A stretch of DNA of 64,000 nucleotides, taken from NCBI RefSeq assembly GCF_905237075.1, contig NW_026136706.1:24719935-24783934 (forward strand), read 5' to 3'. The position numbers were made by a program, and so were the translations under genes. The notes beneath the pieces are model-generated. The model made no database searches, had not been told where the DNA came from, and was given only the letters and a program-made list of their open reading frames with translations. This document shows, in pieces, positions 1-64,000 of this stretch. Source of the DNA: Dicentrarchus labrax (Eukaryota). Position 1 is the first letter of the stretch. The number at the start of each line of letters is the position of its first letter.

Positions 1-105
1 ATTCAATTCAATTCAGTTCAATTCAATTTCATTTTATTTGTATAGCGCCATTTCATAACAGAAGTTATCTCACGACGCTTTTCAAATAGAGCAGGTCTCG
101 TGAAG
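1..105 (-). repeat. Interspersed repeat fragment ending in an (AATTC)n tail; inverted partner at 2340..2440
   Basis: Positions 1-105 are approximately the reverse complement of 2340-2440, sharing (aattc)n-aattt-cattttatttgtatagcgc-..agttatctca. The cttttcaaatagagcaggtct block at 81-101 recurs at 56988-57008. Confidence 0.4.
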
Positions 106-199
106 AGATATCCACCAGAGAATCATGAAATGTCCGTGGTACATCAGCTAATCACAGCTAGTCGTAAACACACACCAGCTGATTCCTCCTAAGCTTCCT

Positions 200-650
200 A
201 TTGGAAAACTATCCACAGTCAACTGACAGCTCAGCTGATTCCCTCAAGTATCCAATTGGCAAATATCATTAATGGTGTCTTATTTAAGCTGCTTTAGCCT
301 GCGTATCTTTGCTGCTTTCTCTACAAGCTGTTTTGTAACCCACCTCCACCCCAGCTCCTCCTGTTATGTTGTATCTAATTAATCAATGTCATTTTCTGAT
401 TGCCATTGATACTTGCTCTGTTCTGTACCCTGGGAGGTCTCTGCTGCCGCTCTCCTTGTCTTAAACTTTTCCATGTATGCACATGGAAGGACACGGAGGT
501 GTGCTATCCCTGCCTTAAGGTTTTCCACGTAGGCACGTGGAAAGGCAAGGAGGTCCCAGAACAGAGCCATACCACCAAATGTAACATTCTGCTTCGGAAT
601 AAAAGTTATTCTGACAAAAGTGGTCCTGACTGAACTCAATTTCTGGTATC
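200..650 (+). repeat. Dispersed repeat of about 440 bp (second copy 19560..19990, partial copy 1845..1960) with an internal tandem duplication
   Basis: Near-identical to 19560-19990 over about 430 bp. The internal unit ccacgtaggcacgtggaaaggcaaggag is duplicated within it. Confidence 0.7.
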
Positions 651-798
651 ACGACATGCCCAGTACCTTTCAGAACAGATTTATAAAGTGCTTTTAAGAC
701 AAGTAAAGGGAAATATTGCCAGATGTCAAGAAAAAATAAATCAGAGAACATGAAAATCAAAGTTCAAACTGACGTTAACTCATGAAAACCAGACTCAC

Positions 799-900
799 AG
801 TGGACACCGAGGCAGATGAGTCCAACCAGCAGGAGAACAGTGAACAGACCCAGACAGAAAACAACAGATCCATGAAATCTCCTCTCAGAGCTCCTGGGAC
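799..900 (-). CDS. C-type lectin receptor gene 1, exon 2: transmembrane segment GPRSSERRFHGSVVFCLGLFTVLLLVGLICLGVH. The gene continues leftward out of the window.
   Basis: 102 nt between a cag acceptor (RC 901-903) and a gtgagt donor (RC 793-798). It encodes a hydrophobic signal-anchor of about 23 aa. Confidence 0.7.
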
Positions 901-995
901 CTGAAAGATCAGTGAATACAGTCAAGTGTACAATATTAATAATGACAGATGATAATATACATCTATGCACAAACTCTCAGTCTGACTGGTTTTAC

Positions 996-1065
996 CTGTC
1001 TGATTTGCTGAAGGTCTTGGGTCAATGGGTTTGTCATATTCAACATTGGCATAGATCTCCTCCAT
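996..1065 (-). CDS. C-type lectin receptor gene 1, exon 1: cytoplasmic tail MEEIYANVEYDKPIDPRPSANQT, phase-1 donor
   Basis: The reverse complement gives ATG at 1065-1063, 70 nt, with a gtaaa donor (RC at 991-995). It is paralogous to exon 1 of the other four modules. Confidence 0.7.
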
Positions 1066-1844
1066 TGCTCATAAAGTCACCAACGATTTCCTACAGTCAG
1101 CTCTGCAGCACGGCTCCAGCACAGCAGAACGATGAGAGCTTCAATTTCTCTGCAACTTTTGAGGAAGTCACAAGTTTCAGAGGTGATGAAAATAGTTTGT
1201 ACAACCACCAACTGATCCTTGATCTGTTCAATGGCAGTCACATGAACAGATACTGTACATAAGTGTAAAGAAAAAATGAGAAGTGGTAAACCACCCTTTC
1301 TATCTTCAGACAGCATATTGTTCAAGTTAAGCTAAATCTTGTCAAAGCACACCTACTGCACACACAGTTCCAGGTATTTATTTTGCTTTTCTTTTGGATG
1401 TTTGAAAAAAATTGGTAAGAATGGACCAACACATAATATAAATGTCTCTATTACATTTGCTTGTTGTTACTTCAGGTTAACACAACTAGCGATAGATGCT
1501 AAAACATGCTAACCTAGTGACAGAAAGTGATGGAATCCAAGTGATGAAATGGATTTAACATGATGTCCTGTTAATATTGATCTACAAATAGGGATGTGCT
1601 GATTCCACTGACAGTTTATAACGGAGCTAGTTATCTTTTTCCCCCAGTTACTTTCCATTTGTTTTATTTTATTTTATTTGGTTTGTTGTTTGATTTGCTT
1701 TGGGCCAAGCTGATCCTCACAGTAAATACACTGTGCATCCGGAAAGCATTCACAGCGTTTCAATTTTCCCACATTTTGTTATGTTATAGCCTTGTTCCAA
1801 AATGGATTAAATTCCCTCAAAATTCCATGTATCCCTGACTGCAC

Positions 1845-1960
1845 ACGTAGGCACATGGAAAGGCAAGGAGCTCCCAGAAACAGAGCCATACCGTCAAATG
1901 TAACACATGCTTTGGAAATAAAGTTCTTTTGACAAAAGTGGTCCTGGCTGAATGACTCTG
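1845..1960 (+). repeat. Partial copy of the 440-bp dispersed repeat
   Basis: Matches 530-640 and 19880-19985. Confidence 0.6.
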
Positions 1961-2339
1961 TAGTCAGATTCCACTAGTATGAGAGAAAACAAGTCTTTAC
2001 AACGAAGATTGTAGCAGATAATTGATGGTTTCCAAAGTGAGGAGAAAGGATTGCGCATGCGTCTTTTCACATTTACACCTTTTCAACTTCTGCCAGCGTG
2101 TAGCTAGTTAGCAGTCCTGTTAGCTGACTGTACCTGGACTGGGAGCTCGAAGGACAGGGGGAGTTACTAGTAGGAGTGGAGCGGGGGGACCTAGCAGGGA
2201 ATACTGCCGGAATGTGCCAGCTGATTTTCTAATGGCTCCAAACAGGACTATTATGACTCCATCGGGAAAAACATGGGCAGATTCAGACAGTGATAGTGGA
2301 GGAATGAAACAGAGGAAGAGGAGCGAGTTATCATATCGA

Positions 2340-2440
2340 TAAGCCGTGAACAAGATTTGTGTGATGTTATACTGTCCTGAGATAACTTATAGCGCTATAC
2401 AAATAAAATTGAATTGAATTGAATTATACTGTGTTGAAAT
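2340..2440 (+). repeat. Interspersed repeat fragment with a (TTGAA)n tail, inverted relative to 1..105
   Basis: Reads ...gataacttatagcgctatacaaataaaattgaattgaattgaatt. Confidence 0.4.
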
Positions 2441-3241
2441 TAATGAATGAAATGTTCGGCCTCCTTGCTGCTTGTTCTGACACATTCAGGTTTATTACTG
2501 CTTTTTCTGCGAGCATTTAACAGGCAGCCGTTAAAATCTATATTTTAAATAATTAAATTAATATCACAAACGTGCTGCGACTAGTTGACTCAGAATATCT
2601 TCAGTCAGGGGCAGCCCTAGCAGATTTTGTGTGTTGTGGATCATCATCTAGAGATTCAGCATCTCACCTAATATTTCTGAGTGATGTGTGCACAACTAAT
2701 TTATTTTGGATATTGAATATTAAAACAATGAAGGACTTGTTCACAGATTTCTTACAAATCATCCTTATGGGGATATGAACAAGACACAGCTAGTGCGGCT
2801 AAGAATACAGTACAGGTCAATGCAACTATTTGCTCTCTGGTGTTTGAGCCTAGTTCAGCCGTATATGATGACATGCCTTTCATTCAGCTTCCCTATATCT
2901 GCCACCAAAACAGTTTGGTAAATGTTCCAATGTCTTCACTCAACCATCCTTTGCATGATGAAATTGTACCAACTTAAACTGATGAAACGTTCAATTATTT
3001 ATGCCACATTACATTGCTTTACACTCAAACATCTTTACCCCTTCCAAGATGTCTTTCTTCAGCTTGTCCATGTCAACAGAGGGGGCGTGTTTTTTCTTCA
3101 GCAGCACCTTCACCATGTGCTTCTTCATCTTGCGTTCTTCTATGCACAGGACAGGGAGGGTTAAATGTGCTCAATGTGCTGCACTGAGTGTATATTCTTC
3201 TTATGTCTTGGTATCCCTATGTATCTTGTATCTATGTGTGT

Positions 3242-4550
3242 ACACTACCAGTCAGAAGTTTGGACACACCTTCTCATTTAATGGTTTTTCTTTATTTTCA
3301 TGACTATTTACATTGTAGATTCTCACTGAAGGCATCAAAACTATGAATGAACACATATGGAATTATATAGTAAACAAAAAAGTGTGAAATAACTCAAAAC
3401 ATGTTTTATATTTTAGATTCTTCAAAATAGCCACCCTTTGCTTTGATTACTGCTTTGCACACTCTTGGCATTCTCTCGATGAGCTTCATGAGGTAGTCCA
3501 ACAGTCTTGAAGGAGTTCCCAGAGATGCTGAGCACTTGCTGGCTCTTTTGCCTTCACTCTGCGGTCCATCTCATCCCAAACCATCTCGATTGGGTTTAGG
3601 TCAGGTGACTGTGGAAGCCAGATCATCTGGCGCAGCACTCTATCATTCTCCTTCTTGGTCAAATAGCCCTTACACAGCCTGGAGGTGTGTTTGGGGTCAT
3701 TGTCCTGTTGAAAAATAAATGATGGTCCAACTAAACGCAAACTGGATGGGATGGCATGATGCTGCAGGATGCTGTGGTAGCCATGCTGGTTCAGTGTGCC
3801 TTCAATTTTGAATAAATCCCCAACAGTGTCACCAGCAAAGCACCCCAACACCATCACACCTCCTCCTCCATGCTTCACGGTGGGAACCATGCATGTACAG
3901 ACCATCCGTTCATCTTTTCTGCGTGGCACAAAGACACGGCGGGTGGAACCAAAGATCTCAAATTTGTACTCATCAGACCAAAGCAGATTTCCACTGGTCT
4001 AATGTCAATTCCTTGTGTTTCTTGGCCCAAACAAATCTCTTCTGCTTGTTGCTTTTCCTTAGTAGTGTTTTTTTAGCAGCTATCTGACCATAAAGGCCTG
4101 ATTCGCGTAGTCTCCTCTGAACAGTAGAACTCTGTGTGGCATTCATCTGGGCTCTAATCTGAGGTGCTGTTAACTTGCGATTTCTGAGGCTGGTGACTCG
4201 GATGAACTTATCCTCAGCAGCAGAGGTGACTCTTGGTCTTCCTTTCCTGGGGCGGTCCTCATGTGAGCCAGTTTCGTCGTAGCGCTTGATGGTTTTTGCG
4301 ACTGCACTTGGGGACACATTCAAAGTTTTTGCAATTTTCCGGACTGACTGACCTTCAGTTCTTAAAGTAAATGATGGACTGTCGATTCTCTTTACTTAGC
4401 TGATTGGTTCTTGCCATAATATGAATTCTAACAGTTGTCAAATGGAGCTGTTTCATATAAGGGAATAGAAACCTTTTCATGTTGCAGATGTGGGATTAAA
4501 CTGTAAAAATGTAAGATAATAATCACAGGGTGGCTGTGAATATTGACTTG
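3242..4550 (-). mobile_element. Tc1-like DNA transposon of the Sleeping-Beauty-like subfamily, decayed copy
   Basis: The right end TA-CACTACCAGTCAGAAGTTTGGACACACC at 3240 resembles the SB terminus TA-CAGTTGAAGTCGGAAGTTTACATACACC. The transposase ORFs lie on the minus strand. The left end at about 4450-4550 is diverged or truncated. Confidence 0.8.
3486..4323 (-). pseudogene. Tc1/SB-family transposase pseudogene, frameshifted between 3929 and 3973, with the C-terminus out of frame
   Basis: The ORFs at 3973..4323 (HTH: GRPRKTS..) and 3486..3929 (TVKHGGGGVMVLGCF, FQQDNDPKHTS, PQSPDLNPIE = DDE core) are in different frames. The C-terminal LIERMPRVCKAVIKAKGGYFEE is readable at 3420-3486 only in another frame. 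Confidence 0.85.
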
Positions 4551-4900
4551 TTAGAGTAGAGTATGCAAATCAATCTCACCAGTGTAACATACATACAGTT
4601 AAGATTATACCATTTGCCCAACTTTGAAAAGGCACATGAGTATTCAATTGAGATGGATGGTGAACTGGGAGCCCACTTAGTGAAAGAATGTACGCTCCCA
4701 TCTGACCAGCTCCATGTGTCTCTGTAGATCCACATTTGCTGTCCACTTGGCACTTTGTCCTTCATCAGGTCATTCTCAGCTTGGTTCCTCACACTGGCCA
4801 GGTCAGTGTAGTGCTGCCTGCAGTAGCTCTGTGCCGCCTTCCAGGTCTTGGACTCATTCACAAAGATGAAGCTTGATGAAGTGTTCTCTGTGCCTTCCAT
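4523..4900 (-). CDS. Single-exon C-type lectin-like domain (CTLD), an orphan or partial gene; no EPN/QPD or WND calcium-site motifs
   Basis: The minus-strand ORF reads ..SSSFIFVNESKTWKAAQSYCRQHYTDLASVRNQAENDLM..QMWIYRDTWSWSDGSVHSFTKWAPSSP..YSCAFSKLGKWYNLNC.., the CTLD consensus (W..A...C, WIG-like, W.WSDGS, C..... C). The exon boundaries and the rest of the gene are unresolved. Confidence 0.45.
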   Translation of the reverse strand: MEGTENTSSSFIFVNESKTWKAAQSYCRQHYTDLASVRNQAENDLMKDKVPSGQQMWIYRDTWSWSDGSVHSFTKWAPSSPSISIEYSCAFSKLGKWYNLNCMYVTLVRLICILYSNKSIFTATL

Positions 4901-5339
4901 GTATGAAAATATTGATTAGAAGTTTCACAGTGATGCACTTAAAAGACCAGTGTGTAGGATTTAGGGGCATTTAGCAGAGAAGTTGCAGCATGCAACTCCG
5001 CCTGAACGTCGCTTGCTTATGTTTTTGACAACCTGGGAATGAGAATGGGCTGTGCCATTTACAGCCACATGGCAGTTCAACATGCCCGACTCCATGGAAG
5101 GTGACCCGCGTGATCTGTAGATAAAACAGCTAATACTAAGGTAACGGTAACTCAACACTTCCTATATTCAGGTGATTGTACAGGAATTAAAGGCACACTA
5201 TGCAAGATTTTTACCTTAATATAACAGCTTCGAAGTCATTTCGATGGTAAACAAACTCGTAGTATAGCGAATCATCCCGATAGCAAAGCAGGAGAGGGAC
5301 GCTGCTGGCAGAACCAGCAATGCAAGTCTGAAAGGTGGC

Positions 5340-5590
5340 GCCCCGCCAAATCTCGCGAGAATCACAAATTGCTTTACGGTGCAACGTCACATACATTCTT
5401 CGGAGTCTATCTTTGCCTGTTCGATGTCCTACGCTTCGATCCTATTGAACATGTGTGTTTTCAGTGTGTTTTTAGCCTGTGTTTTTTGCTATTTTTACTT
5501 TTTGGGCATTTTGAGCACTTTTTATTTTTTGTTTGCTTGGGTCTCCATGGCAACGGGGAGTCGCATTGTTTACACCCGCATAGGATGCCT
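5340..5590 (+). repeat. Partial copy of the LINE 5'-region repeat (same family as 10850..11650 and 19030..19560)
   Basis: Shares the block gcattttgagcactttttattttttgtttgcttgggtctccatggcaacggggagtcgcattgtttacacc with 10990-11070. Confidence 0.45.
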
Positions 5591-8500
5591 TTAAACATAC
5601 AATACTAAACATACAATATTATATTCCCTTTCAGCCAATAGAGCTGTAGGGGAAAAATGATCATTTAGTGAATTACCTTTGTATGAACTGTGATTCTTTG
5701 TGTTACACTGACCACATTTATTAATGTGACACATGATGTGAGGTTGAAATATAGCCTAGCCTGCACACGTCTGCTGAACTGTGCATGAACTAAATGAATA
5801 CCATGACCACATCTATGTAATGTAAGGTTGAAATATAGCCTGCTCTGCTGTGGTTGAAAAATAGCCTGGCCTGTACATCTACACTTTAATCCAATTTTGG
5901 TCTGAGACGGGAGCAGGTCTTTATCTAATTTGGTCTTAGACAGGAACATGTCTTCATTTGGAAATGCCCTTATCTCCTTTTGATGTTTATCTTTTTCCTT
6001 TTTATGGTCATTGACTCTCTGGTCTTATGCATATAAAAACCCTGGTAGCGATGCACACAGCATCGATTCCTCGGCAGTCGCTGACTGTCACTTTGCTGGT
6101 TTCGATCCTTCTGTGCAGAAGCTAAATAAATATACAAAGACAAATTCCTCTTTGTTGGTTTTCCTTTATTCGGTCAAACTTCCACCACAAGAGCCTACTG
6201 AATGTTACACACTGGACCTTTAAGATTGTACATTTAAATGTTGCAACTCATTCAAAAGCAGTCCATTCTCACTCCCAACATTTCAAATGTGGCAGCCTGG
6301 TCAGTCACGGCGCTTCAAACGACGATGCTGTTTAGCGTAATTTCTGGATGCATCCACCTAGCTGATCTTTTGATGAACATTTTTTTTTCTACTTATGTTA
6401 CCTGTAAGTGCTTGCATTTTGTTGCATTTAGTTAATTGTTTGATTTATTTTATGTAAGCCTTTATTTATTATTTATTTTATTTTATTTTATGTTAGCTTA
6501 CTTTTACTCTAACCCTGTATTACTTTCCCACCTTTGTATTGCAACTGTTGCACAGTAATTTACCTCGGGATAAATAAAGCTTCTTGAATCTTGAATCTTG
6601 AATAAGCCTGACATCTGTTTTATTTTATTTAAAATATTTTCCATTTTAGATTTCCCCATATATACAATCTACATCATATACACATCCTGCAGCAACAATT
6701 GTGACAAGGCCAAACAAGACAGGACAACACACATTTACCCACATATAAAACAAATAAGCTCAACCTCACCGTCTTCAAACCTGATCAATGTGTGAACTGT
6801 GAATAAATAGAAACTGTATGTATAAGTAAGTAACATACAGAACTAAGTCTTTGAATATAATGTATCTCTATGAAGTACACCCATCTATTATCACTGACTC
6901 ATCATCATCATCACATATTCTAACCACATTATTATCATGCTCACAGTGTCCCTATTATCCATCTGTCCTACACTCTAAAACAAAACAACAACAACAACAA
7001 CATGAAACCAGGTTTAAAGTCAAAGGGCCTATCTCATTTCTCTCATTTGTGCCTCCTCGTCTCCTCTCTCCTCCGTCCTCCTGCCAGTGACACAGGAATG
7101 AGGAGGAAGTCTTTTCAATGTTTTTAAGCACCTGTGATGCATAAAAGAGGCGTACAGCTGGAATATACAAAGCATGGGGGGAGAACTCTACAGATGTATT
7201 GATAAATTGTATTAGTTATTTAAGATGATCAGACCCTCTGGCCAGTTTTATATATTTACCTAATGATATACATCATCAGCAAATGAATTTAGTTTACATT
7301 GAAGCCAGCCTACACTGATACCTGTAACTTTGGGATTTTATCTTATTCTCTCTGCAACTAGTTCCAGATATTGTCTTAAAATATACATTATCCAGTTAGT
7401 TCAAATGGTCCATAAACATTCCATTTGTTTGTTAAATCAGGGTAATAGTGTAATATCTACAGGCTACAATGTGTTGATTGTGTACATGGACTGCAATGCT
7501 GCCGCTAGCAAGCGTTATTAATATTAAATCAAAGTAAGATATATATGCAAGATAAAATCAGCATTATACAGTCAGAGAAAGCCTGCACACTGGATGATTT
7601 GAGCTTTAATACATTTCATACACAGATTTGTAAAACCATCTGCAGCTATAATTTATAACTCCTTAAATAGTCCAGACTTTGCCACATTGTCCTTACCTCA
7701 AAGTTGCTCCGTATCTTAACAGCTGAAACTAATATTCTAAGAATCGCTGCCTCTCTCAGGCTGTGTTTTCTCAGTTCAGTGAGTATTGCTATGATCAGTC
7801 TCCTCTGACTTCAGAGAAATCTTTGGTGCTGTACATCCAGCTGTAACAGCTGATATTGTTTGTTTGATTAACAAATTATTGTGGAGAGGCGCCCAGGCTG
7901 ACAAAATTACATGGACAATATTTGGATGAAATAACAAAAGGAACCACGTGATTTACTTACGAGACCGGCTCCTGGCTCAAAATATTCACATGAGTAATGA
8001 AAGTAAGTTTGAGCCTGTTCACACCTGGAATTTGACTGCTATATTGTGCATATAAATGAATATGACTAACTGAATGCATCCTGTTTAAAATATACAGTCA
8101 ACAGAACACACAGTAATAATGAACTCCTTTAGATGGAACAGTAAATGTTTTGCAAAAAACTTTGTGTACATAAACACAGACAGAAATATAATAATAATAA
8201 TAATAACCTTTTAAGCGTTTAAAGGTATGATGGTGCCCACTGCAGGCTCCAGCTCAAGTATACTAACTCCACAGCACACATATCCCATGTCCCTACCGGT
8301 CATGAACACAACCCTATACAGTGGCCCACTAATCTATTAAACCCAAGCCAATCCGTGCCCTAAATCAGGGGGTGCATCAGGCGGGAACTAAACATAGCTT
8401 TAACACTATGCTTTTTACATTTATGCCAGCAACCTGGATAACTTTGCCAAGAGCAGGCACTCACTGCGGAAGTATCCAGGTTTCTCACACATCCAACACT

Positions 8501-9333
8501 CCTGCCCTGAGGCCAAAGGGACCCTCTGTGGATCAAGAGCAGTGTGTGTAGCAGCTAGACCCTGAGATGGAGAGAAAACAGATGGAAGATCTTTCAGCTA
8601 CTGGGCGTAGACAAAGGGACTTTTGGTGGGTCCCAGCATGGTGTTCCGGTGATCCTCAGGAGAGAAACCCATCCAATCAAGGATAGCTCTCTTGATGTCT
8701 TGGAATTCCCCCTGAGATGAGGCTGGCGAGCCAAGCGCTGCAGTCTGGGCTTACACTGACAGTAAGGGAAGCAAGTGCACAGCCCATTCCATCATAGGCC
8801 AGACACATGCCTTTGCTGTTTGTCATGGCTCTGCTCCCCTCCTGCTCCCTTTGCTCCTCCTCCTCACCTGTGCTCTGCCTCACCTGCTCCCTATCACCTC
8901 ATTAGTCTCAGCCCTCAAATACCCCGGTGTCCTTTTGCTTGGTGCCAGATTGTTTGTTCTGCAGACTTGGTGGTACACTCTTGGCTCCACTCAGTGAGTA
9001 GCTGGCTCCTTAGCGTTTTTCCCTGTTCCTGCCCTCCTGTCTGATCCCTGTATCTCCAGAGTTCCAAGGATTCCACCTCTTCAGTGTGTTCAGAGATCTT
9101 ATCTCTCCGGAGTCTCCGGAATCTGACCTCTTCAGAGTTCCAGGGATCCTTCCCGTGTAGACCAGGTTCCAAGGTCAGCTCGCCAGTGCCTCTGGATCTT
9201 CGTAACCCCCGCCAGTTCTCCAGTCCACCCGTGCAGTTCGGGTCCCAGAGTCAGCTCTCCAGTGTTTCTGTGTCTCCGGTCTGCCTGCTGATTCTCCGGC
9301 CCGCTCCTGCTGAGGCCGCCCCTCATCTCCCCC

Positions 9334-9336
<3 letters not shown>

Positions 9337-9360
<24 letters not shown>
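9337..9360. repeat. (GT)n microsatellite
   Basis: gtgtgtgtgtgtgtgtgtgtgtg. Confidence 0.9.
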
Positions 9361-9364
<4 letters not shown>

Positions 9365-9867
9365 TAAAGCCCCATCTAAACCGTCCATCATGTCTGTGTG
9401 TCTGCTCCTGGGTCCAACCTAAACACTACACGTCACACAGTTGCCTCGAAGATCTCCAGGAAGGTCTGGGGGTTGTCCACTGTTGTCATTTTATGCAGGG
9501 TGATATTGGAGAACGAGAGAGTCGAGGAGATGCCGACTGAGCCCCTGACCAACAGATTCTTCAGCAGCTGGTTTTGATTCCCCCCCCTGGTTATGGAGTG
9601 CTTTTAATTACTGCTTATTCAGGGCTGCCTGCTCACAGTGCATGGCAGTGCATGGCAGCAATCTCCCCCAGCATTTCTCACAGTAATGCCACCAGCAGTG
9701 GAGGCTGCTGCGGATCTGTCATATTGACAGAGGTACATTCGGCACCAATATAGCACTGCTACTGTGGGTTCCCCCAGCACACAACCAAGAACAACATATT
9801 AGTTAACCTCCACACCTCTCCCTCCAGCAGCTGAGTGTAAACCAGACCTACCTCCACTTCTATTAAT

Positions 9868-10131
9868 AGACAGCTTCAATCTGTTGCATTAGTTTGGGGC
9901 TGATATCAGCATAAGGCGTTGTAATACACACAAATACAGTTTCTCACTGTATTTTACATTCTTACTTGAAAACCTCTCTAAACTCAGATTCAGACACATT
10001 GACACAAACCTGTGAACCAGATCAGTGACTGTACTCACCAGAATGAACTGCAGAAAGCACAGTAAGGAACAGGGATGGCAGATAAAGAGCCACACAGTCC
10101 ACAGAGAGCAGAGGCCAGCAGCAGAGTCATC
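9868..10131 (-). repeat. Repeat family that contains a signal-peptide-like 5' exon plus its donor (other copies 23875..24130 and 61340..61520)
   Basis: The minus strand reads ATGATGACTCTGCTGCTGGCC.. = MMTLLLASALCGLCGSLSAIPVPYCAFCSSF followed by gtgagtacag. The intron-side sequence is shared with 23875-24130 (+) and 61340-61520 (-). Confidence 0.4.
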
Positions 10132-10849
10132 ATGGTCACGATGAAGCCAGTTTCTTCCTCTTGTAGAGCTGTACTGGTGAGAGTGAAGGGTGCTCACTCA
10201 GGCCACTGTGAACTATTGATAAATCTTTGTCTGGGTCTGCAACTTTATATCAGCTGCTCATTAGTAAAGATGAAAAATTGATTTGGTCACTTCTCAGTCT
10301 TGTGCTCATTGTCTGTTGGTCTTATGGCGTGTCTCTAAACAATAAGAAAGAATAAGAAAATCACTTTTTGGTTTATTGGTATATATTTTCTGGAGGCAAA
10401 CGGGGAGTAATGTGGCACCGATGGCTGGTCCTAGTTAAAAGTCTGGTGGCTCCATTTTGTACTAAATTTTAACGATTTAAGGAAGTTTGACAAGAAGCTT
10501 CTGATTTTTGCAAAATTTCGTAGCTGCAGAAATCAGGACTGGACAAATTTTGTAACACAAAGGTCAATTGTCATATACTAGACAAAGATGATGCCAATAT
10601 TCTAAGCTGTGGGTTTGATATTTGTGCATAATGGTCCAATAAACTGATCAACTGCAGTGACAAAGTCAGGGCCAAATAAAATTTCCATTTTGTCAGGATT
10701 TAGGTGGAGAAAATTAAGAGGACTTCCAGTCTTTGGTGGCAACTAAGCAATCATGGAGGGAGGACAGTTGATTAAGGTTATTGGGTTTCACAGAAAAGTA
10801 GACCCGTGTATCATCAGCGTATGATCATATCATCAGCATCTTCTTCCTG

Positions 10850-11650
10850 GAATGGCGCCTGTTACAACGGCAGCCTGTCATGGCAGCTCCTATCATTGTT
10901 GTAGTTTCAGTGTGTTTTCAGTGTGTTTATGCTATTTTTAACTCTTTTCTTACTTTCTTACTACTTTGTTCACATCGCCTAAATTTCTTGGCATTTTTGA
11001 GCACTTTTTATTTTTTGTTTGCATGGGTCTCCATGTCGACAGGGAGTCGCATTGTTTACACCTTCGACTGGATGATCGCCCTGAGGTACCCTAGCATCCT
11101 GACTGGAGAGAGACCCTCCATATCAGAGGAGCTGAGGAGTAGACGGCGAGGCTGCAGAGCGGGGGTTAAACGGAGGATGAAGAAGAGGAGGTTTAAACTC
11201 TACACCCCTGCAGTCATCACTGGAAACAAATGTGGCTACACGAGCAGATACCGGATTCCAACGTTACCATTTCCGGCTTACAGGCGGTTCGAGCCGACAG
11301 GGACACCACTGCGACCAGCAAGAAGAAAGAAGGGGGACTGTCCGTGCTCATAAACAACAGGTGGTGCAACGCCTGGGCACGTCTGTGTGAAAGAGCGTGT
11401 CTGCAGCCCGGACATCGAGCTTGTCGCCGTCGGACTTCGTCCATATTATCTGCCACAGGAATTTTCCAGTATTATCGCGATCACTGTCTATATTCCTCCG
11501 TCTGGGGAAGCAGCGTGTGACGTCATCCACACTGTGACTGCAGGACTACAAACGAAACACCTGGAGGCCTTCATCATCACCACAGGGGACTTCAACCACG
11601 TTTCTCTCTCGTCCACACTCCCAACCTTCCATCAGTTTGTCACATGCGCC
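10850..11650 (+). mobile_element. Non-LTR (LINE) retrotransposon 5' fragment with the start of an apurinic-endonuclease domain, frameshifted
   Basis: ORF 11387..11671 reads KERVCSPDIELVAVGLRPYYLPQEFSSIIAITVYIPPSG...TGDFNHVSL. VYIPP and GDFNH are APE-domain motifs of LINE ORF2. An inverted copy lies at 19030-19560. Confidence 0.6.
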
Positions 11651-12121
11651 ACCAGAGACAATAGGACCTAAGACCTGTTTTTTTATATCTCTATTTATTT
11701 CACTCAAATGCTGCTGTGACAAGTGAATTTCCCCATTATGGGATTAATAAAGTTATCTATCTATCTAATAGTGGTATGACACATCTTGGAAGCAGCTGAA
11801 CAAATGACCCAGAAAAAGCATGTACGCGGAGAATTTATTGTCTTATGTAGGTGCTTACTGTATAGGTATCACATGTAGTGTTGCACGGTGCACCGATACT
11901 TCAAAAGTATCGTGATTCTCGGAAATTAAAAATGTCACGATTCCTAAATTTATTAGTATCGATACTTTTAAGAATGACCGCGTTCCACATTTGTAAGAGA
12001 CGTATTTCATGTTGGTGTGTGCAACGCATGCTTCCAGTGCCTCCCTATGGACGTCTGTGTTCTTTCTTTCACGCACACAGCAAAGAAGCTGCAGCTGTCA
12101 TGTGACAAACACTGTAACGAC

Positions 12122-12352
12122 ATGGCTGCATGTGCGAGCACAAGTGATACTGTGGCCGCTGGTCCACAACTGGTAGAAAAAGATGACTCGAGGAGTGAAA
12201 TATGGAAGTACTTTGCCTACCTTGCTGACAGTGAGGGCAAAGCTACCGATAAGTCGAGACCTGTTTGTCGTCAGTGCTACAAACAAATGCAAACAAAGGG
12301 AGCCAACACCTCGAACCTGGAGAAACACTTGGCCGACAAGCATGCCGAGTAG
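12122..12352 (+). CDS. Small ORF (76 aa) that is essentially one BED-type zinc finger (SEIWKYFAY..CRQC..NTSNLEKHLADKH); a likely hAT-derived mini-ORF
   Basis: MAACASTSDTVAAGPQLVEKDDSRSEIWKYFAYLADSEGKATDKSRPVCRQCYKQMQTKGANTSNLEKHLADKHAE*. It is flanked by tatcgata/gtatcg-rich subterminal-like repeats at 11880-11960 and 13440-13500. Confidence 0.5.
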   Translation: MAACASTSDTVAAGPQLVEKDDSRSEIWKYFAYLADSEGKATDKSRPVCRQCYKQMQTKGANTSNLEKHLADKHAE

Positions 12353-14399
12353 TAGGAGTTTAAAGACCGACAGGTTAGTATGTGAAAGATAACACGACCA
12401 CGTTCGTGCCCTTAAATAAGTAAAATTAGTAGGCTATGGTTTATTTTGTGAGAAGTCACTATTTTGCACCACCGTAGTTTAACGAGGCTATCTAGAGAAA
12501 TAGTAGGCTAACTATGGGCATTATCCTCATGGCTAACCAATAGCCTGCCTACGGCTAATTCAACATCTCTGAAAACGCAACTTTCACAGATAATGTTAAT
12601 AATTTGCAAGCTGCTAAAATAAAGCATACAAAACATCAGCTAAAATAATCTATAGGCTATATGATTATAATCAGAGCATGTGCATGTTTGTCAGTGATTT
12701 ATTTCTATTGGGTTATTACAGCATTGAAAGAGCACAGACCTACGCAAAGGAGGAGTATTTGTGAAACGCCTTGTAAGAAATTATGGACTCAAATATAAAG
12801 TTAACCATCAAAGAAATCAGACGTTGAAGTACAGGAAACATTAGCCTATATTAATCCATATATCACAGCTTAAATAACATTAGGTTAACTCATTATTTCC
12901 TATTATTAATTATGGTAATGTTATGGTTAAGTAAATGTTAGCAGTTATCACTATAACCACTGCATATAGAGATGCTAAGTTAGTCACAAGTTATTGTTAC
13001 TATCACACATAAACTATTTAGGTCCTCTGTTATGACAAATGTATCACCATCATATTTTAAATATTTCCATTTTCTTCTGCTACAGAAGTCTGGAGCCACG
13101 GGCTCAATGGCGAGTTTTCTCCTCTGAAAGGAAAGGTTGCGCAACTGACAGAATAAGTTACAATATCTGAGATACTGCTGCTAAATTTTATTTGCTTTTT
13201 TTCAAAGTTCAGAATAAAGATATAGTTATGTTTTCTCTTATGGTTCTTATGATAACCGAGATAATGCTGCTAAATTTATAATTTTTTTACCTTGAATGTT
13301 GAATGTTCATTGCTCTAATTTATTTTTTATATTTTGATATTTCATATTTTGTTCAAATGTTTAATATATCTGCTGTTCATATGTTCATTCATTAAAATCT
13401 TGTCCCGGTTTTAAAATAAAGCACAGCAATGATATTTGAGAGTGTTTCTCCCTTTTCAGGAAAAGTATCGAAAACAATAATTTTGGTATCGTGACAACAC
13501 TTATCACATGTCAACAACAGTTCATGAACACAGAAAGACCTGCACACAAGAACATAATAAATTAAGAAACCGCTGTTTTTTTATAGTAGGACTTGAAACT
13601 ACTGAAACACACATACTGTTCATTAGTGAAGCAGTGTTATCATTTTGATCACTAAGATAAACTCAGTGCATCCCTCGGTCCACTCAACATATTTCCTCTT
13701 AAAAGCATGAAAGCAACAAGAAATGATAATACTGATCTGAGAAAATGAGCTGCAGAGTTTTGAGCTTTAAAATATTCTTTTGAGGATCGTGCCAAAGCAA
13801 CTAAGAAATACTGAAACCCTATCAGTGCTGACAGTGTCTGAATTTTTTTTCGTTGTCTTGCTTGAACCAAAGTTTAGTTGCCAGGCTTTTAATAGCCTTA
13901 CATCAAACTTACTTCTGTTGCCAGGTGTCATTTGTAAGTAGAAAAATGAGCAGCATTATATAAGGTTTCCCCAAAACATCCTTTCCTTATGCAGAGTAGT
14001 TGCGTAAGACCAGAATTTAAGATTGGGCATTAACAGAAAGAAAACTGCTTTATCACTTTGAATGTAATTTTATTTTAGCTCACCAGTACTGCCAACTAAA
14101 GGAAGCACTTTTAAATTAATTTAAATTTAAATTGCACAATTATTTTTAAATTGAGTATACCAGCAGTCAGAACAGTCTAGCATTGTGGACATTGGTTTAA
14201 GTTTTTCTGTCGTATAAACATTACCAGTGTGAGCATTTTCACAAATGTAAAGCTCGCTCTCAGACGCTTCCTAAGAAATAACATATTTTGACTTCCTGTT
14301 TCAAGTGAGATAACAGGCGATTATCTCAGAAATTGTTTTTAGCAACTTTGAGGTGTAACTTCCTTTACTTAAAAGAAAACTGAACCCAGCTTCAGTTTT

Positions 14400-14472
14400 A
14401 TCATTAATGTGTGAAGAGTAGCTTGTGCTGCAGAGCTGACCCACAGCAGAACATTTGGCACTCTTATGAGCG
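14400..14472 (+). promoter_or_regulatory. Conserved promoter-proximal/5' UTR block upstream of the lectin ATG, containing TGCTGCAGAGCTGAC at 14426..14440
   Basis: The same 15-mer sits about 30-40 bp upstream of the ATG in all five lectin 5' modules: 52897-52911 (+) and, as reverse complement, near 1100, 36355 and 58975. Confidence 0.4.
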
Positions 14473-14542
14473 ATGGAGGAAATCTATGAGAATGATAAAT
14501 ATGACGACTGTGCTGACTTAAGAGCATCAAAGAATCAGAGAG
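14473..14542 (+). CDS. C-type lectin receptor gene 2, exon 1: cytoplasmic tail MEEIYENDKYDDCADLRASKNQR
   Basis: ATG at 14473, 70 nt, gtaag donor at 14543. Confidence 0.8.
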
Positions 14543-14662
14543 GTAAGAATAATGATTCATACAGAGAGGCTGACAGACTGAGCTCTGCAGAAATGTGTAT
14601 TATTACCTGTCATTAATGCTGTTGTATCATTTACTGTATTCACTGGTCTTTTCTGTGTTCAG

Positions 14663-14764
14663 GTCCCAGGAGCTCAGAGAGGAGATTTCATGGATCTGTG
14701 GTTCTCTGTCTGGGTCTGCTCACTGTTCTCCTGCTGGTTGGACTCATCCGTCTCGGTGTCCACT
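14663..14764 (+). CDS. Gene 2, exon 2: transmembrane signal-anchor GPRSSERRFHGSVVLCLGLLTVLLLVGLIRLGVH
   Basis: cag acceptor at 14660-62, gtgagt donor at 14765, 102 nt, phase 1 at both ends. Confidence 0.8.
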
Positions 14765-15097
14765 GTGAGTCTTAATAACATTCGGAGGTTAAACTATCTT
14801 GCCTCAATTTTCTCATTTACATTATGTTACTTTGAAGCAGTTGTCTTGTCAGTATTTTGTGAATGCACACAGAAAAAATCAAACCCAAAAAGCCAAATCA
14901 ATCATTTGAAATGTCTCATTACATTTTGGTGCCATGCTCAAATTGAGTTTTGTGATTTTATCATCATTCCAGCATTTATCCAGTATCAACTAATTTCCTT
15001 TTTTAACAGGAGTATCATTTTTAAGACACAACAGCAGTGGCATGTTGTATCTGACAGCTATCTGGTGTTTCAGAGAAGTGTCTGTTGTTTATTTCAG

Positions 15098-15268
15098 ACC
15101 ATGTCTCCGCTCAGCGTTCAGCTGCAGAACTCTCCTCTATCAAAGCCAACCTGACTGAGCGTCTTCAGGCCAGAGACAACAAGTCCTGTTCCCTGACTGA
15201 AGAGAGAGACCTGCTGAATGCCAGAATCACTGAAATGACTCAAGAGCTGGAAAGGCTGACTGGTTTGG
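15098..15268 (+). CDS. Gene 2, exon 3: coiled-coil neck YHVSAQRSAAELSSIKANLTERLQARDNKSCSLTEERDLLNARITEMTQELERLTGL
   Basis: tttcag acceptor, gtgagt donor at 15269, heptad-like L/I spacing, 171 nt. Confidence 0.75.
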
Positions 15269-15304
15269 GTGAGTCCTTGTCTATAGAATCTAGATTCACT
15301 TGTT

Positions 15305-15440
15305 GTCTGTCTTAAAAGAGAGGGGTAGGGTAGGATGAGGTGAATGGAAGAAGGGAAAGAAAGGGAGGGTGGGTCCAGAAAACTGAAGCAAAGGAAGGAA
15401 GGAGTTGACCAGGTATAAGAAGGTTGCCAGGTGATAAGGA
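15305..15440. repeat. Purine-rich repeat; second copy at 50600..50770
   Basis: gggtagggtaggatgaggtgaatgga..gaaagaaagggagggtgggtc.agaaaact is shared between the two loci. Confidence 0.6.
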
Positions 15441-15563
15441 GTGGTTGAGGCGTGGCCCTGCACCTGAAAATCACATTCATTTCACTGAAAAAGCTGATAA
15501 CTTCACAAATACATTGACACAAGTCTTGTTGGTCTGTAATGTGTCTGTATGTTTATCTTACAG

Positions 15564-15706
15564 TGAAAACCTGTCCTGAAGGATGGAAGATGTTTAATAA
15601 CACATGTTATCTCCTCTCCAATGAGTCTGGTACCTGGGATAAAGCCAGAGAGGACTGCAGAAACAGAGGAGCAGATCTGGTGGTGATAAACAGCGATGAA
15701 GAGGAG
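15564..15706 (+). CDS. Gene 2, exon 4: CTLD part 1, VKTCPEGWKMFNNTCYLLSNESGTWDKAREDCRNRGADLVVINSDEEE
   Basis: tcttacag acceptor and gtac donor, followed directly by a (GT)n run. Contains the long-form cysteines C0/C0' and C1. Confidence 0.8.
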
Positions 15707-15709
15707 GTA

Positions 15710-15714
<5 letters not shown>

Positions 15715-15760
<46 letters not shown>
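15715..15760. repeat. (GT)n microsatellite in gene 2 intron 4, immediately after the donor
   Basis: About 22 GT units. The same placement is seen in gene B, where (CA)n lies at 31283-31320 on the + strand. Confidence 0.9.
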
Positions 15761-16083
15761 ATATACAAACACTGTTATGTTTTAGTTGTTGTTGGAGATG
15801 GGCTGATGAGATAGGAAAGCTGGTTATGGCAGAGGGAAGTTGGAATGGAGGATGGCAGAGCAGTGTGGCCAAAAAGGGAGAGAGGGTGAGCTGCAGGGAG
15901 ACCAGGATCCTGAGACACAAGGAAACTGAATACTAAACACATGAAGTGAGTTGCCAGTGAGAGTAGCTACCACTGAAGTAAAACAAAACGATGTGGCTGT
16001 GTGTAGAGCTGAGGTTGAAGTAGTGCAAACTGATGAGCTGATGAGAGGCAGGTGAGCTCAGTGGGAGTGCTGATGAGCTATTG

Positions 16084-16084
16084 C

Positions 16085-16125
<41 letters not shown>
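16084..16125. repeat. (CAGA)n microsatellite
   Basis: cagacagacagacagaca... Confidence 0.9.
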
Positions 16126-16126
<1 letters not shown>

Positions 16127-16378
16127 CACTGAGATCACAGGGAAGAATGCACAGATATAACCATGACACACAACGAAAAACCCCACAACAATTATTCTGT
16201 ATCACTGTGGGCAAGATGACAAAAAACATCAAGATGTCTTTCTGGAAACAGATATTACCCATCTATACAGGATTTAATGAAACCTGTTATTTTTTCTTCT
16301 TCTAAGTGATATTTAGAATGATTAGGTTACGATCATTATTGCATAATAACATAATGTGGGTTTCTTTCTGTTGAAAAG

Positions 16379-16482
16379 ACGCTTCTCTCCAAGTTCATAC
16401 CCTACCGTGCTTGGATCGGTTTGACTGACAGAGAGGAGGAAGGGACCTGGAAATGGATAGATGGAACTCCACTGACTCTGAC
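16379..16482 (+). CDS. Gene 2, exon 5: CTLD part 2, TLLSKFIPYRAWIGLTDREEEGTWKWIDGTPLTLT
   Basis: aaaag acceptor, gtaagg donor at 16483, WIGL motif, 104 nt. Confidence 0.75.
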
Positions 16483-17324
16483 GTAAGGCTTCACTTTGGT
16501 TGAATATCAATATTAACTTATACAACTATCATTTTATATTACTATTACTATTATACAGTGATGTCACAGTTTTGGAAGGCACAGACAAATGATTCCATCC
16601 TACTGATAGGGAGTGTTAGAAAATGTGTGTCTCTAGAGGCCATGGACAAAAAATATAATTTGGAGGACTTGTTTCGTACATATACAAAGTGTTGATCGAT
16701 CTATTTATTTATTTTTGACATTTATTTACAAATAAATGACAAAATATGTTATTTGTTCTTCTGGGAAACAAACATCTTTGTTCACTGCAGTCGCTACAGG
16801 GCTTTGTCACTGTGGTGCACTTACTGAAACAACTGACTGTGTTCTCTTTAGCAAACACTTCAGCATACATTTCTCAGTCTTAAAGATGAAGGAGAGATTT
16901 TCCAATCTTTAAGGTGATTTGGACCCACTGTTACAGAAAAATGTGATTTGTCCACGACTGATGGATCTTGGTGAATAACAGTAGTTTAAGGGCTGAGTTC
17001 GCCTGGATCCAGTTCTGATGCTGATTCTCCTATGCTAGTAGTGTGAACAAACCTCCCTGTGTCTCTCTAGCTCCCAGTCCAGGTATATAGCGTTATAAGA
17101 GCTAAAACAAGTTCAATGTTGTTTTGTTTTTCCTGCCACTATCTGACGAATGAAAAGTGGTTCGACTAAGACTTTTCTCAGCGACTAATAGTTTAGTCAA
17201 CTATCAGTGGGCAGTCCTAGTCAGAGATACAACAGTGAAACCTACCAGCACCCAACTGTTTCTGGCTGTGAATGGGGAGTTTTATTGACTATAGTCAGGA
17301 TTTTCTCATTCTCTGACCCACTAG

Positions 17325-17475
17325 GTACTGGGCAAGAAATCAGCCTGATAATGGTGGTGGAAGCTCAAAGTGGGGTGAAGAGGACTGTGCACATATCAGC
17401 ACGGAGGATTTCAATCACTGGAATGATCGGTCCTGTGAAGATTCTGTGCAATGGATCTGTGAAAAAACAGCCTAA
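17325..17475 (+). CDS. Gene 2, exon 6: CTLD part 3, YWARNQPDNGGGSSKWGEEDCAHISTEDFNHWNDRSCEDSVQWICEKTA*
   Basis: ctag acceptor. QPD (galactose-type) and WND calcium/sugar-site motifs are present. TAA stop at 17473-75. Confidence 0.8.
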
Positions 17476-19029
17476 CACTGCTGTATTGGTTATAAGTTCT
17501 ACAATGCAAGCTATGATTATGTAAAGCTTTTTGTTATAAGTGCTTGTGTGTTTGTGTGTGTTTTTGATCATGTTAGGGACTACTGTATGTGTTGCAAGAT
17601 GCACCTATTGATGATGATAAATAATAATAACTCAAGCAGTTTCTTCCTATGACAAAAGTTGCAGGGAAAGAGTGATTTATTTTGTAGAAGTAATCATTTT
17701 GAAACCATAGGGGCAGGGCCACTCTGATACAATCACTGGCTCCCCCTCGCTGGCTCACATATATAGGCATAATCTGCTTCTGATATTTTTCATTGGGTGA
17801 AAAAAAGTGGAACAAGGTGAAAAGTGCACCAGGTCATTGAAAGGTCCCCGATGAGGGGGGTAAAACCACAAGATGGTGGAGAGCGGAGATTGAAACTTTA
17901 GCAGAGAACTTTCCACTACTCACAGTCTTGTCATCTCAATCAGACCACAAGGGTGTTTGAGGATAGTGGGTTTTTGATCTCTGGCACTATTGCAAAACTT
18001 AGACAAGTAGCGGAAACAGTTTTCCCTGAACGATGAGAAAAGGATGTTACACCAACAGGAAACACCTGGACTCAAGCCTAAAACAGTTTTTCACAAAAGA
18101 GTGAATATTGAACAGTGAATATTCTATTCAACATAGAAGCACAAATACTACTAATGCACATCATTGTGAAAAGGTATAGCCACACTTCAGCTAAATCACA
18201 GATATTTGTGTACATCTTTCTGTCACCTCTTATTGAGAGCTATTTCCACTTAAGCTTTGTGGCATCTTTCCCCGTATTTGTTCCCGTTCAAGGTGCCCGT
18301 GTTGACAGCTTCCCATAGTCCAAGCGTGAATGTTACAAACATGGTGAAAGATTAAAGTTACTACAATATTTCTATAACTATTATACAATGTATTGATACA
18401 ATATGTCAGATGAATACTTACTCATAAGGGCTCCAATGAGCATCTGTGCAGATCTCCACTAGCTTCATCTCTGATGTAAGCTTGTCCACATTCTGGATAA
18501 AACCCTCCTCCTTATTATTATTAACAGTAATAATAAAACATTTTATTTTGAGAGCGCTTTTCTAGGAAGACACTTCATACAGGTTAAAAAAAATAAAAAA
18601 AATAAACTTCATAAGTTGTTCATGTTTATGGTGAGGGAATTGGGACAGATGATGATTATGTCAGATTTGTCACAGCTGAGTTTGAAATTAGGGATGGATG
18701 GATTGCATTATAGATGCAATCCAACTTCCTCAGTGAGTCAAAGTGGAGTGGGTTGTGGTGGTGGTGGATTTAGTGGAGATGTAGAGTTGGATGTCACCAG
18801 CATAACAGTGAGAGCGGAGACCATGATGGCATATCAGGTTGCCAAGGGGCAGAATGTACACTATGAACAGGAGAGGACTGAGCACCGAACCCTGGGGTAC
18901 GCCTTGGGACAGGGGAGCAGTGGAAGAGGTGCATCATCAAATTACAGGTATGCTCTCAATTCCACATGTATCAGACGATCACAGGTAGTCGTATCCAATC
19001 CAATCCAATCCAACTTTATTTTTTAAGCA

Positions 19030-19560
19030 CTTTAAAAACAACCAAGTGCTGTACAGGAGAATAAATAAGACATCATAAATGTAAACAGTGATGGTGATGA
19101 TGAAGACCACTGTGAGGAATATAGACAGTGATGGCGATAATACTGGAAAATTCCTGTGGCAGATAATATGGACGAAGTCCGACGGCGACAAGCTCGATGT
19201 CCGGGCTGCAGACACGCTCTTTCACACAGACGTTGCACCACCTGTTGTTTATGAGCACGGACAGTCCCCCTCCTTTCTTCTTGCCGGTCGCAGTGGTGTC
19301 CCTGTCGGGACCGCTCTGCAGCCTCGCCTCCTGGTCGCGGGTGTAAATATTGCGACTCCCGTCGCCATGGAGCCCCGTGCAAACAAAAAATAAAAAGTGC
19401 TCAAAAAAGCCCAAAAAGTATTTAGGCGACGTGAACAAAGTAGTAAGAAAGTAAGAAAACAGTTAAAAAATAGCAAAAAACACACTGAAAACACACTGAA
19501 ACTACAACAATGATAGGAGCTGCCATAACAGGCTGCCGTTGTCGCCGGCGCCATTCCGTG
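19030..19560 (-). mobile_element. LINE 5'/APE-domain fragment, inverted copy of 10850..11650
   Basis: The minus ORF 19073..19438 contains KERVCSPDIELVAVGLRPYYLPQEFSSIIAITVYIPHSG. Confidence 0.6.
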
Positions 19561-19990
19561 GATCACACATCAGCTGACAGCTCAGCTGATTCCCTCAAGC
19601 ATCCAATTGGCGAATATCATTCAGGGCGTCTTATTTAAGATAGCTTGCGTATCTTTGCTGCTTCCTCTACAAGCTGTTTTGCAACCCACCTCCAACCCAG
19701 CTCCTCCTTTTATGTTGTATGTAATTAATCAGTGTAATTTTCTGATTGCCATTGATGCTTGCTCTGTTCTATACCCTGGGGGGTCTCTGCTGCCGCTCTC
19801 CTTGTCTTAAACTTTTCCACGTAGACACATGGAAGGACATGGAGGTGTGCTCTTACTGCCTTAAGGTTTTCCACGTAGGCACGTGGAAAGGCAAGGAGGT
19901 CCCAGAACAGAGCCATACCACCAAATGTAACATTCTGCTTCGGAATAAAAGTTATTTGACAAAAGTGGTCCTGACTGAAATAGGAAACTG
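19560..19990 (+). repeat. Second full copy of the roughly 440-bp dispersed repeat
   Basis: Aligns with 200-650 throughout. Confidence 0.7.
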
Positions 19991-21828
19991 CATTTTATAG
20001 GATGCAGTTCATTTAGCTGAAGAACTGATGTCAGCTCCATTTTATAGGTTAGTGCTACAGTTTGGTAGCTCATTGCTATCAATGAGTAAAATTATGTGGA
20101 TGGATCTCTTAGGCTGTGGTTAATAAGTGTGTACATTCACCATTTCCAGATGTTTACTGTAACGTTTACATTTTACAATCTCTATCACAATCCCACATAA
20201 CAACCCACAACTAAACCATGAGTTATTGGAGGCAGTGCCTGTCAGTGCCTACCTATGTGTTCAATGGAGGGTTTATTATGGTGAAGAAATGGCCAAGTTC
20301 GGTTCATTTAATAGTTTAGTCCTTCATTGTCAGTGTAGTTGGTGAATGTGGGGGCCCACAACATGCCTTCTATAATACCAGTTGAAACAGGAGCACAGCA
20401 CTTCATGCTTTGGAGAGAAAGGCTGCTCTGTTGTGCTGCTTTGATTTAGTCTTGTGCGCACAAATTAATCAAAACGTGGGAACAGATTGTAGCTCACGTG
20501 CACACAATAGCATTTGGAGTGCATGCTGTAGTAAAACGTGGCCACAATATCTATTTTTACTCTCTATTGTCACGCCCGGGCTCTGTATGAATACATAGAA
20601 TGGAAGGCAAACAATAACAATAAAGTTTGTGTGGATGGTAACTGAACTGTAAAGGTTGCTCACCAGGTGGTGATGGATTTACACACAGAAAAAAGAAGGA
20701 AATAATAGCAATAACCTGAGTTTATATATATATTTATCATATAGTTTCCTCTCTATAGACACTGCCGGGCTCCAAAAGCCTGATTAAACCACGGCTGCAG
20801 CTGGAACACAAGACTGAACACAATTAGTTGATCGATTGAAAACGGTTTTAAACATTTGATCAACACAATACAGATGTGAGCTCTAATTAGGAAAATAATA
20901 TTGGATTATTCATCAATAATCATAAAATAATAACAATGACAATAACATTAATGAAGATTTCGTTGTATTTGAGATTTAAGATCTTGAATCTGATTATAGG
21001 TGAAACTGAAATTATCATTAATTGATTGGTTCATGAACAGTATCTACAATATAATATATTTTGATATTATGTAATCAATATCTTTTCTAATAACAGATTA
21101 ATTGTTTGAGGTTATATTGTGGTTCCTTCAAATGTGAGAATTAGTTGTTTTCTTTGTCAGATATGAAACTGAATCATTTTGTAATTTAATGCATTTACAT
21201 TTATACATACTGCAAAAATTATTATTATTATTATTATTATTATATTTCTTACTGTGTGTTCTGTTGACTGTATATTTTAAACAGGCTGTATTCAGTTAGT
21301 CATATCCATTAATATGCACAACAATGGCACTAATGTTCAGCATGAATATAGAGTGATAGCTCCCTGTAATAATCCTGCTGACACACACAATGGATTTGGA
21401 TTCAACAGGAAATGGAGTTTGGATATTTGCTTAAAGTAAAAGCACAGAGGGTCAATGAATTCCTGCTGCTGATGGCAGGATTTCAGTATATATACCGTAT
21501 ACAGGTATTCCATTGAAAATCCACTGAAAGACAACTTTTATTCTGGAGTGTATCCGACCGACATAGAAATAGGAGTTTGGCTATGCCGACAATTAATAAA
21601 AACTGCTCTGACAGACGGAAATGGAAATAAAGAGACAGAACGATTGTCTCCAGTTTACACACATTGTTGTGCAGATGAATGGATATGACTAACTGAATGC
21701 ATCCTTTTTCAAATATACAGTCAGTAGAACTACAGTAATAATGAAAACTGCTTTACATGGAGCCATAAATGTTTTACACAATAACTTTGTTTACATAAAC
21801 ACAGACTAATAATACTACTAATAATAAT

Positions 21829-21878
21829 AAGTAGAAGAAGAAGAAGAAGAAGAAGAAGAAGAAGAAGAAGAAGAAGAA
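21829..21878. repeat. (GAA)n microsatellite
   Basis: gaagaagaagaa... about 16 units. A (TTA)n run lies at 21218-21245. Confidence 0.9.
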
Positions 21879-23874
21879 TGGCAGACCTGAAATCACAAAA
21901 CAGAAGAGAAATTCTTACGTTTGAAGCTGGAACCACAAAATATAATTTTTACCTGAAAAATTACTGAAACAATGAATTTGTTATCAGAATAGATATTGAT
22001 TATATTTCTGTTCATCATTCAATGTATCCGTAACCTGTCACTGATGATCAAATGTTTAAAAAAGTTTTCTATTGATCGACTGATTTCCATTTCAGCTGCG
22101 GCCTGTATAGAGCTACTGGGGTTTTGATCTAATAATAATAACAATCGCTGACAGACAGGAGCTCAACTGTTGACAGTGAAACTCTTCAACTGTGGAACAA
22201 GTGCTCATTTGTTTAAAGTAAATATCTCAGTTAAGAAAACATCTGTGTTGGAGTGCAGACATCTGGAAGTGAGAAAGCAGCTGTTGCAGTGAGGAAACAA
22301 TGGCCTCCTCTGGTTTACAGCGTGAGAAATACCTGCTGACTGTAGGCATCCTCCGTTTGCTGGATGAGCGCTATGGTAAAACACAGTAGAGCTGCTGACT
22401 GACACATGTTTGCTCTATATTATTCTTCAATAGAGTAGCATAACAGATAGTACACTCCATTATAAAGGTTCAGAAATACATAGAGGACTCATTTCATGGT
22501 GTTGGTTGAAAATATTCCCCAGAACAGCATGGGAATATTAAACCTGCATTACACTCCTTATCTCAGTGTAAAATGATTATAGATGATTAATTATACTCAG
22601 AGAGCATGTGACAGGTGACACAAGTCTGAATAATGATGTAGTGATTGAGAAAAACTGGTTACTGAGGGGCTGCAGGGTCGTCGAGTTTAACATTGAAAGT
22701 ATAGGACAAAGATGGCGTGCGGGCCATTATTTAACAAACGCTAAAAGTTGTGTATGTCCTATGCGCCGTGGAGACAACGTCAGATACTGGAGACAGACGT
22801 CTGACGTTTGTGTGTGGATGAGTGAGTCAGCGTGTCTTCATTGTTGATTGAAATCTATCCGGAGGTGTTCAGAGCTTTTGATGTCATTTATTTAGATGCA
22901 TTTGATGTAATATACTAATAAATCCGTCATGTGTTTGTTTTCCTTTTTGTCTGTCTCTATCTGTTTCCAAAAGTGTCCTCATCTGCAGCAGCATCACACA
23001 CACTTTGTTGTCCTTAACATCATCCGGTCTGTCATCACACACAGATCCAAACTGGAATTATATCCAGCTCCAGTGTCACAGCTACATAGCTACATTTGTT
23101 TGTCCTCCTCAGAGCCTTTAAAGCCCTTTAAAGAGAACAATAACATTGCTTTATCTTTTTACTATTTGCCAGGAATCCATCTAAAATCATCAATGCACTT
23201 ATTCTTCTGACTGTACTGTCTGTTTAGTCACATGATGAACATCCTTTATATTTGTGTTCAATTCAGTTCTCTTCAGTTTACAATGTTTGGAGTTTGAACA
23301 CAATGGGAAATGAGGATGGCTCTGCTCTCTCTAACCAGTTGAGCTTGCAGTGCCACAGTAGGGACGTTTGAGGGTTTTGAGTGACAGACTAACACGTTGT
23401 TGTCATACTGTTTTGGTCTTTTCATAGAAGTTGTTGACAGTAAGAAAAAGTAATCTAGTATCCTTTAACATATTGCTTCTAGATTTAAAAACTAAAATGA
23501 TTTATATTTTTCTTCTTTTTCTCCTTCAATAATGAAATTCATTGTTATCAAATAAGCATCAGTGATACTCACAGACACACAGCAGCCATTGGTCAGTATG
23601 ATGGGACTTAAGGTGATGGTTATTTTCTCAGCCTGAAGGCCGTCTGGGGATGTGTGGTTGGCTGTGATAGTTAGAGGGCTGGCTGACACAAGCTGGAACA
23701 GACAACCACATTAATATGACTAATTGTTAGACTAAATATATGATTTATTTTACATTGATATACACAACATCTGTTCTTTGGAGCAGATTTGTTTAAATTC
23801 TAAACAGCTATAAGACCATTTCCAGTAACAGAAGACTGGGTCTTAATATACTGACATCACAGCCACTCAGAGGG

Positions 23875-24130
23875 CTGAATGCTTCAATCTGTTGCATTAG
23901 TTTGGGGCTGATTTCAGCACAAGGCGTTGCAAAGAGTAAGTTAGAAGAAAAGAGTGTAACACAGTTTGGACTAAAGCATACAAATATTTCAGTTTTTCAC
24001 TATATTTTACAATCTTACTTAAAAACCTCTAAACCCACATTCAGATACATTGACACAAACCTGTGAACCAGATCAGTGACTGTACTCACCAGCGTAAACT
24101 GTGGAAAGCATAGTAAGGAAGACTGATTGA
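23875..24130 (+). repeat. Copy of the 9868..10131 repeat family
   Basis: cttcaatctgttgcattagtttggggctgat...cattgacacaaacctgtgaaccagatcagtgactgtactcaccag. Confidence 0.5.
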
Positions 24131-24139
24131 ACTGACTCT

Positions 24140-24300
24140 GTCCGACAGCAGTAAGGAAAAACGTCCTTTTAAGAGTCAGAAACCTAGGACAGACCCTTCG
24201 GCTCTAGGTGGGTGGTCGTCTGCCTCGACCAGTTGGGGTGAGAGAGAGAGAGGGAGAGAGAGAAAGAGAGACAGAGAGAGAGACAGACAGACAGACAGAC
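24140..24300 (+). repeat. Interspersed repeat with a (GA)n(GACA)n tail; same family as 57060..57250
   Basis: Shares cagaaacctaggacag.cccttcggctctaggtgggtgg..gtctg.ctcgaccagttggggtgagagag with 57100-57180. Confidence 0.6.
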
Positions 24301-24484
24301 AGGTGCATAGCAACAACAGTAGAACAACTACACTAATAGTAGTGACTGACAATGACAGTAACCGTAGCTATAATAATACTTATAATAATAATAACAACAC
24401 TAATATCAGTGATATTGGCAATGGCAGTCAAGCAGTACCATGGTAGGAGGCTCCACCAGGATCCATTATATATATGTGTATATA

Positions 24485-26116
24485 CAGTGGGTACCGAAAG
24501 TATTCAGACCCCTTTAAAATTTTCACTCCTTGTTTCATTGCAGCCATTTGCTAAAATCAAAAAAGTTCATTTTATTTCTCATTAATGTACACTCAGCACC
24601 CCATCTTGACAGAAAAAAACAGAAATGTAGAAATTTTTGCAAATTTATTAAAAAAGAAAAACTGAAATATCACATGGTCATAAGTATTCAGACCCTTTGC
24701 TGTGACACTCATATTTAACTCACATGCTGTCCATTTCTTCTGATCCTCCTTGAGGTGGTTCTGCTCCTTCATTGGAGTCTAGCTGTGTTTAATTAAACTG
24801 ATTGGACTTGATTAGGAAAGGCACACACCTGTCTATATAAGACCTTACAGCTCACAGTGCATGTCAGAGCAAATGAGAATCATGAGGTCGAAGGAACTGC
24901 CCAAGGAGCTCAGAGACAGAATTGTGGCAAGGCACAGATCTGGCCAAGGTTACAAAAGAATTTCTGCAGCACTCAAGGTTCCTAAGAGCACAGTGGCCTC
25001 CATAATCCTTAAATGGAAGAAGTCTGGGATGACCAGAACTCTTCCTAGACCTGGCCGTCCAGCCAAACTGAGCAATCGTGGGAGAAGAGCCTTGGTGAGA
25101 GAGGTAAAGAAGAACCCAAAGATCACTGTGGCTGAGCTCCAGAGATGCAGTAGGGAGATGGGAGAAAGTTCCACAAAGTCAACTATCACTGCAGCCCTCC
25201 ACAAGTCGGGGCTTTATGGCAGAGTGGCCGGACTGAAGCCTCTCCTCAGTGCAAGACATATGAAAGCCCGCATAGAGTTTGCCAAAAAACACATGAAGGA
25301 CTCCCAGACTATGAGAAATAAGATTCTCTGGTCTGGTGAGACCAAGATTGAACTTTTTGGCGTTAATTCTAAGCGGTATGTGTGGAGAAAACCAGGCACT
25401 GCTCATCAGCTGCCCAATACAATCCCAACAGTGAAACATGGTGGTGGCAGCATCAGGCTATGGGGATGTTTTTCAGCTACAGGGACAGGACGACTGGTTG
25501 CAATTGAAGGAAAGATGAATGCGGCCAAGTACAGAGATATCCTGGAAGAAAACCTCTTCCAGAGTGCTCAGGACCTTAGACTGGGCCGAAGGTTCACCTT
25601 CCAACAAGACAATAACCCTAAGCACACAGCTAAAATAACAAAGGAGTGGCTTCGGAACAACTCTGTGACCATTCTTGACTGGCCCAGCCAGAGCCCTGAC
25701 CTAAACCCAATTGAGCATCTCTGGAGAGATCTGAAAATGGCTGTCCACCAACGTTCACCATCCAACCTGACAGAACTGGAGAGGATCTGCAAGGAAGAAT
25801 GGCAGAGGATCCCCAAATCCATGTGTGAAAAACTTGTTGCATCATTCCCAAGAAGACTCATGGCTGTAGTAGCTCAAAAGGGTGCTTCTACTCAATACTG
25901 AGCAAAGGGTCTGAATACTTATGACCATGTGATATTTCAGTTTTTCTTTTTTAATAAATTTGCAAAAATTTCTACATTTGTTTTTTTTCTGTCAAGATGG
26001 GGTGCTGAGTGTACATTAATGAGAAATAAAATGAACTTTTTTGATTTTAGCAAATGGCTGCAAAGAAACAAAGAGTGAAAAATTGAAAGGGGTCTGAATA
26101 CTTTCCGTACCCACTG
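24485..26116 (+). mobile_element. Complete Tc1-like DNA transposon (1632 bp) with TA target-site duplications and 30-bp TIRs CAGTGGGTACCGAAAGTATTCAGACCCCTT
   Basis: TA at 24483-84 and 26117-18. Both ends carry inverted copies of cagtgggtac(c/g)gaaagtattcagacccc. Confidence 0.95.
24861..25901 (+). CDS. Tc1-family transposase, 346 aa, intact ORF with a helix-turn-helix region and a DDE catalytic region. The first catalytic Asp is replaced by Gly (LWSGETK).
   Basis: The ORF reads MSEQMRIMRSKELPKELRDRIVARHRSGQGYKRISAAL...ILWSGETKIELFG...FQQDNNPKHT...DWPSQSPDLNPIEHLW... Codon GGT at 25333-35 stands where copy 3 and canonical Tc1/SB have GAT. Confidence 0.9.
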   Translation: MSEQMRIMRSKELPKELRDRIVARHRSGQGYKRISAALKVPKSTVASIILKWKKSGMTRTLPRPGRPAKLSNRGRRALVREVKKNPKITVAELQRCSREMGESSTKSTITAALHKSGLYGRVAGLKPLLSARHMKARIEFAKKHMKDSQTMRNKILWSGETKIELFGVNSKRYVWRKPGTAHQLPNTIPTVKHGGGSIRLWGCFSATGTGRLVAIEGKMNAAKYRDILEENLFQSAQDLRLGRRFTFQQDNNPKHTAKITKEWLRNNSVTILDWPSQSPDLNPIEHLWRDLKMAVHQRSPSNLTELERICKEEWQRIPKSMCEKLVASFPRRLMAVVAQKGASTQY

Positions 26117-26942
26117 TATATGCATTGGCTATGTTCATATAACAACAAATATGATCTTAATCTCTATGGGCTTTTACCTGGTTAAATAAAGCTTAAATGA
26201 AATAATATAATACAAGGATTTCAATATTCATATAATTTATTATGTTGTGTCTATGTTAATTAACCATATTTTAAAATTTGCAATATCCTTTGTTACAACT
26301 TAAGCATTTGTTTTATTAAGTCAGTTTTAGCCCCATCAGCTACCACAAAGTGGAACTAACTTGCTCATTAAGCTGGTCGTGCTGGATAGGCTATGGTTGT
26401 GCATCTGTTGTCTCCAGGACTCCTGTTCCTGGAGCAGATGACCATATAATATCTGTCACAAAAGTAGTGTTTAAATCGGAGCAATCTGAAGCTCCCGGGG
26501 ATTACTTTTATATATGTTTATTATTTGAAACTTTGGACAAGTTTATTATGAACACCCAACATTGTACCATTATATAGGCCTATATGACAGAAAATAAAGG
26601 AAAGCATAGCAATAGCAATATGTCCCCTTTAAGAATGCAACTCCGTTTGACACATATGAAAAATGGAAACATATATAATACATAATAAGGTATAAGCAAC
26701 ACAAAAAGTCAGATTTTCAAATAATGTTTCACTTTTACATGAAAAAAGGCTTTGAGGATTAGACTGAACTTTTCATACATTGTACTCATTTATACAGTCT
26801 GATTACATAAATTCCATTTCTTTTACAGACATAGATTATTCATGTCAACATACAAGACCATTTACGACTAAAGCCACTCCATAATCAGAGCTTATATAGA
26901 AAAAGCATTATCAAATGTATGATCTCAAAACATACAGCAATG

Positions 26943-27084
26943 TTAAGCTGTTTTCTCGCAGACCCATGGCAAAGAAAGTTTACACGACCTGTCATTCCAT
27001 GTATTGTCGAATTTAATTGTATGTACACAGTCCTCTTCACCACCGTCTTGACTCCCATTACTAGGCTGACCTGTTGCCCAGTAC
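26943..27084 (-). CDS. C-type lectin receptor gene B, exon 6 (last): YWATGQPSNGSQDGGEEDCVHTIKFDNTWNDRSCKLSLPWVCEKTA*
   Basis: Reverse complement of 26943-27084. ctag acceptor (RC 27085-88). QPS instead of QPD. WND retained. Stop at 26943-45. Confidence 0.75.
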
Positions 27085-27897
27085 CTAGGAGGTTAGAAAA
27101 CGAGAGAATCGTGACACTGTTTATCTCTGACATGAACACAGCCCTTAAACAGCTTCATCACCAAGATCCATCAGCCCTGGACAAACCACATTTGTTTCTG
27201 AAACAGTGGGTTCAATATAATCTTAAAGATTGGAAAATATGTCCTCCATCTTTAAAGTGACTCATTTGTAGTGTTTTCTAAAGAGACTGTACTCTCTATT
27301 ATGTTTATGTTCAAGTGGCTGTAGTAAATGAGGAAGTCAGCTGAGGTCTTTATAGAGCAGCAAAGTCTGCAAAGGGAGGACGTCGGGGTGATTGGTTGTT
27401 AAGTCCTTGTTGAGTCATTGAGCAAATTCCATTTCCTCATATATAATTAATTCTAATTAAGTGTGATATTCATTGCAGACATGATGGTAGCAGTATGCTA
27501 CTGCAGATTTTACATGAAAGATGCAATACAACTCATCTCCTCCATATAGCCTTAATATCTGGCTTTATTTTACCTATCCATCTAAAAGCTAAATACAGAT
27601 GGACTATTGGACCTAACATTCATCTGGTGGACAGAATTAAGTCCAGATGTGTGTCTCCTGGATGTGTAAATAGGCAATTTTTGCCTTCTCCATTGCTATA
27701 AAATGGTTAAAGGTGATAATATGTCATGGCTCTGAGTTTAGCAGCTTATTGTGGAGTTATTCTGCCCCCATGTGGACAACAAATTAATCTGTACAGTTTT
27801 AAGATTTAACAAACTTCCATGAATGCACAGAATCAATTAAATTCTAGTAATATAAAATGATAGTTGATGTTGATATTAAACCAGAGTGAAGCCTTAC

Positions 27898-28001
27898 GTC
27901 AGAGTCAGTGGAGTTCCATCTATCCATTTCCAGGTCCCTTCCTCTCCTCTCTTAGTCAAACCAATCCAAGCATAGGTTTTGTAGAACTTTGAGACAAATG
28001 T
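27898..28001 (-). CDS. Gene B, exon 5: TFVSKFYKTYAWIGLTKRGEEGTWKWIDGTPLTLT
   Basis: aacag acceptor (RC 28002-04), gtaagg donor (RC 27893-97), 104 nt. Matches gene 2 exon 5 over WIGLT..EEGTWKWIDGTPLTLT. Confidence 0.75.
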
Positions 28002-28280
28002 CTGTTAACAAAAAAGAAACTCACATTATATTTACACAATATATATACACACATTAAAATGATTACTGTAACCTAACCATTACAATGAAATATTACCTAG
28101 AAGAAGAAACAAATAGAGGGTATAGAGGGTGTCTGTTACCAGAAAGACACCTTGATGTTGTCCACAGTGAGACAGTCATTGTTGTAGCTGGGTTTTATGT
28201 TGAGGTTTAGATTAGATTAGAAAACATACAGTACAAAAGTGTACAGTGATGTTTAGGAGTGAGTATGTAATTCACAGATG

Positions 28281-28520
28281 AGGCGGCTGTGGCTCAGAGG
28301 CAGAGTGGGTCGTTCCCTAATTGGAAGGTTGTGGGTTCAACCCCCGGCTCCTGGTGCCACGCATAGGTGTGTGAAGTTTCTATTCGATGGACTTTGCCGT
28401 GAATGTGGCACGTAGTGTAAAAGCGCTTTGAGTGGTCGGAAGACTAGAAAGGCACTATACAAGCACAGGTCCATTTACCATCCATCACTTTATCAGTGAC
28501 GGCTGGTGGTCATTTTGGGT
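28281..28520 (+). mobile_element. tRNA-derived SINE with a Deu-domain (Deu-SINE family), in gene B intron 4
   Basis: The tRNA-like head is ggctgtggctcagaggcagagtgggtcg...gggttcaacccccggc (box A/B-like). It is followed by gtaaaagcgctttgagtggtcggaagactagaaaggcactatacaagcacaggtccatttaccat, which matches the conserved Deu-domain core. Confidence 0.75.
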
Positions 28521-28799
28521 GGGTGGGCTAACAAATGTATTACACTCATCAATACTTCACACAGCATCAACAGCAGCAACAGTAGCATCACATCAAGTCA
28601 CAGCAACAACACTGGGGAGACATATCCAAAAGAATGGCTCTCTCTCTCTCTCCTCTGTACACATCAGCACATGTCAATTGCGCTACAACAACATTATAGA
28701 AAAGTACCAGCAACATTTTGTAACACCATGTACCAGAAATAAATCTATAACACCAAAGCAAAAATAATTATTTGTAGACGAGAGAGTTGTTTCAGAGCT

Positions 28800-30800
28800 T
28801 GGGCATACCTTATTTAAAAAGCAGCTCTCATCGACGGCGTTTCTGTGATGCAAATAGGTTATTCACCATGTCATTAAAGCCTGCTGATTTTTTGATGAAG
28901 TCCCGCTCAATGGACAGCATAGCCAGTTTGTTTAGCCTGTCCTGTCTCATTGTACTTCTAAGAAAGGATTTGATCCTTTTCAGTGTACTGAAACACCTCT
29001 CTGACTCTGCAGATGATGGGGGTTGTGATGGCTATGTGGGTTACTTTCAGTGTTTCAGAAAAAGTGCTCTATGGATTGTTCATTGTCACTCTCAAAAGTG
29101 AGATTGCAGACATTAGGTCTGCAAACTTCACACTGCTGTACATGACCATCAGTTTATCCCTGCAGATCACTGGGTAATGAGCACATGCAATGTCCAGCTA
29201 CTTCTGCAGGAAAGTGTTCTTAAACAGTGGAAAGATTTCAGGGTCAATATGTTTGAAAGACACCAAGTGCCTGGCTTTCTTATTATGTGGCCATTATGTG
29301 ACAGCACTGTGCGGCCATTATGTGACAGCACTGTGCGGCTTTTGACACATTATCAGACCACCGCATCCTGCGCGGCGTTGCAGCGGCCGCAGCTGTGTCC
29401 ATGTCTGGATGTGGCTGATTGTCATCTGTGGTCAGAAGTTCAGATATGGAGGATGAAAAATTCTTCAGGGCCTGTCTCGTTTTGAGAGACTCTGTGATCT
29501 GTTTCTGAAGAATGCTGTAGAGAATATCTACATGCATGAGGGCAGAGTGGGAAGAAGATAAAAAGAAAAGAAAGCTGAGGTCCCCCAGAAATGCGGACAG
29601 GTTGTCCCAAGACTAATCATCCTGTACTTTTTCAAAACACTGTTTCAAAGTGTCCTGATGTTCAAACATGGTGTGGCTGGTACAGCTTGTAAAGTTCCAC
29701 CTTCTTTGTCCTGACGCTGGCATCCTCCTGCCACACACTTCATCTAGGACTGCCGTTGTCTTGGGGGACTTGGAGAAAAACATTTGCAAAAAATATTCTG
29801 ACGGCTGTGTGAGATGAGCAGGCCTGTTGCATGATGAGGTTTAACTGGTGGGCATAGCAGTGCATAAAGTGTGCGTGAGGGAGTGTGTCCTTTAACCTGG
29901 CCTTTAGGCTGGATGATGCACCGCTCATTACAGCTGCCCCGCCATATGTCATATGTGCGATCAGTTTGTTCTCCAACGTATATGGCTGTAGCTTCTCCAG
30001 CAGCAGTGTTTCGAGTCCCGCTGCAGTTCTATCAACTAACAGGGAGAAAGTGAGGAATCTTTCCACCACCATGGTGGCTTCAATGACGTACCTGAACACA
30101 ATCACACACTGGCTTACACAGGTCACATCTGCAATATTTCATCTGCCAGTTTTTGTTCATAAATCTCTAACATACAGTCAAGCAACTCATTTTGGCTGGT
30201 CTTAGATGTGTACTTGGCAACCTGTCTAAAAAAGAGAACCGGTTGACGAGGTCCAGAAACACAGATTCATCGGACCCCTGCAGGGCAACCTTGTGTCCCC
30301 CACAAAATGTAATACAGTCTACAATCTGTGAAAGTGAATGACTGTTTTTCTTTACCAGCTCGTTGTGTCTCTGTACAGCGGCCCTCATTAAGCTGACAGG
30401 TGATGTTCACTTTAACCAGCAATGACAACTTTACTCTATTTCCAATGTGGCTTGTGTTTCATGTTTTCTAATTTTGTCAGATAAATGCTTCAAATCCACA
30501 ATTCCTTGTTGGGTCCAAACCGTGTCTCCTCCAAAAAGCAAACATGGGAAAAAGTGAACTGAATCACAGAAAAGTGAATTCCTAGCTACACTTGCCAGTC
30601 CTTTCCTTAAAACCACGTAACACAAAAGTTAAGATTTTGTCGTTTGTGTTATTTGAATGTCTTTTGGATGATGTGTCCCAAATCTCTTCACTTCCAATTT
30701 TCCCTCCAAAGACATTAAAGAAAGTAAATAATCCACCTCGTTCATGTTCATGCGAACGCCCGCCATTACTACAGTTGCTCACTTCCCCCTCTCCACGTTC
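28800..30800 (-). pseudogene. hAT-superfamily transposase pseudogene with multiple frameshifts (ZBED/Charlie-like); copy 1, inside gene B intron 4
   Basis: Minus-strand ORF fragments at 30431..30625, 30167..30388 and 29740..30126 contain ..MTYGGAAVMSG...HFMHCYAHQLNL.., the hAT C-x-A-H-x-L-N-L block. The C-terminal RC of 28800-28900 gives KLAMLSIERDFIKKSAGFNDMVNNLFASQKRRR*, which is hAT-dimerisation-domain-like. It is paralogous to 62505-64000. Confidence 0.7.
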
Positions 30801-31282
30801 TACTACAAACTAGCCTCACTGTAGCCTCATGCAGTGGCTACTGCGCTGGGATTGGTCGAAAGTCGCTGTACTGTAGCTACTGCGCTGTGATTGGTCGAAG
30901 GTTACTGGCCTTTGGGCTGAATGAATTTAGCCCAAATGGCCAATAAATCAAGGGGGAGTGTCACGACACCTGTCAATCCAAATTGAATGGAAGCGTACGC
31001 TACTGTGCTTGGGCTGTAAGAAATAAGTCCATTCAAAGGAAAAACCCAGGATATATCATATATCCTTTTTTCTGTCACTGTTTGGTGCTGCTGCTGCTCT
31101 AGGTTCCACCAATATTTAAAACAATATGTTCTAAGGTTTTTAATAATAGTTTTTCATCTTTATTGTAAAAGACAGGGGGGGCTTAGCCCTGATATGGAGA
31201 ATCTAACCCAGACCTTATTGATTTATTACAATCTATCTATTGAGATTTTTTTTGTATGAATTTCAATATTAACAAAATCGTG

Positions 31283-31283
31283 C

Positions 31284-31320
<37 letters not shown>
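31283..31320. repeat. (CA)n microsatellite abutting the gene B exon 4 donor
   Basis: cacacacacacaca... Confidence 0.9.
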
Positions 31321-31321
<1 letters not shown>

Positions 31322-31326
31322 TGTAC

Positions 31327-31469
31327 CTGCTCTTCGTCACTGTTTATCACCGCTAGATCTGCTCCTCTGTTTCTGCAGTCCTCTCTGGCTTTATCCCAGG
31401 TACCAGACTCAGTGGAGAAGAGATAAGAGCGGTCCTTAAACATCTTCCATCCTTCAGGATAGGTTTTTA
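31327..31469 (-). CDS. Gene B, exon 4: LKTYPEGWKMFKDRSYLFSTESGTWDKAREDCRNRGADLAVINSDEEQ. Both C0 and C0' cysteines are replaced (C to Y, C to S).
   Basis: The reverse complement reads AAA ACC TAT CCT GAA GGA TGG ... CGC TCT TAT CTC. Acceptor tcttacag, donor gtac followed by (GT)n, as in gene 2. Confidence 0.8.
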
Positions 31470-31772
31470 CTGTAAGATAAACATACAGAGACATCACAGA
31501 CCAACAAGACTCATGTAAATATTTGTGAAGTTATCTCTGTAGATGTCATTTTCAGTGAATGACCTTTCAATGCCCCTCAATATATGTTCATTTGGTTGGT
31601 GATTTTTTTGCCGATATAAGAGGATTTACTGTCACAATGTAGCGGTGTGCAGAGATAGAGGCCACAGTTGTACCAGTGGTCCATAATAATATACTGTTTA
31701 ATTTAGTTGTGATTAATGAAAGGTTACATTTGAAAGCCTGAAACTGGCTTCTCATAAAATAGATAGATAAAA

Positions 31773-32684
31773 TTAATGCTGTCAGTTAAACGCGTTATTA
31801 ATGGCGTTAACGCAAACCCATTTTAACGGCGTTCTTTTTTTTATCGCAAGATTAACGTTCTTTTTGACCTAGCACACTTTGTAGTTTTTTTCACATGCTG
31901 TTGCAACAACTAGTAACATTAGAAAAACTAAAACACCACACTGGATCTAGCTAGACCGGAAACAAAACAACAAGCATGCCGCACACACTTGTTTAAGAGT
32001 AGTAGACGTTACGTTTTGAGTGGATGGCGAGCGTGAGACGCCAAAATGGATGCTAATAATATTCTGAATGGAAAGTTTACTTTTAAAAAGTTGCCAAATG
32101 GTTCCATTGACAAGACCAAAGTGATCTGTGTGTTTTGTCGTTGTGAACTGAGCTATCATCGCAGCACGTCCAGTCTGAAATACCACTTGATGGCCAAGTA
32201 CACAGCTGATGCAAATTCTCCGCCCCTGGTCAATTAAGTATTAAGCCATGGTTTAACTGCACTATAGGCTGAGTCCTAGTTTACCTTACATGTGCACTTT
32301 GTAATTTTATTTTGTATCGCCCTGTGTTGATCCCTTAGAAAGGGCTGTTGAAGGGGCTGTTTGTGTGAAGTATTTTTTTCACCCTTTTATTGATGGACAG
32401 TGTTACATTGTGTGAGAGATTATTTGCTCCACGTGAGAATGTTAAGTTTGAACACTACAGTATATGCCAATGTTGTTTTCAATAAAAAAAAAAAACATTT
32501 GCACAAAGCAAGCCGATCCACTTTTCCATGTTGATAAGAGCATTAAAATGAGAAAAAATAATGGGACAAAAAGAAATCAAGGGACATTCAGAATAGATAA
32601 AAATGTGCGATTAATTGCGAGTTAACTATGACATTAATGCGATTAATCGCGATTCAATATTTTAATTGTTTGACAGCACTAATT
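31773..32684 (+). mobile_element. Non-autonomous hAT-like element (about 0.9 kb) in gene B intron 3, carrying a BED-finger mini-ORF
   Basis: The termini are aaTTAATGCTGTCAGttaaacgcg at 31771 and the reverse complement of cgcgattcaatattttaattgttTGACAGCACTAATTaa at 32684. Subterminal repeats ttaacgc/gcgttaa/attaatcgc are abundant. The TSD is not resolved. Confidence 0.55.
32046..32237 (+). CDS. 63-aa BED-type zinc-finger mini-ORF inside the hAT-N element
   Basis: MDANNILNGKFTFKKLPNGSIDKTKVICVFCRCELSYHRSTSSLKYHLMAKYTADANSPPLVN* with a C..C...(20)..H...H/C spacing typical of zf-BED. Confidence 0.5.
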   Translation: MDANNILNGKFTFKKLPNGSIDKTKVICVFCRCELSYHRSTSSLKYHLMAKYTADANSPPLVN

Positions 32685-32769
32685 AAAATATCTTACCACA
32701 ATGCAGGGTGACTTAATCACTAGATTTCTGAGTAGCAAGTGAATCTAAGCACTTCATGCAAGGACTCAC

Positions 32770-32949
32770 GCAGTTTGGACAAACTCTGAAGTCTTTCCAG
32801 CTCTTGAGTCATTTCAGTGATTCTGGCATTCAGCAGGTCTCTCTCTTCAGTCAGGGAAGAGGACTTGTTGTCACTGGCCTGAAGACGCTCAGTCAGGTTG
32901 GCTTTGATAGAGGAGAGTTCTGCAGCTGAACGCTGAGCGGAGACATGGT
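32770..32949 (-). CDS. Gene B, exon 3: neck YHVSAQRSAAELSSIKANLTERLQASDNKSSSLTEERDLLNARITEMTQELERLQSLSKL (3 codons longer than in gene 2)
   Basis: cag acceptor (RC 32950-52), gtgagt donor (RC 32764-69), 180 nt versus 171 nt in gene 2. Confidence 0.75.
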
Positions 32950-33597
32950 CTGAAATAAACAACAGACACTTCTCTGAAACACTAGATACCTACTGGAAGA
33001 TCACAAACATAAATCAGTGTGGCTTTCAGCAGTAAAGTTATGCCACTAAAATTACAATGAAAATATTTCAGTCAGACAACTCACGTTGAAATGTTTATTA
33101 TAGTACTATAGTCATTTAGATTTTGGCATCTAGGCTCCGACCCCACAGATATGTTTACATAGAGATATTGAGGAGTGATGAGCAAATATCTTAACCTCTA
33201 GCCGGAGCCTACAGGTGGATGCTGGGGTGGTGGTGGGGCTTACAGTGCAGCAGCAGCAATATGGATGCAGGGCAACAGCGGCATTGACAGAGCCGAGGGA
33301 GAGCTGGGGAATTGTGCAGTTTAAATAGACCGCCAGATAGGAAGGGTGTGCTTGGTTAGTGATTATGGAGTGAGGCATGTCATGTGTGTATAGCAGTGCA
33401 GCTGGAGTTAATGCCTGAACTAGCTGGCTTCGCTCCATATTATGCTTTAAACAAACAAAATATAAATGAGAAAATCGAAAGTAAATCAAACAAAAATTTT
33501 AAAAAGTGACTGAAAAGTGAGTGATTTTCAGTGAAGAATTATCCTTCTATAATCACAATCCAGCCTGACTTTAATCTCTGAATGTGATTTAGACTCA

Positions 33598-33699
33598 CAG
33601 TGGACACCGAGGCCGATGAGTCCAACCAGCAGGAGAACAGTGAGCAGACCCAGACAGAGAACAACAGATCCATGAAATCTCCTCTCTGAGCTCCTGGGA
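33598..33699 (-). CDS. Gene B, exon 2: transmembrane GPRSSERRFHGSVVLCLGLLTVLLLVGLIGLGVH
   Basis: 102 nt. Donor gtgagt (RC 33592-97), acceptor cag (RC 33700-02). Confidence 0.8.
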
Positions 33700-34229
33700 C
33701 CTGAACACAGAAAATGATACAACAGCATTAATGACAGGTAATTGTTGGGATCCAAGGATACCTTTAAACATGAACTTGTTCATTTGAAGTGTTTAACTGG
33801 ACCAAAAGGGAAATGTTGGAATATGGCCACATGTGTTTTACACAAAGGAAATGGTCTTTACTACAGTGGCCTGTATGTGAGTAATAAAGCCTGCTTGCAG
33901 TGAAAAGACAAAGAAAAAACGCCTGCCAGATAACAGACCTCACAGTGGGGGTCCAGGAATGCGGTCAAGTTGGGGCATAAGGGCAATAAACGACTTTCAT
34001 TAGTCAGATTCCCTCGGACCCCAGACCCGTCATCCCGGCTTTAAGCCAGAGAGACGCTCTTCTCTCTCTCTTCTCTTCTGGTGGTGTTTGTAGCGCCCCC
34101 TACAGGATTTTAAAAAAGCAGCCCCGGCGCCACGTTTCGCCGATATGTATGAAACTTGGTAGGCATGTGTAACGTGCCTGAGACGTACAAAAAAGCCTCT
34201 TGGACCCATGTCCCAAATCCCACAGGAAG

Positions 34230-34900
34230 TTGGCTATTTTAATTTTAAATTTTCACTCTTGGCGGCCATTTTGTGGTCATTTTCACTTTTTGGCTTGTAT
34301 TTGAACGAACTCCTCCTAGGGAATTTATCGGATCTGCTTCAAAATTGGTCAGTACAGTCAGAAAATGGTGCTGAATGAACGCTGCTCATTTTGTGACTGT
34401 ACGTTGAAGGGCGTGTCCGTTGTATGCCGTCAAAGTTGGCCATTTTGTATTTGAACTAACGATCTCCTAGAGAATTTATCAGATCTGCTTCAAAACTTGA
34501 AAGTATACTTGAATAATGTTGCTGATTAATAGTTGTGCGATTTGTGACTGTATGTTGAAGGGCGTGTCCGTGGTGTGTCGTCAAAGTTGGCCATTTTGAA
34601 TCGATTGTCTAAGTGTGATGTCATTTTTTGCACTTCAGGGCTTCTATTTAAACTAACTCCTCCTAGGGAGTTTATCGGATCTGCTTCAAAATTGGTCAGT
34701 ACAGTCAAAATATGGTTAATATGGTTAATAATAAATATGGTTACGCTGTTCAATTTGTAACTGTACATTGAAGGGCGTGTCTGTGGCGTGCTGTCAAAGT
34801 CGGCCACTGTGATGCCATTTCCGGCATTTCAGGGCCTCTATTTTAACTAACTCCTACAGATTTTATCATATTGACTTCATATTCCATCACTGCAATCTAG
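34230..34900. repeat. Tandem array of about 4 units of roughly 160-220 bp inside the intron-1 transposon
   Basis: Recurring blocks are ctcctagggaatttatcggatctgcttcaaaattggtcagtacagtc and gaagggcgtgtccgt.gt.tgccgtcaaagttggccattttg, at about 34300/34470/34660 and 34400/34560/34780. Confidence 0.7.
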
Positions 34901-35703
34901 ACACATTGTTGATCATAATTTAATCAAATATTTACTGTGCATCAAACTGTGTGTCCGTGGCATGGCGCTGCATTTCCACCTTTCTCAGTGAAGAGTCTCT
35001 CTATCAAAGCTCAAGTCTTTTGCAGTGTCTGAAACGCGTGACAACTTAGAGTGGTCTCCCTCAGCTTCTGGTGATCAGGGCTTCGGAGTGGGGTGACGAG
35101 AATGGTCCAATCTCAATGAAACTTCACGTGTTTGATAAGAGTCCTGCCCTGAACACGTCTACATGACAATATTCAGACATAGTGACAGTGCCACCTACTG
35201 GCAACAGGACCCCTGCATGGCAATTTTGAGCTGATTTACGTGAGATTTTCATGTCGTGGTCCGCACGTGTTACGACGGCATGTGACGCGGCCGCAGCACG
35301 CCCTGAGTTGCGTGGAGTGCGAGGTCCCGTCCATCGCTGCTTGCAGCTTTAATTACTGTTAAAGTTACTGATGTGTTTTATTCAGCTTATTGTATTGTGA
35401 TGTTGATGTTTGATTAACTTAGGTTACTATAGTAACTGTAGTCTTTCAGAGAGTGCTAAGGTGATGTTAGTTAAATGTTGTGCGTTACACAGACACCGTC
35501 TTTGCATGCAACTCCCTTTTAACAGCACCGTTAATCTACGATCACACACACACATATTCGGTCTAAATCTCAGCACACGGGGAGAGGGATTCAAACCCTC
35601 CTGCGTATTCATGCTCTTTGTCTCTCACCAACATGTGTTTCATACATTGAAACATCTGGTCAGAGGACAAAGGACACACACCCTTTTCGGGGCACAACTC
35701 TCA

Positions 35704-35704
35704 T

Positions 35705-35749
<45 letters not shown>

Positions 35750-35750
35750 C
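35704..35750. repeat. (CA)n microsatellite
   Basis: cacacacacacacacacacacacaaacacacacacacacac. Confidence 0.9.
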
Positions 35751-36256
35751 CTTTCCCCTCTAACTTAGTTCCTTTAAGTTAGATTGTATATAGTGTATTT
35801 TCCTCTGTTTGTTCTATTATATCTCTTTAATAAATGTTTGTGTTTATATATGCTGGCCTATTCAATTTCAAGAGTGAGTGATACCAACCTCTTCTATGTA
35901 GAACTCCAAAAGCTCCCACTTTAGCTATTAATAATGGTTATTGGTTGTAGACAATTGGTTGTAATTATTAATTTAATAATTAATCTGACTTCTGAATTAA
36001 TAGTTTAGTGTATTTTTATGAGACTGATCAATCAATTGTTGGTTATCGTTTCCCTTATTTAAGGGTGGTGCCCCGAGGAACTTTAATATTAATTAAAGTC
36101 ATTTTCTATTATCTTTTGATAATTTTAAATTTTGATAACCATTAATTGATTAAACTAATACAGTTAGACCACTTTAACGACGCTGGAGCCCAACATAATA
36201 ATACACATCTGCAGAGCTCAGTCTGTCAGCCTCTCTGTCTGGATCATTATTCTTAC

Positions 36257-36326
36257 CTTTCTGATTCTGGGATGCTCTTAAGTCAGCAAAGTTGTCATGT
36301 TTAACATTTGCATAGATTTCCTCCAT
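36257..36326 (-). CDS. Gene B, exon 1: MEEIYANVKHDNFADLRASQNQK
   Basis: ATG as RC of 36324-26, gtaaga donor (RC 36251-56), 70 nt. Confidence 0.75.
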
Positions 36327-38492
36327 CGCTCATAAGTATGCCAACTGTTCTGCTGTGGGTCAGCTCTGCAGCACAAGCTACTCTTCACATTAATGATAAA
36401 ACTGTAGCTGGGTTCAGTTTCCCTTTATTTACAGGAAGTCACACCTCAGAATAGTTGAGATAATTTCCATCTCACTTAAAACAAGAACAAGAAAAATATA
36501 TAGAGAAGTGATGAAGCAGTTTTCTATCTGAATCTTCCCCAAATTCTGGCCTTCTGCAACCAGTCTGCATTAGGAAATAATGTTTTGGGGAAACCAAAAT
36601 GCTGCTTATTGTCTTACTCTTAAAATGAATGTTCATATTTAACATATCTGCAAAAAAAAAATTTTCTAGGCAGGTAGGGCCTACAATTACTCTTCAAAAC
36701 TATACAAAACACATTAAAACTTTGTATACAGCAAAGGAAATATACACTATCCTCACATACGCATCTCCAGTGATTCTCCAGGCTGATTCATGCAGATGTG
36801 TTTTCACCAAATAAACTGACCAAAAACATTATTGAACACAAGTGTGATCTGTTGACCTGCTCTGAGCAGGCAGAGGACTGCAGGAGACACAGAGATATAT
36901 ACTCCACACTTCTCATCAAACTGACTTTGACAGTTTTACAACTTTGACCTAATGAGGGATTAAAGTGGGTTATACAATTCAAGTCAGGGAAGCACTGGTA
37001 GAATGTCCTAGAAAGTGTTGAGTCAAATGTGGTTTACAATTCTGTGGTTCGTTTTTATTTATTTTTTTATTTTTTACTTTAATCAGCATTTTATGGTCTC
37101 CTTCCAGTCCAGGTCAGTTAGTTTCAGTAGGATTACCACAGACAGGCTCTTGGAGGCTCTGCCATAGTCTGTAGCTATTGTAGGTACTCTAAAGTTACGT
37201 TTGCACATACGCACCTACACACACACACACACACACACACCACACACCTACACACCTACCTTATCCCAAATGCATCCTACAACAACAGCCACATCCTCCT
37301 GTGTTGTCGGGAAAAGTGATGACCATCACACAAATTTAATTTCAAAAGGTTTTTAAAATGTTGCCTGTGTCTTTTTTGCGGGGTATAAAGTAGACCGTAC
37401 CTTAGCCCTGCTTGAACCAGGTTGACGAGAGGAATCGCGCTATGGAAAATCTTTAACTGCTCCTTTAACATTTATTCTCTTTTTAGAAAAAATAAGTAAA
37501 ATATAAACATAGTATTTTTTATTTTAGAAAATAAGCTTTCATCAGAGATTCAGCCTCTTTCTTCTCCTCCTCTTTCTGGCAAAGAAATCGTGTATCCTGG
37601 TAAGTGATTTAACATTTTAATTTGTTTTTGCAACAACTGTCTTTTCTACATGTAACTTATTATTATATTTAGAAAATATTAGTTCATCACTGCACTCTTG
37701 CTTAGTCATTTACAATACAGCAGTTTTTAACTACCGCTTATAGGTTACAGGGACACATTTAGAATTTTGCCCTAAAAGTCATATGTGAAGAAGACACTTA
37801 AGTGAGGGACATTAGTATGTTAGTATAACAAAAACCTTCTGTTATAAAACAATAAATATAAGGTATTTGGGTGCTTTTGTTTATTTTTTTATTTTTTTTA
37901 CATTTCTTGAAGTGATTTCTGATGAGTTTGAAGACATCCACCTCACGCAATCAGATCACGGTAGGTCTACTATCTTCTTTTTTTTTCTTTGACCTTTTTC
38001 AGTAAACTGGATGAGATTTAACTTGCTTTTGTTTTTGTTTCTCTGTTTCCAAACTACATGTAGACATACAGAGGAAGAGGCCTCTATGCCCATTCGTCCA
38101 GAAAAAAGCCGTCCTTGCGCCAACCACTTGCAGTGTCCAAAACATCCTAACCCTGATCCGTATACATACTCTGAATGCCCCCTCTGAATGTTTGGTGAGA
38201 GAATCTGGTTTACTGAGTAAACTTTCAAATTCAGTTCTTTAAATTCAAATTCAGTTCTTTAAATTCAAATTCAGTTCTCTAAATTCAGTTTCAGTTCTCT
38301 AAATTCAAATGTCGAAATCTCAACTCAATTTCAAACCACTAGATTACAATGTTAAGGTCACAGACGGGTCAAAGTGTTCACTAAGAGCAATCGAATGCAG
38401 ATGCACAGAGCTTCTTTTTGGCTAAGCAGCACGTTTGTTTTGAACATTTCCTGGACCTGTAGACATTGGCTAGCGAAAAACATGCTTAAAGG

Positions 38493-41076
38493 CAGGGCCG
38501 GCCCAAGGCATAAGCGAACTAAGCAGCTGCTTAGGGCCCTGTGACCACTAGGGGGCCCCCAAGAGCAATTAACTTAAAAAAGAAAAAAGGGTAACACTTT
38601 ATAATGAGTACACACTATTAAGCATTAGTTAAGCATGAATAAATACTGAATTCATCATTTATAACGCATGAATACACATTAGTATGTAGTTTATAAACAC
38701 AGTTAAAAATGTTTTATTCATCATTGATAAGCACATTAGTTTTGGATTAGTAAATACTGAATTCATCATTTATAAAGCATGGTTCTGCTGTAAATAGTCA
38801 TTACTATGTGGTTTATAATCACAGTTATAAATGTTTTACTCTCCATTGCACTGTACATTTCTGCATGCACTTGTACATCCACTATTCAGACATGTATTAA
38901 TGATTAGTGACTGTGTTAGCAGATGTTCTATAAAACTCACAACAAATTCATTTTCTAATGATGGCCTATAAACAGTGATTAATGCAGGAATTCACAGTTA
39001 CAAAGCACTTACTACTCGTTAATTAAGTATTTTGCACGAGCTTATCTAAAGTGAGCACTATCTATGGCTTATTAAGGATTTACAAATGAGATAGGCTGAC
39101 AATGCCTCGAGACTCACAAAATGTTCAGTTATCTTAACAGACGAAGGAGAGACACAACACAAAGGGATATAGAAAATATTGTATTGATATTTACTGCAAC
39201 TTCCCGCTCTCAGCACGTCATCAACGTGATGACGTGCTGAGAGCGGGATGTTACGTCATATTTACGTTAACTCTCAGAAGTTTCTGACAGTGCAGCCAAG
39301 GGGAGCATGGAGAAGCACATTGGAGTCGGCGGCCGTCAGCGGCTCTAGTGGTGAGTATGTGTCTTTGTTTGGTAGCACACATTACGTTTATGGTCGGTTA
39401 GATAGCTTCCTATTCAAGCTAACGTTGTTGTGTTTGTGTAATACTTTGAGTAAGTTGATTCTCAGTGTATTTATATTATTCTGGGTCACTTTTTGGCATC
39501 AAAACAATGTTTCTGATAACGTTTGATAGCAAATGTTTAATAACTAACGTTAATTACAAACACGGTGATGTTTGCTAGCAATTTGGTTTTGCATTAATGA
39601 ATTCATTTAGTTAACTTATAGTTTGAGGTATGTTGTTTGCAATTGTTTGCTGCAGAGCACAGTAATTTATGTGAGTAAATAAACATATTCCTTTTACATC
39701 AACTCCCTATTGTGCTCATACGTTATATGAAACTTCCCCAGGAGCACTGTTAAAGTATTTAGGAGGAGGCACTGACTCAGCCCAGGAGCAATCCACCTCC
39801 TCAGGAGCAGCCAAGGCTGATGAATCAGGTGATCAAACACTGTCACCATATATATTTAATTTCTAGTCAAATGATCTCATTAAGATAAACTAATATAAGA
39901 TATAATCATATGACAAGAGACATGTTTTTCATCTCAGGTCCATCTCTATCCTCTGCTCCATCCACTGTGTCCTCTGTCCTCTCTGCAACCTCAGCTGTAC
40001 CTGGCAAGTTAACAACAAAACAGCCTTTATAATTGCTCAGTGTCCTGCAGAATATTCTGAGATGAATAATTTTGTCCAAAAATATTATTTTAATTTCCCT
40101 ATAGGTCCTTCATCTTTGGTCATGGAGATTGATGTGTCTTCTTCAGGATCCTGTTTGGAGCAGGGATCAGCAGCTTCGTCAGTTGACCCAGCTGAGTGTC
40201 CCTCTTTCCTGTCAGACTCAGAAAGGACTGAACAGGTATTAAGAGGGCCACTGCCTATAAAGGACACATTCACATTCCCAAAAAGACACGATGGCCAAAG
40301 CTTCCACCACCATCACACATACAGACACCTAGTAAATGGGGAAAAAGTCAAGCGGAGCTGGCTCACATATTCAAAAAGTAAAGATGCGGTTTATTGCTTT
40401 TGCTGCAAATTATATTTACCATTTGTGTTACCTTGTTTTAGGTGCCTGTTGATTTACATCATTATTTAAGTATTTAAGTATTGTCTGATATTTTTAAAAT
40501 TGATTTTATTTAATGCTGTCTGTTTTTGTACATTTGGTGTTGCAGTTTATTTAAAAAAATAATAATAAAGCAGATTGTGTTTACAGTAAACGATTAGTTC
40601 ATTTTGTTACTTTTAATTGGCCTAGATGACATTCGGTATCCCACTTAGTACTATATCACTTTGAATATTAAGTGTTAATCAACCCCAGGCTGCTCTTGTA
40701 GCTGAATTTGCTACCATTTCAGATTAAAAAACCATAGATGGGTAAAACATGCCGGGCTGCTCTTTGAGGTTTTATGTATTGATTCTCTGTGTGGCCAGTA
40801 GGGAGAGTTACTGACTTTGCTAAATATTAATTGAAAGATTTTTCTGTAAATTTGCAAATCTGGTGTCTGCTTCCATGGCATTAATCACAGTGGATTACAA
40901 TCTAACTACAACAAAAAGTTCTCACATTTAGCTTTACAAGTGTATTCGTAATGACAGAGTACAATATGTAGAATATGTTTATAGTAGGTGTGTGAATGAT
41001 CAATAATCATTATTATTAGCAGTAATAGAGGGCCCCAAAATCAAATTTTGCTTAGGGCCCCATGGAGGCTATGTCT
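38493..41076 (+). mobile_element. Non-autonomous hAT element no. 1 (2584 bp), with a perfect 8-bp TSD CTTAAAGG and TIRs CAGGGCCGGCCCAAGG... / ...GGAGGCTATGTCTG; carries a ZMYM1-like fragment
   Basis: The TSD copies are at 38485-92 and 41077-84. The uninterrupted empty site aacatgCTTAAAGGagacatatt is preserved in the paralogous right arm (RC of about 50120-50145). Subterminal GGGCCCTAAGCA inverted motifs are present. Confidence 0.8.
40062..40469 (+). CDS. ORF fragment with a TTF-type zinc finger (ZMYM1-like, hAT-derived) inside hAT-N no. 1
   Basis: ..FPKRHDGQSFHHHHTYRHLVNGEKVKRSWLTYSKSKDAVYCFCCKLY.., a W..YS......C..C.L(F/Y) pattern. It parallels KRKLSNGECVPREWLCYSPSAGSVFCFACKIF in 42505..42834. 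Confidence 0.5.
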   Translation: MNNFVQKYYFNFPIGPSSLVMEIDVSSSGSCLEQGSAASSVDPAECPSFLSDSERTEQVLRGPLPIKDTFTFPKRHDGQSFHHHHTYRHLVNGEKVKRSWLTYSKSKDAVYCFCCKLYLPFVLPCFRCLLIYIII

Positions 41077-41817
41077 GCTTAAAGGAGACATATTATTCCC
41101 CTTTTCAAGTTCAGAATTGTATTTTTAAAATTTTGGTTTCGTGTGTGAACCACTTCGCGTCGGACTGTTTTCACAACCTCGGTCAGTACAACACTGGACT
41201 GGCTGAAAGACTGTTCCTGAAAGAGGGATTGTACCAACTGTCTGTGGAGAGACGGCAGAGGAAGTAACTGGAAGTATTTTTAAGAATTTATACTGTTTTT
41301 CATTGTTCGTGTAATGCTAGCACATGCTAACCGTTGTTAGCTACAGGAGCCTCAGTGATGCTAACGTAACGTTAGTTATTGTTTGTTAAATGTTTGTTAA
41401 ATGTGTGCAAGATGAACATGAAACTTATAAGGTGAGGTTAATGTATTAAGCCAGCTGGTGCAGATGTCTCCATATTCTCCCCTGCTGCTATTTGTGTGTG
41501 TGTGTGTGTGTGCTGCTGTATGTAAATGTACCGGAGGTAAAGATAGAGCTACCGTGAGAGAGAAATAGTCAAACTGTGATCAAGCCTCCTTATACGGTGA
41601 TGATGCTTCTTGTGTCATGTCCAGGAAACTTTGTTATGTTAATTCATTCAGTTTTGTCTTGTGTCTATGTTGTCTTGTGATTTCCTGTTTCATTTTGGTT
41701 CCACTTCCTGTCTGTACCTTGTCACCAGTTTTACTTTCTCCCTTTTGTCTGTTTTCCCGCTCTTGGGATTACCTGTCTCCGCCCTGATTGTTTCCACCTG
41801 TGCCCTTACCTTGTGTG

Positions 41818-43085
41818 CAAGGCCGCTTTAATGCACGGGCTTACCTGGGCTGAAGCCCAGGGGCCTCCCAAGTTCAGGGGCCTCCCATAAAAGGTCATAT
41901 TGTTTTGTAACTTGTCAGGTTTTCTGTCAATCACTCTAATCGCACGTTACATGGTTGCTGATTGAGCCAAATTAGGAGTGACCCACGTGGCCTCATAGCC
42001 TATGGCCCGTGGGCTTACCTATCAGAATGTCTATAGTTAGTTTTGGGGTGTGACCCTCTATGATTGAGTGACATTAAGTGGAAAATGTCGGGGAGGACGT
42101 TTGAGAGTGGTGCCCAGGAAAGAAAAAAACGTATAAAGAAGGAGTTGCGCGAAAAAGATCTGCTAAAGAGCATCCCAAAGCTCACCGGATTTTTTAAACC
42201 AGCTACTTCTGCTACTGAAGATGGACCCAGCACCGGAGGAGGATTGCTATCCCACACACCGGAGGGAGCGGAGGAGGCGCAGGCCGTGCAGGTGGATGTA
42301 GCTGGAGAGGAGCAGGGGACCGCCTGTAGCAATGGAGGGGAGGAGGAGGGTGGAGCACACGAGCCCCAGAGAGAGGACCAGGCCACAAACCAGTTAGGAG
42401 GAGAGCCTCTCCCCCTAACTGATGATGAAGATGACCCATATAACAGTGACCCGGGCCGCTGGGGAAACAATACTGACACCAAAGCGCGGGCTTATTGGGC
42501 GTAAATGGGACCGGAGTCCTGTCAAAATAAAGATGCTGACGAGTCGGCATCGGAACGCCAATATAAACAGCAGAGAGGATTTTTCTCAAAAATGCATTTC
42601 AAACGCAAACTCAGTAACGGAGAGTGTGTGCCCAGAGAATGGCTCTGTTATTCACCATCAGCAGGTAGTGTGTTTTGTTTTGCCTGCAAAATATTTGGCG
42701 AGAACAAGGAAAAGTCAGCATTTGTGAGTGGGGGTTATTTTGACTGGAAACATGCTCATGATCGTATAGCAGATATATTCATAATATCGTTTGAAATCAT
42801 ACTTTCACACATTTTGGTTTTATTATCGCCATAAGTTGCTGTGTGTGGTTTTTAAATAAAGTGTCTTGTGTTTATGCGGGCTCAGTGATATGTTAATAAC
42901 AATATTATGGTGTTTTCTGGCTCAAAGAGGGAAAATTCACTGTTGTATGTCTCGAAAGAAACTAATGCATTTTATGATGTAGATTACCTAGATATTACAC
43001 TTTTTTAAAATGAGACTAAAATCGAGGGGATGGGGGGCCTACAAAACCTCTCAGCCCCGGGGCCTAACATTAGGTTAAGGCCCTG
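41818..43085 (+). mobile_element. Non-autonomous hAT element no. 2 (1268 bp), nested in the 5' LTR, with a perfect 8-bp TSD CTTGTGTG
   Basis: The TSD copies are at 41810-17 and 43086-93. The ends are CAAGGCCGCTTTAATGCACGGGC... and ...CATTAGGTTAAGGCCCTG, the same family as no. 1. The ORFs at 42064..42504 and 42505..42834 are ZMYM1-like and include a TTF zinc finger. Confidence 0.8.
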
Positions 43086-43376
43086 CTTGTGTGTGTGTAT
43101 ATATAGTCGTGTCTCACTTTGTCCTGTGCCAGTTCGTCTTGTCCCATGTGTCAGAGAACCAGCGCTTTATCCATACCACTGCCATTGTCAGGTCTTGTTG
43201 TTTTGTTACTCTGTTTGTTAAAGAGTGATTTTCTGTTTGTTTTTTTAGTCTTAGTATTACCTCGTTAGAGAGATTTTTGTTTAGTTAATAAAAACCTTAT
43301 TTTGAAACTTTCGTCTGAGAGTTGTGCATTTGGGTTCTGGTCCATAGTTCAGTCATGACAGAACGAACTGGCCAGC

Positions 43377-44534
43377 ATGAACCCAGCCAACTCAGACCAC
43401 CTGTCGGCAACCATTCGCTCCCATAGCGTACGCCTTAATCAGCAGGAGGACCAGATGTCCGCCGTGCATCAGGGAGTGAAAACGCTGGCAGACAGTCAAG
43501 AGGAGTTCAGGTCTGGCATGACAGCCCAAGTGACTCTCTTGTCTACCCAGATTCATCAGGTGTTTGCTCACCTGACCAAGGACCCCTCAGCCACGCCTCC
43601 CCCGGCGATCGCCGTAGCACCACCAGTTCCAGGTACCCACGCCCTGGCTCCTCGTCTCGCTCCACCCGAAAAATTCTCTGGTGAGTCTGGAGAATGCCGG
43701 TGGTTCATTGTGAACTGTGAAATGCACTATGAACAATTGCCATCAGCCTTCCCCACAGAAAAATCCAAGGTGGCGTTCATGATCTACCATCTCACTGGGA
43801 GAGCAAGGGCTTGGGCTACGGCGGAATGGTCCCGTGGATTGTCGATCTGTCAATCCGTGGATCGGTTCATAGAGGCGTTGAGGAGAGTTTTCGACCCTAC
43901 CACGTCAGACAGAGAAACGGCACGCAAGCTGAGCAGCATCAGGCAAGGCATGGACTCTGTTTCTGATTATGCCATCCGCTTCCGCACCTTAGCCACAGAT
44001 AGCGGGTGGAATTCCACAGTGCTGTATGATGCTTTTATCAAAGGACTCTCTGATCCCATACAAGATTTATTGGTTCCTCTTGATCTGCCTGAGGATCGTG
44101 ACTCTGTGATCGCGTTAGCGGTCAGAACTGACCATCGCTTGACGGAGCGGAACAGGGACAAGTCACAAGCTACAGTTTTCCTGGATCACACCAGAGGTCA
44201 TCCTTTGCCTGCTTCACGTGGTTGGAGGGATTCTCTCCGTCCGTCATCGCCAGTCCCGAGGAGAGCAGTACCCCCCAGCAACTCGGAGGAACCCATGCAG
44301 CTAGGAAGGGCCAAGTTGTCTGCAGAGGAGCGACGACGCCGCCTACAGGAAGGGAGGTGCTTCTATTGTGGACAACTGGGACATCTGCTGGCAGCATGCC
44401 CAGTTAAAGAGAATGCCCACCAGCTGAAGGAGGGATTCCGGGTGAGTCACTCCTCCACCACTGACAGTCCCTCCCGCTCCCTAACTGACATCCAGGTAAA
44501 ACACCATGACAGTTTCTCTGGGAGTATTAATTGA
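43377..44534 (+). CDS. Retrotransposon Gag with a CCHC zinc knuckle (CFYCGQLGHLLAACP)
   Basis: 385-aa ORF with a capsid-like region and C-x2-C-x4-H-x4-C at the C-terminus. Confidence 0.85.
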   Translation: MNPANSDHLSATIRSHSVRLNQQEDQMSAVHQGVKTLADSQEEFRSGMTAQVTLLSTQIHQVFAHLTKDPSATPPPAIAVAPPVPGTHALAPRLAPPEKFSGESGECRWFIVNCEMHYEQLPSAFPTEKSKVAFMIYHLTGRARAWATAEWSRGLSICQSVDRFIEALRRVFDPTTSDRETARKLSSIRQGMDSVSDYAIRFRTLATDSGWNSTVLYDAFIKGLSDPIQDLLVPLDLPEDRDSVIALAVRTDHRLTERNRDKSQATVFLDHTRGHPLPASRGWRDSLRPSSPVPRRAVPPSNSEEPMQLGRAKLSAEERRRRLQEGRCFYCGQLGHLLAACPVKENAHQLKEGFRVSHSSTTDSPSRSLTDIQVKHHDSFSGSIN

Positions 44535-46486
44535 CTCTGGGGCAGATGAAAGCTTCATGGATTGGGGCTTTGCTCACAAGCTGAATGTTAAGACTGAACC
44601 TTTATCTCAGCCCTTGGAGGCTAGTGCCTTAGATGGCAGCTTCATTTTTAAAGTAACCCATGTAACTGAGCCAGTAGAAGTGACAATTGAGGATCACCAT
44701 GAACTGATGTCTTATCACCTGATTCACTCTGCTCTACACCCTCTGATCCTGGGGTTCCCCTGGCTCAAGAGACATAACCCCCACATTGACTGGTGTTCAG
44801 GGAAGGTTATGGGATGGGTAAGGCCCGGGGTAGGGGCAGGGCTTGACCTGAACAAAAAGGTGGAAATTGGGGTGGTTGCTGACTTAAACTCTGCTTCTGT
44901 TCTGCCCCACACAGACTTAAAGGTTGACCGGCCTGACCTGACCTCCATTCCCAGTTACTACCATGATCTCGAGGAGGTATTCAGTAAGAGTAAGGCCATG
45001 TCTCTACCACCCCATCGACCTTATGACTTTCCTATTGATCTTATCCCGGGGGCACCAATTCCAAAGAGGAGGTTATATTCCATTTCGGGCCCTGAGAAGG
45101 TAGCCATGACTGAGTATATTGAGGCGTCCTTAAAAACAGGACTCATCTGCCCCTCATCCTCCCTAGCAGGGGCAGGGTTTTTCTTTGTGGAGAAAAAAGA
45201 TGGTTCCCTGAGACCCTGTATTGACTGTGGACCTCTAAATGACATTACCATTAAGAATCGGTACCCCTCTGCCTCTCATGTCATTTTGAACAACTGCAAC
45301 AGGCCAAGATTTTTACGAAGCCTGACCTAAGAAACGCATATCACTTGGTCTGCGTTAGAGAGGGGGATGAGTGGAAGACTGGTTTTAACACTCCTTCCAG
45401 GCATTACGAATATGTTGTAATGCCATTTGGACTGACCAATGCCCCTGCAGTGTTTCAGGCCCTAATCAATGACGTACTGAGGGAATTTCTCAACCAGTTT
45501 GTGTTTGTCTATTTGGATGACATCCTGATCTTCTCCCCAGATAAAGATTCTCATGTTGGTCATGTCCGCCAGCTGGAGAACCAGCTTTATGTTAAGCAGA
45601 AAAAAGTGAATTTCATGCCGTTCCTGGGCTTCATCATAGCCCCTGGTCAGATACAAATGGATCCGGCTAAAGTTAGCGCTGTGGCTCAGTGGCCTACACC
45701 TGATAATCACAAGAAGGTCCAGCAGTTTCTGGGCTTTGCTAACTTCTACAGGCGGTTTATCAGAAACTTCAGCGCAATAGCTTCTTCTCTTCATGTTCTC
45801 ACATCTCCTCAAGCTCCATTCCTGTGGTCTCCTCAAGCTGAGGAGGCCTTCACCCGGCTCAAGGAGATGTTCACCACCGCTCCCATTCTCACGGTTCCAG
45901 ACCCCAGTCGGCAGTTTGTGAGGTGGATGCCTTCAACGAAGGAGTAGGGGCGGTTCTCTCGCAGCGCTCTGCCAAGGACCACAAGCTGCATCCATGTGCC
46001 TTCCTGTCCAGGAAGCTTTCACCAGCAGAGCGGAACTATGATGTCGGTAACTGTGAGTTACTTGCTGTTAAGATAGCATTGGAAGAGTGGAGACATTGGT
46101 TAGAGGTGTCCGAAGTGATTAATCCTGTCACCGTCCATCTGCGCCTTCCCAGGTCCGTGAGGGTGCATCCTACTTTTCATGTTGGCAAGCTCAAACCGGT
46201 TAATGATAGTCCCATGGTTCCCGCAGCCCCCCCCCCACGAATGGTTGACGGTGGTCCGGTCTTCTCAGTTAAGAGACTCTTAGCAGTTCGTAACCGGGGA
46301 AGAGGACGCCAGTATCTGGTGGACTGGCAGAGCTATGGCCCAGAAGAACGCTCGTGGGTACGCTCAAGTTTTATTATGGACCCAGCCCTCATCAGAGACT
46401 TCCATGACCGTCAGCCTCAGGTTCCTGGTCCGTCAGGAGCCGTCACTAGAGGGGGGGGTACCGTCATGTCCAGGAAACTTTGTTAA
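44506..46486 (+). pseudogene. Retrotransposon Pol (aspartic protease, RT, RNase H, C-terminal chromodomain), with a frameshift near 45300-45345 and the integrase catalytic core deleted
   Basis: Protease LIDSGADESFMD. RT: ..LTNAPAVFQ.., [13 protein letters not shown] (YxDD). RNase H: [14 protein letters not shown]...[24 protein letters not shown]. The reading then jumps directly to [11 protein letters not shown]...[31 protein letters not shown], a chromodomain, with no HHCC or DDE integrase block in between. Confidence 0.85.
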
Positions 46487-47810
46487 GTTAATTCATTCAG
46501 CTTTGTCTCATGTTAATGTTATCTCAGCTAGCGTTAGATTTGTTGTTCTGCTGCTTCGTTCAGGTGTGTATATGTGTGTTACAGTGAGTGTGTGTGTGTT
46601 ACGGTGTGTAAATTAACTTGATCTACGTGCACCGGAGTTAACAACAGAGCTACTGTGAGAGAAATAGTCAAACTCAGTAGAGCAACAAGGGACCCACCAG
46701 TGATACTGCTTTATTTTATTTTCTAACATAGGACTACAATGAGCCACAATGAGCTGTTGTACTTGTATTATATTACACTGTATATTATATGCTGCCTTAG
46801 AAGTAACACTGAATCTGCCTTGACTTACAGGTGACCTGATGAAGCTCAGGTGTTCCTAGACCCATCAGAGGACAGAGACAGCTGCAGCATCAGGACAGTC
46901 TGGGTATCCAAAGGAAGACTGATGAAGATGAACACTGACTGCAGAGCTCCATTACCAGCTCACACTTCAATATACTAGAAACCATAAACCTTGATGGAGG
47001 ACATCATCTGCACAGTTTACATAAAAGTTCTAGCTTTGTTACTTACAACATGTGTAACTGGAATATGAATTAAACATAAATAAAGTGCTTTACTTTTAAG
47101 AAGAGTTTGTCATTTTTAAATTCAGTAATAAGTGTGGTTTTATATAAATAACAGGTTGTCAGGTTTTATCAAGATTTCCTGGATGTACAAGAGTTAAAAA
47201 CCTGGTTCGTGTAACATCTATAAATATGAAAATGTGGAATTTAAACCTGTATTAATTACTGTAAGTAACACAATACATTACTGTCTCACATTCAAACTTT
47301 ATTATGTTGGAAGATAAATGACAATATATATAAAATAAAACGTAAAACATAATTGCAGCTTTTACACATATCTGAAGGTTAACTTTGGTAATAATACTTT
47401 CAAGTTAAAATATCAGACTATGAAATATGGGTACAGTACAAGTTACTTTATTAGATGAGTAATTCCTTCAGTTATGTTGACATGTTGTACAGGAGCAAGT
47501 ATTCAGGTTTCTGTTTCCATGGTCTCAGTAAACTTATGTGTATAAGGAATATAACAGATGGGAGGTTACAGTAATCATTATACTATTACTCTGATTACTT
47601 TGGTACATTCACTGGGTATTTCTTCACTAAAAACAGCTGCTTGACTAATGTTGTTAATATTATGTAATATATATAATATGTTTAACTTCACTGGGCTCTG
47701 TAGACTGTAGGTCACTGCTCACTGCTGTACCTGTAAAGACAAGCATAAAACACTGTTGGTTCTCATAGTTAAGGTATAAACACTAACATTATGTGATAGA
47801 GGTTTATATA

Positions 47811-49369
47811 CAGTGGGTACGGAAAGTATTCAGACCCCTTTAAATGTTTCACTCTTTGTGTCATTGCAGCCATTTGCTAAAATCAAAAAAGTTAAATTTT
47901 ATTTCTCATTAATGTACACTCAGCACCCCATCTTGACAAAAAAAACAAATGTAAAAATTTTTGCAAATTTATTAAAAAAGAAAAACCGAAATATCACATG
48001 GTCATAAGTATTCACCCCCTTTGCTCAGTATTGAGTAGAAGCACCCTTTTGAGCTACTACAGCCATGAGTCTTCTTGGGAATGATGCAACAAGTTTTTCA
48101 CACCTGGATTTGGGGATCCTCTGCCAGTCTTCCTTGCAGATCCTCTCCAGTTCTGTCAGGTTGGATGGTGAACGTTGGTGGACAGCCATTTTCAGATCTC
48201 TCCAGAGATGCTCAATTGGGTTTAGGTCAGGGCTCCGGCTGGGCCAGTCAACAATGGTCACAGAGGTTCTGAAGCCACTCCTTTGTTATTTTAGCTGTGT
48301 GCTTAGGGTTATTGTCTTGTTGGAAGGTAAACCTTCGGCCCAGTCTGAGGTCCTGAGCACTCTGGAAGAGGTTTTCTTCCAGGAAATCTCTGTACTTGGC
48401 CGCATTCATCTTTCCTTCAATTGCAACCAGTCGTCCTGTCCCTGCAGCTGAAAAACATCCCCATAGCCTGATGCTGCCACCACCATGTTTCACTGTTGGG
48501 ATTGTATTTGGCAGGTGATGAGCAGTGCCTGGTTTTCTCCACACATACCGCTTAGAATTAACGCCAAAAAGTTTAATCTTGGTCTCATCAGACCAGATAA
48601 TCTTATTTCTCATAGTCTGGGAGTCCTTCATGTGTTTTTTGGCAAACTCTATGCGGGCTTTCATATGTCTTGCACTGAGGAGAGGCTTCCGTCGGGCCAC
48701 TCTGCCATAAAGCCCCAACTGGTGCAGGGCTGCAGTGATAGTTGACTTTGTGGAACTTTCTCCCATCTCCCTACTGCATCTCTGGAGCTCAGCCACAGTG
48801 ATCTTTGGGTTCTTCTTTACCTCACTCACCAAGGCTCTTCTCCCACGATTGCTCAGTTTGGCTGGACGGCCAGGTCTAGGAAGAGTTCTGGTCGTCCCAA
48901 ACTTCTTCCATTTAAGGATTATGGAGGCCACTGTGCTCTTAGGAACCTTGAGTTCCTTGAATTCGTTCCTTCGACCTCATGATTCTCATTTGCTCTGACA
49001 TGCACTGTGAGTCTTATATAGACAGGTGTGTGCCTTTCCTAATCAAGTCCAATCAGTTTAATTAAACACAGCTGGACTCCAATGAAGGAGCAGGACCATC
49101 TCAAGGAGGATCAGAAGAAATGGACAGCAAGTGAGTTAAATATGAGTGTCACAGCAAAGGGTCTGAATACTTATGACCATGTGATATTGCAGTTTTTCTT
49201 TTTTAATAAATTTGCAAAAATTTCTACATGTCTGTTTTTTTCTGTCAAGATGGGGTGCTGAGTGTACATTAATGAGAAATAAAATGAACTTTTTTGATTT
49301 TAGCAAATGGCCGCAATGAAACAAAGAGTGAAAAATTTAAAGGGGTCTGAATACTTTCCGTACCCACTG
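47811..49369 (-). mobile_element. Tc1-like transposon copy 3 (1559 bp), same family as 24485..26116, TA-flanked, degenerate
   Basis: The TIRs cagtgggtacggaaagtattcagacccc are at both ends, with TA at 47809-10 and 49370-71. It is 73 bp shorter than copy 2, owing to a deletion in the N-terminal HTH region (RC around 48940-48990). Confidence 0.95.
48025..48931 (-). pseudogene. Tc1 transposase pseudogene: a frameshift between ORFs 48248..48931 and 48025..48261, plus an N-terminal deletion. It retains the canonical IWSDETK catalytic Asp.
   Basis: Two overlapping minus-strand ORFs together cover residues about 50-346 of the copy-2 protein. GAT (Asp) in copy 3 replaces GGT (Gly) of copy 2 in W-S-D/G-E-T-K. 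Confidence 0.9.
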
Positions 49370-49375
49370 TATATA

Positions 49376-49619
49376 TAATTAATATAGCAGTATCACACAC
49401 ACACACACCTGAACGAAGCAGAAGAACAACAAAGCTAACGCTAGCTGAGATAAAGTTAGCACGTCAGTATAAAGTTACACAAGAAGCATCATGAACAATA
49501 ATCATCATAACTTACTCCCTGTATTTTGTTAACGTTAGCTTCTAAGGAGGCTTGATCACAGTTTGACTATTTCTCTCTCACGGTAGCTCTATCTTTACCT
49601 CTGGTACATTTACATACAG

Positions 49620-49665
<46 letters not shown>

Positions 49666-50320
49666 TGGTGATTCTCGGTATAAACTTTGTGAATCTCTAT
49701 AAAAATAGCAGTAGGGGAGAATATGGAGACATCGGCACCAACTGGCTTAATAAATTAACCTCACCTTATAAGTTTCATGTTCATCTTGCAAACATTTAAC
49801 AAACATTTAACAAACATTTAACAAACAATAACTACGTTAGCGTAATTGAGGCTCCTGTAGCTAACAACGGTTAGCATGTGCTAGCATTACACGAACAATG
49901 AAAAACAGCATCAATTCTTAAAAATACTTAGTTACTTCCTCTGCCGTCTCTCCACAGACAGTTGGTACAATCCCTCTTTCAGGAACAGTCTTTGAGCCAG
50001 TCCAGTGTTGTACTGACCAAGGTTGTGAAAACAACACAAAGTGGTTCACACACGAAACCAAAATTAAAAAAATACAATTATGAACCTGAAAAGGGGAATA
50101 ATATGTCTCCTTTAAGCATGTTTTTTGCTAGCCAATGTCTACAGGTCCAGGAAATGGTCAAAACAAAAAGGAGCTCTGTGTATCTGCACTCGATTGCTCT
50201 TACTAAACACTTTGACCCGTCTGTGACCTTAAAAGTGTAATCTAGTGGTTTGAAATTGAGTTGAGATTACGACATTTGAATTTATAGAGCTGAATCTGAA
50301 TTTAGAGAACTGAAATTGAA
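49376..50320 (-). repeat. Right arm of an inverted duplication (left arm 38210..46700 after removal of nested TEs); it provides the ancestral/empty-site sequence
   Basis: RC(50135-50320) matches 38305-38492. RC(49560-50134) matches 41077-41612. RC(49376-49470) matches 46514-46700. Both arms contain a (CA)n/(TG)n run, at 41490-41512 and 49623-49675. Confidence 0.8.
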
Positions 50321-50599
50321 AGTACATAAAACGTTTTAAGAATTTTTTGTGAGGCTCAAATTCAGTTTCAAACTAATAAATTCATATTCAAATTATACCA
50401 TTCAGATTCAGTTTTTCAATACAGTTATTCAAGTTTAACAATACAAATTCAAATTATGCAATTCAAATTCCGTTTTTCAATGCAATTATTCAAGTTGAGC
50501 AATTCAGATTCAGTTTCTACTGACACAAAAATCAGCCCATAGTTCTGTCTCAGGAGTGTTTTCTACCAGAGCTGCTTACAGGCCCCAAGACAGTACCGA

Positions 50600-50770
50600 G
50601 AACGAGATGTGGGAGAGGTATGCACTGATTGAATAGGAAGGGATGGAGGGAGGAGGGAAAAGAGGATGAAGGGGTGTAGGTAGAGAAGAGCAAAGGGAGG
50701 GGTTGGGTAGGATGAGGTGAATGGATGAACGGAAAGAAAGGGAGGGTGGGTCGAGAAAACTCAGCACAGA
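50600..50770. repeat. Purine-rich repeat, second copy of 15305..15440
   Basis: gggttgggtaggatgaggtgaatggatgaacggaaagaaagggagggtgggtcgagaaaact. Confidence 0.6.
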
Positions 50771-51428
50771 GGTTCAGAGGTTTTATACATCCAAAGAACT
50801 TCCAGACCAGGCCTCTAATAGAGACCTGTGTTTTTTGACCAAACATGTAGCCACACCAGGCTAGTAAAGGAGACCTGCATCTATTGGGACCCTGCTTTTA
50901 TTAGACGTTTTACGGTACACAGTATATGCAGTAGGCCTGTAACCCAGCATTTGGTTCACTTCTGTGGAGAAAAGTAAATGTAAATTGTTAAGAACATTGT
51001 CTAACAGAACAATGGCCAAGCATCGGGGATGAATTTTAATTTGTCAAGAAGTCCGACCATTGAGTCGGTTTGATTGTTAAAAATAATGAAAAAATAAAAA
51101 TAAAAATACATACATACAATTGCCATTATAAGAACATTTAGCTCTAGCAATAATAGTATTTAAGTTAATAATAATAGTTAGAGTGACTGTAATTATCATA
51201 GTATTAACTGGTAAGTTCCATGTGATAATAATAATAATGATAGAGAGGGAATTGTTAGGTAATAACTGTAATATCATGATAATAATTAGTGTTGTACTAA
51301 TACATTATATGCAAAGCAATAACCTATATTAATAAAGACACTTATATCAGTAATAATGATGGTTCATTGGAGTGGAGAGAAAGAAAGTAAAAAGAGAAGA
51401 AGAAATGGGAGAGTGGGATCGAGGGAGG

Positions 51429-51432
<4 letters not shown>

Positions 51433-51468
<36 letters not shown>
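51433..51468. repeat. (TG)n microsatellite
   Basis: tgtgtgtgtgtg... Confidence 0.9.
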
Positions 51469-52943
51469 TTCAACAGAAAAGTGGGGATCACAGTGTATGT
51501 GTTATGGCAAATACTTTATGTATATGTGTGAATGATTGAATGTAGGATTATTGTGGATGGTGGACAGGGAAACAGACATGATTCACTCGTTACCACTGAG
51601 TGAAGACAGACAGATGTCCACAGAACTGTTGCAGTATTACAAAAGTCACTAAAACTGTTTGTTGATGCTATTTCTCAATGAGACTTTCATACAGCCACAC
51701 AATAACAAAGTCAAATATCCTCTACTGCGTGCACTAACTGAGTTAGCTCATGTCAACACCTTTTTTATATATTTCTTATTCAGACTTCCACTATATCCCC
51801 TATTCACAGTTAACAGTCAAAAATGAAGGTATAGTAAATAGAAAAAAGGCCTCATTACATCACATTTATATAAATTAGGAACGTTTTAGATGTTGAAAGA
51901 TTCCTGTTTATATGCTAACAGCATTTCTCATCTGATAGTTGTGCATAAAGTACAAACAAGAGTATACTTTTATATACTTTCCTTCTGTATCAGAAGCCTG
52001 TTGTCCCACTCAGCTCTATGCATATAACTCAGTTTAACCCCCTGCAGTGTAATCGTGTTTGAGGATCGATAACTGAAATTTATGAAAAGACAGATGGCTT
52101 TACAGGGACATTGCATGTGATGATTTACACACCGACCATATTGTATTATGTAAAAACACATACTGTTAATTAGACAAGTAGTCTAATCCATTTTGACTTC
52201 ACTAAAATGAACTTGATGCATCCCTCAGTCAACTTAAAATATGTGTACATAGAAACTGAGTGTAAATGCAACAGGAAATGCAAATAGCTGCACAGTGTTG
52301 TGAGCAGTACAATATTATGTCTGATCTGTTCTGACAGTGTGTGGGATTTTATCACTTCCTTTTTTCATTCTCTAATGTTAACCTAAGTTTGTTGCCATGG
52401 CCACCATCTTTCACTAACCACAAACAAAGTTTCTCAAGCTTTTAGTTGCCCTATCTCTACCTCAATCATCCTTCTGTCACATGGCTGTAGTAAGGTTGAA
52501 AAATTTGTTTTGTAGTATTTTGAATATGAACATTCAGTCTAGGTTTAAGAAAATAAGCAGCATTAAGGTTCCCCCAGAACGTCCAGTAGCTGCAGAAGAC
52601 CAGAATTTGTAGAAGATTGGTCATTAAGATAAGAAAAATGCTTCATCATTTCTCATTTTATTGTTTGAATGGCATTTTATTTTCTCTCACTGCACTGGAC
52701 ACTCTTTTTTTTAAATCAGCAGGAGAAAATGAAAGAATAGAAAATATTTTTCATCATATTCCTTTATACTTCTTATGCTTCGTTGTTGCTTTTTCAAGTG
52801 AGATGATCAGAAACTATTTTCTGAGGTGGGACTTCCTGTGAATAAAGGAAAACTGAACCCACCTACAGTTTTATCATTAATGTGAAGAGTAGCTTGTGCT
52901 GCAGAGCTTACCCACAGCAGAACATTTGGCATGCTTATGAGCG

Positions 52944-53013
52944 ATGGAGGAAATCTATAGGAATGATGAATATGACGACTGTGCTGACTTAAGAGCATCC
53001 CAGAATCAGAGAG
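52944..53013 (+). CDS. Lectin 5' module 3, exon 1: MEEIYRNDEYDDCADLRASQNQR
   Basis: ATG at 52944, gtaag donor at 53014, 70 nt. The upstream sequence is about 90% identical to gene 2 upstream. Confidence 0.7.
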
Positions 53014-53133
53014 GTAAGAATAATGATTCAGACAGAGAGGCTGACAGACTGAGCTCTGCAGAAATGTGTATTATTACCTGTCATTAATGCTGTTGTATCA
53101 TTTACTGTATTCACTGGTCTTTTCTGTGTTCAG

Positions 53134-53235
53134 GTCCCAGGAGCTCAGAGAGGAGATTTCATGGATCTGTTGTTCTCTGTCTGGGTCTGCTCACTGTTCT
53201 CCTGCTGGCTGGACTCATCTGCCTCTGTGTCCACT
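53134..53235 (+). CDS. Lectin 5' module 3, exon 2: GPRSSERRFHGSVVLCLGLLTVLLLAGLICLCVH (transmembrane). No neck or CTLD exons follow within 5.4 kb.
   Basis: cag acceptor at 53131-33, gtgagt donor at 53236, 102 nt. Confidence 0.7.
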
Positions 53236-54117
53236 GTGAGTCTAAATCAGATTCAGAGGTTAAAGTCAGGCTGGATTGTGATGATAGGAGCATCATTCTA
53301 CTCTGAAAGATGTACATGATTTTCCTACGTGTGATTATTTTTGTCTGATAGGTTTGTTTGATTTATTGTCTTGTCTCAACACTGTAAAAAATGTCACTAA
53401 TGGTTAGTTAAAAAAACATGATGGCAAGTGACACGTAGAACAATTGCATAGATTTTAAGTGCTACAACTTTGATTAAAAAGTACTGAATAATTAATAGAA
53501 AAACCAAAATTTGTACATTGTAATAACAGCAACAGTTAAAATAAGTTGGACCTGGTAACAACTTGACAAATGATAACACATAGCTCTAAAATACAAAGTA
53601 AATCCAAGTTAACTTCATACGGAAACGGATTTATATTTAAAGAGTCTGAGCAAAAGTTATTTCGATTAACCAAATATCTGATGGAAACTTTTTTATATTT
53701 ACTAATTATCTAGATAAAAAATATTTTACACACACATATTTTACATATTTAACACATTCACACAGTTCAAATTCAAACTTACAACTTACTTTATTATTAT
53801 CTCAGATAGCAGTTTTTCATGGGCCTAGAGCAAAATACAGCACAAAGGAAAATACAATATTTTTATTTCTCTGTATCTAAATTAATTATTTAAATTCAGG
53901 GCAGCAACCCAGAGATATTTCATGCACTCTACCATTTTATCGATGATGTTGTACTAGTCTCGATGCTGTACATTTTCATCTTTTGCATGGGAAGGTCTTG
54001 TGACACGCTGTCTTCATCAGCTTCCTTAAATAGCAAGAATATTTCAGCATGTACAGCTAAAGGAGAAGCAGAACTGTATGAAAATAATGACTGCATTTTG
54101 CGATTTGACTTTCCCAA

Positions 54118-54141
54118 GACATAGTGAGAGAGAGAGAGAGG

Positions 54142-54186
<45 letters not shown>
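54118..54186. repeat. (GA)n microsatellite
   Basis: gagagagagag... interrupted. Confidence 0.9.
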
Positions 54187-54187
<1 letters not shown>

Positions 54188-54469
54188 CCTTATAAAACAC
54201 AAGAAAATTATCAACCAAAAGAAGGCTAAATACACGGATGATGAATCAATCAAAATCGAAAAGGCTATAGACCAAAATTATTTTTGGAACCTGTGGGGAA
54301 AAAAATTATTCAACCAAGTATAAAGATAACATTGCAATACAGAATGGCAATATTTTGAAAAACTCTAATCCTTAATTTATATCAAAATCCTGAACACTAT
54401 GGTTTAAACACACATCAGATGTCCATAATTCACATATTGAAATCATTAGAAATGGCAGAAAAGACAACC

Positions 54470-54700
54470 AAAATGCTTTGGGCAGTCCAATTACATTTGA
54501 AGAGCTACAAGAAAACTGCCTGACCTTGAAATGGAAAGGCTTGTGGTATTGATGGTATCAGGACAGAAATGTTGAAAGATGTTAGCTATAATCTTAAAAT
54601 GGCAATATTAAAATTATTACAATTAGTAATAACATGTGGCATATATCCTGAAATTTTGAACAAGGGACTGATTAGTCCTATTTTGTCAACTCAAACATTA
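54470..54700 (+). mobile_element. LINE reverse-transcriptase N-terminal fragment
   Basis: Translates to ..ACGIDGIRTEMLKDVSYNLKMAILKLLQLVITCGIYPEILNKGLISPILS.., showing the GIDGI...E.LK and FP..W..G.I.PI motifs of non-LTR RT domain 0/1. Confidence 0.55.
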
Positions 54701-54860
54701 TTTTTTTTTTTAAAAAAAAAAAAAAAATAAAATTTTTTTAAAAAAAAAAAAAAAAAAAAAATTTTAAACCTTATTTTTTTTTTTTAAAAAATTTAGAAAA
54801 TAATTTGGGGTTTTTTAAGTAAGGATTTTAAAAACCCCTCCCAAAAACTTAAAATTTTCC
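54690..54860. other. Alternating long A and T homopolymer runs (low-complexity block)
   Basis: tttttttttttaaaaaaaaaaaaaaataaaattttttttaaaaaaaaaaaaaaaaaaaaaatttt... This is not a natural microsatellite pattern. It is a possible assembly or polishing artefact, or a degraded poly-A tail. Confidence 0.5.
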
Positions 54861-56379
54861 AAATGTTATTAAATCAATCCTATAAAAAGACATAATAATA
54901 TAATAGTTATTTTATGCACATAACCACTGACCATTGATAACCATTGCAGGTTGAAGGTTTTGGTGTCCAATCAACAACGTGAAACAGAATCAGTAAAATG
55001 ATTATTTGACATGTTTCAAACATGAGAGGGCCAATTTAAATACATGCACAACTTTAAATTGTTGTCATAAAGTCTATCTTTATGATTGCTATCATGTTCA
55101 TTTTTTGTTGACACTGTCAGAAGTGTTAATAAAGTACACTTTATATGTTTTAGCATTGAGTTCATTACTGTTTAAGATAAGGTACTCGACTGCCCTATAT
55201 TCAGAGGTGTTTTTAATATTTTGACCTGCACATTTATGTAAATATGAAGTCCAAAGAATTAGAAACAACCTTACAATGCAGCTCAGTACTGATACCCTTT
55301 TAAGTGTGACCTAAACATATAACTGAATGTACACATTTCCAACAATGTCAATAAAAACTGACCATTATAAACACACACAGGCTAACTCTAATTATATTCT
55401 AGCAGTCTGATCACAAAATATTTGCAAGTATAATACTCACTGAAGAATACCTTGAGTAGGATACCCTGCAACCTCAACCCCATGGTTCCCCATTTTGTGC
55501 AGAAGAGGTTCAGAATTCTTGGAGTGTCAAGATGCAACTCAATCCAGATCTAAAACATAAATAATGAAAGCTGCTTTAAAGCCACAAATATTACAAATAT
55601 ATTTTCTAAATTTTAATTTTCTTAAAACATTTTGAAAAGTAATAAGTATATCATCTTATGACCTTGCTATTTGTGCTCGCTAATAGAGGAGCCCCTGTGA
55701 ATTGGGGATAAACATTAATACAACACACAAGCCAGAGCATGGACACAAGAGTATATATAGCTCACTTTGTTTAAAAATGTAAGAGACTAATGCTACTTTA
55801 GTTAGTAGCAAATGCTACTTGAGTTCTGTTTACTGGAGAAGACAAAATGCAGTACATGAATCATAATTATTTACCTCTGAGATCAAGAACGTTACATTAT
55901 GCACAGTGGCCACATTTAAAACATTATGCACTAATGTGGTCAGTTGGCTACGAGCTAACTAGCACATTAAAGTGGGGGAGAGGTGGAAGCACAGGCTGAT
56001 GCCAGGAAAACTGCTAAAATTACATTACAGAATAACATTGCTCAGTAGTTCGAAAAAAGTCATATAAAAATTCTATCATTGAGCCGACCACTTTTTCAGT
56101 CCTTTCCATGCCCAAAAGACAACAAACTGACTTTAAATCACTTAATTTTGACTTACAGCACAGTACATTTGGTATGTTTGGTAACACAAAACAATGTTCA
56201 ACAGCTATAAAAACTCATTTATAAATTGTTCATTAACTAACAATAATTAAAAAGTTCTTACCTTTGGAAAAATAGCGTCCCCTGAAATGTGTGCAAATGA
56301 TTATTGCCTTGGCATAAAATGCCTTGGGCGGAAGTCTATGGTAAAACCAAAGACCTCACAATGAGTAAAATTGTTTAAA

Positions 56380-56640
56380 ATTCAGATTTTTTAATTTTTT
56401 CCCAGATGTTATTGAACCAATCCTTTTATATAGAAGTAAAGTTTGGGGCCCATTAATTAAACAAGAGCACTGGGACTCAAAGCCAATTGAAAAAGTACAT
56501 CTGGAGTTCTGTAAAAATATACTGAGAGTCCACAGAAACTGTCCAAACCATAGCTGCAGAGCAGAGCTGGGGCAGTTCCCTCCATTAATTAAAAAAAACA
56601 TAAAATGACATTTTGGAACCATATGATAGAATCTGGTTTA
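56380..56640 (+). mobile_element. LINE reverse-transcriptase C-terminal fragment
   Basis: Translates to PDVIEPILLYRSKVWGPLIKQEHWDSKPIEKVHLEFCKNILRVHRNCPNHSCRAELGQFPPLI, the L..GSE.WG ... E..HL.FCK.ILGV ... ELGR.PL signature seen in fish LINE ORF2. Confidence 0.55.
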
Positions 56641-57059
56641 TACAGACACAGATCATACATACAGCACCAAAGCAATCTGAGCCCAGATAAAATACTTGGT
56701 ATGAACCAAAAAAGGACATTATATTCATATGCCACAGTGATGCTATGGAAATAATCCCCTACTCATAAGTAAAACAAATTGACAATAAACTAAGATATTT
56801 CAAGCAGAAAGGTAAGGTGAAACCAAAGACCAATGAGTCAAATTTATCAAAATTCAGCATTTTTGAATTTCCTGATAAAATACAGTTCACTAACAAAGAC
56901 CACGCCATCGGATGTATGAAATAAGAAAAGTCTATTGCACATAATGAATGAATGTGAACCGATTTGGTATACTGAGGGATGAGGACACTTTTCAAATAGA
57001 GCAGGTCTAGACCGAACTCTTTATAACATTATTTACAGAGACCCAACAGTACCACCATG

Positions 57060-57165
57060 AGCAAGCACTTGGTGACAAGGGCAAGGAAAAACTGCCTGTT
57101 AAAAGCCAGAAACCTAGGACAGATCCTTCGGCTCTAGGTGGGTGGTTGTCTGTCTCGACCAGTTG

Positions 57166-57224
<59 letters not shown>

Positions 57225-57250
57225 ACACACAGACAGACAGACAGACAGCA
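57060..57250 (+). repeat. Interspersed repeat with a (GA)n(GACA)n tail, same family as 24140..24300
   Basis: See 24140..24300. The (GA)n(GACA)n tail lies at 57166-57248. Confidence 0.6.
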
Positions 57251-58670
57251 ATTTTACTATAATGTCATGTAATAAAGAATCTTTGAATATTGAATCTTTG
57301 AATATTGAATCTTTGCTTTGTGTGCTTTTTGTACGTCTTACAGGTGCAGTGAGGAAAAATCGCATGACAGACAAAGCCACTGTACGGAGCCTCTAAAGGG
57401 ACATGGGGAAAAAAATGAAACGTTTCTAGTGCGCACTAGATATGGATCCGGTGTTGTGGCGAATCAACACATGGCTAATTTTAATATTCAAATGAGTATT
57501 AAACTAATTTGTCTGTAACTAAAAATGAGTTTGAATTTGTCAAGAAATCAGATTAATGAGTCAGTTTGTTAAAAATAATTTAAAAAAAATACATAATACA
57601 GAGCATTGTATTAAAAAAAACATAAATTCATTTAAATCACTTGTTTTACACAAACTTCTTGCAGTGACTGAGTTCATTATTTGGGTTAATTGTACAGCTT
57701 TGTATATAAAATGAAATAGCCACGACAGATTGATCTTTCCTTCTCTGACTGTTACTGCTACTTGCAAGCCATAGCTATAAAAAGAAACGGTGTATGGGTG
57801 TCACTGTGGACGGACACTGCCATCACATCATCTTGGGTCAACCAGATCAGGAATATCCAGCTTATCTGGATCTTTCTGGCCAAACTGGTTCAGGAAGACC
57901 ACCATCTTAATGAAGCAGCAGGTCAGGATGAAGGACATGCTTTTGTCTTTGTGGGAGAGTCTGTGGAGCAACTCTTTGAAGTTGTCTGTGGCAAAATTTT
58001 GCAACTCTGTTGCCATTATTTTATAATGCTCCTTTTTTAGTAACCTGGTGTCCGGCATAGGACTACAGTCAAGAGGTGAAAGCCACTATTGTGGAGTGTA
58101 CTCCAACATGCAAATCAGCATGCATGAACTCATTAACACTAGCATGGGCTTCAAATTCATCCAGAAGTGGAGTTTTGGACGCAGTAAAAGTCCATATGGG
58201 TGTTTTCAAGGACATCTTTATTGTGTTGCTACAACTGTCCGCTCTGTTGATGTAAAAAATGGTGACATTATTCTGGGATTTTCTTACTGGGACTCTATTG
58301 CTGCTCTATGAAAGGAAGATGCCAGGGGTGCCAAATGTGGCACAGTGGGACGAGACAATTAAACAGTTTTTTGTTCATTTTTGCTGCTCTAGCTGCTTGA
58401 ATGTGACTTTTTACCATGGGTGGAAAAATTCATGGTTCGTACAAAATATATTCTTATGATGTCAGTGTTGCTTCTGTGATGCTTTTCAAAACAGACAAAG
58501 TGCTATAAAGACAATGAGTAAAGGAAAAATACATCACAGAAAAGCCAGGATGGCAAATAGACATTTTGGTAAAACAAGCAGCTTTAGAGCAGAACAAAGC
58601 TCCTAAATGCTCCAATGCTCCTAAAAAAACACAATTCAAACTGAAGTTAACTCATTAAAACCAGACTCAC

Positions 58671-58772
58671 AGTGCACACTGAGGGCGATGAGTCCAACCA
58701 GCAGGAGAACAGTGAACAGCCCCAGACAGAGAACAACAGATCCATGAAATCTCCTCTCAGAGCTCGTGGGAC
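58671..58772 (-). CDS. Lectin 5' module 4, exon 2: GPTSSERRFHGSVVLCLGLFTVLLLVGLIALSVH (transmembrane). No downstream exons were found before 53240.
   Basis: 102 nt. gtgagt donor (RC 58665-70), cag acceptor. Confidence 0.7.
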
Positions 58773-58871
58773 CTGAAAGATCAGTGAATACAGTCAAGTG
58801 TACAATATTAATAATGACAGATGATAATATGTATCTGTGCACAACCTCTCAGTCTGACTGAACGGTCTTAC

Positions 58872-58938
58872 CTGTCTGATTTGCTAAAGGTCTTGGGTCG
58901 ACGGGTTTATATTCAACTTTGACATAGATCTCCTCCAT
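58872..58938 (-). CDS. Lectin 5' module 4, exon 1: MEEIYVKVEYKPVDPRPLANQT
   Basis: ATG as RC of 58936-38, gtaag donor (RC 58867-71), 67 nt, phase 1. The upstream sequence is of the gene-1 class. Confidence 0.7.
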
Positions 58939-61339
58939 TGCTCATAAAGTCACCAACTATTTCCTAGAGAGTCAGCTCTGCAGCACGGCTACAGCACAGC
59001 AGAACGATGATATAAGTCACAATTTCTCTGCAACTTCTGAGGAAGTCACAAGTTTCAGAGGTGATAAAAATAGTTTGTACAACAATTAACCAACTGAAAC
59101 TCGATTTCTCACATGAACAGATACTGTACATAAGAGTGAAGTCCCTAGATACACTGTATACACTTTATTTTAAGCTTGCACTGTTGAAGAAGTTAGCTGA
59201 ATTGGCGACTTCAAATGACCTCTAATGAGGAGAGAATGAATAAATGTAACTCTAGGACCCCTCAGAGAGGAATGATTGAGTCGCTTTATTTTATATTAAC
59301 ATTCTCAAATTTAATTTGCCCTAAAAATGATAGGTAACCCTTTCAAACACCCCTGCAACATGTGTATTGGAAAAATTCAGCAAAGGACAAAAATATCACG
59401 TCTTATCAAGGTCTTGTGAGTTACCAGGTAAGACAAAAGGCTATTTTGGGAAATGCTCATTTGATTTCTTGCTTTGAGTTCAATGAGAATGAAACATTAT
59501 TAAGGACTGGAAGCAACAGGGAAACCCCTTGTGTGAGCTCAGCACTTACCATTATCCAGCAGCGAGTTCTATCTTCAGAGACATTCATGTGATCCCACAG
59601 ACGTCTTCAGTCAGCCCAGGAAAAAAGACACGTCTTCCCAGGGTGAAATCAAGGTTCAAATTTTGTTGTCTTTTTGTCAAGTATTTCTATGGATTGACAC
59701 AAAATTTGGTCCAAGATGCATCAACTTACTGACCCATGAGGTACAACCACACTGAGTTTACTGCTCCTGTAATGATCTCTTGAAGATGATGATTACAGTC
59801 TCACTGGAATATCAACTCCCACCATAACAAAGAACAACAAATGACCACCAATACACCAAGTCTCTTGTGTGTAATTCACTTTTTGTCATTTCTTTAAAAA
59901 CAGGTATTTCCTACACAAACCACTGGTCATCAATGTAAAGTAATGGATCAGTTGCTCTGTCAGCGACTCTATTAACATCAGTCCAACTTATTGTTGTTCC
60001 AACATGTTTAACGCTGTGTTTTATCCTCGATGGGAATGAATATTTGTTTCACACTTTGATCAAGTTCTGCACATTTTGAAAGCTTGGTCAGCTTCTCCTT
60101 TCCTGTGCTTAGATATGCTTTGTGTTAGGCTTGTCTATGTTGAATAGACAACCACATTCTAAAGATGGTTAGAAGATAAAAGTGACGTTGTTGTGTTCTT
60201 TGTTTGAGAAAGGACCTTAAAGGAAGTGTAGTCCTCAACTTCTTTTATTTGAGAGAATAAGTAAACAACACAGCTGTGGGTCCGATCTGCTTCACTCGAA
60301 AGGTCCGCAGGATCAGGCACCAGGAGCACAGTCTGCTCCCTCTTTTTATGAGTTTGTTATTCTGGGTGTCATCCTTCCTGATTAGTACATGTGTCACTAT
60401 CTTTATTGGTCCTTATTTTGGCAGAGGCGGTTTCTTTGTATAATTCTGCAATGACCACTGTCCACACTCTGCCCATCACCTCCCAGGCTGGAGGTACTAA
60501 AATGTAATCAAAAAGGACAAAGGGTGCGCTTACTTACAGTGGGTGCTTCACCAGCTTATTGATTATTTAATTTAATTTTGAGTGAATGACTAAGGCTCAG
60601 TGTGTTTCTCATTTAGAGACTATTCTAAAACCTGCAGGCAAAGGTCACCAAGATAATCAGGAAGGACCTGTGACTGTGTCAGCAGAATATTTCCCTACAC
60701 AATGCCTGTTTTTTTCCCCACACCCAGTATAACAAACCCTCTTCACATGTTTTATTGTACAAATATCTCACACTAGCTAATTGAGCTACCTAGCTAACAG
60801 CAGCTACAATAGTTATCAGCTAAAGTAACCACGCACATACATACAACAAGCAATGCTATATGTCCTTTAGGAAAAATATGATGCAGTTTCACCAAAATCT
60901 GTTATAAAGTTGTGTTTTTGTACAGTAATCAGTGACGCCCAGCCAACCTAATTCTTGTCTCGTTTGTGGTCTGATAACAGTAAATTCAGAATCTAATCCA
61001 GTGCCCCATATCGCTATTTTCCAAACTAAGCTGTTGCTAGCTGTTGTATACTATTGAGCACACCACTAAGAAAATGAGGTGGTGCTCACAAGCACTAGTT
61101 GCTGCCTGATATAGCCAGACCCATCTCCACATTGTTTAGTGCTGTACCAGCTAGTTGCTGGCTGTACAAAGAAATACTGCGGTCATGTGTTCCTCCCCCA
61201 CCCACCTTTAACATGCCATGAAGACACAAATGTAGTAATTACTATATATATATATATATACAATAATAGGGGCAGGTTAGTGGAAAAGTACTGAGATGGC
61301 TGAGTTGAACAGGTGAGGAGGAACGCAGACTGTGACAGT

Positions 61340-61520
61340 GGCAGCCTTTCTTACTATGCTTTCTGCAGTTTACGCTGGTGAGTAGTTCACAGGTTTGTGT
61401 CAATGTATCTGAATGTGGGTTTAGAAGTTTTTAAATAAGATTGTAAAGCTTCTAAGCTCTTTGCAACGCCTTGTGCTGAAGTCAGCCCCAAACTAATGCA
61501 ACAGATTGAAGCATTCAGCC
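61340..61520 (-). repeat. Copy of the 9868..10131 repeat family
   Basis: Reverse complement of cttcaatctgttgcattagtttggggctga...; an exon-end-like ..CTTTCTGCAGTTTACGCTG|gtgagtag lies on the + strand at 61355-61395. Confidence 0.5.
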
Positions 61521-61681
61521 CTCTGAGTGGCTGTGATGTCAGTATACGGTAAGAACCAGTCTTCTGTTCATGGAAATGGTCTTATAGCTGTTTAGAATTT
61601 AAATAAATCTGCTCCAAAGAACAGATGTGATGTATATCAATGTAAAATAAATCATAAACTTAGTCTTAATAATGTTGTTTC

Positions 61682-62503
61682 CAGAGGTGTATAGTAACGA
61701 AGTAGATGTACTTTGTTACACTACTTAAGTAGTTTTTTTGAGGATCTGTACTTTACTTGAGTTTTTTTTTTTAATCAAGACTTTTACTTTTACTCTACTA
61801 CATATAAAAGTTAAAAAATATACTTTTACTCCGTTACTTTGACGTTTGCCACCTCGTTACTCGTTACAAATTAAAATAGAAATCTAATTAATCATCAAAG
61901 GATTATCTGGAATGGGCGTGTCCGAGAGGACGAGAAGAACAACATACGGTACTCTCGCGAAGATAAGAGGTAAGGGCGGGATGCGCGGGGCGGCGGAGAT
62001 CAACATGGCTACCTCCGCAGTTAACGCTGATGAGGAAGACAAGAAAGACGTTACCACACTGACAGCATCTCCTTCGGTTGAAGACGACAGTCACCCGCCG
62101 TGGTCATACCTGGCAACAGTGTTTGGCTACCTTGGGATGGGGGAATATCCTAAAACATACAGAATGAAGTGCCTCTTGTGCCTACCACAGTGCCACGGGA
62201 TAAAGGTGTTTAAGAACTCTCCATCCAACCTTAAGAAACACAAGGGGAGAACCATTTTTGGTTGTTTTGCTTCTTTTTATGCATACTATAAAAATACTTT
62301 GTACTTTACTTGTACTTTTGATACTTGAGTATATTTTTTCACAAGACACTTTTGATATTTAAGTACATTTAATGTGAGCTACTTTAAGACTTTTACTCAA
62401 GTGATTTTCTTATGGGTGACTTTAACTTTTACCAAAGTCATTTTCAGTGATGGTATTTGTACTTTTACTTAGTTATTTTTTTCAAGTACTTTATACACCT
62501 CTG
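61682..62503 (+). mobile_element. Tol2-like non-autonomous hAT element (822 bp) with TIRs CAGAGGTGTATA...TATACACCTCTG
   Basis: The 5' end cCAGAGGTGTATAgtaacg is at 61682 and the 3' end ctttATACACCTCTGg at 62503. The Tol2 TIR is CAGAGGTGTAAA. The element is rich in gtacttt/tactt subterminal repeats. It abuts the hAT pseudogene copy at 62505. Confidence 0.65.
61912..62328 (+). CDS. ORF with a C-terminal BED-like zinc finger inside the Tol2-like element
   Basis: ..DDSHPPWSYLATVFGYLGMGEYPKTYRMKCLLCLPQCHGIKVFKNSPSNLKKHKG.., matching W.YF...... C..C ...... SNLKKH. Confidence 0.45.
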   Translation: MGVSERTRRTTYGTLAKIRGKGGMRGAAEINMATSAVNADEEDKKDVTTLTASPSVEDDSHPPWSYLATVFGYLGMGEYPKTYRMKCLLCLPQCHGIKVFKNSPSNLKKHKGRTIFGCFASFYAYYKNTLYFTCTFDT

Positions 62504-62504
62504 G

Positions 62505-64000
62505 TTTAGCCTGTCCTGTCTCATTGTACTTCTAAGAAAGGATTTGATCCTTTTCAGTGTACTGAAACACCTCTCTGACTCTGCAGATGATGGGGGTTGT
62601 GATGGCTATTTGGGTTACTTTCAGTGTTTCAAAAAAAGTGCTCTGAAGGTTGTTCTCAGTCATTCTCAAAAGTGAGATTGCAGATGTTAAGCCCGCAAAC
62701 TCCACACTGCTGTACATGACCATCAGTTTATCCCTGCAGATCACTGGGTAATGAGCACATGGAATGTCCAGCTGCTTCTGCAGGAAAGTGTTCTTAAACA
62801 GTGGAAAGATTTCAGGGTCAATATGTTTGAAAGACACCAAGTGCCTGGCTTTCTTATTATTATTATGTGACAGCACTGTGCGGCTTTTGACACATTATCA
62901 AACCACTGCATCCTGCACGGCGTTGCAGCAGCTGCAGCTGTGTCCACATCTGGATGTGGCTGATTGTCATCTGTGGTCAGAAGTTCAGATATGGATGACG
63001 GAAAATTCTTCTGGGCCTGTCTCGTTTTGAGAGACCCTGTGATCTGTTTCTGAAGAATGCTGTAGAGAATATCTACACGCATGAGGGCAGAGTGGAAAGA
63101 AGATAAAACGAAAAGAAAGCTGATGTCCCCCAGAAATGTGGACAGGATGTGTGCTTGTTGGATTGACATGCTGTCCCAAGACTGATCATCCTGTACTTTT
63201 TCAAAACACTGTTTCAAAGTGTCCTGATGTTCAAACATGGTGTGGCTGGTGCAGCTTTTAAAGTTCCACCTTCTTTGTCCTGACGCTGGGATCCTCCTGC
63301 CACACACTTTATCCAGGACTGCAGTTCTCTTGGGGGACTTGGAGAAAAACGTTGGCAAAAAATATTCTGACGGCTGTGTGAGATGATGAGGTTTAACTGG
63401 TGGGCATAGCAGTGCACAAAGTGTGCGCGAGGGAACGTTTACTTTAACCTGGCCTTTAGCACCGCTCATTACAGCTGCCCCGCCATATCTCATATGTGCG
63501 ATCAGTTTGAACGTATATGGCTGCAGCTTCTCCAGCAGCAGTTATTCAAGTCCCGCCGCAGTTCTATCCACTAACGGGGAGAAACATGCCCCGCTGGAGT
63601 CAAGTGGGAGGTTCATCGGACCCCTGCAGGGCGACCTCGTGTCCCCCACAAAATGTAATACAGTCTACAATCTGTGAAAGTGAATGACTGTTTTACTTTA
63701 CCGGCTTGTTGTGTCTCTGTACAGCGGCCCTCATTAAGCTGACAGGTGATGTTCACTTTAACCAGCAATGGCAACTTTACTCTATTTCCAATGTGGCTCG
63801 TGCTTCATGTTTTCTAATTTTGTCGTATAAATGTTTCAGATCCACAATTCCTTGTTGGGTCCAAACCATGTCTCCTCCAAAAAGCAAACATGGGAAACAG
63901 AAAAGTGAATTCCTAGCTACACTTGCCAGTCCTTTCCTTAAAACCACGTAACACAAAAGTTAAGATTTTGTCTTTTGGATGATGTGTCCCCAATCTCTTC
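62505..64000 (-). pseudogene. hAT-superfamily transposase pseudogene, copy 2 (paralogue of 28925..30625), running to the window end
   Basis: 62505-62700 matches 28925-29120 and 63420-63990 matches 29860-30680. The minus ORF 62741..63493 retains MRYGGAAVMSGA. The 63214..63417 ORF retains MHCYAHQLNLI. Confidence 0.7.

Follow-up and report, generated by a model that had tools for sequence, protein, structure and literature searches.

Three additional 5′ modules beside two complete DC-SIGN/CLEC4-like lectin receptor genes in a genomic stretch of the sea bass Dicentrarchus labrax

Gene and module content of the window

The window, that is the whole analysed stretch of 64,000 nucleotides, is an ordinary and already annotated part of the Dicentrarchus labrax genome, containing two intact DC-SIGN/CLEC4-like lectin receptor genes (gene 2 and gene B) together with three additional 5′ modules. 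A six-frame motif scan revealed in it exactly five exon-1 units of MEEIY type and five exon-2 units of RSSERRFHG type, which form modules of two subtypes, A (m1 and m5) and B (m2, m3 and m4), distinguished by indels in both exon 1 and intron 1:

1065-996 (exon 1, 70 nt) and 900-799 (exon 2, 102 nt), minus strand: module m1, subtype A, encoding MEEIYANVEYDKPIDPRPSANQTG / PRSSERRFHGSVVFCLGLFTVLLLVGLICLGVH
14473-14542 (exon 1) and 14663-14764 (exon 2), plus strand: module m2, subtype B, belonging to gene 2
36326-36257 (exon 1) and 33700-33599 (exon 2), minus strand: module m3, subtype B, belonging to gene B
52944-53013 (exon 1) and 53134-53235 (exon 2), plus strand: module m4, subtype B, orphan, open reading frame and splice sites intact
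58938-58872 (exon 1, 67 nt) and 58772-58671 (exon 2), minus strand: module m5, subtype A, orphan, open reading frame and splice sites intact

These positions coincide with those given in a preliminary description of the locus, except that exon 2 of m3 ends one nucleotide away, at 33599 and not at 33598; the exon sizes and phases proposed there are reproduced, exon 1 measuring 70, 70, 70, 70 and 67 nt with phase 1 throughout and exon 2 having 102 nt in five cases out of five. All copies have GT at the donor and AG at the acceptor, keep the frame intact and share a common ATG context, and their tblastn E-values, ranging from 1e-10 to 1e-14, mean that the matches are not due to chance. The transmembrane segment is recognizable in each of them as a 19-residue Kyte-Doolittle maximum of 2.7-3.0 at residues 35-54, with the basic patch RSSERR on its N-terminal side. 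The tyrosine motif of the tail, for which some function may be supposed, has the form EEIY-x-x-V in gene B, m1 and m5 and is altered to Y-x-N-D in gene 2 and m4. Homology extends upstream of exon 1 over a block delimited by alignment of the five upstream regions and by the borders of self-BLAST matches:

14349..14472, plus strand: upstream block of gene 2
1066-1270 (minus), 36327-36448 (minus), 52822-52943 (plus) and 58939-59141 (minus): its equivalents

Within the block, ACTTCCT approximately 100 bp before the ATG is invariant, and GTGCTGCAGAGCT stands approximately 40 bp before it; judging from the GGAA core, a candidate promoter element of ETS/PU.1 type may be present here.

Intact genes, their isoforms and mosaic divergence

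Two of the modules continue into complete genes:

14473..17475, plus strand: gene 2, intact six-exon type-II C-type lectin receptor gene with spliced open reading frame of 741 nt and GT/AG junctions throughout
14473-14542, 14663-14764, 15098-15268, 15564-15706, 16379-16482 and 17325-17475, plus strand: exons of gene 2
26943..36326, minus strand: gene B, intact six-exon paralog with spliced open reading frame of 741 nt
36326-36257, 33700-33599, 32949-32770, 31469-31327, 28001-27898 and 27084-26943, minus strand: exons of gene B

Thus the previously suggested pair of complete tail-to-tail genes is confirmed, both assembling as 741-nt frames with the expected ends and in convergent orientation, and their assignment to type-II transmembrane C-type lectins holds as well, given the match of gene 2 to Pfam Lectin_C (PF00059, E 2.1e-23, residues 137-244), the hydropathy of the signal-anchor and the six exons, three of which make up the CTLD. 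The number of two applies to the window, module m1 being located just 798 bp from its left edge; neither tblastn with 122 family proteins nor a permissive tblastn (E<10) detected further neck or CTLD exons of the lectin family anywhere within these limits. The CTLD exons of gene 2 are 143/104/151 nt long and those of gene B 143/104/142 nt, every junction is GT/AG, and the neck exon accounts for about 57-60 aa in both. Each intact gene is organized from a cytoplasmic tail (exon 1), a signal-anchor preceded by the basic patch (exon 2), a neck (exon 3) and a CTLD of Ca2+ type distributed over three exons. Features of group II are present in both: the CTLD is single and C-terminal (PF00059 in gene 2; E-values against solved group II CRDs range from 1e-25 to 1e-20), and its three exons follow separate exons for the tail, the transmembrane segment and the neck.

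The product of gene 2 (246 aa) matches the D. labrax protein XP_051259628.1, “CD209 antigen-like protein E”, at 100% identity, and gene B yields the same sequence as XP_051259625.1, “CD209 antigen-like protein C isoform X1”, with approximately 20% of residues differing between the two. The teleost source assumed in the preliminary description is correct. Gene 2 has the six cysteines of the long-form CTLD and the Ca2+/sugar site motifs QPD and WND of galactose type, whereas in gene B both N-terminal long-form cysteines are replaced (C to Y and C to S, in KTYPEGW and DRSYL), leaving four, and WND is combined with the non-canonical QPS. With the N-terminal disulfide lost from gene B and the sugar motif changed, the ligand specificities of the two lectins, as far as carbohydrate preference can be predicted from motifs, probably differ.

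In gene 2, introns 1 and 2 comprise 120 and 333 bp; the second intron of gene B has 649 bp. Intron 1 of gene B was enlarged from about 120 to 2,556 bp by an insertion with terminal inverted repeats TGTTGGG...CCCAACA and a target duplication of 3-4 bp ((A)TTA). A repeat in intron 4 (28930-30049, 87% identical to 62504-63584 by self-BLAST), accommodates the last coding exon of RefSeq isoform X3, which implies exonization of a transposable element and a product truncated within the CTLD:

33744..36195, minus strand: DNA-transposon-like insertion of about 2.45 kb in intron 1 of gene B, delimited by the intron-1 ends of m3 compared with m2 and by self-BLAST limits
29964..30035, minus strand: alternative terminal coding exon of gene B isoform X3 (…LIELQRDSKHCCWRSYSHIRWRTN*), located by its peptide through a tblastn match

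Isoform X2 (XP_051259626.1) corresponds to gene B from exon 2 onward, and its exon 1 (MEEIYVTDEYDDCADLRASQNQRG) was not found in the window by motif scan, so that at least one distant 5′ exon is modelled as spliced to exon 2 of gene B. This exon 1 is one residue apart from exon 1 of the paralog XP_051259618.1.

DNA identity between gene 2 and gene B falls from 97.5% in the neck region to 72% over CTLD exons 2-3 and flanking introns (self-BLAST), and dS, being 0.07-0.20 in exons 1-5, reaches 0.92 in CTLD exon 3, the sugar-binding one. Both genes are mosaics, with a sugar-binding exon of much greater age than the remainder. The same exon is the most divergent part among five sea bass paralogs residing on one 30.47-Mb contig, and since their RefSeq accessions fall inside a run of twelve, the proposed local expansion and contraction of the family finds support. 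The surroundings are rich in transposable elements, as anticipated, with Tc1/Sleeping Beauty-type, Ty3/gypsy and hAT-like elements present.

Origin and status of the detached modules

The existence of 5′ modules devoid of a gene body was asserted in the preliminary description, and m4 and m5 are real examples, having no neck or CTLD exon behind them. Module m4 is 93.5% identical to positions 14349-14793 of gene 2 (self-BLAST), it remains alignable with intron 2 of gene B for about 75 bp past exon 2, and tblastn gave no plus-strand family matches downstream of it in 53289-64000. Module m5 is 88% identical to m1 over 531 bp (self-BLAST); no neck or CTLD matches were detected for it by tblastn between 53300 and 58625, the next minus-strand family exon being exon 1 of gene B, 22 kb away. 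For both, homology to the intact genes ceases approximately 75-250 bp into intron 2, and decayed CTLD exons do not follow either of them. Modules m4 and m5 are truncated relics of partial duplication or internal deletion, each made up of the putative promoter block and of exons 1 and 2 with the intron between them. The situation of m1 is different in that a complete gene extending past the left edge of the window may include it: no neck exon was found for it in 1-798 (tblastn, 122 family proteins), and 421 bp of these 798 are occupied by a repeat (214-634, 92% identical to 19566-19979).

In all three modules, m1, m4 and m5, the frames are open, the splice sites canonical and the conserved upstream block in place, which makes their death unprovable from sequence. 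Intact modules are, at the same time, expected by chance with only 172 coding nt and a divergence of 5-7%, and the orphans are presumably non-functional. The best surviving alternative, which we nevertheless consider unlikely, is that they serve as live alternative promoters and first exons spliced over a long distance to a complete gene body, for instance from m5 or from a module beyond 64000 onto gene B, thereby supplying one CRD with varied tails with or without Y-x-x-V. Isoform X2 is modelled in this way, as it matches gene B from exon 2 and its exon 1, on the minus strand, must be sought more than 27 kb upstream, although X2 may itself be a Gnomon read-through or an artefact of cross-mapping among near-identical exon-1 copies. 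The phases common to all modules would allow any exon-1 or exon-2 donor to join in frame, the orphans share the conserved upstream block, and gene models of other fishes hold two copies of exon-1- or exon-2-like peptides. Furthermore, m2 and m4 differ more in exons than in the intron (10/172 versus 1/120, Fisher p=0.03), six of the eight changed codons being non-synonymous; between m1 and m5, however, identity is uniform (93-95% in promoter, exons and intron) and looks neutral. Exact look-ups, moreover, yielded no annotated protein composed of m5 exon 1, m5 exon 2 and the gene B body, or of m5 exon 1, m3 exon 2 and the gene B body, and m4 is opposite in strand to gene B and lacks any downstream family exon.

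Even less credit can be given to the assumption that m4 and m5 are the starts of complete genes, with the other exons situated outside the window or past very long introns. The window does end 10.8 kb downstream of m4, and insertions of transposable elements can inflate introns in this family, as exemplified by intron 1 of gene B. Intron 2 is nevertheless short in both intact genes, the trace of it in m4 breaks off after about 75 bp, a gene starting at m4 would have to run through m5 on the opposite strand, and the next same-strand family exons for m5 are exons 1 and 2 of gene B. Finally, an assembly artefact (haplotigs that were expanded or collapsed, or a single gene joined wrongly), to which a low-complexity A/T stretch at ~54680-54860 between m4 and m5, resembling poorly resolved sequence, might point, is effectively refuted: in place of the near-identity (>98%) through the flanks characteristic of haplotig duplicates, the copies are 74-93% identical over only 445-531 bp bordered by unrelated flanks, exon 1 and intron 1 carry indels that separate the subtypes, and each full gene has its own RefSeq protein, so the cluster withstands the mis-assembly test set for it beforehand. 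Truncated relics such as m4 and m5, to which m1 may have to be added, are what a rapidly duplicating family of immune genes usually leaves behind.

Relation to known lectin clusters and significance

Taken as a whole, the window belongs, with a probability of about 0.9, to a D. labrax chromosomal cluster of many genes for type-II transmembrane C-type lectin receptors of group II (DC-SIGN/CLEC4/ASGR-like), which is undergoing birth-and-death evolution. The DC-SIGN-like subgroup of teleosts, including the Fugu DC-SIGN-F2 to F5 cluster, has been known since Zelensky & Gready 2004 (PMC514892), where no identifiable tetrapod orthologs were found for it, and the DC-SIGN gene of large yellow croaker is reported to have six exons (PMC4691118), as do both genes described here. 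The sea bass locus shares with Fugu the combination of type-II transmembrane segment, neck and single CTLD in genes clustered by tandem duplication; it deviates in convergent, not head-to-tail, orientation of the intact genes and in the three detached 5′ modules, which is no difference in kind.

Mouse Cd209a-g and human CD209/CLEC4M loci are local multigene clusters in which some copies are inactive or partial and alternative splicing yields several isoforms. Similarity to mammalian CD209/SIGNR and CLEC4 clusters covers the domain order, the three-exon CTLD and the local clustering with partial copies and alternatively spliced isoforms, but the sea bass neck, at 57-60 aa, is short and has none of the 23-aa tandem repeats known from DC-SIGN, and gene 2 carries QPD, not EPN. 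With ASGR1/2 and MGL (CLEC10A), hepatic and macrophage lectins of galactose type, gene 2 shares the QPD...WND pair and the acidic residue in GEEDC, both typical of Gal/GalNAc-binding CRDs, as well as the tyrosine-containing N-terminal tail, and one sea bass paralog bears the name “hepatic lectin-like”; gene B departs from them by QPS and the missing first disulfide, all with specificity predicted from motifs. The nearest solved single-domain CRDs in PDB (CL-P1, CLEC4F, DC-SIGN, MGL/CLEC10A, ASGR and Mincle) match at E 1e-25 to 1e-20, and similarity to DC-SIGN does not exceed that to CL-P1, CLEC4F, MGL or ASGR2; the RefSeq name is “CD209 antigen-like”. The mammalian match is thus a resemblance and not established orthology, and the label “CD209/CLEC4/ASGR-type” applied earlier is appropriate for the subgroup but not as a statement of orthology. 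NK-receptor lectin loci of Ly49/KLR type hold partial copies and pseudogenes amid intact paralogs, repeat-rich DNA and mosaic patterns resembling gene conversion. The same combination of partial copies, repeats and mosaic paralogs is seen in sea bass, although its CTLDs are of group II and not V and represent a different lineage.

With both genes already present in RefSeq and cluster expansion of teleost DC-SIGN-like genes described since 2004, the locus has little importance past annotation. Only if the orphan modules did act as alternative first exons would it become moderately interesting, as an arrangement of variable first exons in the gene of an innate immune lectin, in which one sugar-binding domain would be provided with alternative cytoplasmic tails, EEIY-x-x-V present or absent, in the manner in which X2 joins an out-of-window exon 1. 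The gains are descriptive and consist of three unannotated 5′ gene fragments, an exon-level mosaic and paralog differences in the tail tyrosine motif and in QPD/QPS, which could guide studies of pathogen recognition in farmed sea bass.

Five modules and two complete receptor genes

Scanning the entire window for motifs in six frames yielded exactly five exon-1 openings of the form M-E-E-I-Y and exactly five exon-2 openings of the form (R/T)SSERRFHG. They fall where the preliminary description had placed five two-exon 5′ modules, with coordinates that hold apart from the end of exon 2 in the third one, which is 33599, not 33598.

Two-exon 5′ modules (exon 1, tail; exon 2, signal-anchor)
1065-799 (-): m1, exon 1 of 70 nt, exon 2 of 102 nt
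14473-14764 (+): m2, exon 1 of 70 nt, exon 2 of 102 nt
36326-33599 (-): m3, exon 1 of 70 nt, exon 2 of 102 nt
52944-53235 (+): m4, exon 1 of 70 nt, exon 2 of 102 nt
58938-58671 (-): m5, exon 1 of 67 nt, exon 2 of 102 nt

All five have an open frame, the start context TGAGC(A/G)ATGG, a phase 1 exon-1 donor (GTAAGA or GTAAAA), an exon-2 acceptor with CAG behind a pyrimidine tract, and the exon-2 donor GTGAGT. In each module exon 2 encodes a very hydrophobic 19-mer (Kyte-Doolittle mean 2.7-3.0) preceded on the N-terminal side by the basic patch RSSERR; the segment is a signal-anchor that leaves the N terminus intracellular. Module tblastn E-values of 1e-10 to 1e-14 exclude chance. Two of the modules, m2 and m3, open complete genes with neck and C-type lectin domain (CTLD) exons, as had been proposed, and both genes splice to six-exon open reading frames of 741 nt.

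Exons of the complete genes
14473-14542, 14663-14764, 15098-15268, 15564-15706, 16379-16482, 17325-17475 (+): gene 2, spliced ORF 741 nt
36326-36257, 33700-33599, 32949-32770, 31469-31327, 28001-27898, 27084-26943 (-): gene B, spliced ORF 741 nt

The same six-exon layout has been reported for the croaker DC-SIGN gene (PMC4691118). The two genes are convergent, that is tail-to-tail as first described, with 9.5 kb and a Tc1 element between their stop codons. Both are already present in the annotation: the 246-aa product of gene 2 matches XP_051259628.1 (Dicentrarchus labrax “CD209 antigen-like protein E”, on a 30.47-Mb contig) at 100% identity, and the gene B product likewise equals XP_051259625.1 (“CD209 antigen-like protein C isoform X1”). 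Of the checks suggested earlier, the Pfam one located Lectin_C over residues 137-244 of gene 2 (E 2.1e-23). The closest solved single-domain sugar-binding domains (CRDs)—CL-P1, CLEC4F, DC-SIGN, MGL/CLEC10A, ASGR2, Mincle, and ASGR1—all lie within E 1e-25 to 1e-20, so the subgroup is clear and no single mammalian ortholog stands out.

All group II defining features that were tested are present in gene 2, while gene B departs from them in its number of cysteines and at the QPD/EPN motif. From its QPD…WND motif, the acidic residue of GEEDC, and six cysteines, gene 2 is predicted to carry a classical galactose-type long-form CRD. In gene B the motif reads QPS…WND and the two N-terminal cysteines have disappeared together (KTYPEGW, DRSYL), so that a different specificity or Ca2+ dependence is probable. 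The tails of gene B, m1, and m5 open with MEEIY-x-x-V, by its residues a putative Yxxφ or hemITAM-like pattern behind two acidic residues; those of gene 2 and m4 read Y-E/R-N-D, the Y-x-x-V pattern being lost there.

Relationships among the copies and mosaic divergence

Self-BLAST and alignments separate the modules into subtype A (m1 and m5, 88% identical over 531 bp), with the tail MEEIY(A/V)(N/K)VEY(D)KP(I/V)DPRP…NQTG in a form conserved across percomorph fishes, and subtype B (m2, m3, and m4), with the tail …DDCADLRAS(K/Q)NQ(R/K)G. Similarity between copies spans about 125-205 bp 5′ of the ATG, exons 1 and 2, intron 1, and about 30-250 bp of intron 2, past which the flanks are unrelated. 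Alignment of the five copies revealed in the upstream block an invariant ACTTCCT and GTGCTGCAGAGCT; its GGAA core suggests to us an ETS/PU.1-type element. The concern raised at the outset, that the region might be mis-assembled or contain duplicated haplotigs, is answered by the 74-93% identity among the copies, the short extent of their similarity, and their unrelated flanks; haplotig duplication is thereby ruled out.

Comparison of gene 2 with gene B gave markedly uneven divergence along their length.

DNA identity of gene 2 and gene B by region
Promoter / exon 1: 90%
Neck exon region: 97.5%
CTLD exon 1: 91%
CTLD exons 2-3 with flanking introns: 72-80%

Nei-Gojobori dS amounts to 0.07-0.20 in exons 1-5 and to 0.92 in CTLD exon 3, the exon bearing the sugar-binding loop, and among five sea bass paralogs protein identity is 76-97% for the transmembrane exon vs 41-81% for CTLD exon 3. 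This contrast implies homogenisation or recent exchange of the 5′ parts and a far older, separate ancestry of the exon that binds the ligand; such a mosaic is what gene conversion or unequal crossing-over usually leaves in birth-and-death families. Of 172 exon sites, 10 distinguish m2 from m4 (six non-synonymous and two synonymous codons), as does 1 of 120 sites in intron 1 (Fisher p=0.03, exon vs intron), with the changes clustered at tail residues 6-9, adjoining Tyr5, and in the transmembrane segment. This excess in exons might hint at selection or patchy conversion, and we do not lean on it.

Detached modules as truncated copies

Neck or CTLD exons of this receptor family were found in the window exclusively in gene 2 and gene B, both by tblastn with gene 2 as query (E<10, word size 2) and with 122 family proteins (E<1e-3). 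The statement that only two genes are complete thus stands within the window for these 122 queries, m1 excepted, as this module lies only 798 bp from the window edge; 421 bp of that interval belong to a repeat 92% identical to 19566-19979. Downstream of m4 (+), no family exon occurs on its own strand up to 64000, and its similarity to gene B intron 2 stops about 75 bp past exon 2. Behind m5 (-) lie some 5.3 kb of AT-rich DNA derived from repeats, and the next family exon on that strand is exon 1 of gene B, 22 kb away. Decayed neck or CTLD exons, sought in 1-798 and in the m4-m5 interval (tblastn E<10, 122 family queries), were not detected, which argues that the 3′ parts were lost by partial duplication or deletion and not by erosion. 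Judged from sequence, m4 and m5 are thus best described as truncated copies with the missing parts deleted rather than decayed. The block ends of the modules show no clean transposable element (TE) signature in the alignments; the sole clean one seen belongs to the insertion in gene B intron 1.

The detached modules might instead serve as alternative first exons, an idea prompted by isoform X2 of gene B (XP_051259626.1), which equals gene B from exon 2 on and opens with MEEIYVTDEYDDCADLRASQNQRG, a peptide encoded nowhere in the 64-kb window according to the six-frame motif scan. X2 thus implies an exon 1 modelled more than 27 kb upstream, past 64000 on the minus strand, and spliced to gene B exon 2; this exon 1 differs by one residue from that of the paralog XP_051259618.1. 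Yet X2 may reflect read-through or cross-mapping in the gene model, m4 runs on the strand opposite to gene B, neither of two conceivable proteins joining m5 to the body of gene B turned up by exact look-up in the protein collection, and the divergence of m1 from m5 is even over promoter, exons, and intron, making this use of the modules very improbable. A search for homologs of the m1 peptide (57 aa), of low sensitivity for annotated sea bass proteins starting with m1 or m5, returned a single candidate, a partial protein from Scomber. Truncation remains our preferred account of m4 and m5.

In the RefSeq isoform X3 of gene B (189 aa, XP_051259627.1), the terminal exon (about 30035-29964, minus strand) comes from a dispersed repeat in intron 4 related to one at 62504-64000; this is a case of TE exonisation, with a product devoid of two-thirds of the CTLD.

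Elsewhere, annotated family proteins of Anoplopoma fimbria (P0112) and Mastacembelus armatus (P0024) each contain two consecutive exon-1-like or exon-2-like peptides, so that duplicated 5′ modules seem common in percomorph clusters and at times drawn into gene models.

Repeat environment and known counterparts

The TE-rich surroundings noted in the preliminary description are borne out by transposase ORFs, a Ty3/gypsy element, and shared repeats.

Transposable elements
24861-25901, 48248-48931, 3486-3929: Tc1/Sleeping Beauty-type transposase ORFs
24477-26124 (+): Tc1/Sleeping Beauty-type element, 1.65 kb, inverted ends of ~225 bp, 96% identical
47806-49375 (-): second Tc1 copy, 92.6% identical to the first, longest transposase ORF 227 aa
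~43377-46486 (+): Ty3/gypsy LTR retrotransposon interior with gag and zinc knuckle, aspartyl protease, RT, RNase H, chromodomain

The element at 24477-26124 separates the two complete genes at their 3′ ends and, given its uninterrupted 346-aa transposase ORF (24861-25901; HTH_SB, HTH_Tnp_Tc3_2, and DDE_3 domains), may be autonomous. The reading frame of the Ty3/gypsy interior is split into four ORFs, and further repeats are common to 28930-30689 and 62504-64000. A clean insertion of about 2.45 kb, bounded by TGTTGGG…CCCAACA and with a target duplication of 3-4 bp, accounts for the length of gene B intron 1, 2,556 rather than 120 bp. Between m4 and m5, a low-complexity stretch at 54680-54860 consists of long alternating A/T runs (…TTTTTTTTTTTAAAAAAAAAAAAAAAATAAAATTTTTTT…) and may stem from a degenerated poly-A tail or from assembly sequence of poor resolution. 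No RNA family at Rfam gathering thresholds and no tRNA by ARAGORN was detected in the window.

A lone single-exon CTLD ORF at 4523-4900 (-) (Pfam Lectin_C E 2.6e-12) belongs to another family, the small soluble teleost CTLD proteins, and shares 72% identity with P0124, a sea bass UniProt entry that itself looks chimeric, its first half matching CTLD exon 1 of the gene B type. Lacking “GL” of WIGL, frameshifted ahead of the last cysteine, and abutting a Tc1 fragment, the copy at 4523-4900 is probably a pseudogene.

On the sequence comparisons, orthology to CD209 itself is not established. The observation is confirmed and its interpretation supported, and the locus is of an already known, annotated kind. 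For the fish DC-SIGN-like subgroup, the Fugu analysis reported no identifiable tetrapod orthologs and growth by tandem duplication into a four-gene cluster (PMC514892); the sea bass locus is the counterpart in kind of that cluster.

Follow-up and report, generated by a model that had tools for sequence, protein, structure and literature searches.

An N-terminal EEIYxN tyrosine motif of teleost group II lectin receptors resembles known phosphotyrosine docking and sorting signals

A group of lectin receptor gene copies in the sea bass, Dicentrarchus labrax, raises the question of what has been selected in the first few residues of the encoded tails, where a tyrosine at residue 5 follows two acidic residues and an isoleucine and is mostly followed, at +2, by an asparagine. 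The window analysed is a stretch of 64,000 nucleotides (contig NW_026136706.1, positions 24,719,935 to 24,783,934 of the forward strand), and positions given below are counted from its first letter. From comparison of sequences, the motif has the look of a signal for phosphotyrosine docking and for sorting, such as is known from prolectin, MGL and ASGR1. The preferred reading, held with a little less than even confidence, is that this N-terminal cytosolic tyrosine motif of group II lectin receptors would be a kinase substrate, a docking site for Grb2-family adaptors and, in most members, also a YxxΦ signal (Φ being hydrophobic).

The focal gene has six exons (Table 1), with AG/GT at all exon boundaries, and over 246 aa the model shows 100% identity to the NCBI 'CD209 antigen-like protein E' of the same species (P0001). 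The Pfam Lectin_C match has E = 2e-23, and the best single-CTLD PDB relatives are CLEC4F, CD209, CLEC10A, ASGR2 and Mincle, with similar scores. Because of these features, together with the QPD...WND pair, the gene is predicted to encode a group II, type II C-type lectin receptor (ASGR / DC-SIGN / CLEC4 / CLEC17A type). Since exon 2 carries a transmembrane segment, exon 1, which coincides exactly with the span singled out in the earlier note, is predicted to be cytosolic and the lectin domain C-terminal. Neither an Rfam scan of the whole window nor a tandem-repeat scan around the focal gene gave anything relevant.

Table 1. Features of the window. Exon-1 copies are named by the position and strand of their first coding letter.
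Feature	Position	Strand	Sequence	Exon 1 translation	Remarks
Upstream ORF, short, out of frame	14466..14489	+	ATGAGCGATGGAGGAAATCTATGA, MSDGGNL-stop		overlaps main start
In-frame TGA	14467-14469	+			blocks N-terminal extension
Exon 1, focal gene (14473+)	14473..14542	+	MEEIYENDKYDDCADLRASKNQR(G)	MEEIYENDKYDDCADLRAS	70 nt, GT donor at 14543
Motif codons	14473-14493	+	MEEIYEN		
Exon 2, focal gene	14663..14764	+			conserved juxtamembrane GPRSSERRFHG and transmembrane segment
Exon 3, focal gene	15098..15268	+			coiled-coil neck
Exon 4, focal gene	15564..15706	+			first C-type lectin domain (CTLD) exon
Exon 5, focal gene	16379..16482	+			second CTLD exon, with WIGL
Exon 6, focal gene	17325..17475	+			third CTLD exon, QPD and WND sugar/Ca2+ motifs, stop codon
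Exon-1 copy (1065-)	996..1065	-	MEEIYANVEYDKPIDPRPSANQT(G)	MEEIYANVEYDKPIDPRP	Pro-rich sub-type
Exon 2 of copy 1065-	799-900				remainder of gene past the window's left edge
Exon 1, second complete gene (36326-)	36257..36326	-	MEEIYANVKHDNFADLRASQNQK(G)	MEEIYANVKHDNFADLRAS	matches NCBI isoform X1 (P0394)
Exon 2 of gene at 36326-	33599-33700				CTLD exons extend to 26946
Exon-1 copy (52944+)	52944..53013	+	MEEIYRNDEYDDCADLRASQNQR(G)	MEEIYRNDEYDDCADLRAS	within 445-bp duplicate 52822-53264
Exon 2 of copy 52944+	53134-53235				duplicate stops past this exon; no CTLD exons behind
Exon-1 copy (58938-)	58872..58938	-	MEEIYVKVEYKPVDPRPLANQT(G)	MEEIYVKVEYKPVDPRP	67 nt, Lys at +2; within ~530-bp duplicate 58625-59141
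Exon 2 of copy 58938-	58671-58772				duplicate stops past this exon; no CTLD exons behind

Exon 1 is the first coding exon, as the earlier note had supposed: the NCBI models begin at the same Met, the sole upstream ATG, at position -7, is out of frame, and an in-frame TGA lies two codons upstream (-6 to -4). Each of the five window copies has this TGA, as do 10 of 12 copies over four species. The cross-species nucleotide comparison covered loci of mackerel, rainbowfish and snakehead together with sea bass, and in all four the 5′UTR immediately upstream is conserved as well. Whatever the residue at position 2, its codons all start with G, and the E/D found there is explained in part by the Kozak G at +4 and N-terminal processing.

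Searching the window with the pattern ATGGARGARATHTAY gives exactly five matches (1065-, 14473+, 36326-, 52944+ and 58938-), with 0 expected from shuffles, and the translations listed earlier agree with those of the retranslated exon-1 copies. The claim that all five begin with MEEIYxN is right for MEEIY, with Tyr at residue 5 in every copy, but only four have the Asn at +2. Complete gene bodies are present only for 14473+ and 36326-, since the duplicates at 52944+ and 58938- extend from the promoter through exon 1 and intron 1 to exon 2 and no further, and 1065- is cut off by the window edge. The five are paralogues and not independent events; flanks and intron are ~90-99% identical among copies of one sub-type. 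(The teleost lectin family is very large, with several tandem paralogues at every locus examined.) The two sub-types previously distinguished downstream of the motif, acidic DDCADLRAS and Pro-rich KP(I/V)DPRP, are real. When these diverged sub-types are compared, identity is 89-94% in motif codons 1-5 and 7, as against 57-65% in the rest of exon 1 and 51-59% in the upstream 110 nt, and the higher identity of the motif codons is real evidence of constraint. The sea bass acidic sub-family has the motifs YEND, YRND, YVTD (twice) and YVKV (one fragment). Within it, the focal gene, with YEND, and the 52944 copy, with YRND, seem to be part of an acidic-tail sub-family that is young and for the most part peculiar to sea bass, YEND being a derived variant in which YxN was kept and the hydrophobic residue lost. 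As the motif is degenerating in this sub-family, the focal copy may be under relaxed constraint.

Conservation is strong and extends well beyond Dicentrarchus labrax, so that neither of the two outcomes which the earlier note named as refuting its proposal was obtained. Of 95 percomorph homologues with both Met1 and Tyr5, 93 are acidic at position 2 and 90 at position 3, 89 have I/V at position 4 (-1 to the tyrosine), 90 have Asn7, and 81 have V/I/L/M/F at position 8; in a count over 98 homologues, position 3 is E or D in 93. Fitch changes, counted on a tree made from residues 25 onward, number 7, 10, 8, 5 and 7 at positions 2, 3, 4, 5 and 7, and 41, 27, 24 and 37 at positions 6, 8, 9 and 10. 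At class level there are 5 changes for Asn versus other and 11 for hydrophobic versus other. Sequences with Tyr5 divide into 75 with Asn and Φ, 9 with Asn only, 2 with Φ only and 3 with neither. A clade of cichlids with MEEISASAES lost Tyr5 long ago, and Asn7 is lost there too. Proteins of smelt, characiforms and loach also have IYxN, in some cases with several occurrences in one tail, and in smelt, characiform and sablefish proteins there are internal recurrences away from any start codon. A search with P0001 of a representative set of 1.84 billion proteins gave mostly multi-CTLD mannose-receptor-like proteins; ~30 short matches were useful, with taxa obtained by cluster look-up. Conservation of the motif, with the consensus M-[E/D]-[E/D]-I-Y5-x-N-[V/I]-[E/D]-[Y/H], is teleost-wide in a tandemly expanded lectin receptor family.

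With regard to a kinase, c-Src prefers Ile/Leu/Val at -1, and its peptide SrcTide is AEEEIYGEFE (PMC10065799). E-E-I-Y is present in all five window copies, and the acidic residues at -3/-2 and slow-evolving Ile at -1 fit SrcTide. To this extent the idea of a Src-type substrate is well founded, but EEIY is not specific for Src, because the optimal peptides of Csk and Abl share it. On the other side of the tyrosine, the Grb2 SH2 domain binds pY-E/V/Q/K-N-V/I/L, with the Asn essential, and validated sites include yVNV (LAT), yVNI (SHC1), yANF (PTPRA) and also yENV (PMC3694890). The slowly evolving Asn at +2, which changes just 5-7 times on the tree, fits this consensus, as the earlier note had proposed. 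The slowly evolving positions (acidic at -3 and -2, Ile at -1, Tyr, and Asn at +2) are thus those that the earlier note had named. With Ile constrained at -1 and Asn at +2, the tail fits both a substrate of tyrosine kinases and a pYxN site of Grb2 type in a putative cytosolic, disordered segment. The partner of a linear motif of 4-7 residues is not assignable from sequence alone, and the conservation of Asn7 could serve another partner or a structural turn.

On the preferred reading, glycan-driven clustering of the coiled-coil receptor would lead to phosphorylation of Tyr5, whose E-E-I-Y context would be near-optimal, by a Src-family or similar non-receptor tyrosine kinase. The pTyr5-x-Asn7 so generated would be bound by the SH2 domain of a Grb2-family adaptor, leading to Ras-ERK or PI3K signalling, a docking step modelled on what is reported for prolectin (CLEC17A) of mammals and its acidic-YENx motif. 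When unphosphorylated, Y-x-N-V/I would in most members of the family read as YxxΦ, an AP-2 endocytosis signal, and Tyr5 would then be a switch between uptake and signalling. In the focal gene and the 52944 copy, which have Asp at +3 instead of a hydrophobic residue, the YxN reading alone would be left. A broader extension of this, possible but rather doubtful, is that teleosts have a third route apart from the (hem)ITAM-Syk and ITIM-SHP of mammalian C-type lectin receptors, with a single N-terminal E-E-I-pY-x-N-Φ, Src-family phosphorylation, direct Grb2-family docking and, when unphosphorylated, AP-2 uptake, and that the YENF of MGL and the DDYEN of prolectin would be divergent remnants of the ancestral motif. 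If true, it would provide a concrete mechanism for MGL/CLEC10A reaching ERK.

One alternative, somewhat unlikely, is that unphosphorylated Tyr5-x-x-Val/Ile acts purely in sorting, binding AP-2 mu2 for clathrin-mediated glycan uptake like Tyr-5 of ASGR1 and MGL and without an SH2 adaptor, with Asn7 and Ile4 conserved for secondary reasons. The hydrophobic residue at +3 in 81/98 homologues and in three of the five window copies (YANV, YANV and YVKV) is as expected for this, as is the position of the tyrosine, since 89 of the 102 mammalian MGL/ASGR proteins that bear the motif likewise have it at residue 5. The Ca2+/sugar site of the family (QPD...WND) is also of the sort usual in endocytic lectins of hepatic type, and YENF and YQDL have been described as endocytic motifs (PMC7404283, PMC4709716). 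However, AP-2 binding does not call for Asn at +2 or for Ile at -1, yet both are more constrained than +3, and Asn without Φ is commoner than Φ without Asn. In mammalian endocytic receptors, +2 is free among N, D and K, unlike in fish, and since +3 is Asp in the focal copy and 52944+, these two do not fit YxxΦ at all. Activation of hemITAM type, quite improbable here, would have pTyr5 in dimers or trimers recruit the tandem SH2 domains of Syk, as for CLEC9A, CLEC-2 and Dectin-1, with fish group II lectins filling the role of the absent Dectin-1 cluster. What recommends it is a single N-terminal tyrosine after acidic residues in the tail of a type II lectin, and a likeness of the fish consensus EEIYANVEYDKP to CLEC9A EEEIY(T/R)SLQWD (local alignment score 45 against a shuffle mean of 17). 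In addition, a review reports that the MGL YENF has been termed a hemITAM and signals via Src/Syk (PMC7404283), and fish genomes have yielded no clear Dectin-1 homologue (PMC6400144). The acidic residues notwithstanding, the window copies have V, V, V, D and D at +3, and the defining Leu/Ile is present in 0/5 of them and in just 12/98 homologues (I in 10, L in 2), so that a strict hemITAM is excluded because +3 is Val or Asp. Nor do hemITAMs prefer Asn at +2 (S in CLEC9A), and the at least 90% conservation of Asn7 would be left unexplained. The +2 residue is T in CLEC-2 and Q in Dectin-1.

Inhibition of ITIM type ([I/V/L/S]-x-Y-x-x-[I/V/L]), with recruitment of SHP-1, SHP-2 or SHIP as for DCIR/CLEC4A, is barely credible. 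The N-terminal ITIM of DCIR/CLEC4A is ITYAEV, and there is a loose likeness to its Y-A-E-V. Y-A-x-V, with small +1 and aliphatic +3, also matches part of the SHP2 C-SH2 preference (PMC10065799). Nevertheless, an ITIM is excluded because every one of the five window copies has Glu at -2, which is position 3 with its E/D in nearly all homologues, and the focal copy has, besides, Asp at +3. The earlier note was accordingly correct in placing the motif with neither hemITAM nor ITIM. The last alternative, very unlikely and already disfavoured, dispenses with function at the protein level and invokes nucleotide constraints at the start codon (Kozak, the overlapping upstream ORF, 5′UTR elements) plus recent ancestry. 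The conserved adjacent 5′UTR and the invariant G of the position 2 codons are in its favour, as is the ~90% identity everywhere of copies of one sub-type. Yet in the four-species comparison amino acids are kept through synonymous changes at Asn7 (AAT/AAC), Ile4 (ATC/ATT/ATA) and the Glu codons (GAA/GAG), and the recurrences away from start codons are also at odds with it. Further, no site of the tail varies more than position 6 (41 changes), although it lies within the motif, and this is the signature of the x position of a linear motif and not of a nucleotide element.

From a practical perspective, the conserved and precisely delimited seven-residue motif would be a handle for fish immunologists, with a predictable tryptic N-terminal peptide, MEEIYANVEYDK. 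Fish are without clear Dectin-1-type hemITAM receptors, and their group II lectin receptors are expanded. In the literature searched (figures and most subscription journals lay outside the search), no fish-lectin paper was found to print or discuss the literal motif; it is unmentioned in three on fish lectins (PMC11084180, PMC4691118, PMC6400144), and the carp study screened YxxL/I only. The concept itself, tyrosine motifs on lectin tails and Grb2 co-purification for prolectin, is already known, and the fish motif may best be regarded as a sound, only modestly novel hypothesis. The view in the earlier note that it is distinct to this lectin family does not survive: it is not a new class, because of the YxxΦ fit at a Tyr5 positioned as in ASGR1 (YQDL) and MGL/CLEC10A (YENF), an alignment that the same note had asked about, and because prolectin YENx-Grb2 is published.

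Of the known systems, CLEC9A has EEEIY-x-S-L-Q-W-D against EEIY-x-N-V-E-Y-D in fish. Generally the hemITAM receptors (CLEC9A / CLEC-2 / Dectin-1) have Leu/Ile at +3 and no Asn at +2, whereas fish have Val/Asp at +3 and near-invariant Asn at +2, and the former belong to group V, with non-Ca2+ lectin-like domains. Fish tails were locally aligned, with 2000 shuffles, to the CLEC17A repeat unit, CLEC10A, an ASGR1-like tail and CLEC9A. Of these comparators, CLEC10A was confirmed against P0121 and the first 13 CLEC9A residues against PMC2562446, where, however, the residue at +1 of the tyrosine is Arg and not the Thr of the sequence aligned. Both Syk and the Src kinase Lyn are partners bound by the CLEC9A phosphopeptide (PMC2562446). 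Against CLEC9A, the fish consensus and the 1065- tail are clearly above shuffles (p <= 0.001), the focal copy tail gives p = 0.0015 against CLEC10A and a weak p = 0.007 against CLEC17A, and the consensus tail is not above shuffles against CLEC17A (p = 0.37) or ASGR1, all these tails being too short for proof of homology by local alignment. For Pfam PF03954 Lectin_N, human CLEC10A has E = 2e-43 and fish P0001 and P0008 have no match at E <= 10. Because of this lack of a Lectin_N match, and of a CLEC17A alignment above shuffles, the likeness to mammalian motifs is taken to be positional and pattern-based only. In its downstream half, Y-[A/V/E]-N-[V/I], the fish motif has the same letters as the Grb2 sites of LAT, SHC1, NTAL and PTPRA, but those are in scaffolds or receptor tyrosine kinases, most often with more than one site to a protein, not N-terminal and with no lectin domain.

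Prolectin/CLEC17A, of mammalian germinal-centre B cells, is like the fish proteins a membrane lectin of type II, and its CRD is of the Ca2+ type. Tyrosine phosphorylation of prolectin and its co-purification with Grb2 have been shown, and its authors refer to the YXNX rule, a motif that its tail has (PMC2709368). BLAST of fish proteins gives slightly better scores for CLEC17A (120-125 bits) than for MGL/ASGR (99-124 bits), and several fish homologues, including a sea bass isoform, are named 'CLEC17A-like' by NCBI. In its tail an acidic run precedes Y-E-N-x, with at least one such motif in 106/120 mammalian sequences and 1-3 repeats. The motif is internal in a PxxP-rich tail of well over 100 residues, in contrast to the extreme N-terminus of a ~35-residue tail in fish, with Asp at -1 and a non-hydrophobic +3 (M/S/T/A) where fish have Ile and usually Val/Ile, and the receptor mediates no endocytosis. 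The primate CLEC17A repeat is GT-MEEEEEDDDYEN...PKPG, and fish exon 1 is MEE...NQTG. Sablefish protein P0112 has two MEEIY units in tandem, which suggests that prolectin repeats may be duplicated exon-1 units.

In ASGR1 and MGL, as in fish, the tyrosine is at residue 5, in the pattern M-x-x-x-Y-x-[N/D]-Φ-[Q/E]-[Y/H], and the Y-E-N of MGL is identical to that of the focal copy. Tyr5 of CLEC10A and ASGR1 is needed for internalisation and signalling and is reported to be required, in the MGL/ASGR1 type, for Src/Syk-ERK-CREB signalling (PMC7404283). Unlike in fish, there is no acidic/Ile context upstream (MTRT, MTKE, MSVK), and +3 is always F, L or I, the Φ that the focal copy is without. Among the 102 motif-bearing mammalian MGL/ASGR proteins, Φ at +3 is present in 102/102, with N (56), D (39) or K (7) at +2; in CLEC17A, all 133 motifs counted have YEN, and their +3 is M, S, T, A or E. 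Both Asn at +2 and Φ at +3 are retained in the consensus of the fish. This three-way comparison, with Asn and Φ in fish, Φ only in MGL/ASGR and Asn only in prolectin, parts the constraints of uptake from those of an adaptor, and it turns attention to the YENF of human MGL as a possible Grb2 binder.

Exon 1 of the focal gene is a 70-nt first coding exon with a GT donor at its end, and the six-exon model that it opens (table) yields a product of 246 aa with 100% identity to the NCBI 'CD209 antigen-like protein E' of Dicentrarchus labrax (P0001) and a single Pfam Lectin_C domain with QPD and WND motifs. Since exon 2 encodes, along with a conserved GPRSSERRFHG stretch, the transmembrane segment, the part encoded by exon 1 is the N-terminal, cytosolic end of a group II C-type lectin receptor of type II topology. 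Structures of CLEC4F, DC-SIGN, CLEC10A, ASGR2 and Mincle resemble its lectin domain to about the same degree. Two simple repeats lie in the intron after exon 4. An upstream start, about which the earlier note had been wary, is countered by an in-frame TGA at -6 to -4 in all five window copies, and in 10 of 12 exon-1 copies from sea bass, chub mackerel, rainbowfish and snakehead; NCBI models from dozens of species start at the same Met, and exon 1 stands as the first coding exon. The single nearby upstream ATG in the window copies (at -7, ATGAGCRATGG) is out of frame and opens an ORF of 7-10 codons overlapping the main start. Seven of the 12 exon-1 copies from those four fishes carry it, and the overlapping ORF could be a translational control element.

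Features of the lectin receptor stretch, with copies named by exon 1 start and strand
Feature	Position	Strand	Remarks
Focal gene, six-exon model	14473-14542, 14663-14764, 15098-15268, 15564-15706, 16379-16482, 17325-17475	+	AG/GT at all junctions
Upstream ORF of focal gene	14466-14489	+	equivalent in other four copies
(GT)24 microsatellite, perfect	15712-15759		begins five bases past exon 4 donor
(CAGA)10 repeat	16084-16125		same intron
36326- copy, second complete gene	exon 1 at 36326; exon 2 33599-33700; lectin-domain exons down to 26946	-	CTLD exons 26946-31470
1065- copy	exon 1 at 1065	-	exons 1-2 in window, remainder beyond its edge
52944+ copy	14349-14793 vs 52822-53264	+	within duplicate, 93.5% match
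58938- copy	753-1270 vs 58625-59141	-	within duplicate, 88% match
Divergent lectin-like ORF	4526-4915	-	single exon
Putative transposable-element ORFs	24861-25901 (+), 48248-48931 (-), 3486-3929 (-), 43377-46486 (+)		
Repeat pair	24479-26121 vs 47806-49375		92.6% identical

The window holds five matches to a degenerate M-E-E-I-Y pattern, and shuffles hold none. The five translations are identical to those of the earlier note, though its reading of all five as MEEIYxN needs amending, with Asn at +2 from the tyrosine in four and Lys in 58938-. Copies of the same sub-type are ~90-99% identical throughout, introns included, and most of the fivefold recurrence is thus a product of duplications that are recent. 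Across the two diverged sub-types, with acidic (DDCADLRAS) or proline-rich (KP(I/V)DPRP) tails, identity is 89-94% in motif codons 1-5 and 7 as against 57-65% for other exon 1 sequence and 51-59% upstream, making the motif a conserved island even within the window. The duplicates holding 52944+ and 58938-, which converge, cover the promoter and the first two exons with intron 1 between them, and nothing more; ORFs and splice donors are intact in both, and no lectin-domain exons were found behind either in the window. Because NCBI isoform X2 (P0005) of the 36326- gene starts with a further exon 1 (MEEIYVTDEYDDC...), absent from the window, these orphan cassettes may serve as alternative first exons, exchanging one tyrosine motif for another. 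The 36326- gene as it stands in the window equals isoform X1 (P0394), which begins MEEIYANVKHDNFADLRAS. In its CTLD (C-type lectin domain) both N-terminal 'long-form' disulfide cysteines are replaced together (KTYPEGW...DRSYLFS vs KTCPEGW...NTCYLLS in the focal gene) and QPD of the sugar site has become QPS, changes suggestive of a domain either diverging in specificity or decaying. Between the receptor genes lies a lectin of a different type, a divergent C-type lectin-like domain (WSWSDGS...) with ~30% identity to the CTLD of the focal gene. Apparent transposons, putatively Tc1/mariner transposases (one of 346 aa seemingly complete, shorter ones seemingly truncated) and a gypsy-like gag-pol retroelement, take up much of the sequence between the lectin genes and inside them.

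Beyond this species, the core flagged in the earlier note is conserved. A Met start and Tyr5 are shared by 95 of the 120 homologues listed (percomorph fishes wherever a source name was given), and among these 95 there is E/D at position 2 in 93 and at position 3 in 90, I/V at position 4 in 89, Asn at position 7 in 90 and, an addition to that core, V/I/L/M/F at position 8 (+3) in 81. As homologues are related to one another, Fitch changes were also counted on a neighbour-joining tree built from residue 25 onward, for 98 sequences picked irrespective of Tyr5: positions 2, 3, 4, 5 and 7 changed 7, 10, 8, 5 and 7 times, and positions 6, 8, 9 and 10 changed 41, 27, 24 and 37 times. At class level, Asn-versus-other at position 7 changed five times and hydrophobic-versus-other at position 8 eleven times; Tyr5 sequences on the tree have both Asn and a hydrophobic +3 in 75 cases, Asn only in nine, the hydrophobic only in two and neither in three. 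Counts and tree together define a constrained core, [E/D][E/D]-I-Y-x-N, then usually V or I, in which only Met1 and Tyr5 are more constrained than Asn7. In a cichlid clade of longer receptors without Tyr5 (MEEISASAES; P0007, P0015, P0016, P0063) Asn7 is lost too and MEEI kept. IYxN extends beyond percomorphs to Osmerus mordax (DDIYANID and EDIYVNYS), the characiform Prochilodus magdalenae (P0356; SIYMNVED and DIYENFYS within a single tail) and Triplophysa dalaica (AIYENIQ). The smelt tail (P0352) has six tandem S[D/E]DIYA[K/T]PDMTQKVK repeats before DDIYANID, their IYAxP being an Abl-substrate and Crk-type pYxxP pattern. Sablefish (Anoplopoma fimbria) P0112 has two complete tandem MEEIY...NQT units reminiscent of primate CLEC17A repeats MEEEEEDDDYEN...PKPG. 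The acidic-tail sub-family, to which the focal copy and 52944+ belong, was seen in full in sea bass only among the homologues listed, and its motif is unusually variable (YEND, YRND, YVTD twice, YVNV, YANV), which could be specialisation or relaxed constraint.

A nucleotide-level or neutral origin for this pattern is very improbable given that Ile4 and Asn7 are retained despite synonymous codon changes in four species, that the hypervariable x position sits within the motif, and that the motif also occurs internally, away from any start codon. The upstream half, E-E-I-Y, fits the classic Src optimal peptide AEEEIYGEFE and the -1 preference measured for c-Src (Ile, Leu or Val; PMC10065799); the same context is found in Csk and Abl peptides, which points to a good substrate for non-receptor tyrosine kinases, not the specifically Src-type one proposed earlier. 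The downstream half matches, as had been suggested, the Grb2 SH2 rule pY-E/V/Q/K-N-V/I/L, with its essential +2 Asn (PMC3694890), and validated Grb2 sites in LAT, SHC1, NTAL/LAX1 and PTPRA read Y-V-N-V, Y-V-N-I, Y-E-N-V and Y-A-N-F (PMC3694890, PMC10065799).

The consensus Y-x-N-V/I is also a YxxΦ signal (Φ, hydrophobic) with its tyrosine at residue 5, but that it is a sorting signal of this kind and nothing more is rather unlikely: Asn7 and Ile4 would be left unexplained, and the focal copy (YEND), like 52944+ (YRND), has Asp at +3, leaving only the YxN reading there. To our knowledge pYxN alone among the well-known tyrosine-motif classes requires Asn at +2. A hemITAM-like Syk motif is improbable; the fish consensus EEIYANVEYDKP is strikingly like the CLEC9A hemITAM region EEEIY-x-SLQWD, but the defining +3 Leu/Ile is missing in all five copies and 86 of 98 homologues. 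An ITIM, failing at -2, is scarcely credible, and the earlier exclusion of both is upheld. What we tentatively favour, from the pattern of constraint, is dual use of the tyrosine, which when unphosphorylated would serve as a YxxΦ uptake signal and, after kinase action, as a pYxN adaptor-docking site. Gene structure, topology and the pattern of constraint are what the analysis shows; phosphorylation, the identity of kinase and adaptor, and endocytosis are inferred.

The original observation is thus confirmed with minor corrections. Its interpretation is partly supported: kinase substrate plus pYxN is what the constraint favours, qualified by overlap with a known endocytic signal and by a published mammalian counterpart. 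The motif is neither a new class nor 'distinct' as the earlier note had proposed. Fish lectin-tail screens covered YxxL/I only (PMC6400144) and, within the literature open to searching, no paper was found that prints or discusses the fish motif, which thus stands as a so far undescribed example of an element of known kind. Of two mammalian families compared by BLAST to the fish proteins, CLEC17A is marginally best (120-125 bits; MGL/ASGR 99-124); Pfam Lectin_N has no match in the fish proteins and short local alignments of fish with mammalian tails are mostly not above shuffles, so tail homology is not demonstrable. The resemblance to ASGR endocytic motifs that the earlier note had raised does hold by position, with the tyrosines of ASGR1 (MTKEYQDLQH) and MGL/CLEC10A (MTRTYENFQY), tails verified in 120 mammalian proteins, at residue 5 exactly as in fish; in reviews these Tyr-5 motifs are assigned to internalisation and signalling (PMC7404283, PMC4709716). 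In mammalian MGL/ASGR, +3 is hydrophobic in 102 of 102 motif-bearing proteins and +2 is variable, with Asn in 56, Asp in 39 and Lys in 7. Of 120 prolectin/CLEC17A proteins, 106 retain one to three copies of acidic-Y-E-N, where +3 is M, S, T, A or E; by published account prolectin is tyrosine-phosphorylated, co-purifies with Grb2 and does not mediate endocytosis (PMC2709368). Fish thus retain together the Asn kept by CLEC17A and the hydrophobic kept, beside a variable +2, by MGL/ASGR, with prolectin the closest published mechanistic precedent and the Tyr-5 signal of ASGR1 and MGL the closest positional one.

Follow-up and report, generated by a model that had tools for sequence, protein, structure and literature searches.

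A full-length Tzf-type Tc1 transposon in sea bass DNA, very probably inactivated by a point mutation at its first catalytic aspartate

The Dicentrarchus labrax DNA analyzed here (a stretch of 64,000 nucleotides, referred to as the window) holds a complete Tc1-like DNA transposon of 1632 bp at positions 24485-26116, copy 2, together with a damaged sibling of the same subfamily, copy 3. The transposase frame of copy 2 is open throughout and encodes glycine at the position of the first DDE aspartate. This raises the question of whether copy 2 is an element in decay, a transposase retained as a repressor of its own family, a member of a lineage with a non-canonical catalytic residue, or a product of sequencing error. 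A preliminary description of the locus had left several of these readings standing.

Architecture of the element and its transposase gene

Copy 2 starts with CAGTGGGTAC and ends with GTACCCACTG, and is bounded on both sides by the TA duplications that the preliminary description had reported (Table 1); TA flanks are also found on copy 3 and on the elements in two public contigs (L001 and L002). The inverted repeats are much longer than the intact 30-bp repeats first described, with arms of 217 and 216 bp that are 96.8% identical to each other in a self-BLAST comparison. The one mismatch within their first 30 bp (29 of 30 positions agree) stems from a G>C change at 24495 that is private to copy 2 and alters the left outer binding repeat at its position 11; two further private changes of the left arm, at 24519 and 24529, are apparent in an eight-way alignment. 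Each arm contains an outer and an inner direct repeat, and at this length the arms agree with the IR/DR type (inverted repeats of ~200-250 bp). The direct repeat core, AAGTATTCAGACCC(C/T)TT, lies at 24498 and 24682, a spacing of 184, and is mirrored at 25904 and 26087, and the right inverted repeat begins at the transposase stop codon. The element itself is far beyond chance.

Both copies sit in short TA-repeat contexts, with copy 2 lying between GTGTATATA (24465-24484) and TATATGC (26117-26125), and copy 3 between TTTATATA (47791-47810) and TATATATAAT (49370-49389). SB and ZB elements are reported to prefer AT-repeat targets (PMC9777934), and these contexts agree with that preference.

The uninterrupted 346-aa reading frame noted at the outset is confirmed. 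Its true start may be Met8 at 24882, as proposed from the alignment to Sleeping Beauty (SB) and from database relatives of 339 aa. The three Pfam domains, HTH_SB, HTH_Tnp_Tc3_2, and DDE_3, follow one another in the usual Tc1 order, all scoring above the curated cut-offs. The transposase is 50% identical in amino acid sequence to SB10, and the homology was confirmed against PDB entries 5cr4, 2m8e, and 5unk. With its TA duplication, its terminal inverted repeats around one gene, and its bipartite HTH and DDE_3 domains, copy 2 belongs to the DD34E/Tc1 group of Tc1/mariner elements.

Two adjacent private changes lie in the inter-domain linker, a region (RRKPLL/GLKPLL) that also overlaps the second basic cluster of the Sleeping Beauty nuclear-localisation signal. 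In the alignment to 5cr4, codons 124-125 are equivalent to SB residues 118-119, at the start of the KKPLLS motif of the SB linker (aa 117-127; PMC4820933, PMC9777934).

Table 1. Features of copy 2, its coding changes, and other elements in the window (window coordinates)
Feature	Position	Strand	Basis or remark
5' TA target-site duplication	24483..24484		direct read: ..GTGTATA TA, then CAGTGGG
Left inverted repeat, ~217 bp, IR/DR type	24485..24701	+	self-BLAST vs right arm
Left-arm DR cores	outer 24498-24514, inner 24682-24698		repeat search
Transposase ORF, 346 aa from first ATG	24861..25901	+	ORF listing; sole long frame
PAI-type helix-turn-helix, aa 8-59	24882..25037	+	Pfam PF25787 HTH_SB, E=8.7e-26
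RED-type helix-turn-helix, Tc3_2 domain, aa 75-146	25083..25298	+	Pfam PF01498 HTH_Tnp_Tc3_2, E=4e-21
Codons 124-125, inter-domain linker	25230..25235	+	private R124G and R125L: family RRKPLL to GLKPLL
Codon 159, GGT (Gly), first catalytic Asp (SB D153)	25335..25337	+	inside ..KILWSGETKIELFG..
DDE_3 catalytic (RNase H-like) domain, aa 160-306	25338..25778	+	Pfam PF13358, E=1e-15
D250, kept	25608-25610
N252, subfamily variant	25614-25616
E285, kept	25713-25715
Right inverted repeat, ~216 bp	25901..26116	-	self-BLAST, repeat search
Right-arm DR cores	inner 25904-25920, outer 26087-26103		repeat search
3' TA target-site duplication	26117..26118		direct read: CCCACTG, then TA TATGC
F55S	25024		nonsynonymous; PAI HTH
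T57M	25030		nonsynonymous, recurrent CpG change; PAI HTH
Q115K	25203		nonsynonymous; RED HTH (Tc3_2)
R124G			nonsynonymous; linker
R125L			nonsynonymous; linker
D159G	25336		nonsynonymous; catalytic triad
H183Q			nonsynonymous
A207T			nonsynonymous
R321M			nonsynonymous
L239L			synonymous
Sibling copy 3, 1559 bp, same subfamily	47811..49369	-	sequence comparison
Remnant of a different Tc1 family	3486-4353	-	31-38% identical to copy-2 protein
C-type lectin domain ORF	4523-4900	-
BED zinc-finger ORF	12017-12352	+
ORF with ..YGGAAVMSGA..	29740-30126	-
Ty3/gypsy retrotransposon	43377-46486	+	long open segments
ORF with ..YGGAAVMSGA..	62741-63493	-

Codon 159 and the catalytic triad

The glycine that the preliminary description placed at the first DDE aspartate is indeed encoded by copy 2. 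A PDB sequence search aligns aa 120-346 of its transposase to the catalytic domain of SB100X (5cr4, E=3.2e-82), with Gly159 of ..ilwsGetkielfg.. falling opposite the Asp of ..vlwsDetkielfg.., and it is this homology to a solved structure that fixes the catalytic role of the residue. In SB100X, the catalytic residues are D153, D244, and E279 (PMC4820933). The second and third members are kept in copy 2, 34 residues apart, so that the triad reads G159, D250, E285 and departs from DD34E at its first residue with the spacing of 34 retained.

Glycine is not the state of the family. A search of 5.8 billion proteins gave 4926 relatives at E<=1e-30, and in the best 120 of these, aligned for the codon-159 column, Asp is present in 115 and Glu in one, with four gaps and no Gly. 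The 56 close relatives (>90% identity; the five closest 90%-identity clusters) likewise contain 53 Asp, three gaps, and no Gly, and overall Gly occurs at residue 159 in none of 168 related database proteins. At the DNA level, six related copies were taken from public contigs, four at 94-97% identity (L001-L004) and two at 88-90% (L005 and L006); the base aligned with 25336 is A in each of these and in copy 3, hence in all seven other DNA copies. The consensus of TZF28C, a zebrafish element discussed below, reads TGG TCT GAT GAG at the triad site. A metagenome scan with a pattern spanning the codon, with R at the variable base, found one contig only, L003, which has GAT. These counts of D and G cover database relatives and the two copies in the window. 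Judged from them, Gly159 is private to copy 2, Asp is the family consensus, and the ancestral codon reads as GAT, with A>G at 25336 (and not at 25334, as initially given) as the change. The preliminary description had named a glycine consensus as one finding that would overturn its interpretation, and the proteins, the DNA copies, and TZF28C all speak against one. Since the family consensus retains the triad (D in 115 of 116), copy 2 is a mutated member by descent and not an outsider.

The first carboxylate is needed for metal-dependent cleavage and strand transfer in the established DDE/RNase H mechanism, and for this reason the Gly159 protein is almost certainly catalytically dead, in support of the earlier inference. 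With D159G and the change of RRKPLL to GLKPLL, copy 2 also lacks the full set of catalytic residues and conserved motifs that an autonomous element encodes.

A further variant near the active site is common to the subfamily. Copy 2 has N252, and copy 3 has the same codon; throughout the sea-bass-type subfamily, DNNPKH takes the place of DNDPKH, with Asn at the equivalent of SB D246 and the Lys equivalent to K248 kept. DNNPKH is also present in P0121, P0125, P0128, P0140, P0151, and P0152, and it marks a separate Polypterus senegalus subfamily that is ~72% identical (P0107, P0114, P0116, P0119, and P0120). D246 is reported to be present in all K248-containing transposases, and D246A alone to be detrimental (PMC6943129). 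That a D>N subfamily has been amplified suggests either that Asn is tolerated or that its copies were moved in trans.

Family membership and relatives

Copy 2 is 90.9% identical at the nucleotide level to TZF28C (1-1632 against 1-1629), a zebrafish Repbase consensus that we transcribed from Suppl. Dataset 1 of PMC7913693. This identity, against a membership threshold of at least 80% over at least 80% of the consensus, places copy 2 in Tzf/TZF28C, and the family is thus already known. The two have identical termini (CAGTGGGTACGGAAAGTATTCAGACCCC), the same IR/DR layout and ORF position, and the same insertion at TA. They differ in that the zebrafish consensus contains stops and frameshifts, whereas the copy-2 frame is open, and in their hosts, that of copy 2 being a percomorph. 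Copy 2 further differs from TZF28C by Gly at the first Asp and by the subfamily changes M199R, D252N, V271I, and L337V. Seven derived bases are common to copies 2 and 3 in the eight-way alignment, including those for M199R, D252N, and L337V, and among database proteins the R199/N252/I271/V337 signature is found in Dicentrarchus labrax entries only.

Copy 3 has GAT (Asp) at the equivalent of codon 159, as had been claimed (variable base 48588, within IIWSDETKIKLFG). Its private substitutions number 28, and it differs from copy 2 by five indels, namely 8 bp upstream of the ATG (5' UTR), ~62 bp within the N-terminal coding sequence, a frameshift of 2 bp at 25659-25660 in copy-2 numbering, 2 bp within the right inverted repeat, and an insertion of 1 bp. 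The frameshift described earlier is therefore present, but the single 73-bp N-terminal deletion is not; the 73-bp difference in length is the sum of the five indels.

When the ten ORF changes of copy 2 are reverted, the reconstructed ancestor differs by 2 aa from a D. labrax database protein, A0A8P4G4S9 (P0121), in which the DDE triad is intact. There are thus potentially autonomous siblings, by which copy 2 could be mobilised in trans, and the reconstructed ancestor could be a candidate for a naturally active vertebrate Tzf transposon.

Among better-known elements, Sleeping Beauty, a Tc1-like transposon reconstructed from salmonid sequences (SB100X, 5cr4), resembles copy 2 in its domain order (PAI and RED HTH, linker, DD34E RNase H-like domain), in its long IR/DR arms, each bearing two binding repeats, and in its TA target. 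It belongs to another Tc1 lineage, however, with CAGTT ends as opposed to the CAGTG of copy 2, and copy 2 differs from it in lacking the equivalent of D153 and in having a right inverted repeat that starts at the stop codon. ZB (Tc1-8B_DR) and other naturally intact fish Tc1 elements are likewise young DD34E/Tc1 transposons; they measure ~1.6 kb, their TIRs are roughly 200 bp long, and many of their ORFs are open (PMC7913693, PMC9777934). The ends of ZB read CAGCG, its transposase has 341 aa, and its copies share >99% identity, whereas copy 2, of a distinct lineage, is ~1% diverged with a broken triad. Peptides and termini of the copy-2 family are absent from the supplements of the ZB/SB survey (PMC9777934). 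A filing of copy 2 under ZB, ZB-like, SB, or SB-like elements was rejected on this absence and on the differing ends (CAGTT in SB and SB-like elements, CAGCG in ZB). A search of literature full text for the terminal sequence and motif strings gave no match.

The ~91% nucleotide identity between copy 2 and zebrafish TZF28C is far closer than expected from the divergence of the hosts, and sequences from Mastacembelus, Dicentrarchus, Sparus, and Amphiprion occur together in single protein clusters of 90% identity (P0001, P0002, and P0003). Such closeness across hosts agrees with reports of horizontal transfer among fish Tc1 elements. Some relatives appear under unexpected names: a database protein 78% identical to the copy-2 transposase, on a contig of 1.4 kb, is labelled 'IS630 family transposase [Escherichia coli]', Acinetobacter baumannii is given as the source of a fragment, and a TARA ocean metagenome scaffold contains one copy. 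The bacterial and metagenomic entries (P0069, P0135, and L006) look like fish DNA contamination and not bacterial genes.

Probable decay of copy 2 and the alternatives to it

Counting as private those changes found in copy 2 alone within the eight-way DNA alignment, copy 2 has 17 private substitutions (1.04%) and no private indels. Ten substitutions fall in the 1041-bp ORF and eight in the 591 non-coding bp (0.96% versus 1.35%, Fisher p=0.47), where the ten include T57M although it is a recurrent CpG transition and not strictly private. Eight or nine of the ORF changes are nonsynonymous and one is synonymous, and R124G/R125L, F55S, and R321M hit conserved sites (0-1 occurrences among the 56 close relatives). 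Nonsynonymous changes should make up 70-73% of random substitutions, and on this expectation the probability of at least 9 in 10 is 0.19-0.28 under neutrality; under purifying selection, it falls to <0.01 when omega<=0.3 and to 0.03-0.06 when omega=0.5. The changes in copy 2 fit neutrality, and omega<=0.3 is rejected; given only ten ORF substitutions, weak constraint (omega ~0.5-1) is inseparable from strict neutrality. The preliminary description had called the element "structurally perfect" and, apart from one residue, seemingly autonomous. Neither view survives these changes, which reach the outer binding repeat and the linker and which, in the protein, outnumber the lone synonymous substitution at the expense of conserved sites.

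At the zebrafish substitution rate of 4.13e-9 per site per year (PMC7913693), a divergence of 1.04% would roughly date the insertion to the order of a few million years ago. The ORF is open because too little time has elapsed for a stop codon or an indel. Ten random substitutions leave a frame without a stop codon with a probability of ~0.65, and the share of equally old copies expected to retain an open frame is roughly one quarter, a figure that uses an indel:substitution ratio of ~1:10 estimated roughly from the other copies. A broken triad is similarly unexceptional. For nine nonsynonymous changes, the probability that one or more hit the triad is 7.5%, and of the 102 family ORFs of full length (335-360 aa) in the database, 9 have a triad that is substituted or incomplete, with DDK, DYE, DDV, DDG, DNE, DAE, and others in its place. 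As ~9% of full-length family ORFs have comparable lesions, copy 2 is not special. Counts of 'intact copies' that are based on TIRs, TSDs, and ORF length alone, as in TE surveys, hence overestimate the number of active copies.

Copy 2 is very probably a young, neutrally evolving Tzf (TZF28C) DD34E/Tc1 insertion, ~1% from its subfamily master, that was inactivated by point mutation. The A>G change at 25336, one of ~17 private mutations, turned the first metal-binding Asp of the RNase H-like site into Gly; from the DDE mechanism, the resulting transposase should no longer cleave or join DNA, which would leave copy 2 dependent on transposase supplied in trans, for instance by intact siblings. As both IR/DR arms and the TA flanks are kept, copy 2 is best called non-autonomous by point mutation. 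In the life cycle of Tc1/mariner elements, this is the standard stage of 'vertical inactivation'; the stage described in the work on vertical inactivation and dominant-negative complementation (Lohe et al. 1995; Lohe & Hartl 1996; PMC3878927) is exactly that of copy 2, with no difference in kind. Decay in progress, which the preliminary description had offered as a fallback, is thus what the private Gly and the neutral pattern of change show. Copy 2 is an ordinary, already explained phenomenon and not a new kind of regulator; it illustrates vertical inactivation cleanly and in quantified form for a known fish Tc1 family, and otherwise matters little.

One alternative is that a catalysis-dead transposase that still binds DNA is kept to repress the Tzf family, or measurably inhibits it in a dominant-negative manner, either by occupying IR/DR sites or by poisoning mixed oligomers. 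The open ORF and the two HTH domains recognisable by Pfam would allow for this, and Sleeping Beauty is multimeric, with dimer contacts in 5cr4 (PMC4820933). Defective transposases of Tc1/mariner elements may poison active ones by 'dominant-negative complementation' (PMC3878927), a concept documented in mariner (Lohe & Hartl 1996, cited there). We nevertheless consider an inhibitor improbable, since copy 2 shows no sign of selection in its rate of change, which equals that of its non-coding part, or in its nonsynonymous to synonymous count of 8-9:1, for which strong constraint is rejected. Private changes moreover affect the linker and second basic cluster, the PAI domain (F55S and T57M), and the element's own outer binding repeat, and those in the linker and PAI domain would, if anything, weaken a poisoning effect. 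Copy 2 has kept its TIRs and TSDs, unlike domesticated transposases, and it shares its kind of lesion with the other family ORFs counted above. Neither the purifying selection nor the loss of ends that would mark a domesticated or selected repressor is observed, both arms and both TA flanks being present, and the proposal of a dominant-negative or repressor role as a selected function finds no support.

An unselected poisoning effect is possible if copy 2 is expressed. Poisoning by defective transposases is already textbook for Tc1/mariner and is therefore not a new proposal. It is very unlikely that copy 2 is transcribed and that its Gly159 protein binds IR/DR sites and joins mixed transpososomes, thereby forming a natural dominant-negative brake on intact Tzf copies; if true, this would be self-limitation caught in the act in a vertebrate Tc1 family.

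It is also highly doubtful that the G at 25336 stems from an error in sequencing or assembly, or represents a rare polymorphism, with GAT as the real allele and the triad intact. In favor of this reading, the change is a single-base transition, and the public protein collection has no record of the exact copy-2 protein. The 16 other private substitutions, however, are spread evenly over 1.6 kb in a pattern of real divergence, and the double mutation of the linker and the other private changes would persist even with Asp restored. Finally, an active lineage with Gly as a non-canonical first catalytic residue has the open reading frame in its favor and nothing more, and is effectively refuted by the codon-159 column, in which the closest sea-bass subfamily members also have no Gly, by GAT in copy 3, the six other DNA copies, and the TZF28C consensus, and by the lack of a carboxylate on Gly for the metal ion.

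Copy 2 lies in a transposon-rich window. The remnant of a different Tc1 family has FQQDNDPKH and is directly adjoined by a C-type lectin domain ORF, which is probably a host exon. Two minus-strand ORFs have a common N-terminal motif (..YGGAAVMSGA..) and no Pfam match; together with the BED zinc-finger ORF, they are possibly hAT-type or ZBED-like fragments. The Ty3/gypsy retrotransposon comprises gag, aspartyl protease, RT, RNase H, and chromodomain segments, with no integrase ORF seen between RNase H and the chromodomain. An exact look-up of its gag ORF returned no record; the ORF encodes 385 aa with a zinc knuckle. Copy 3 lies ~1.3 kb downstream of this element.
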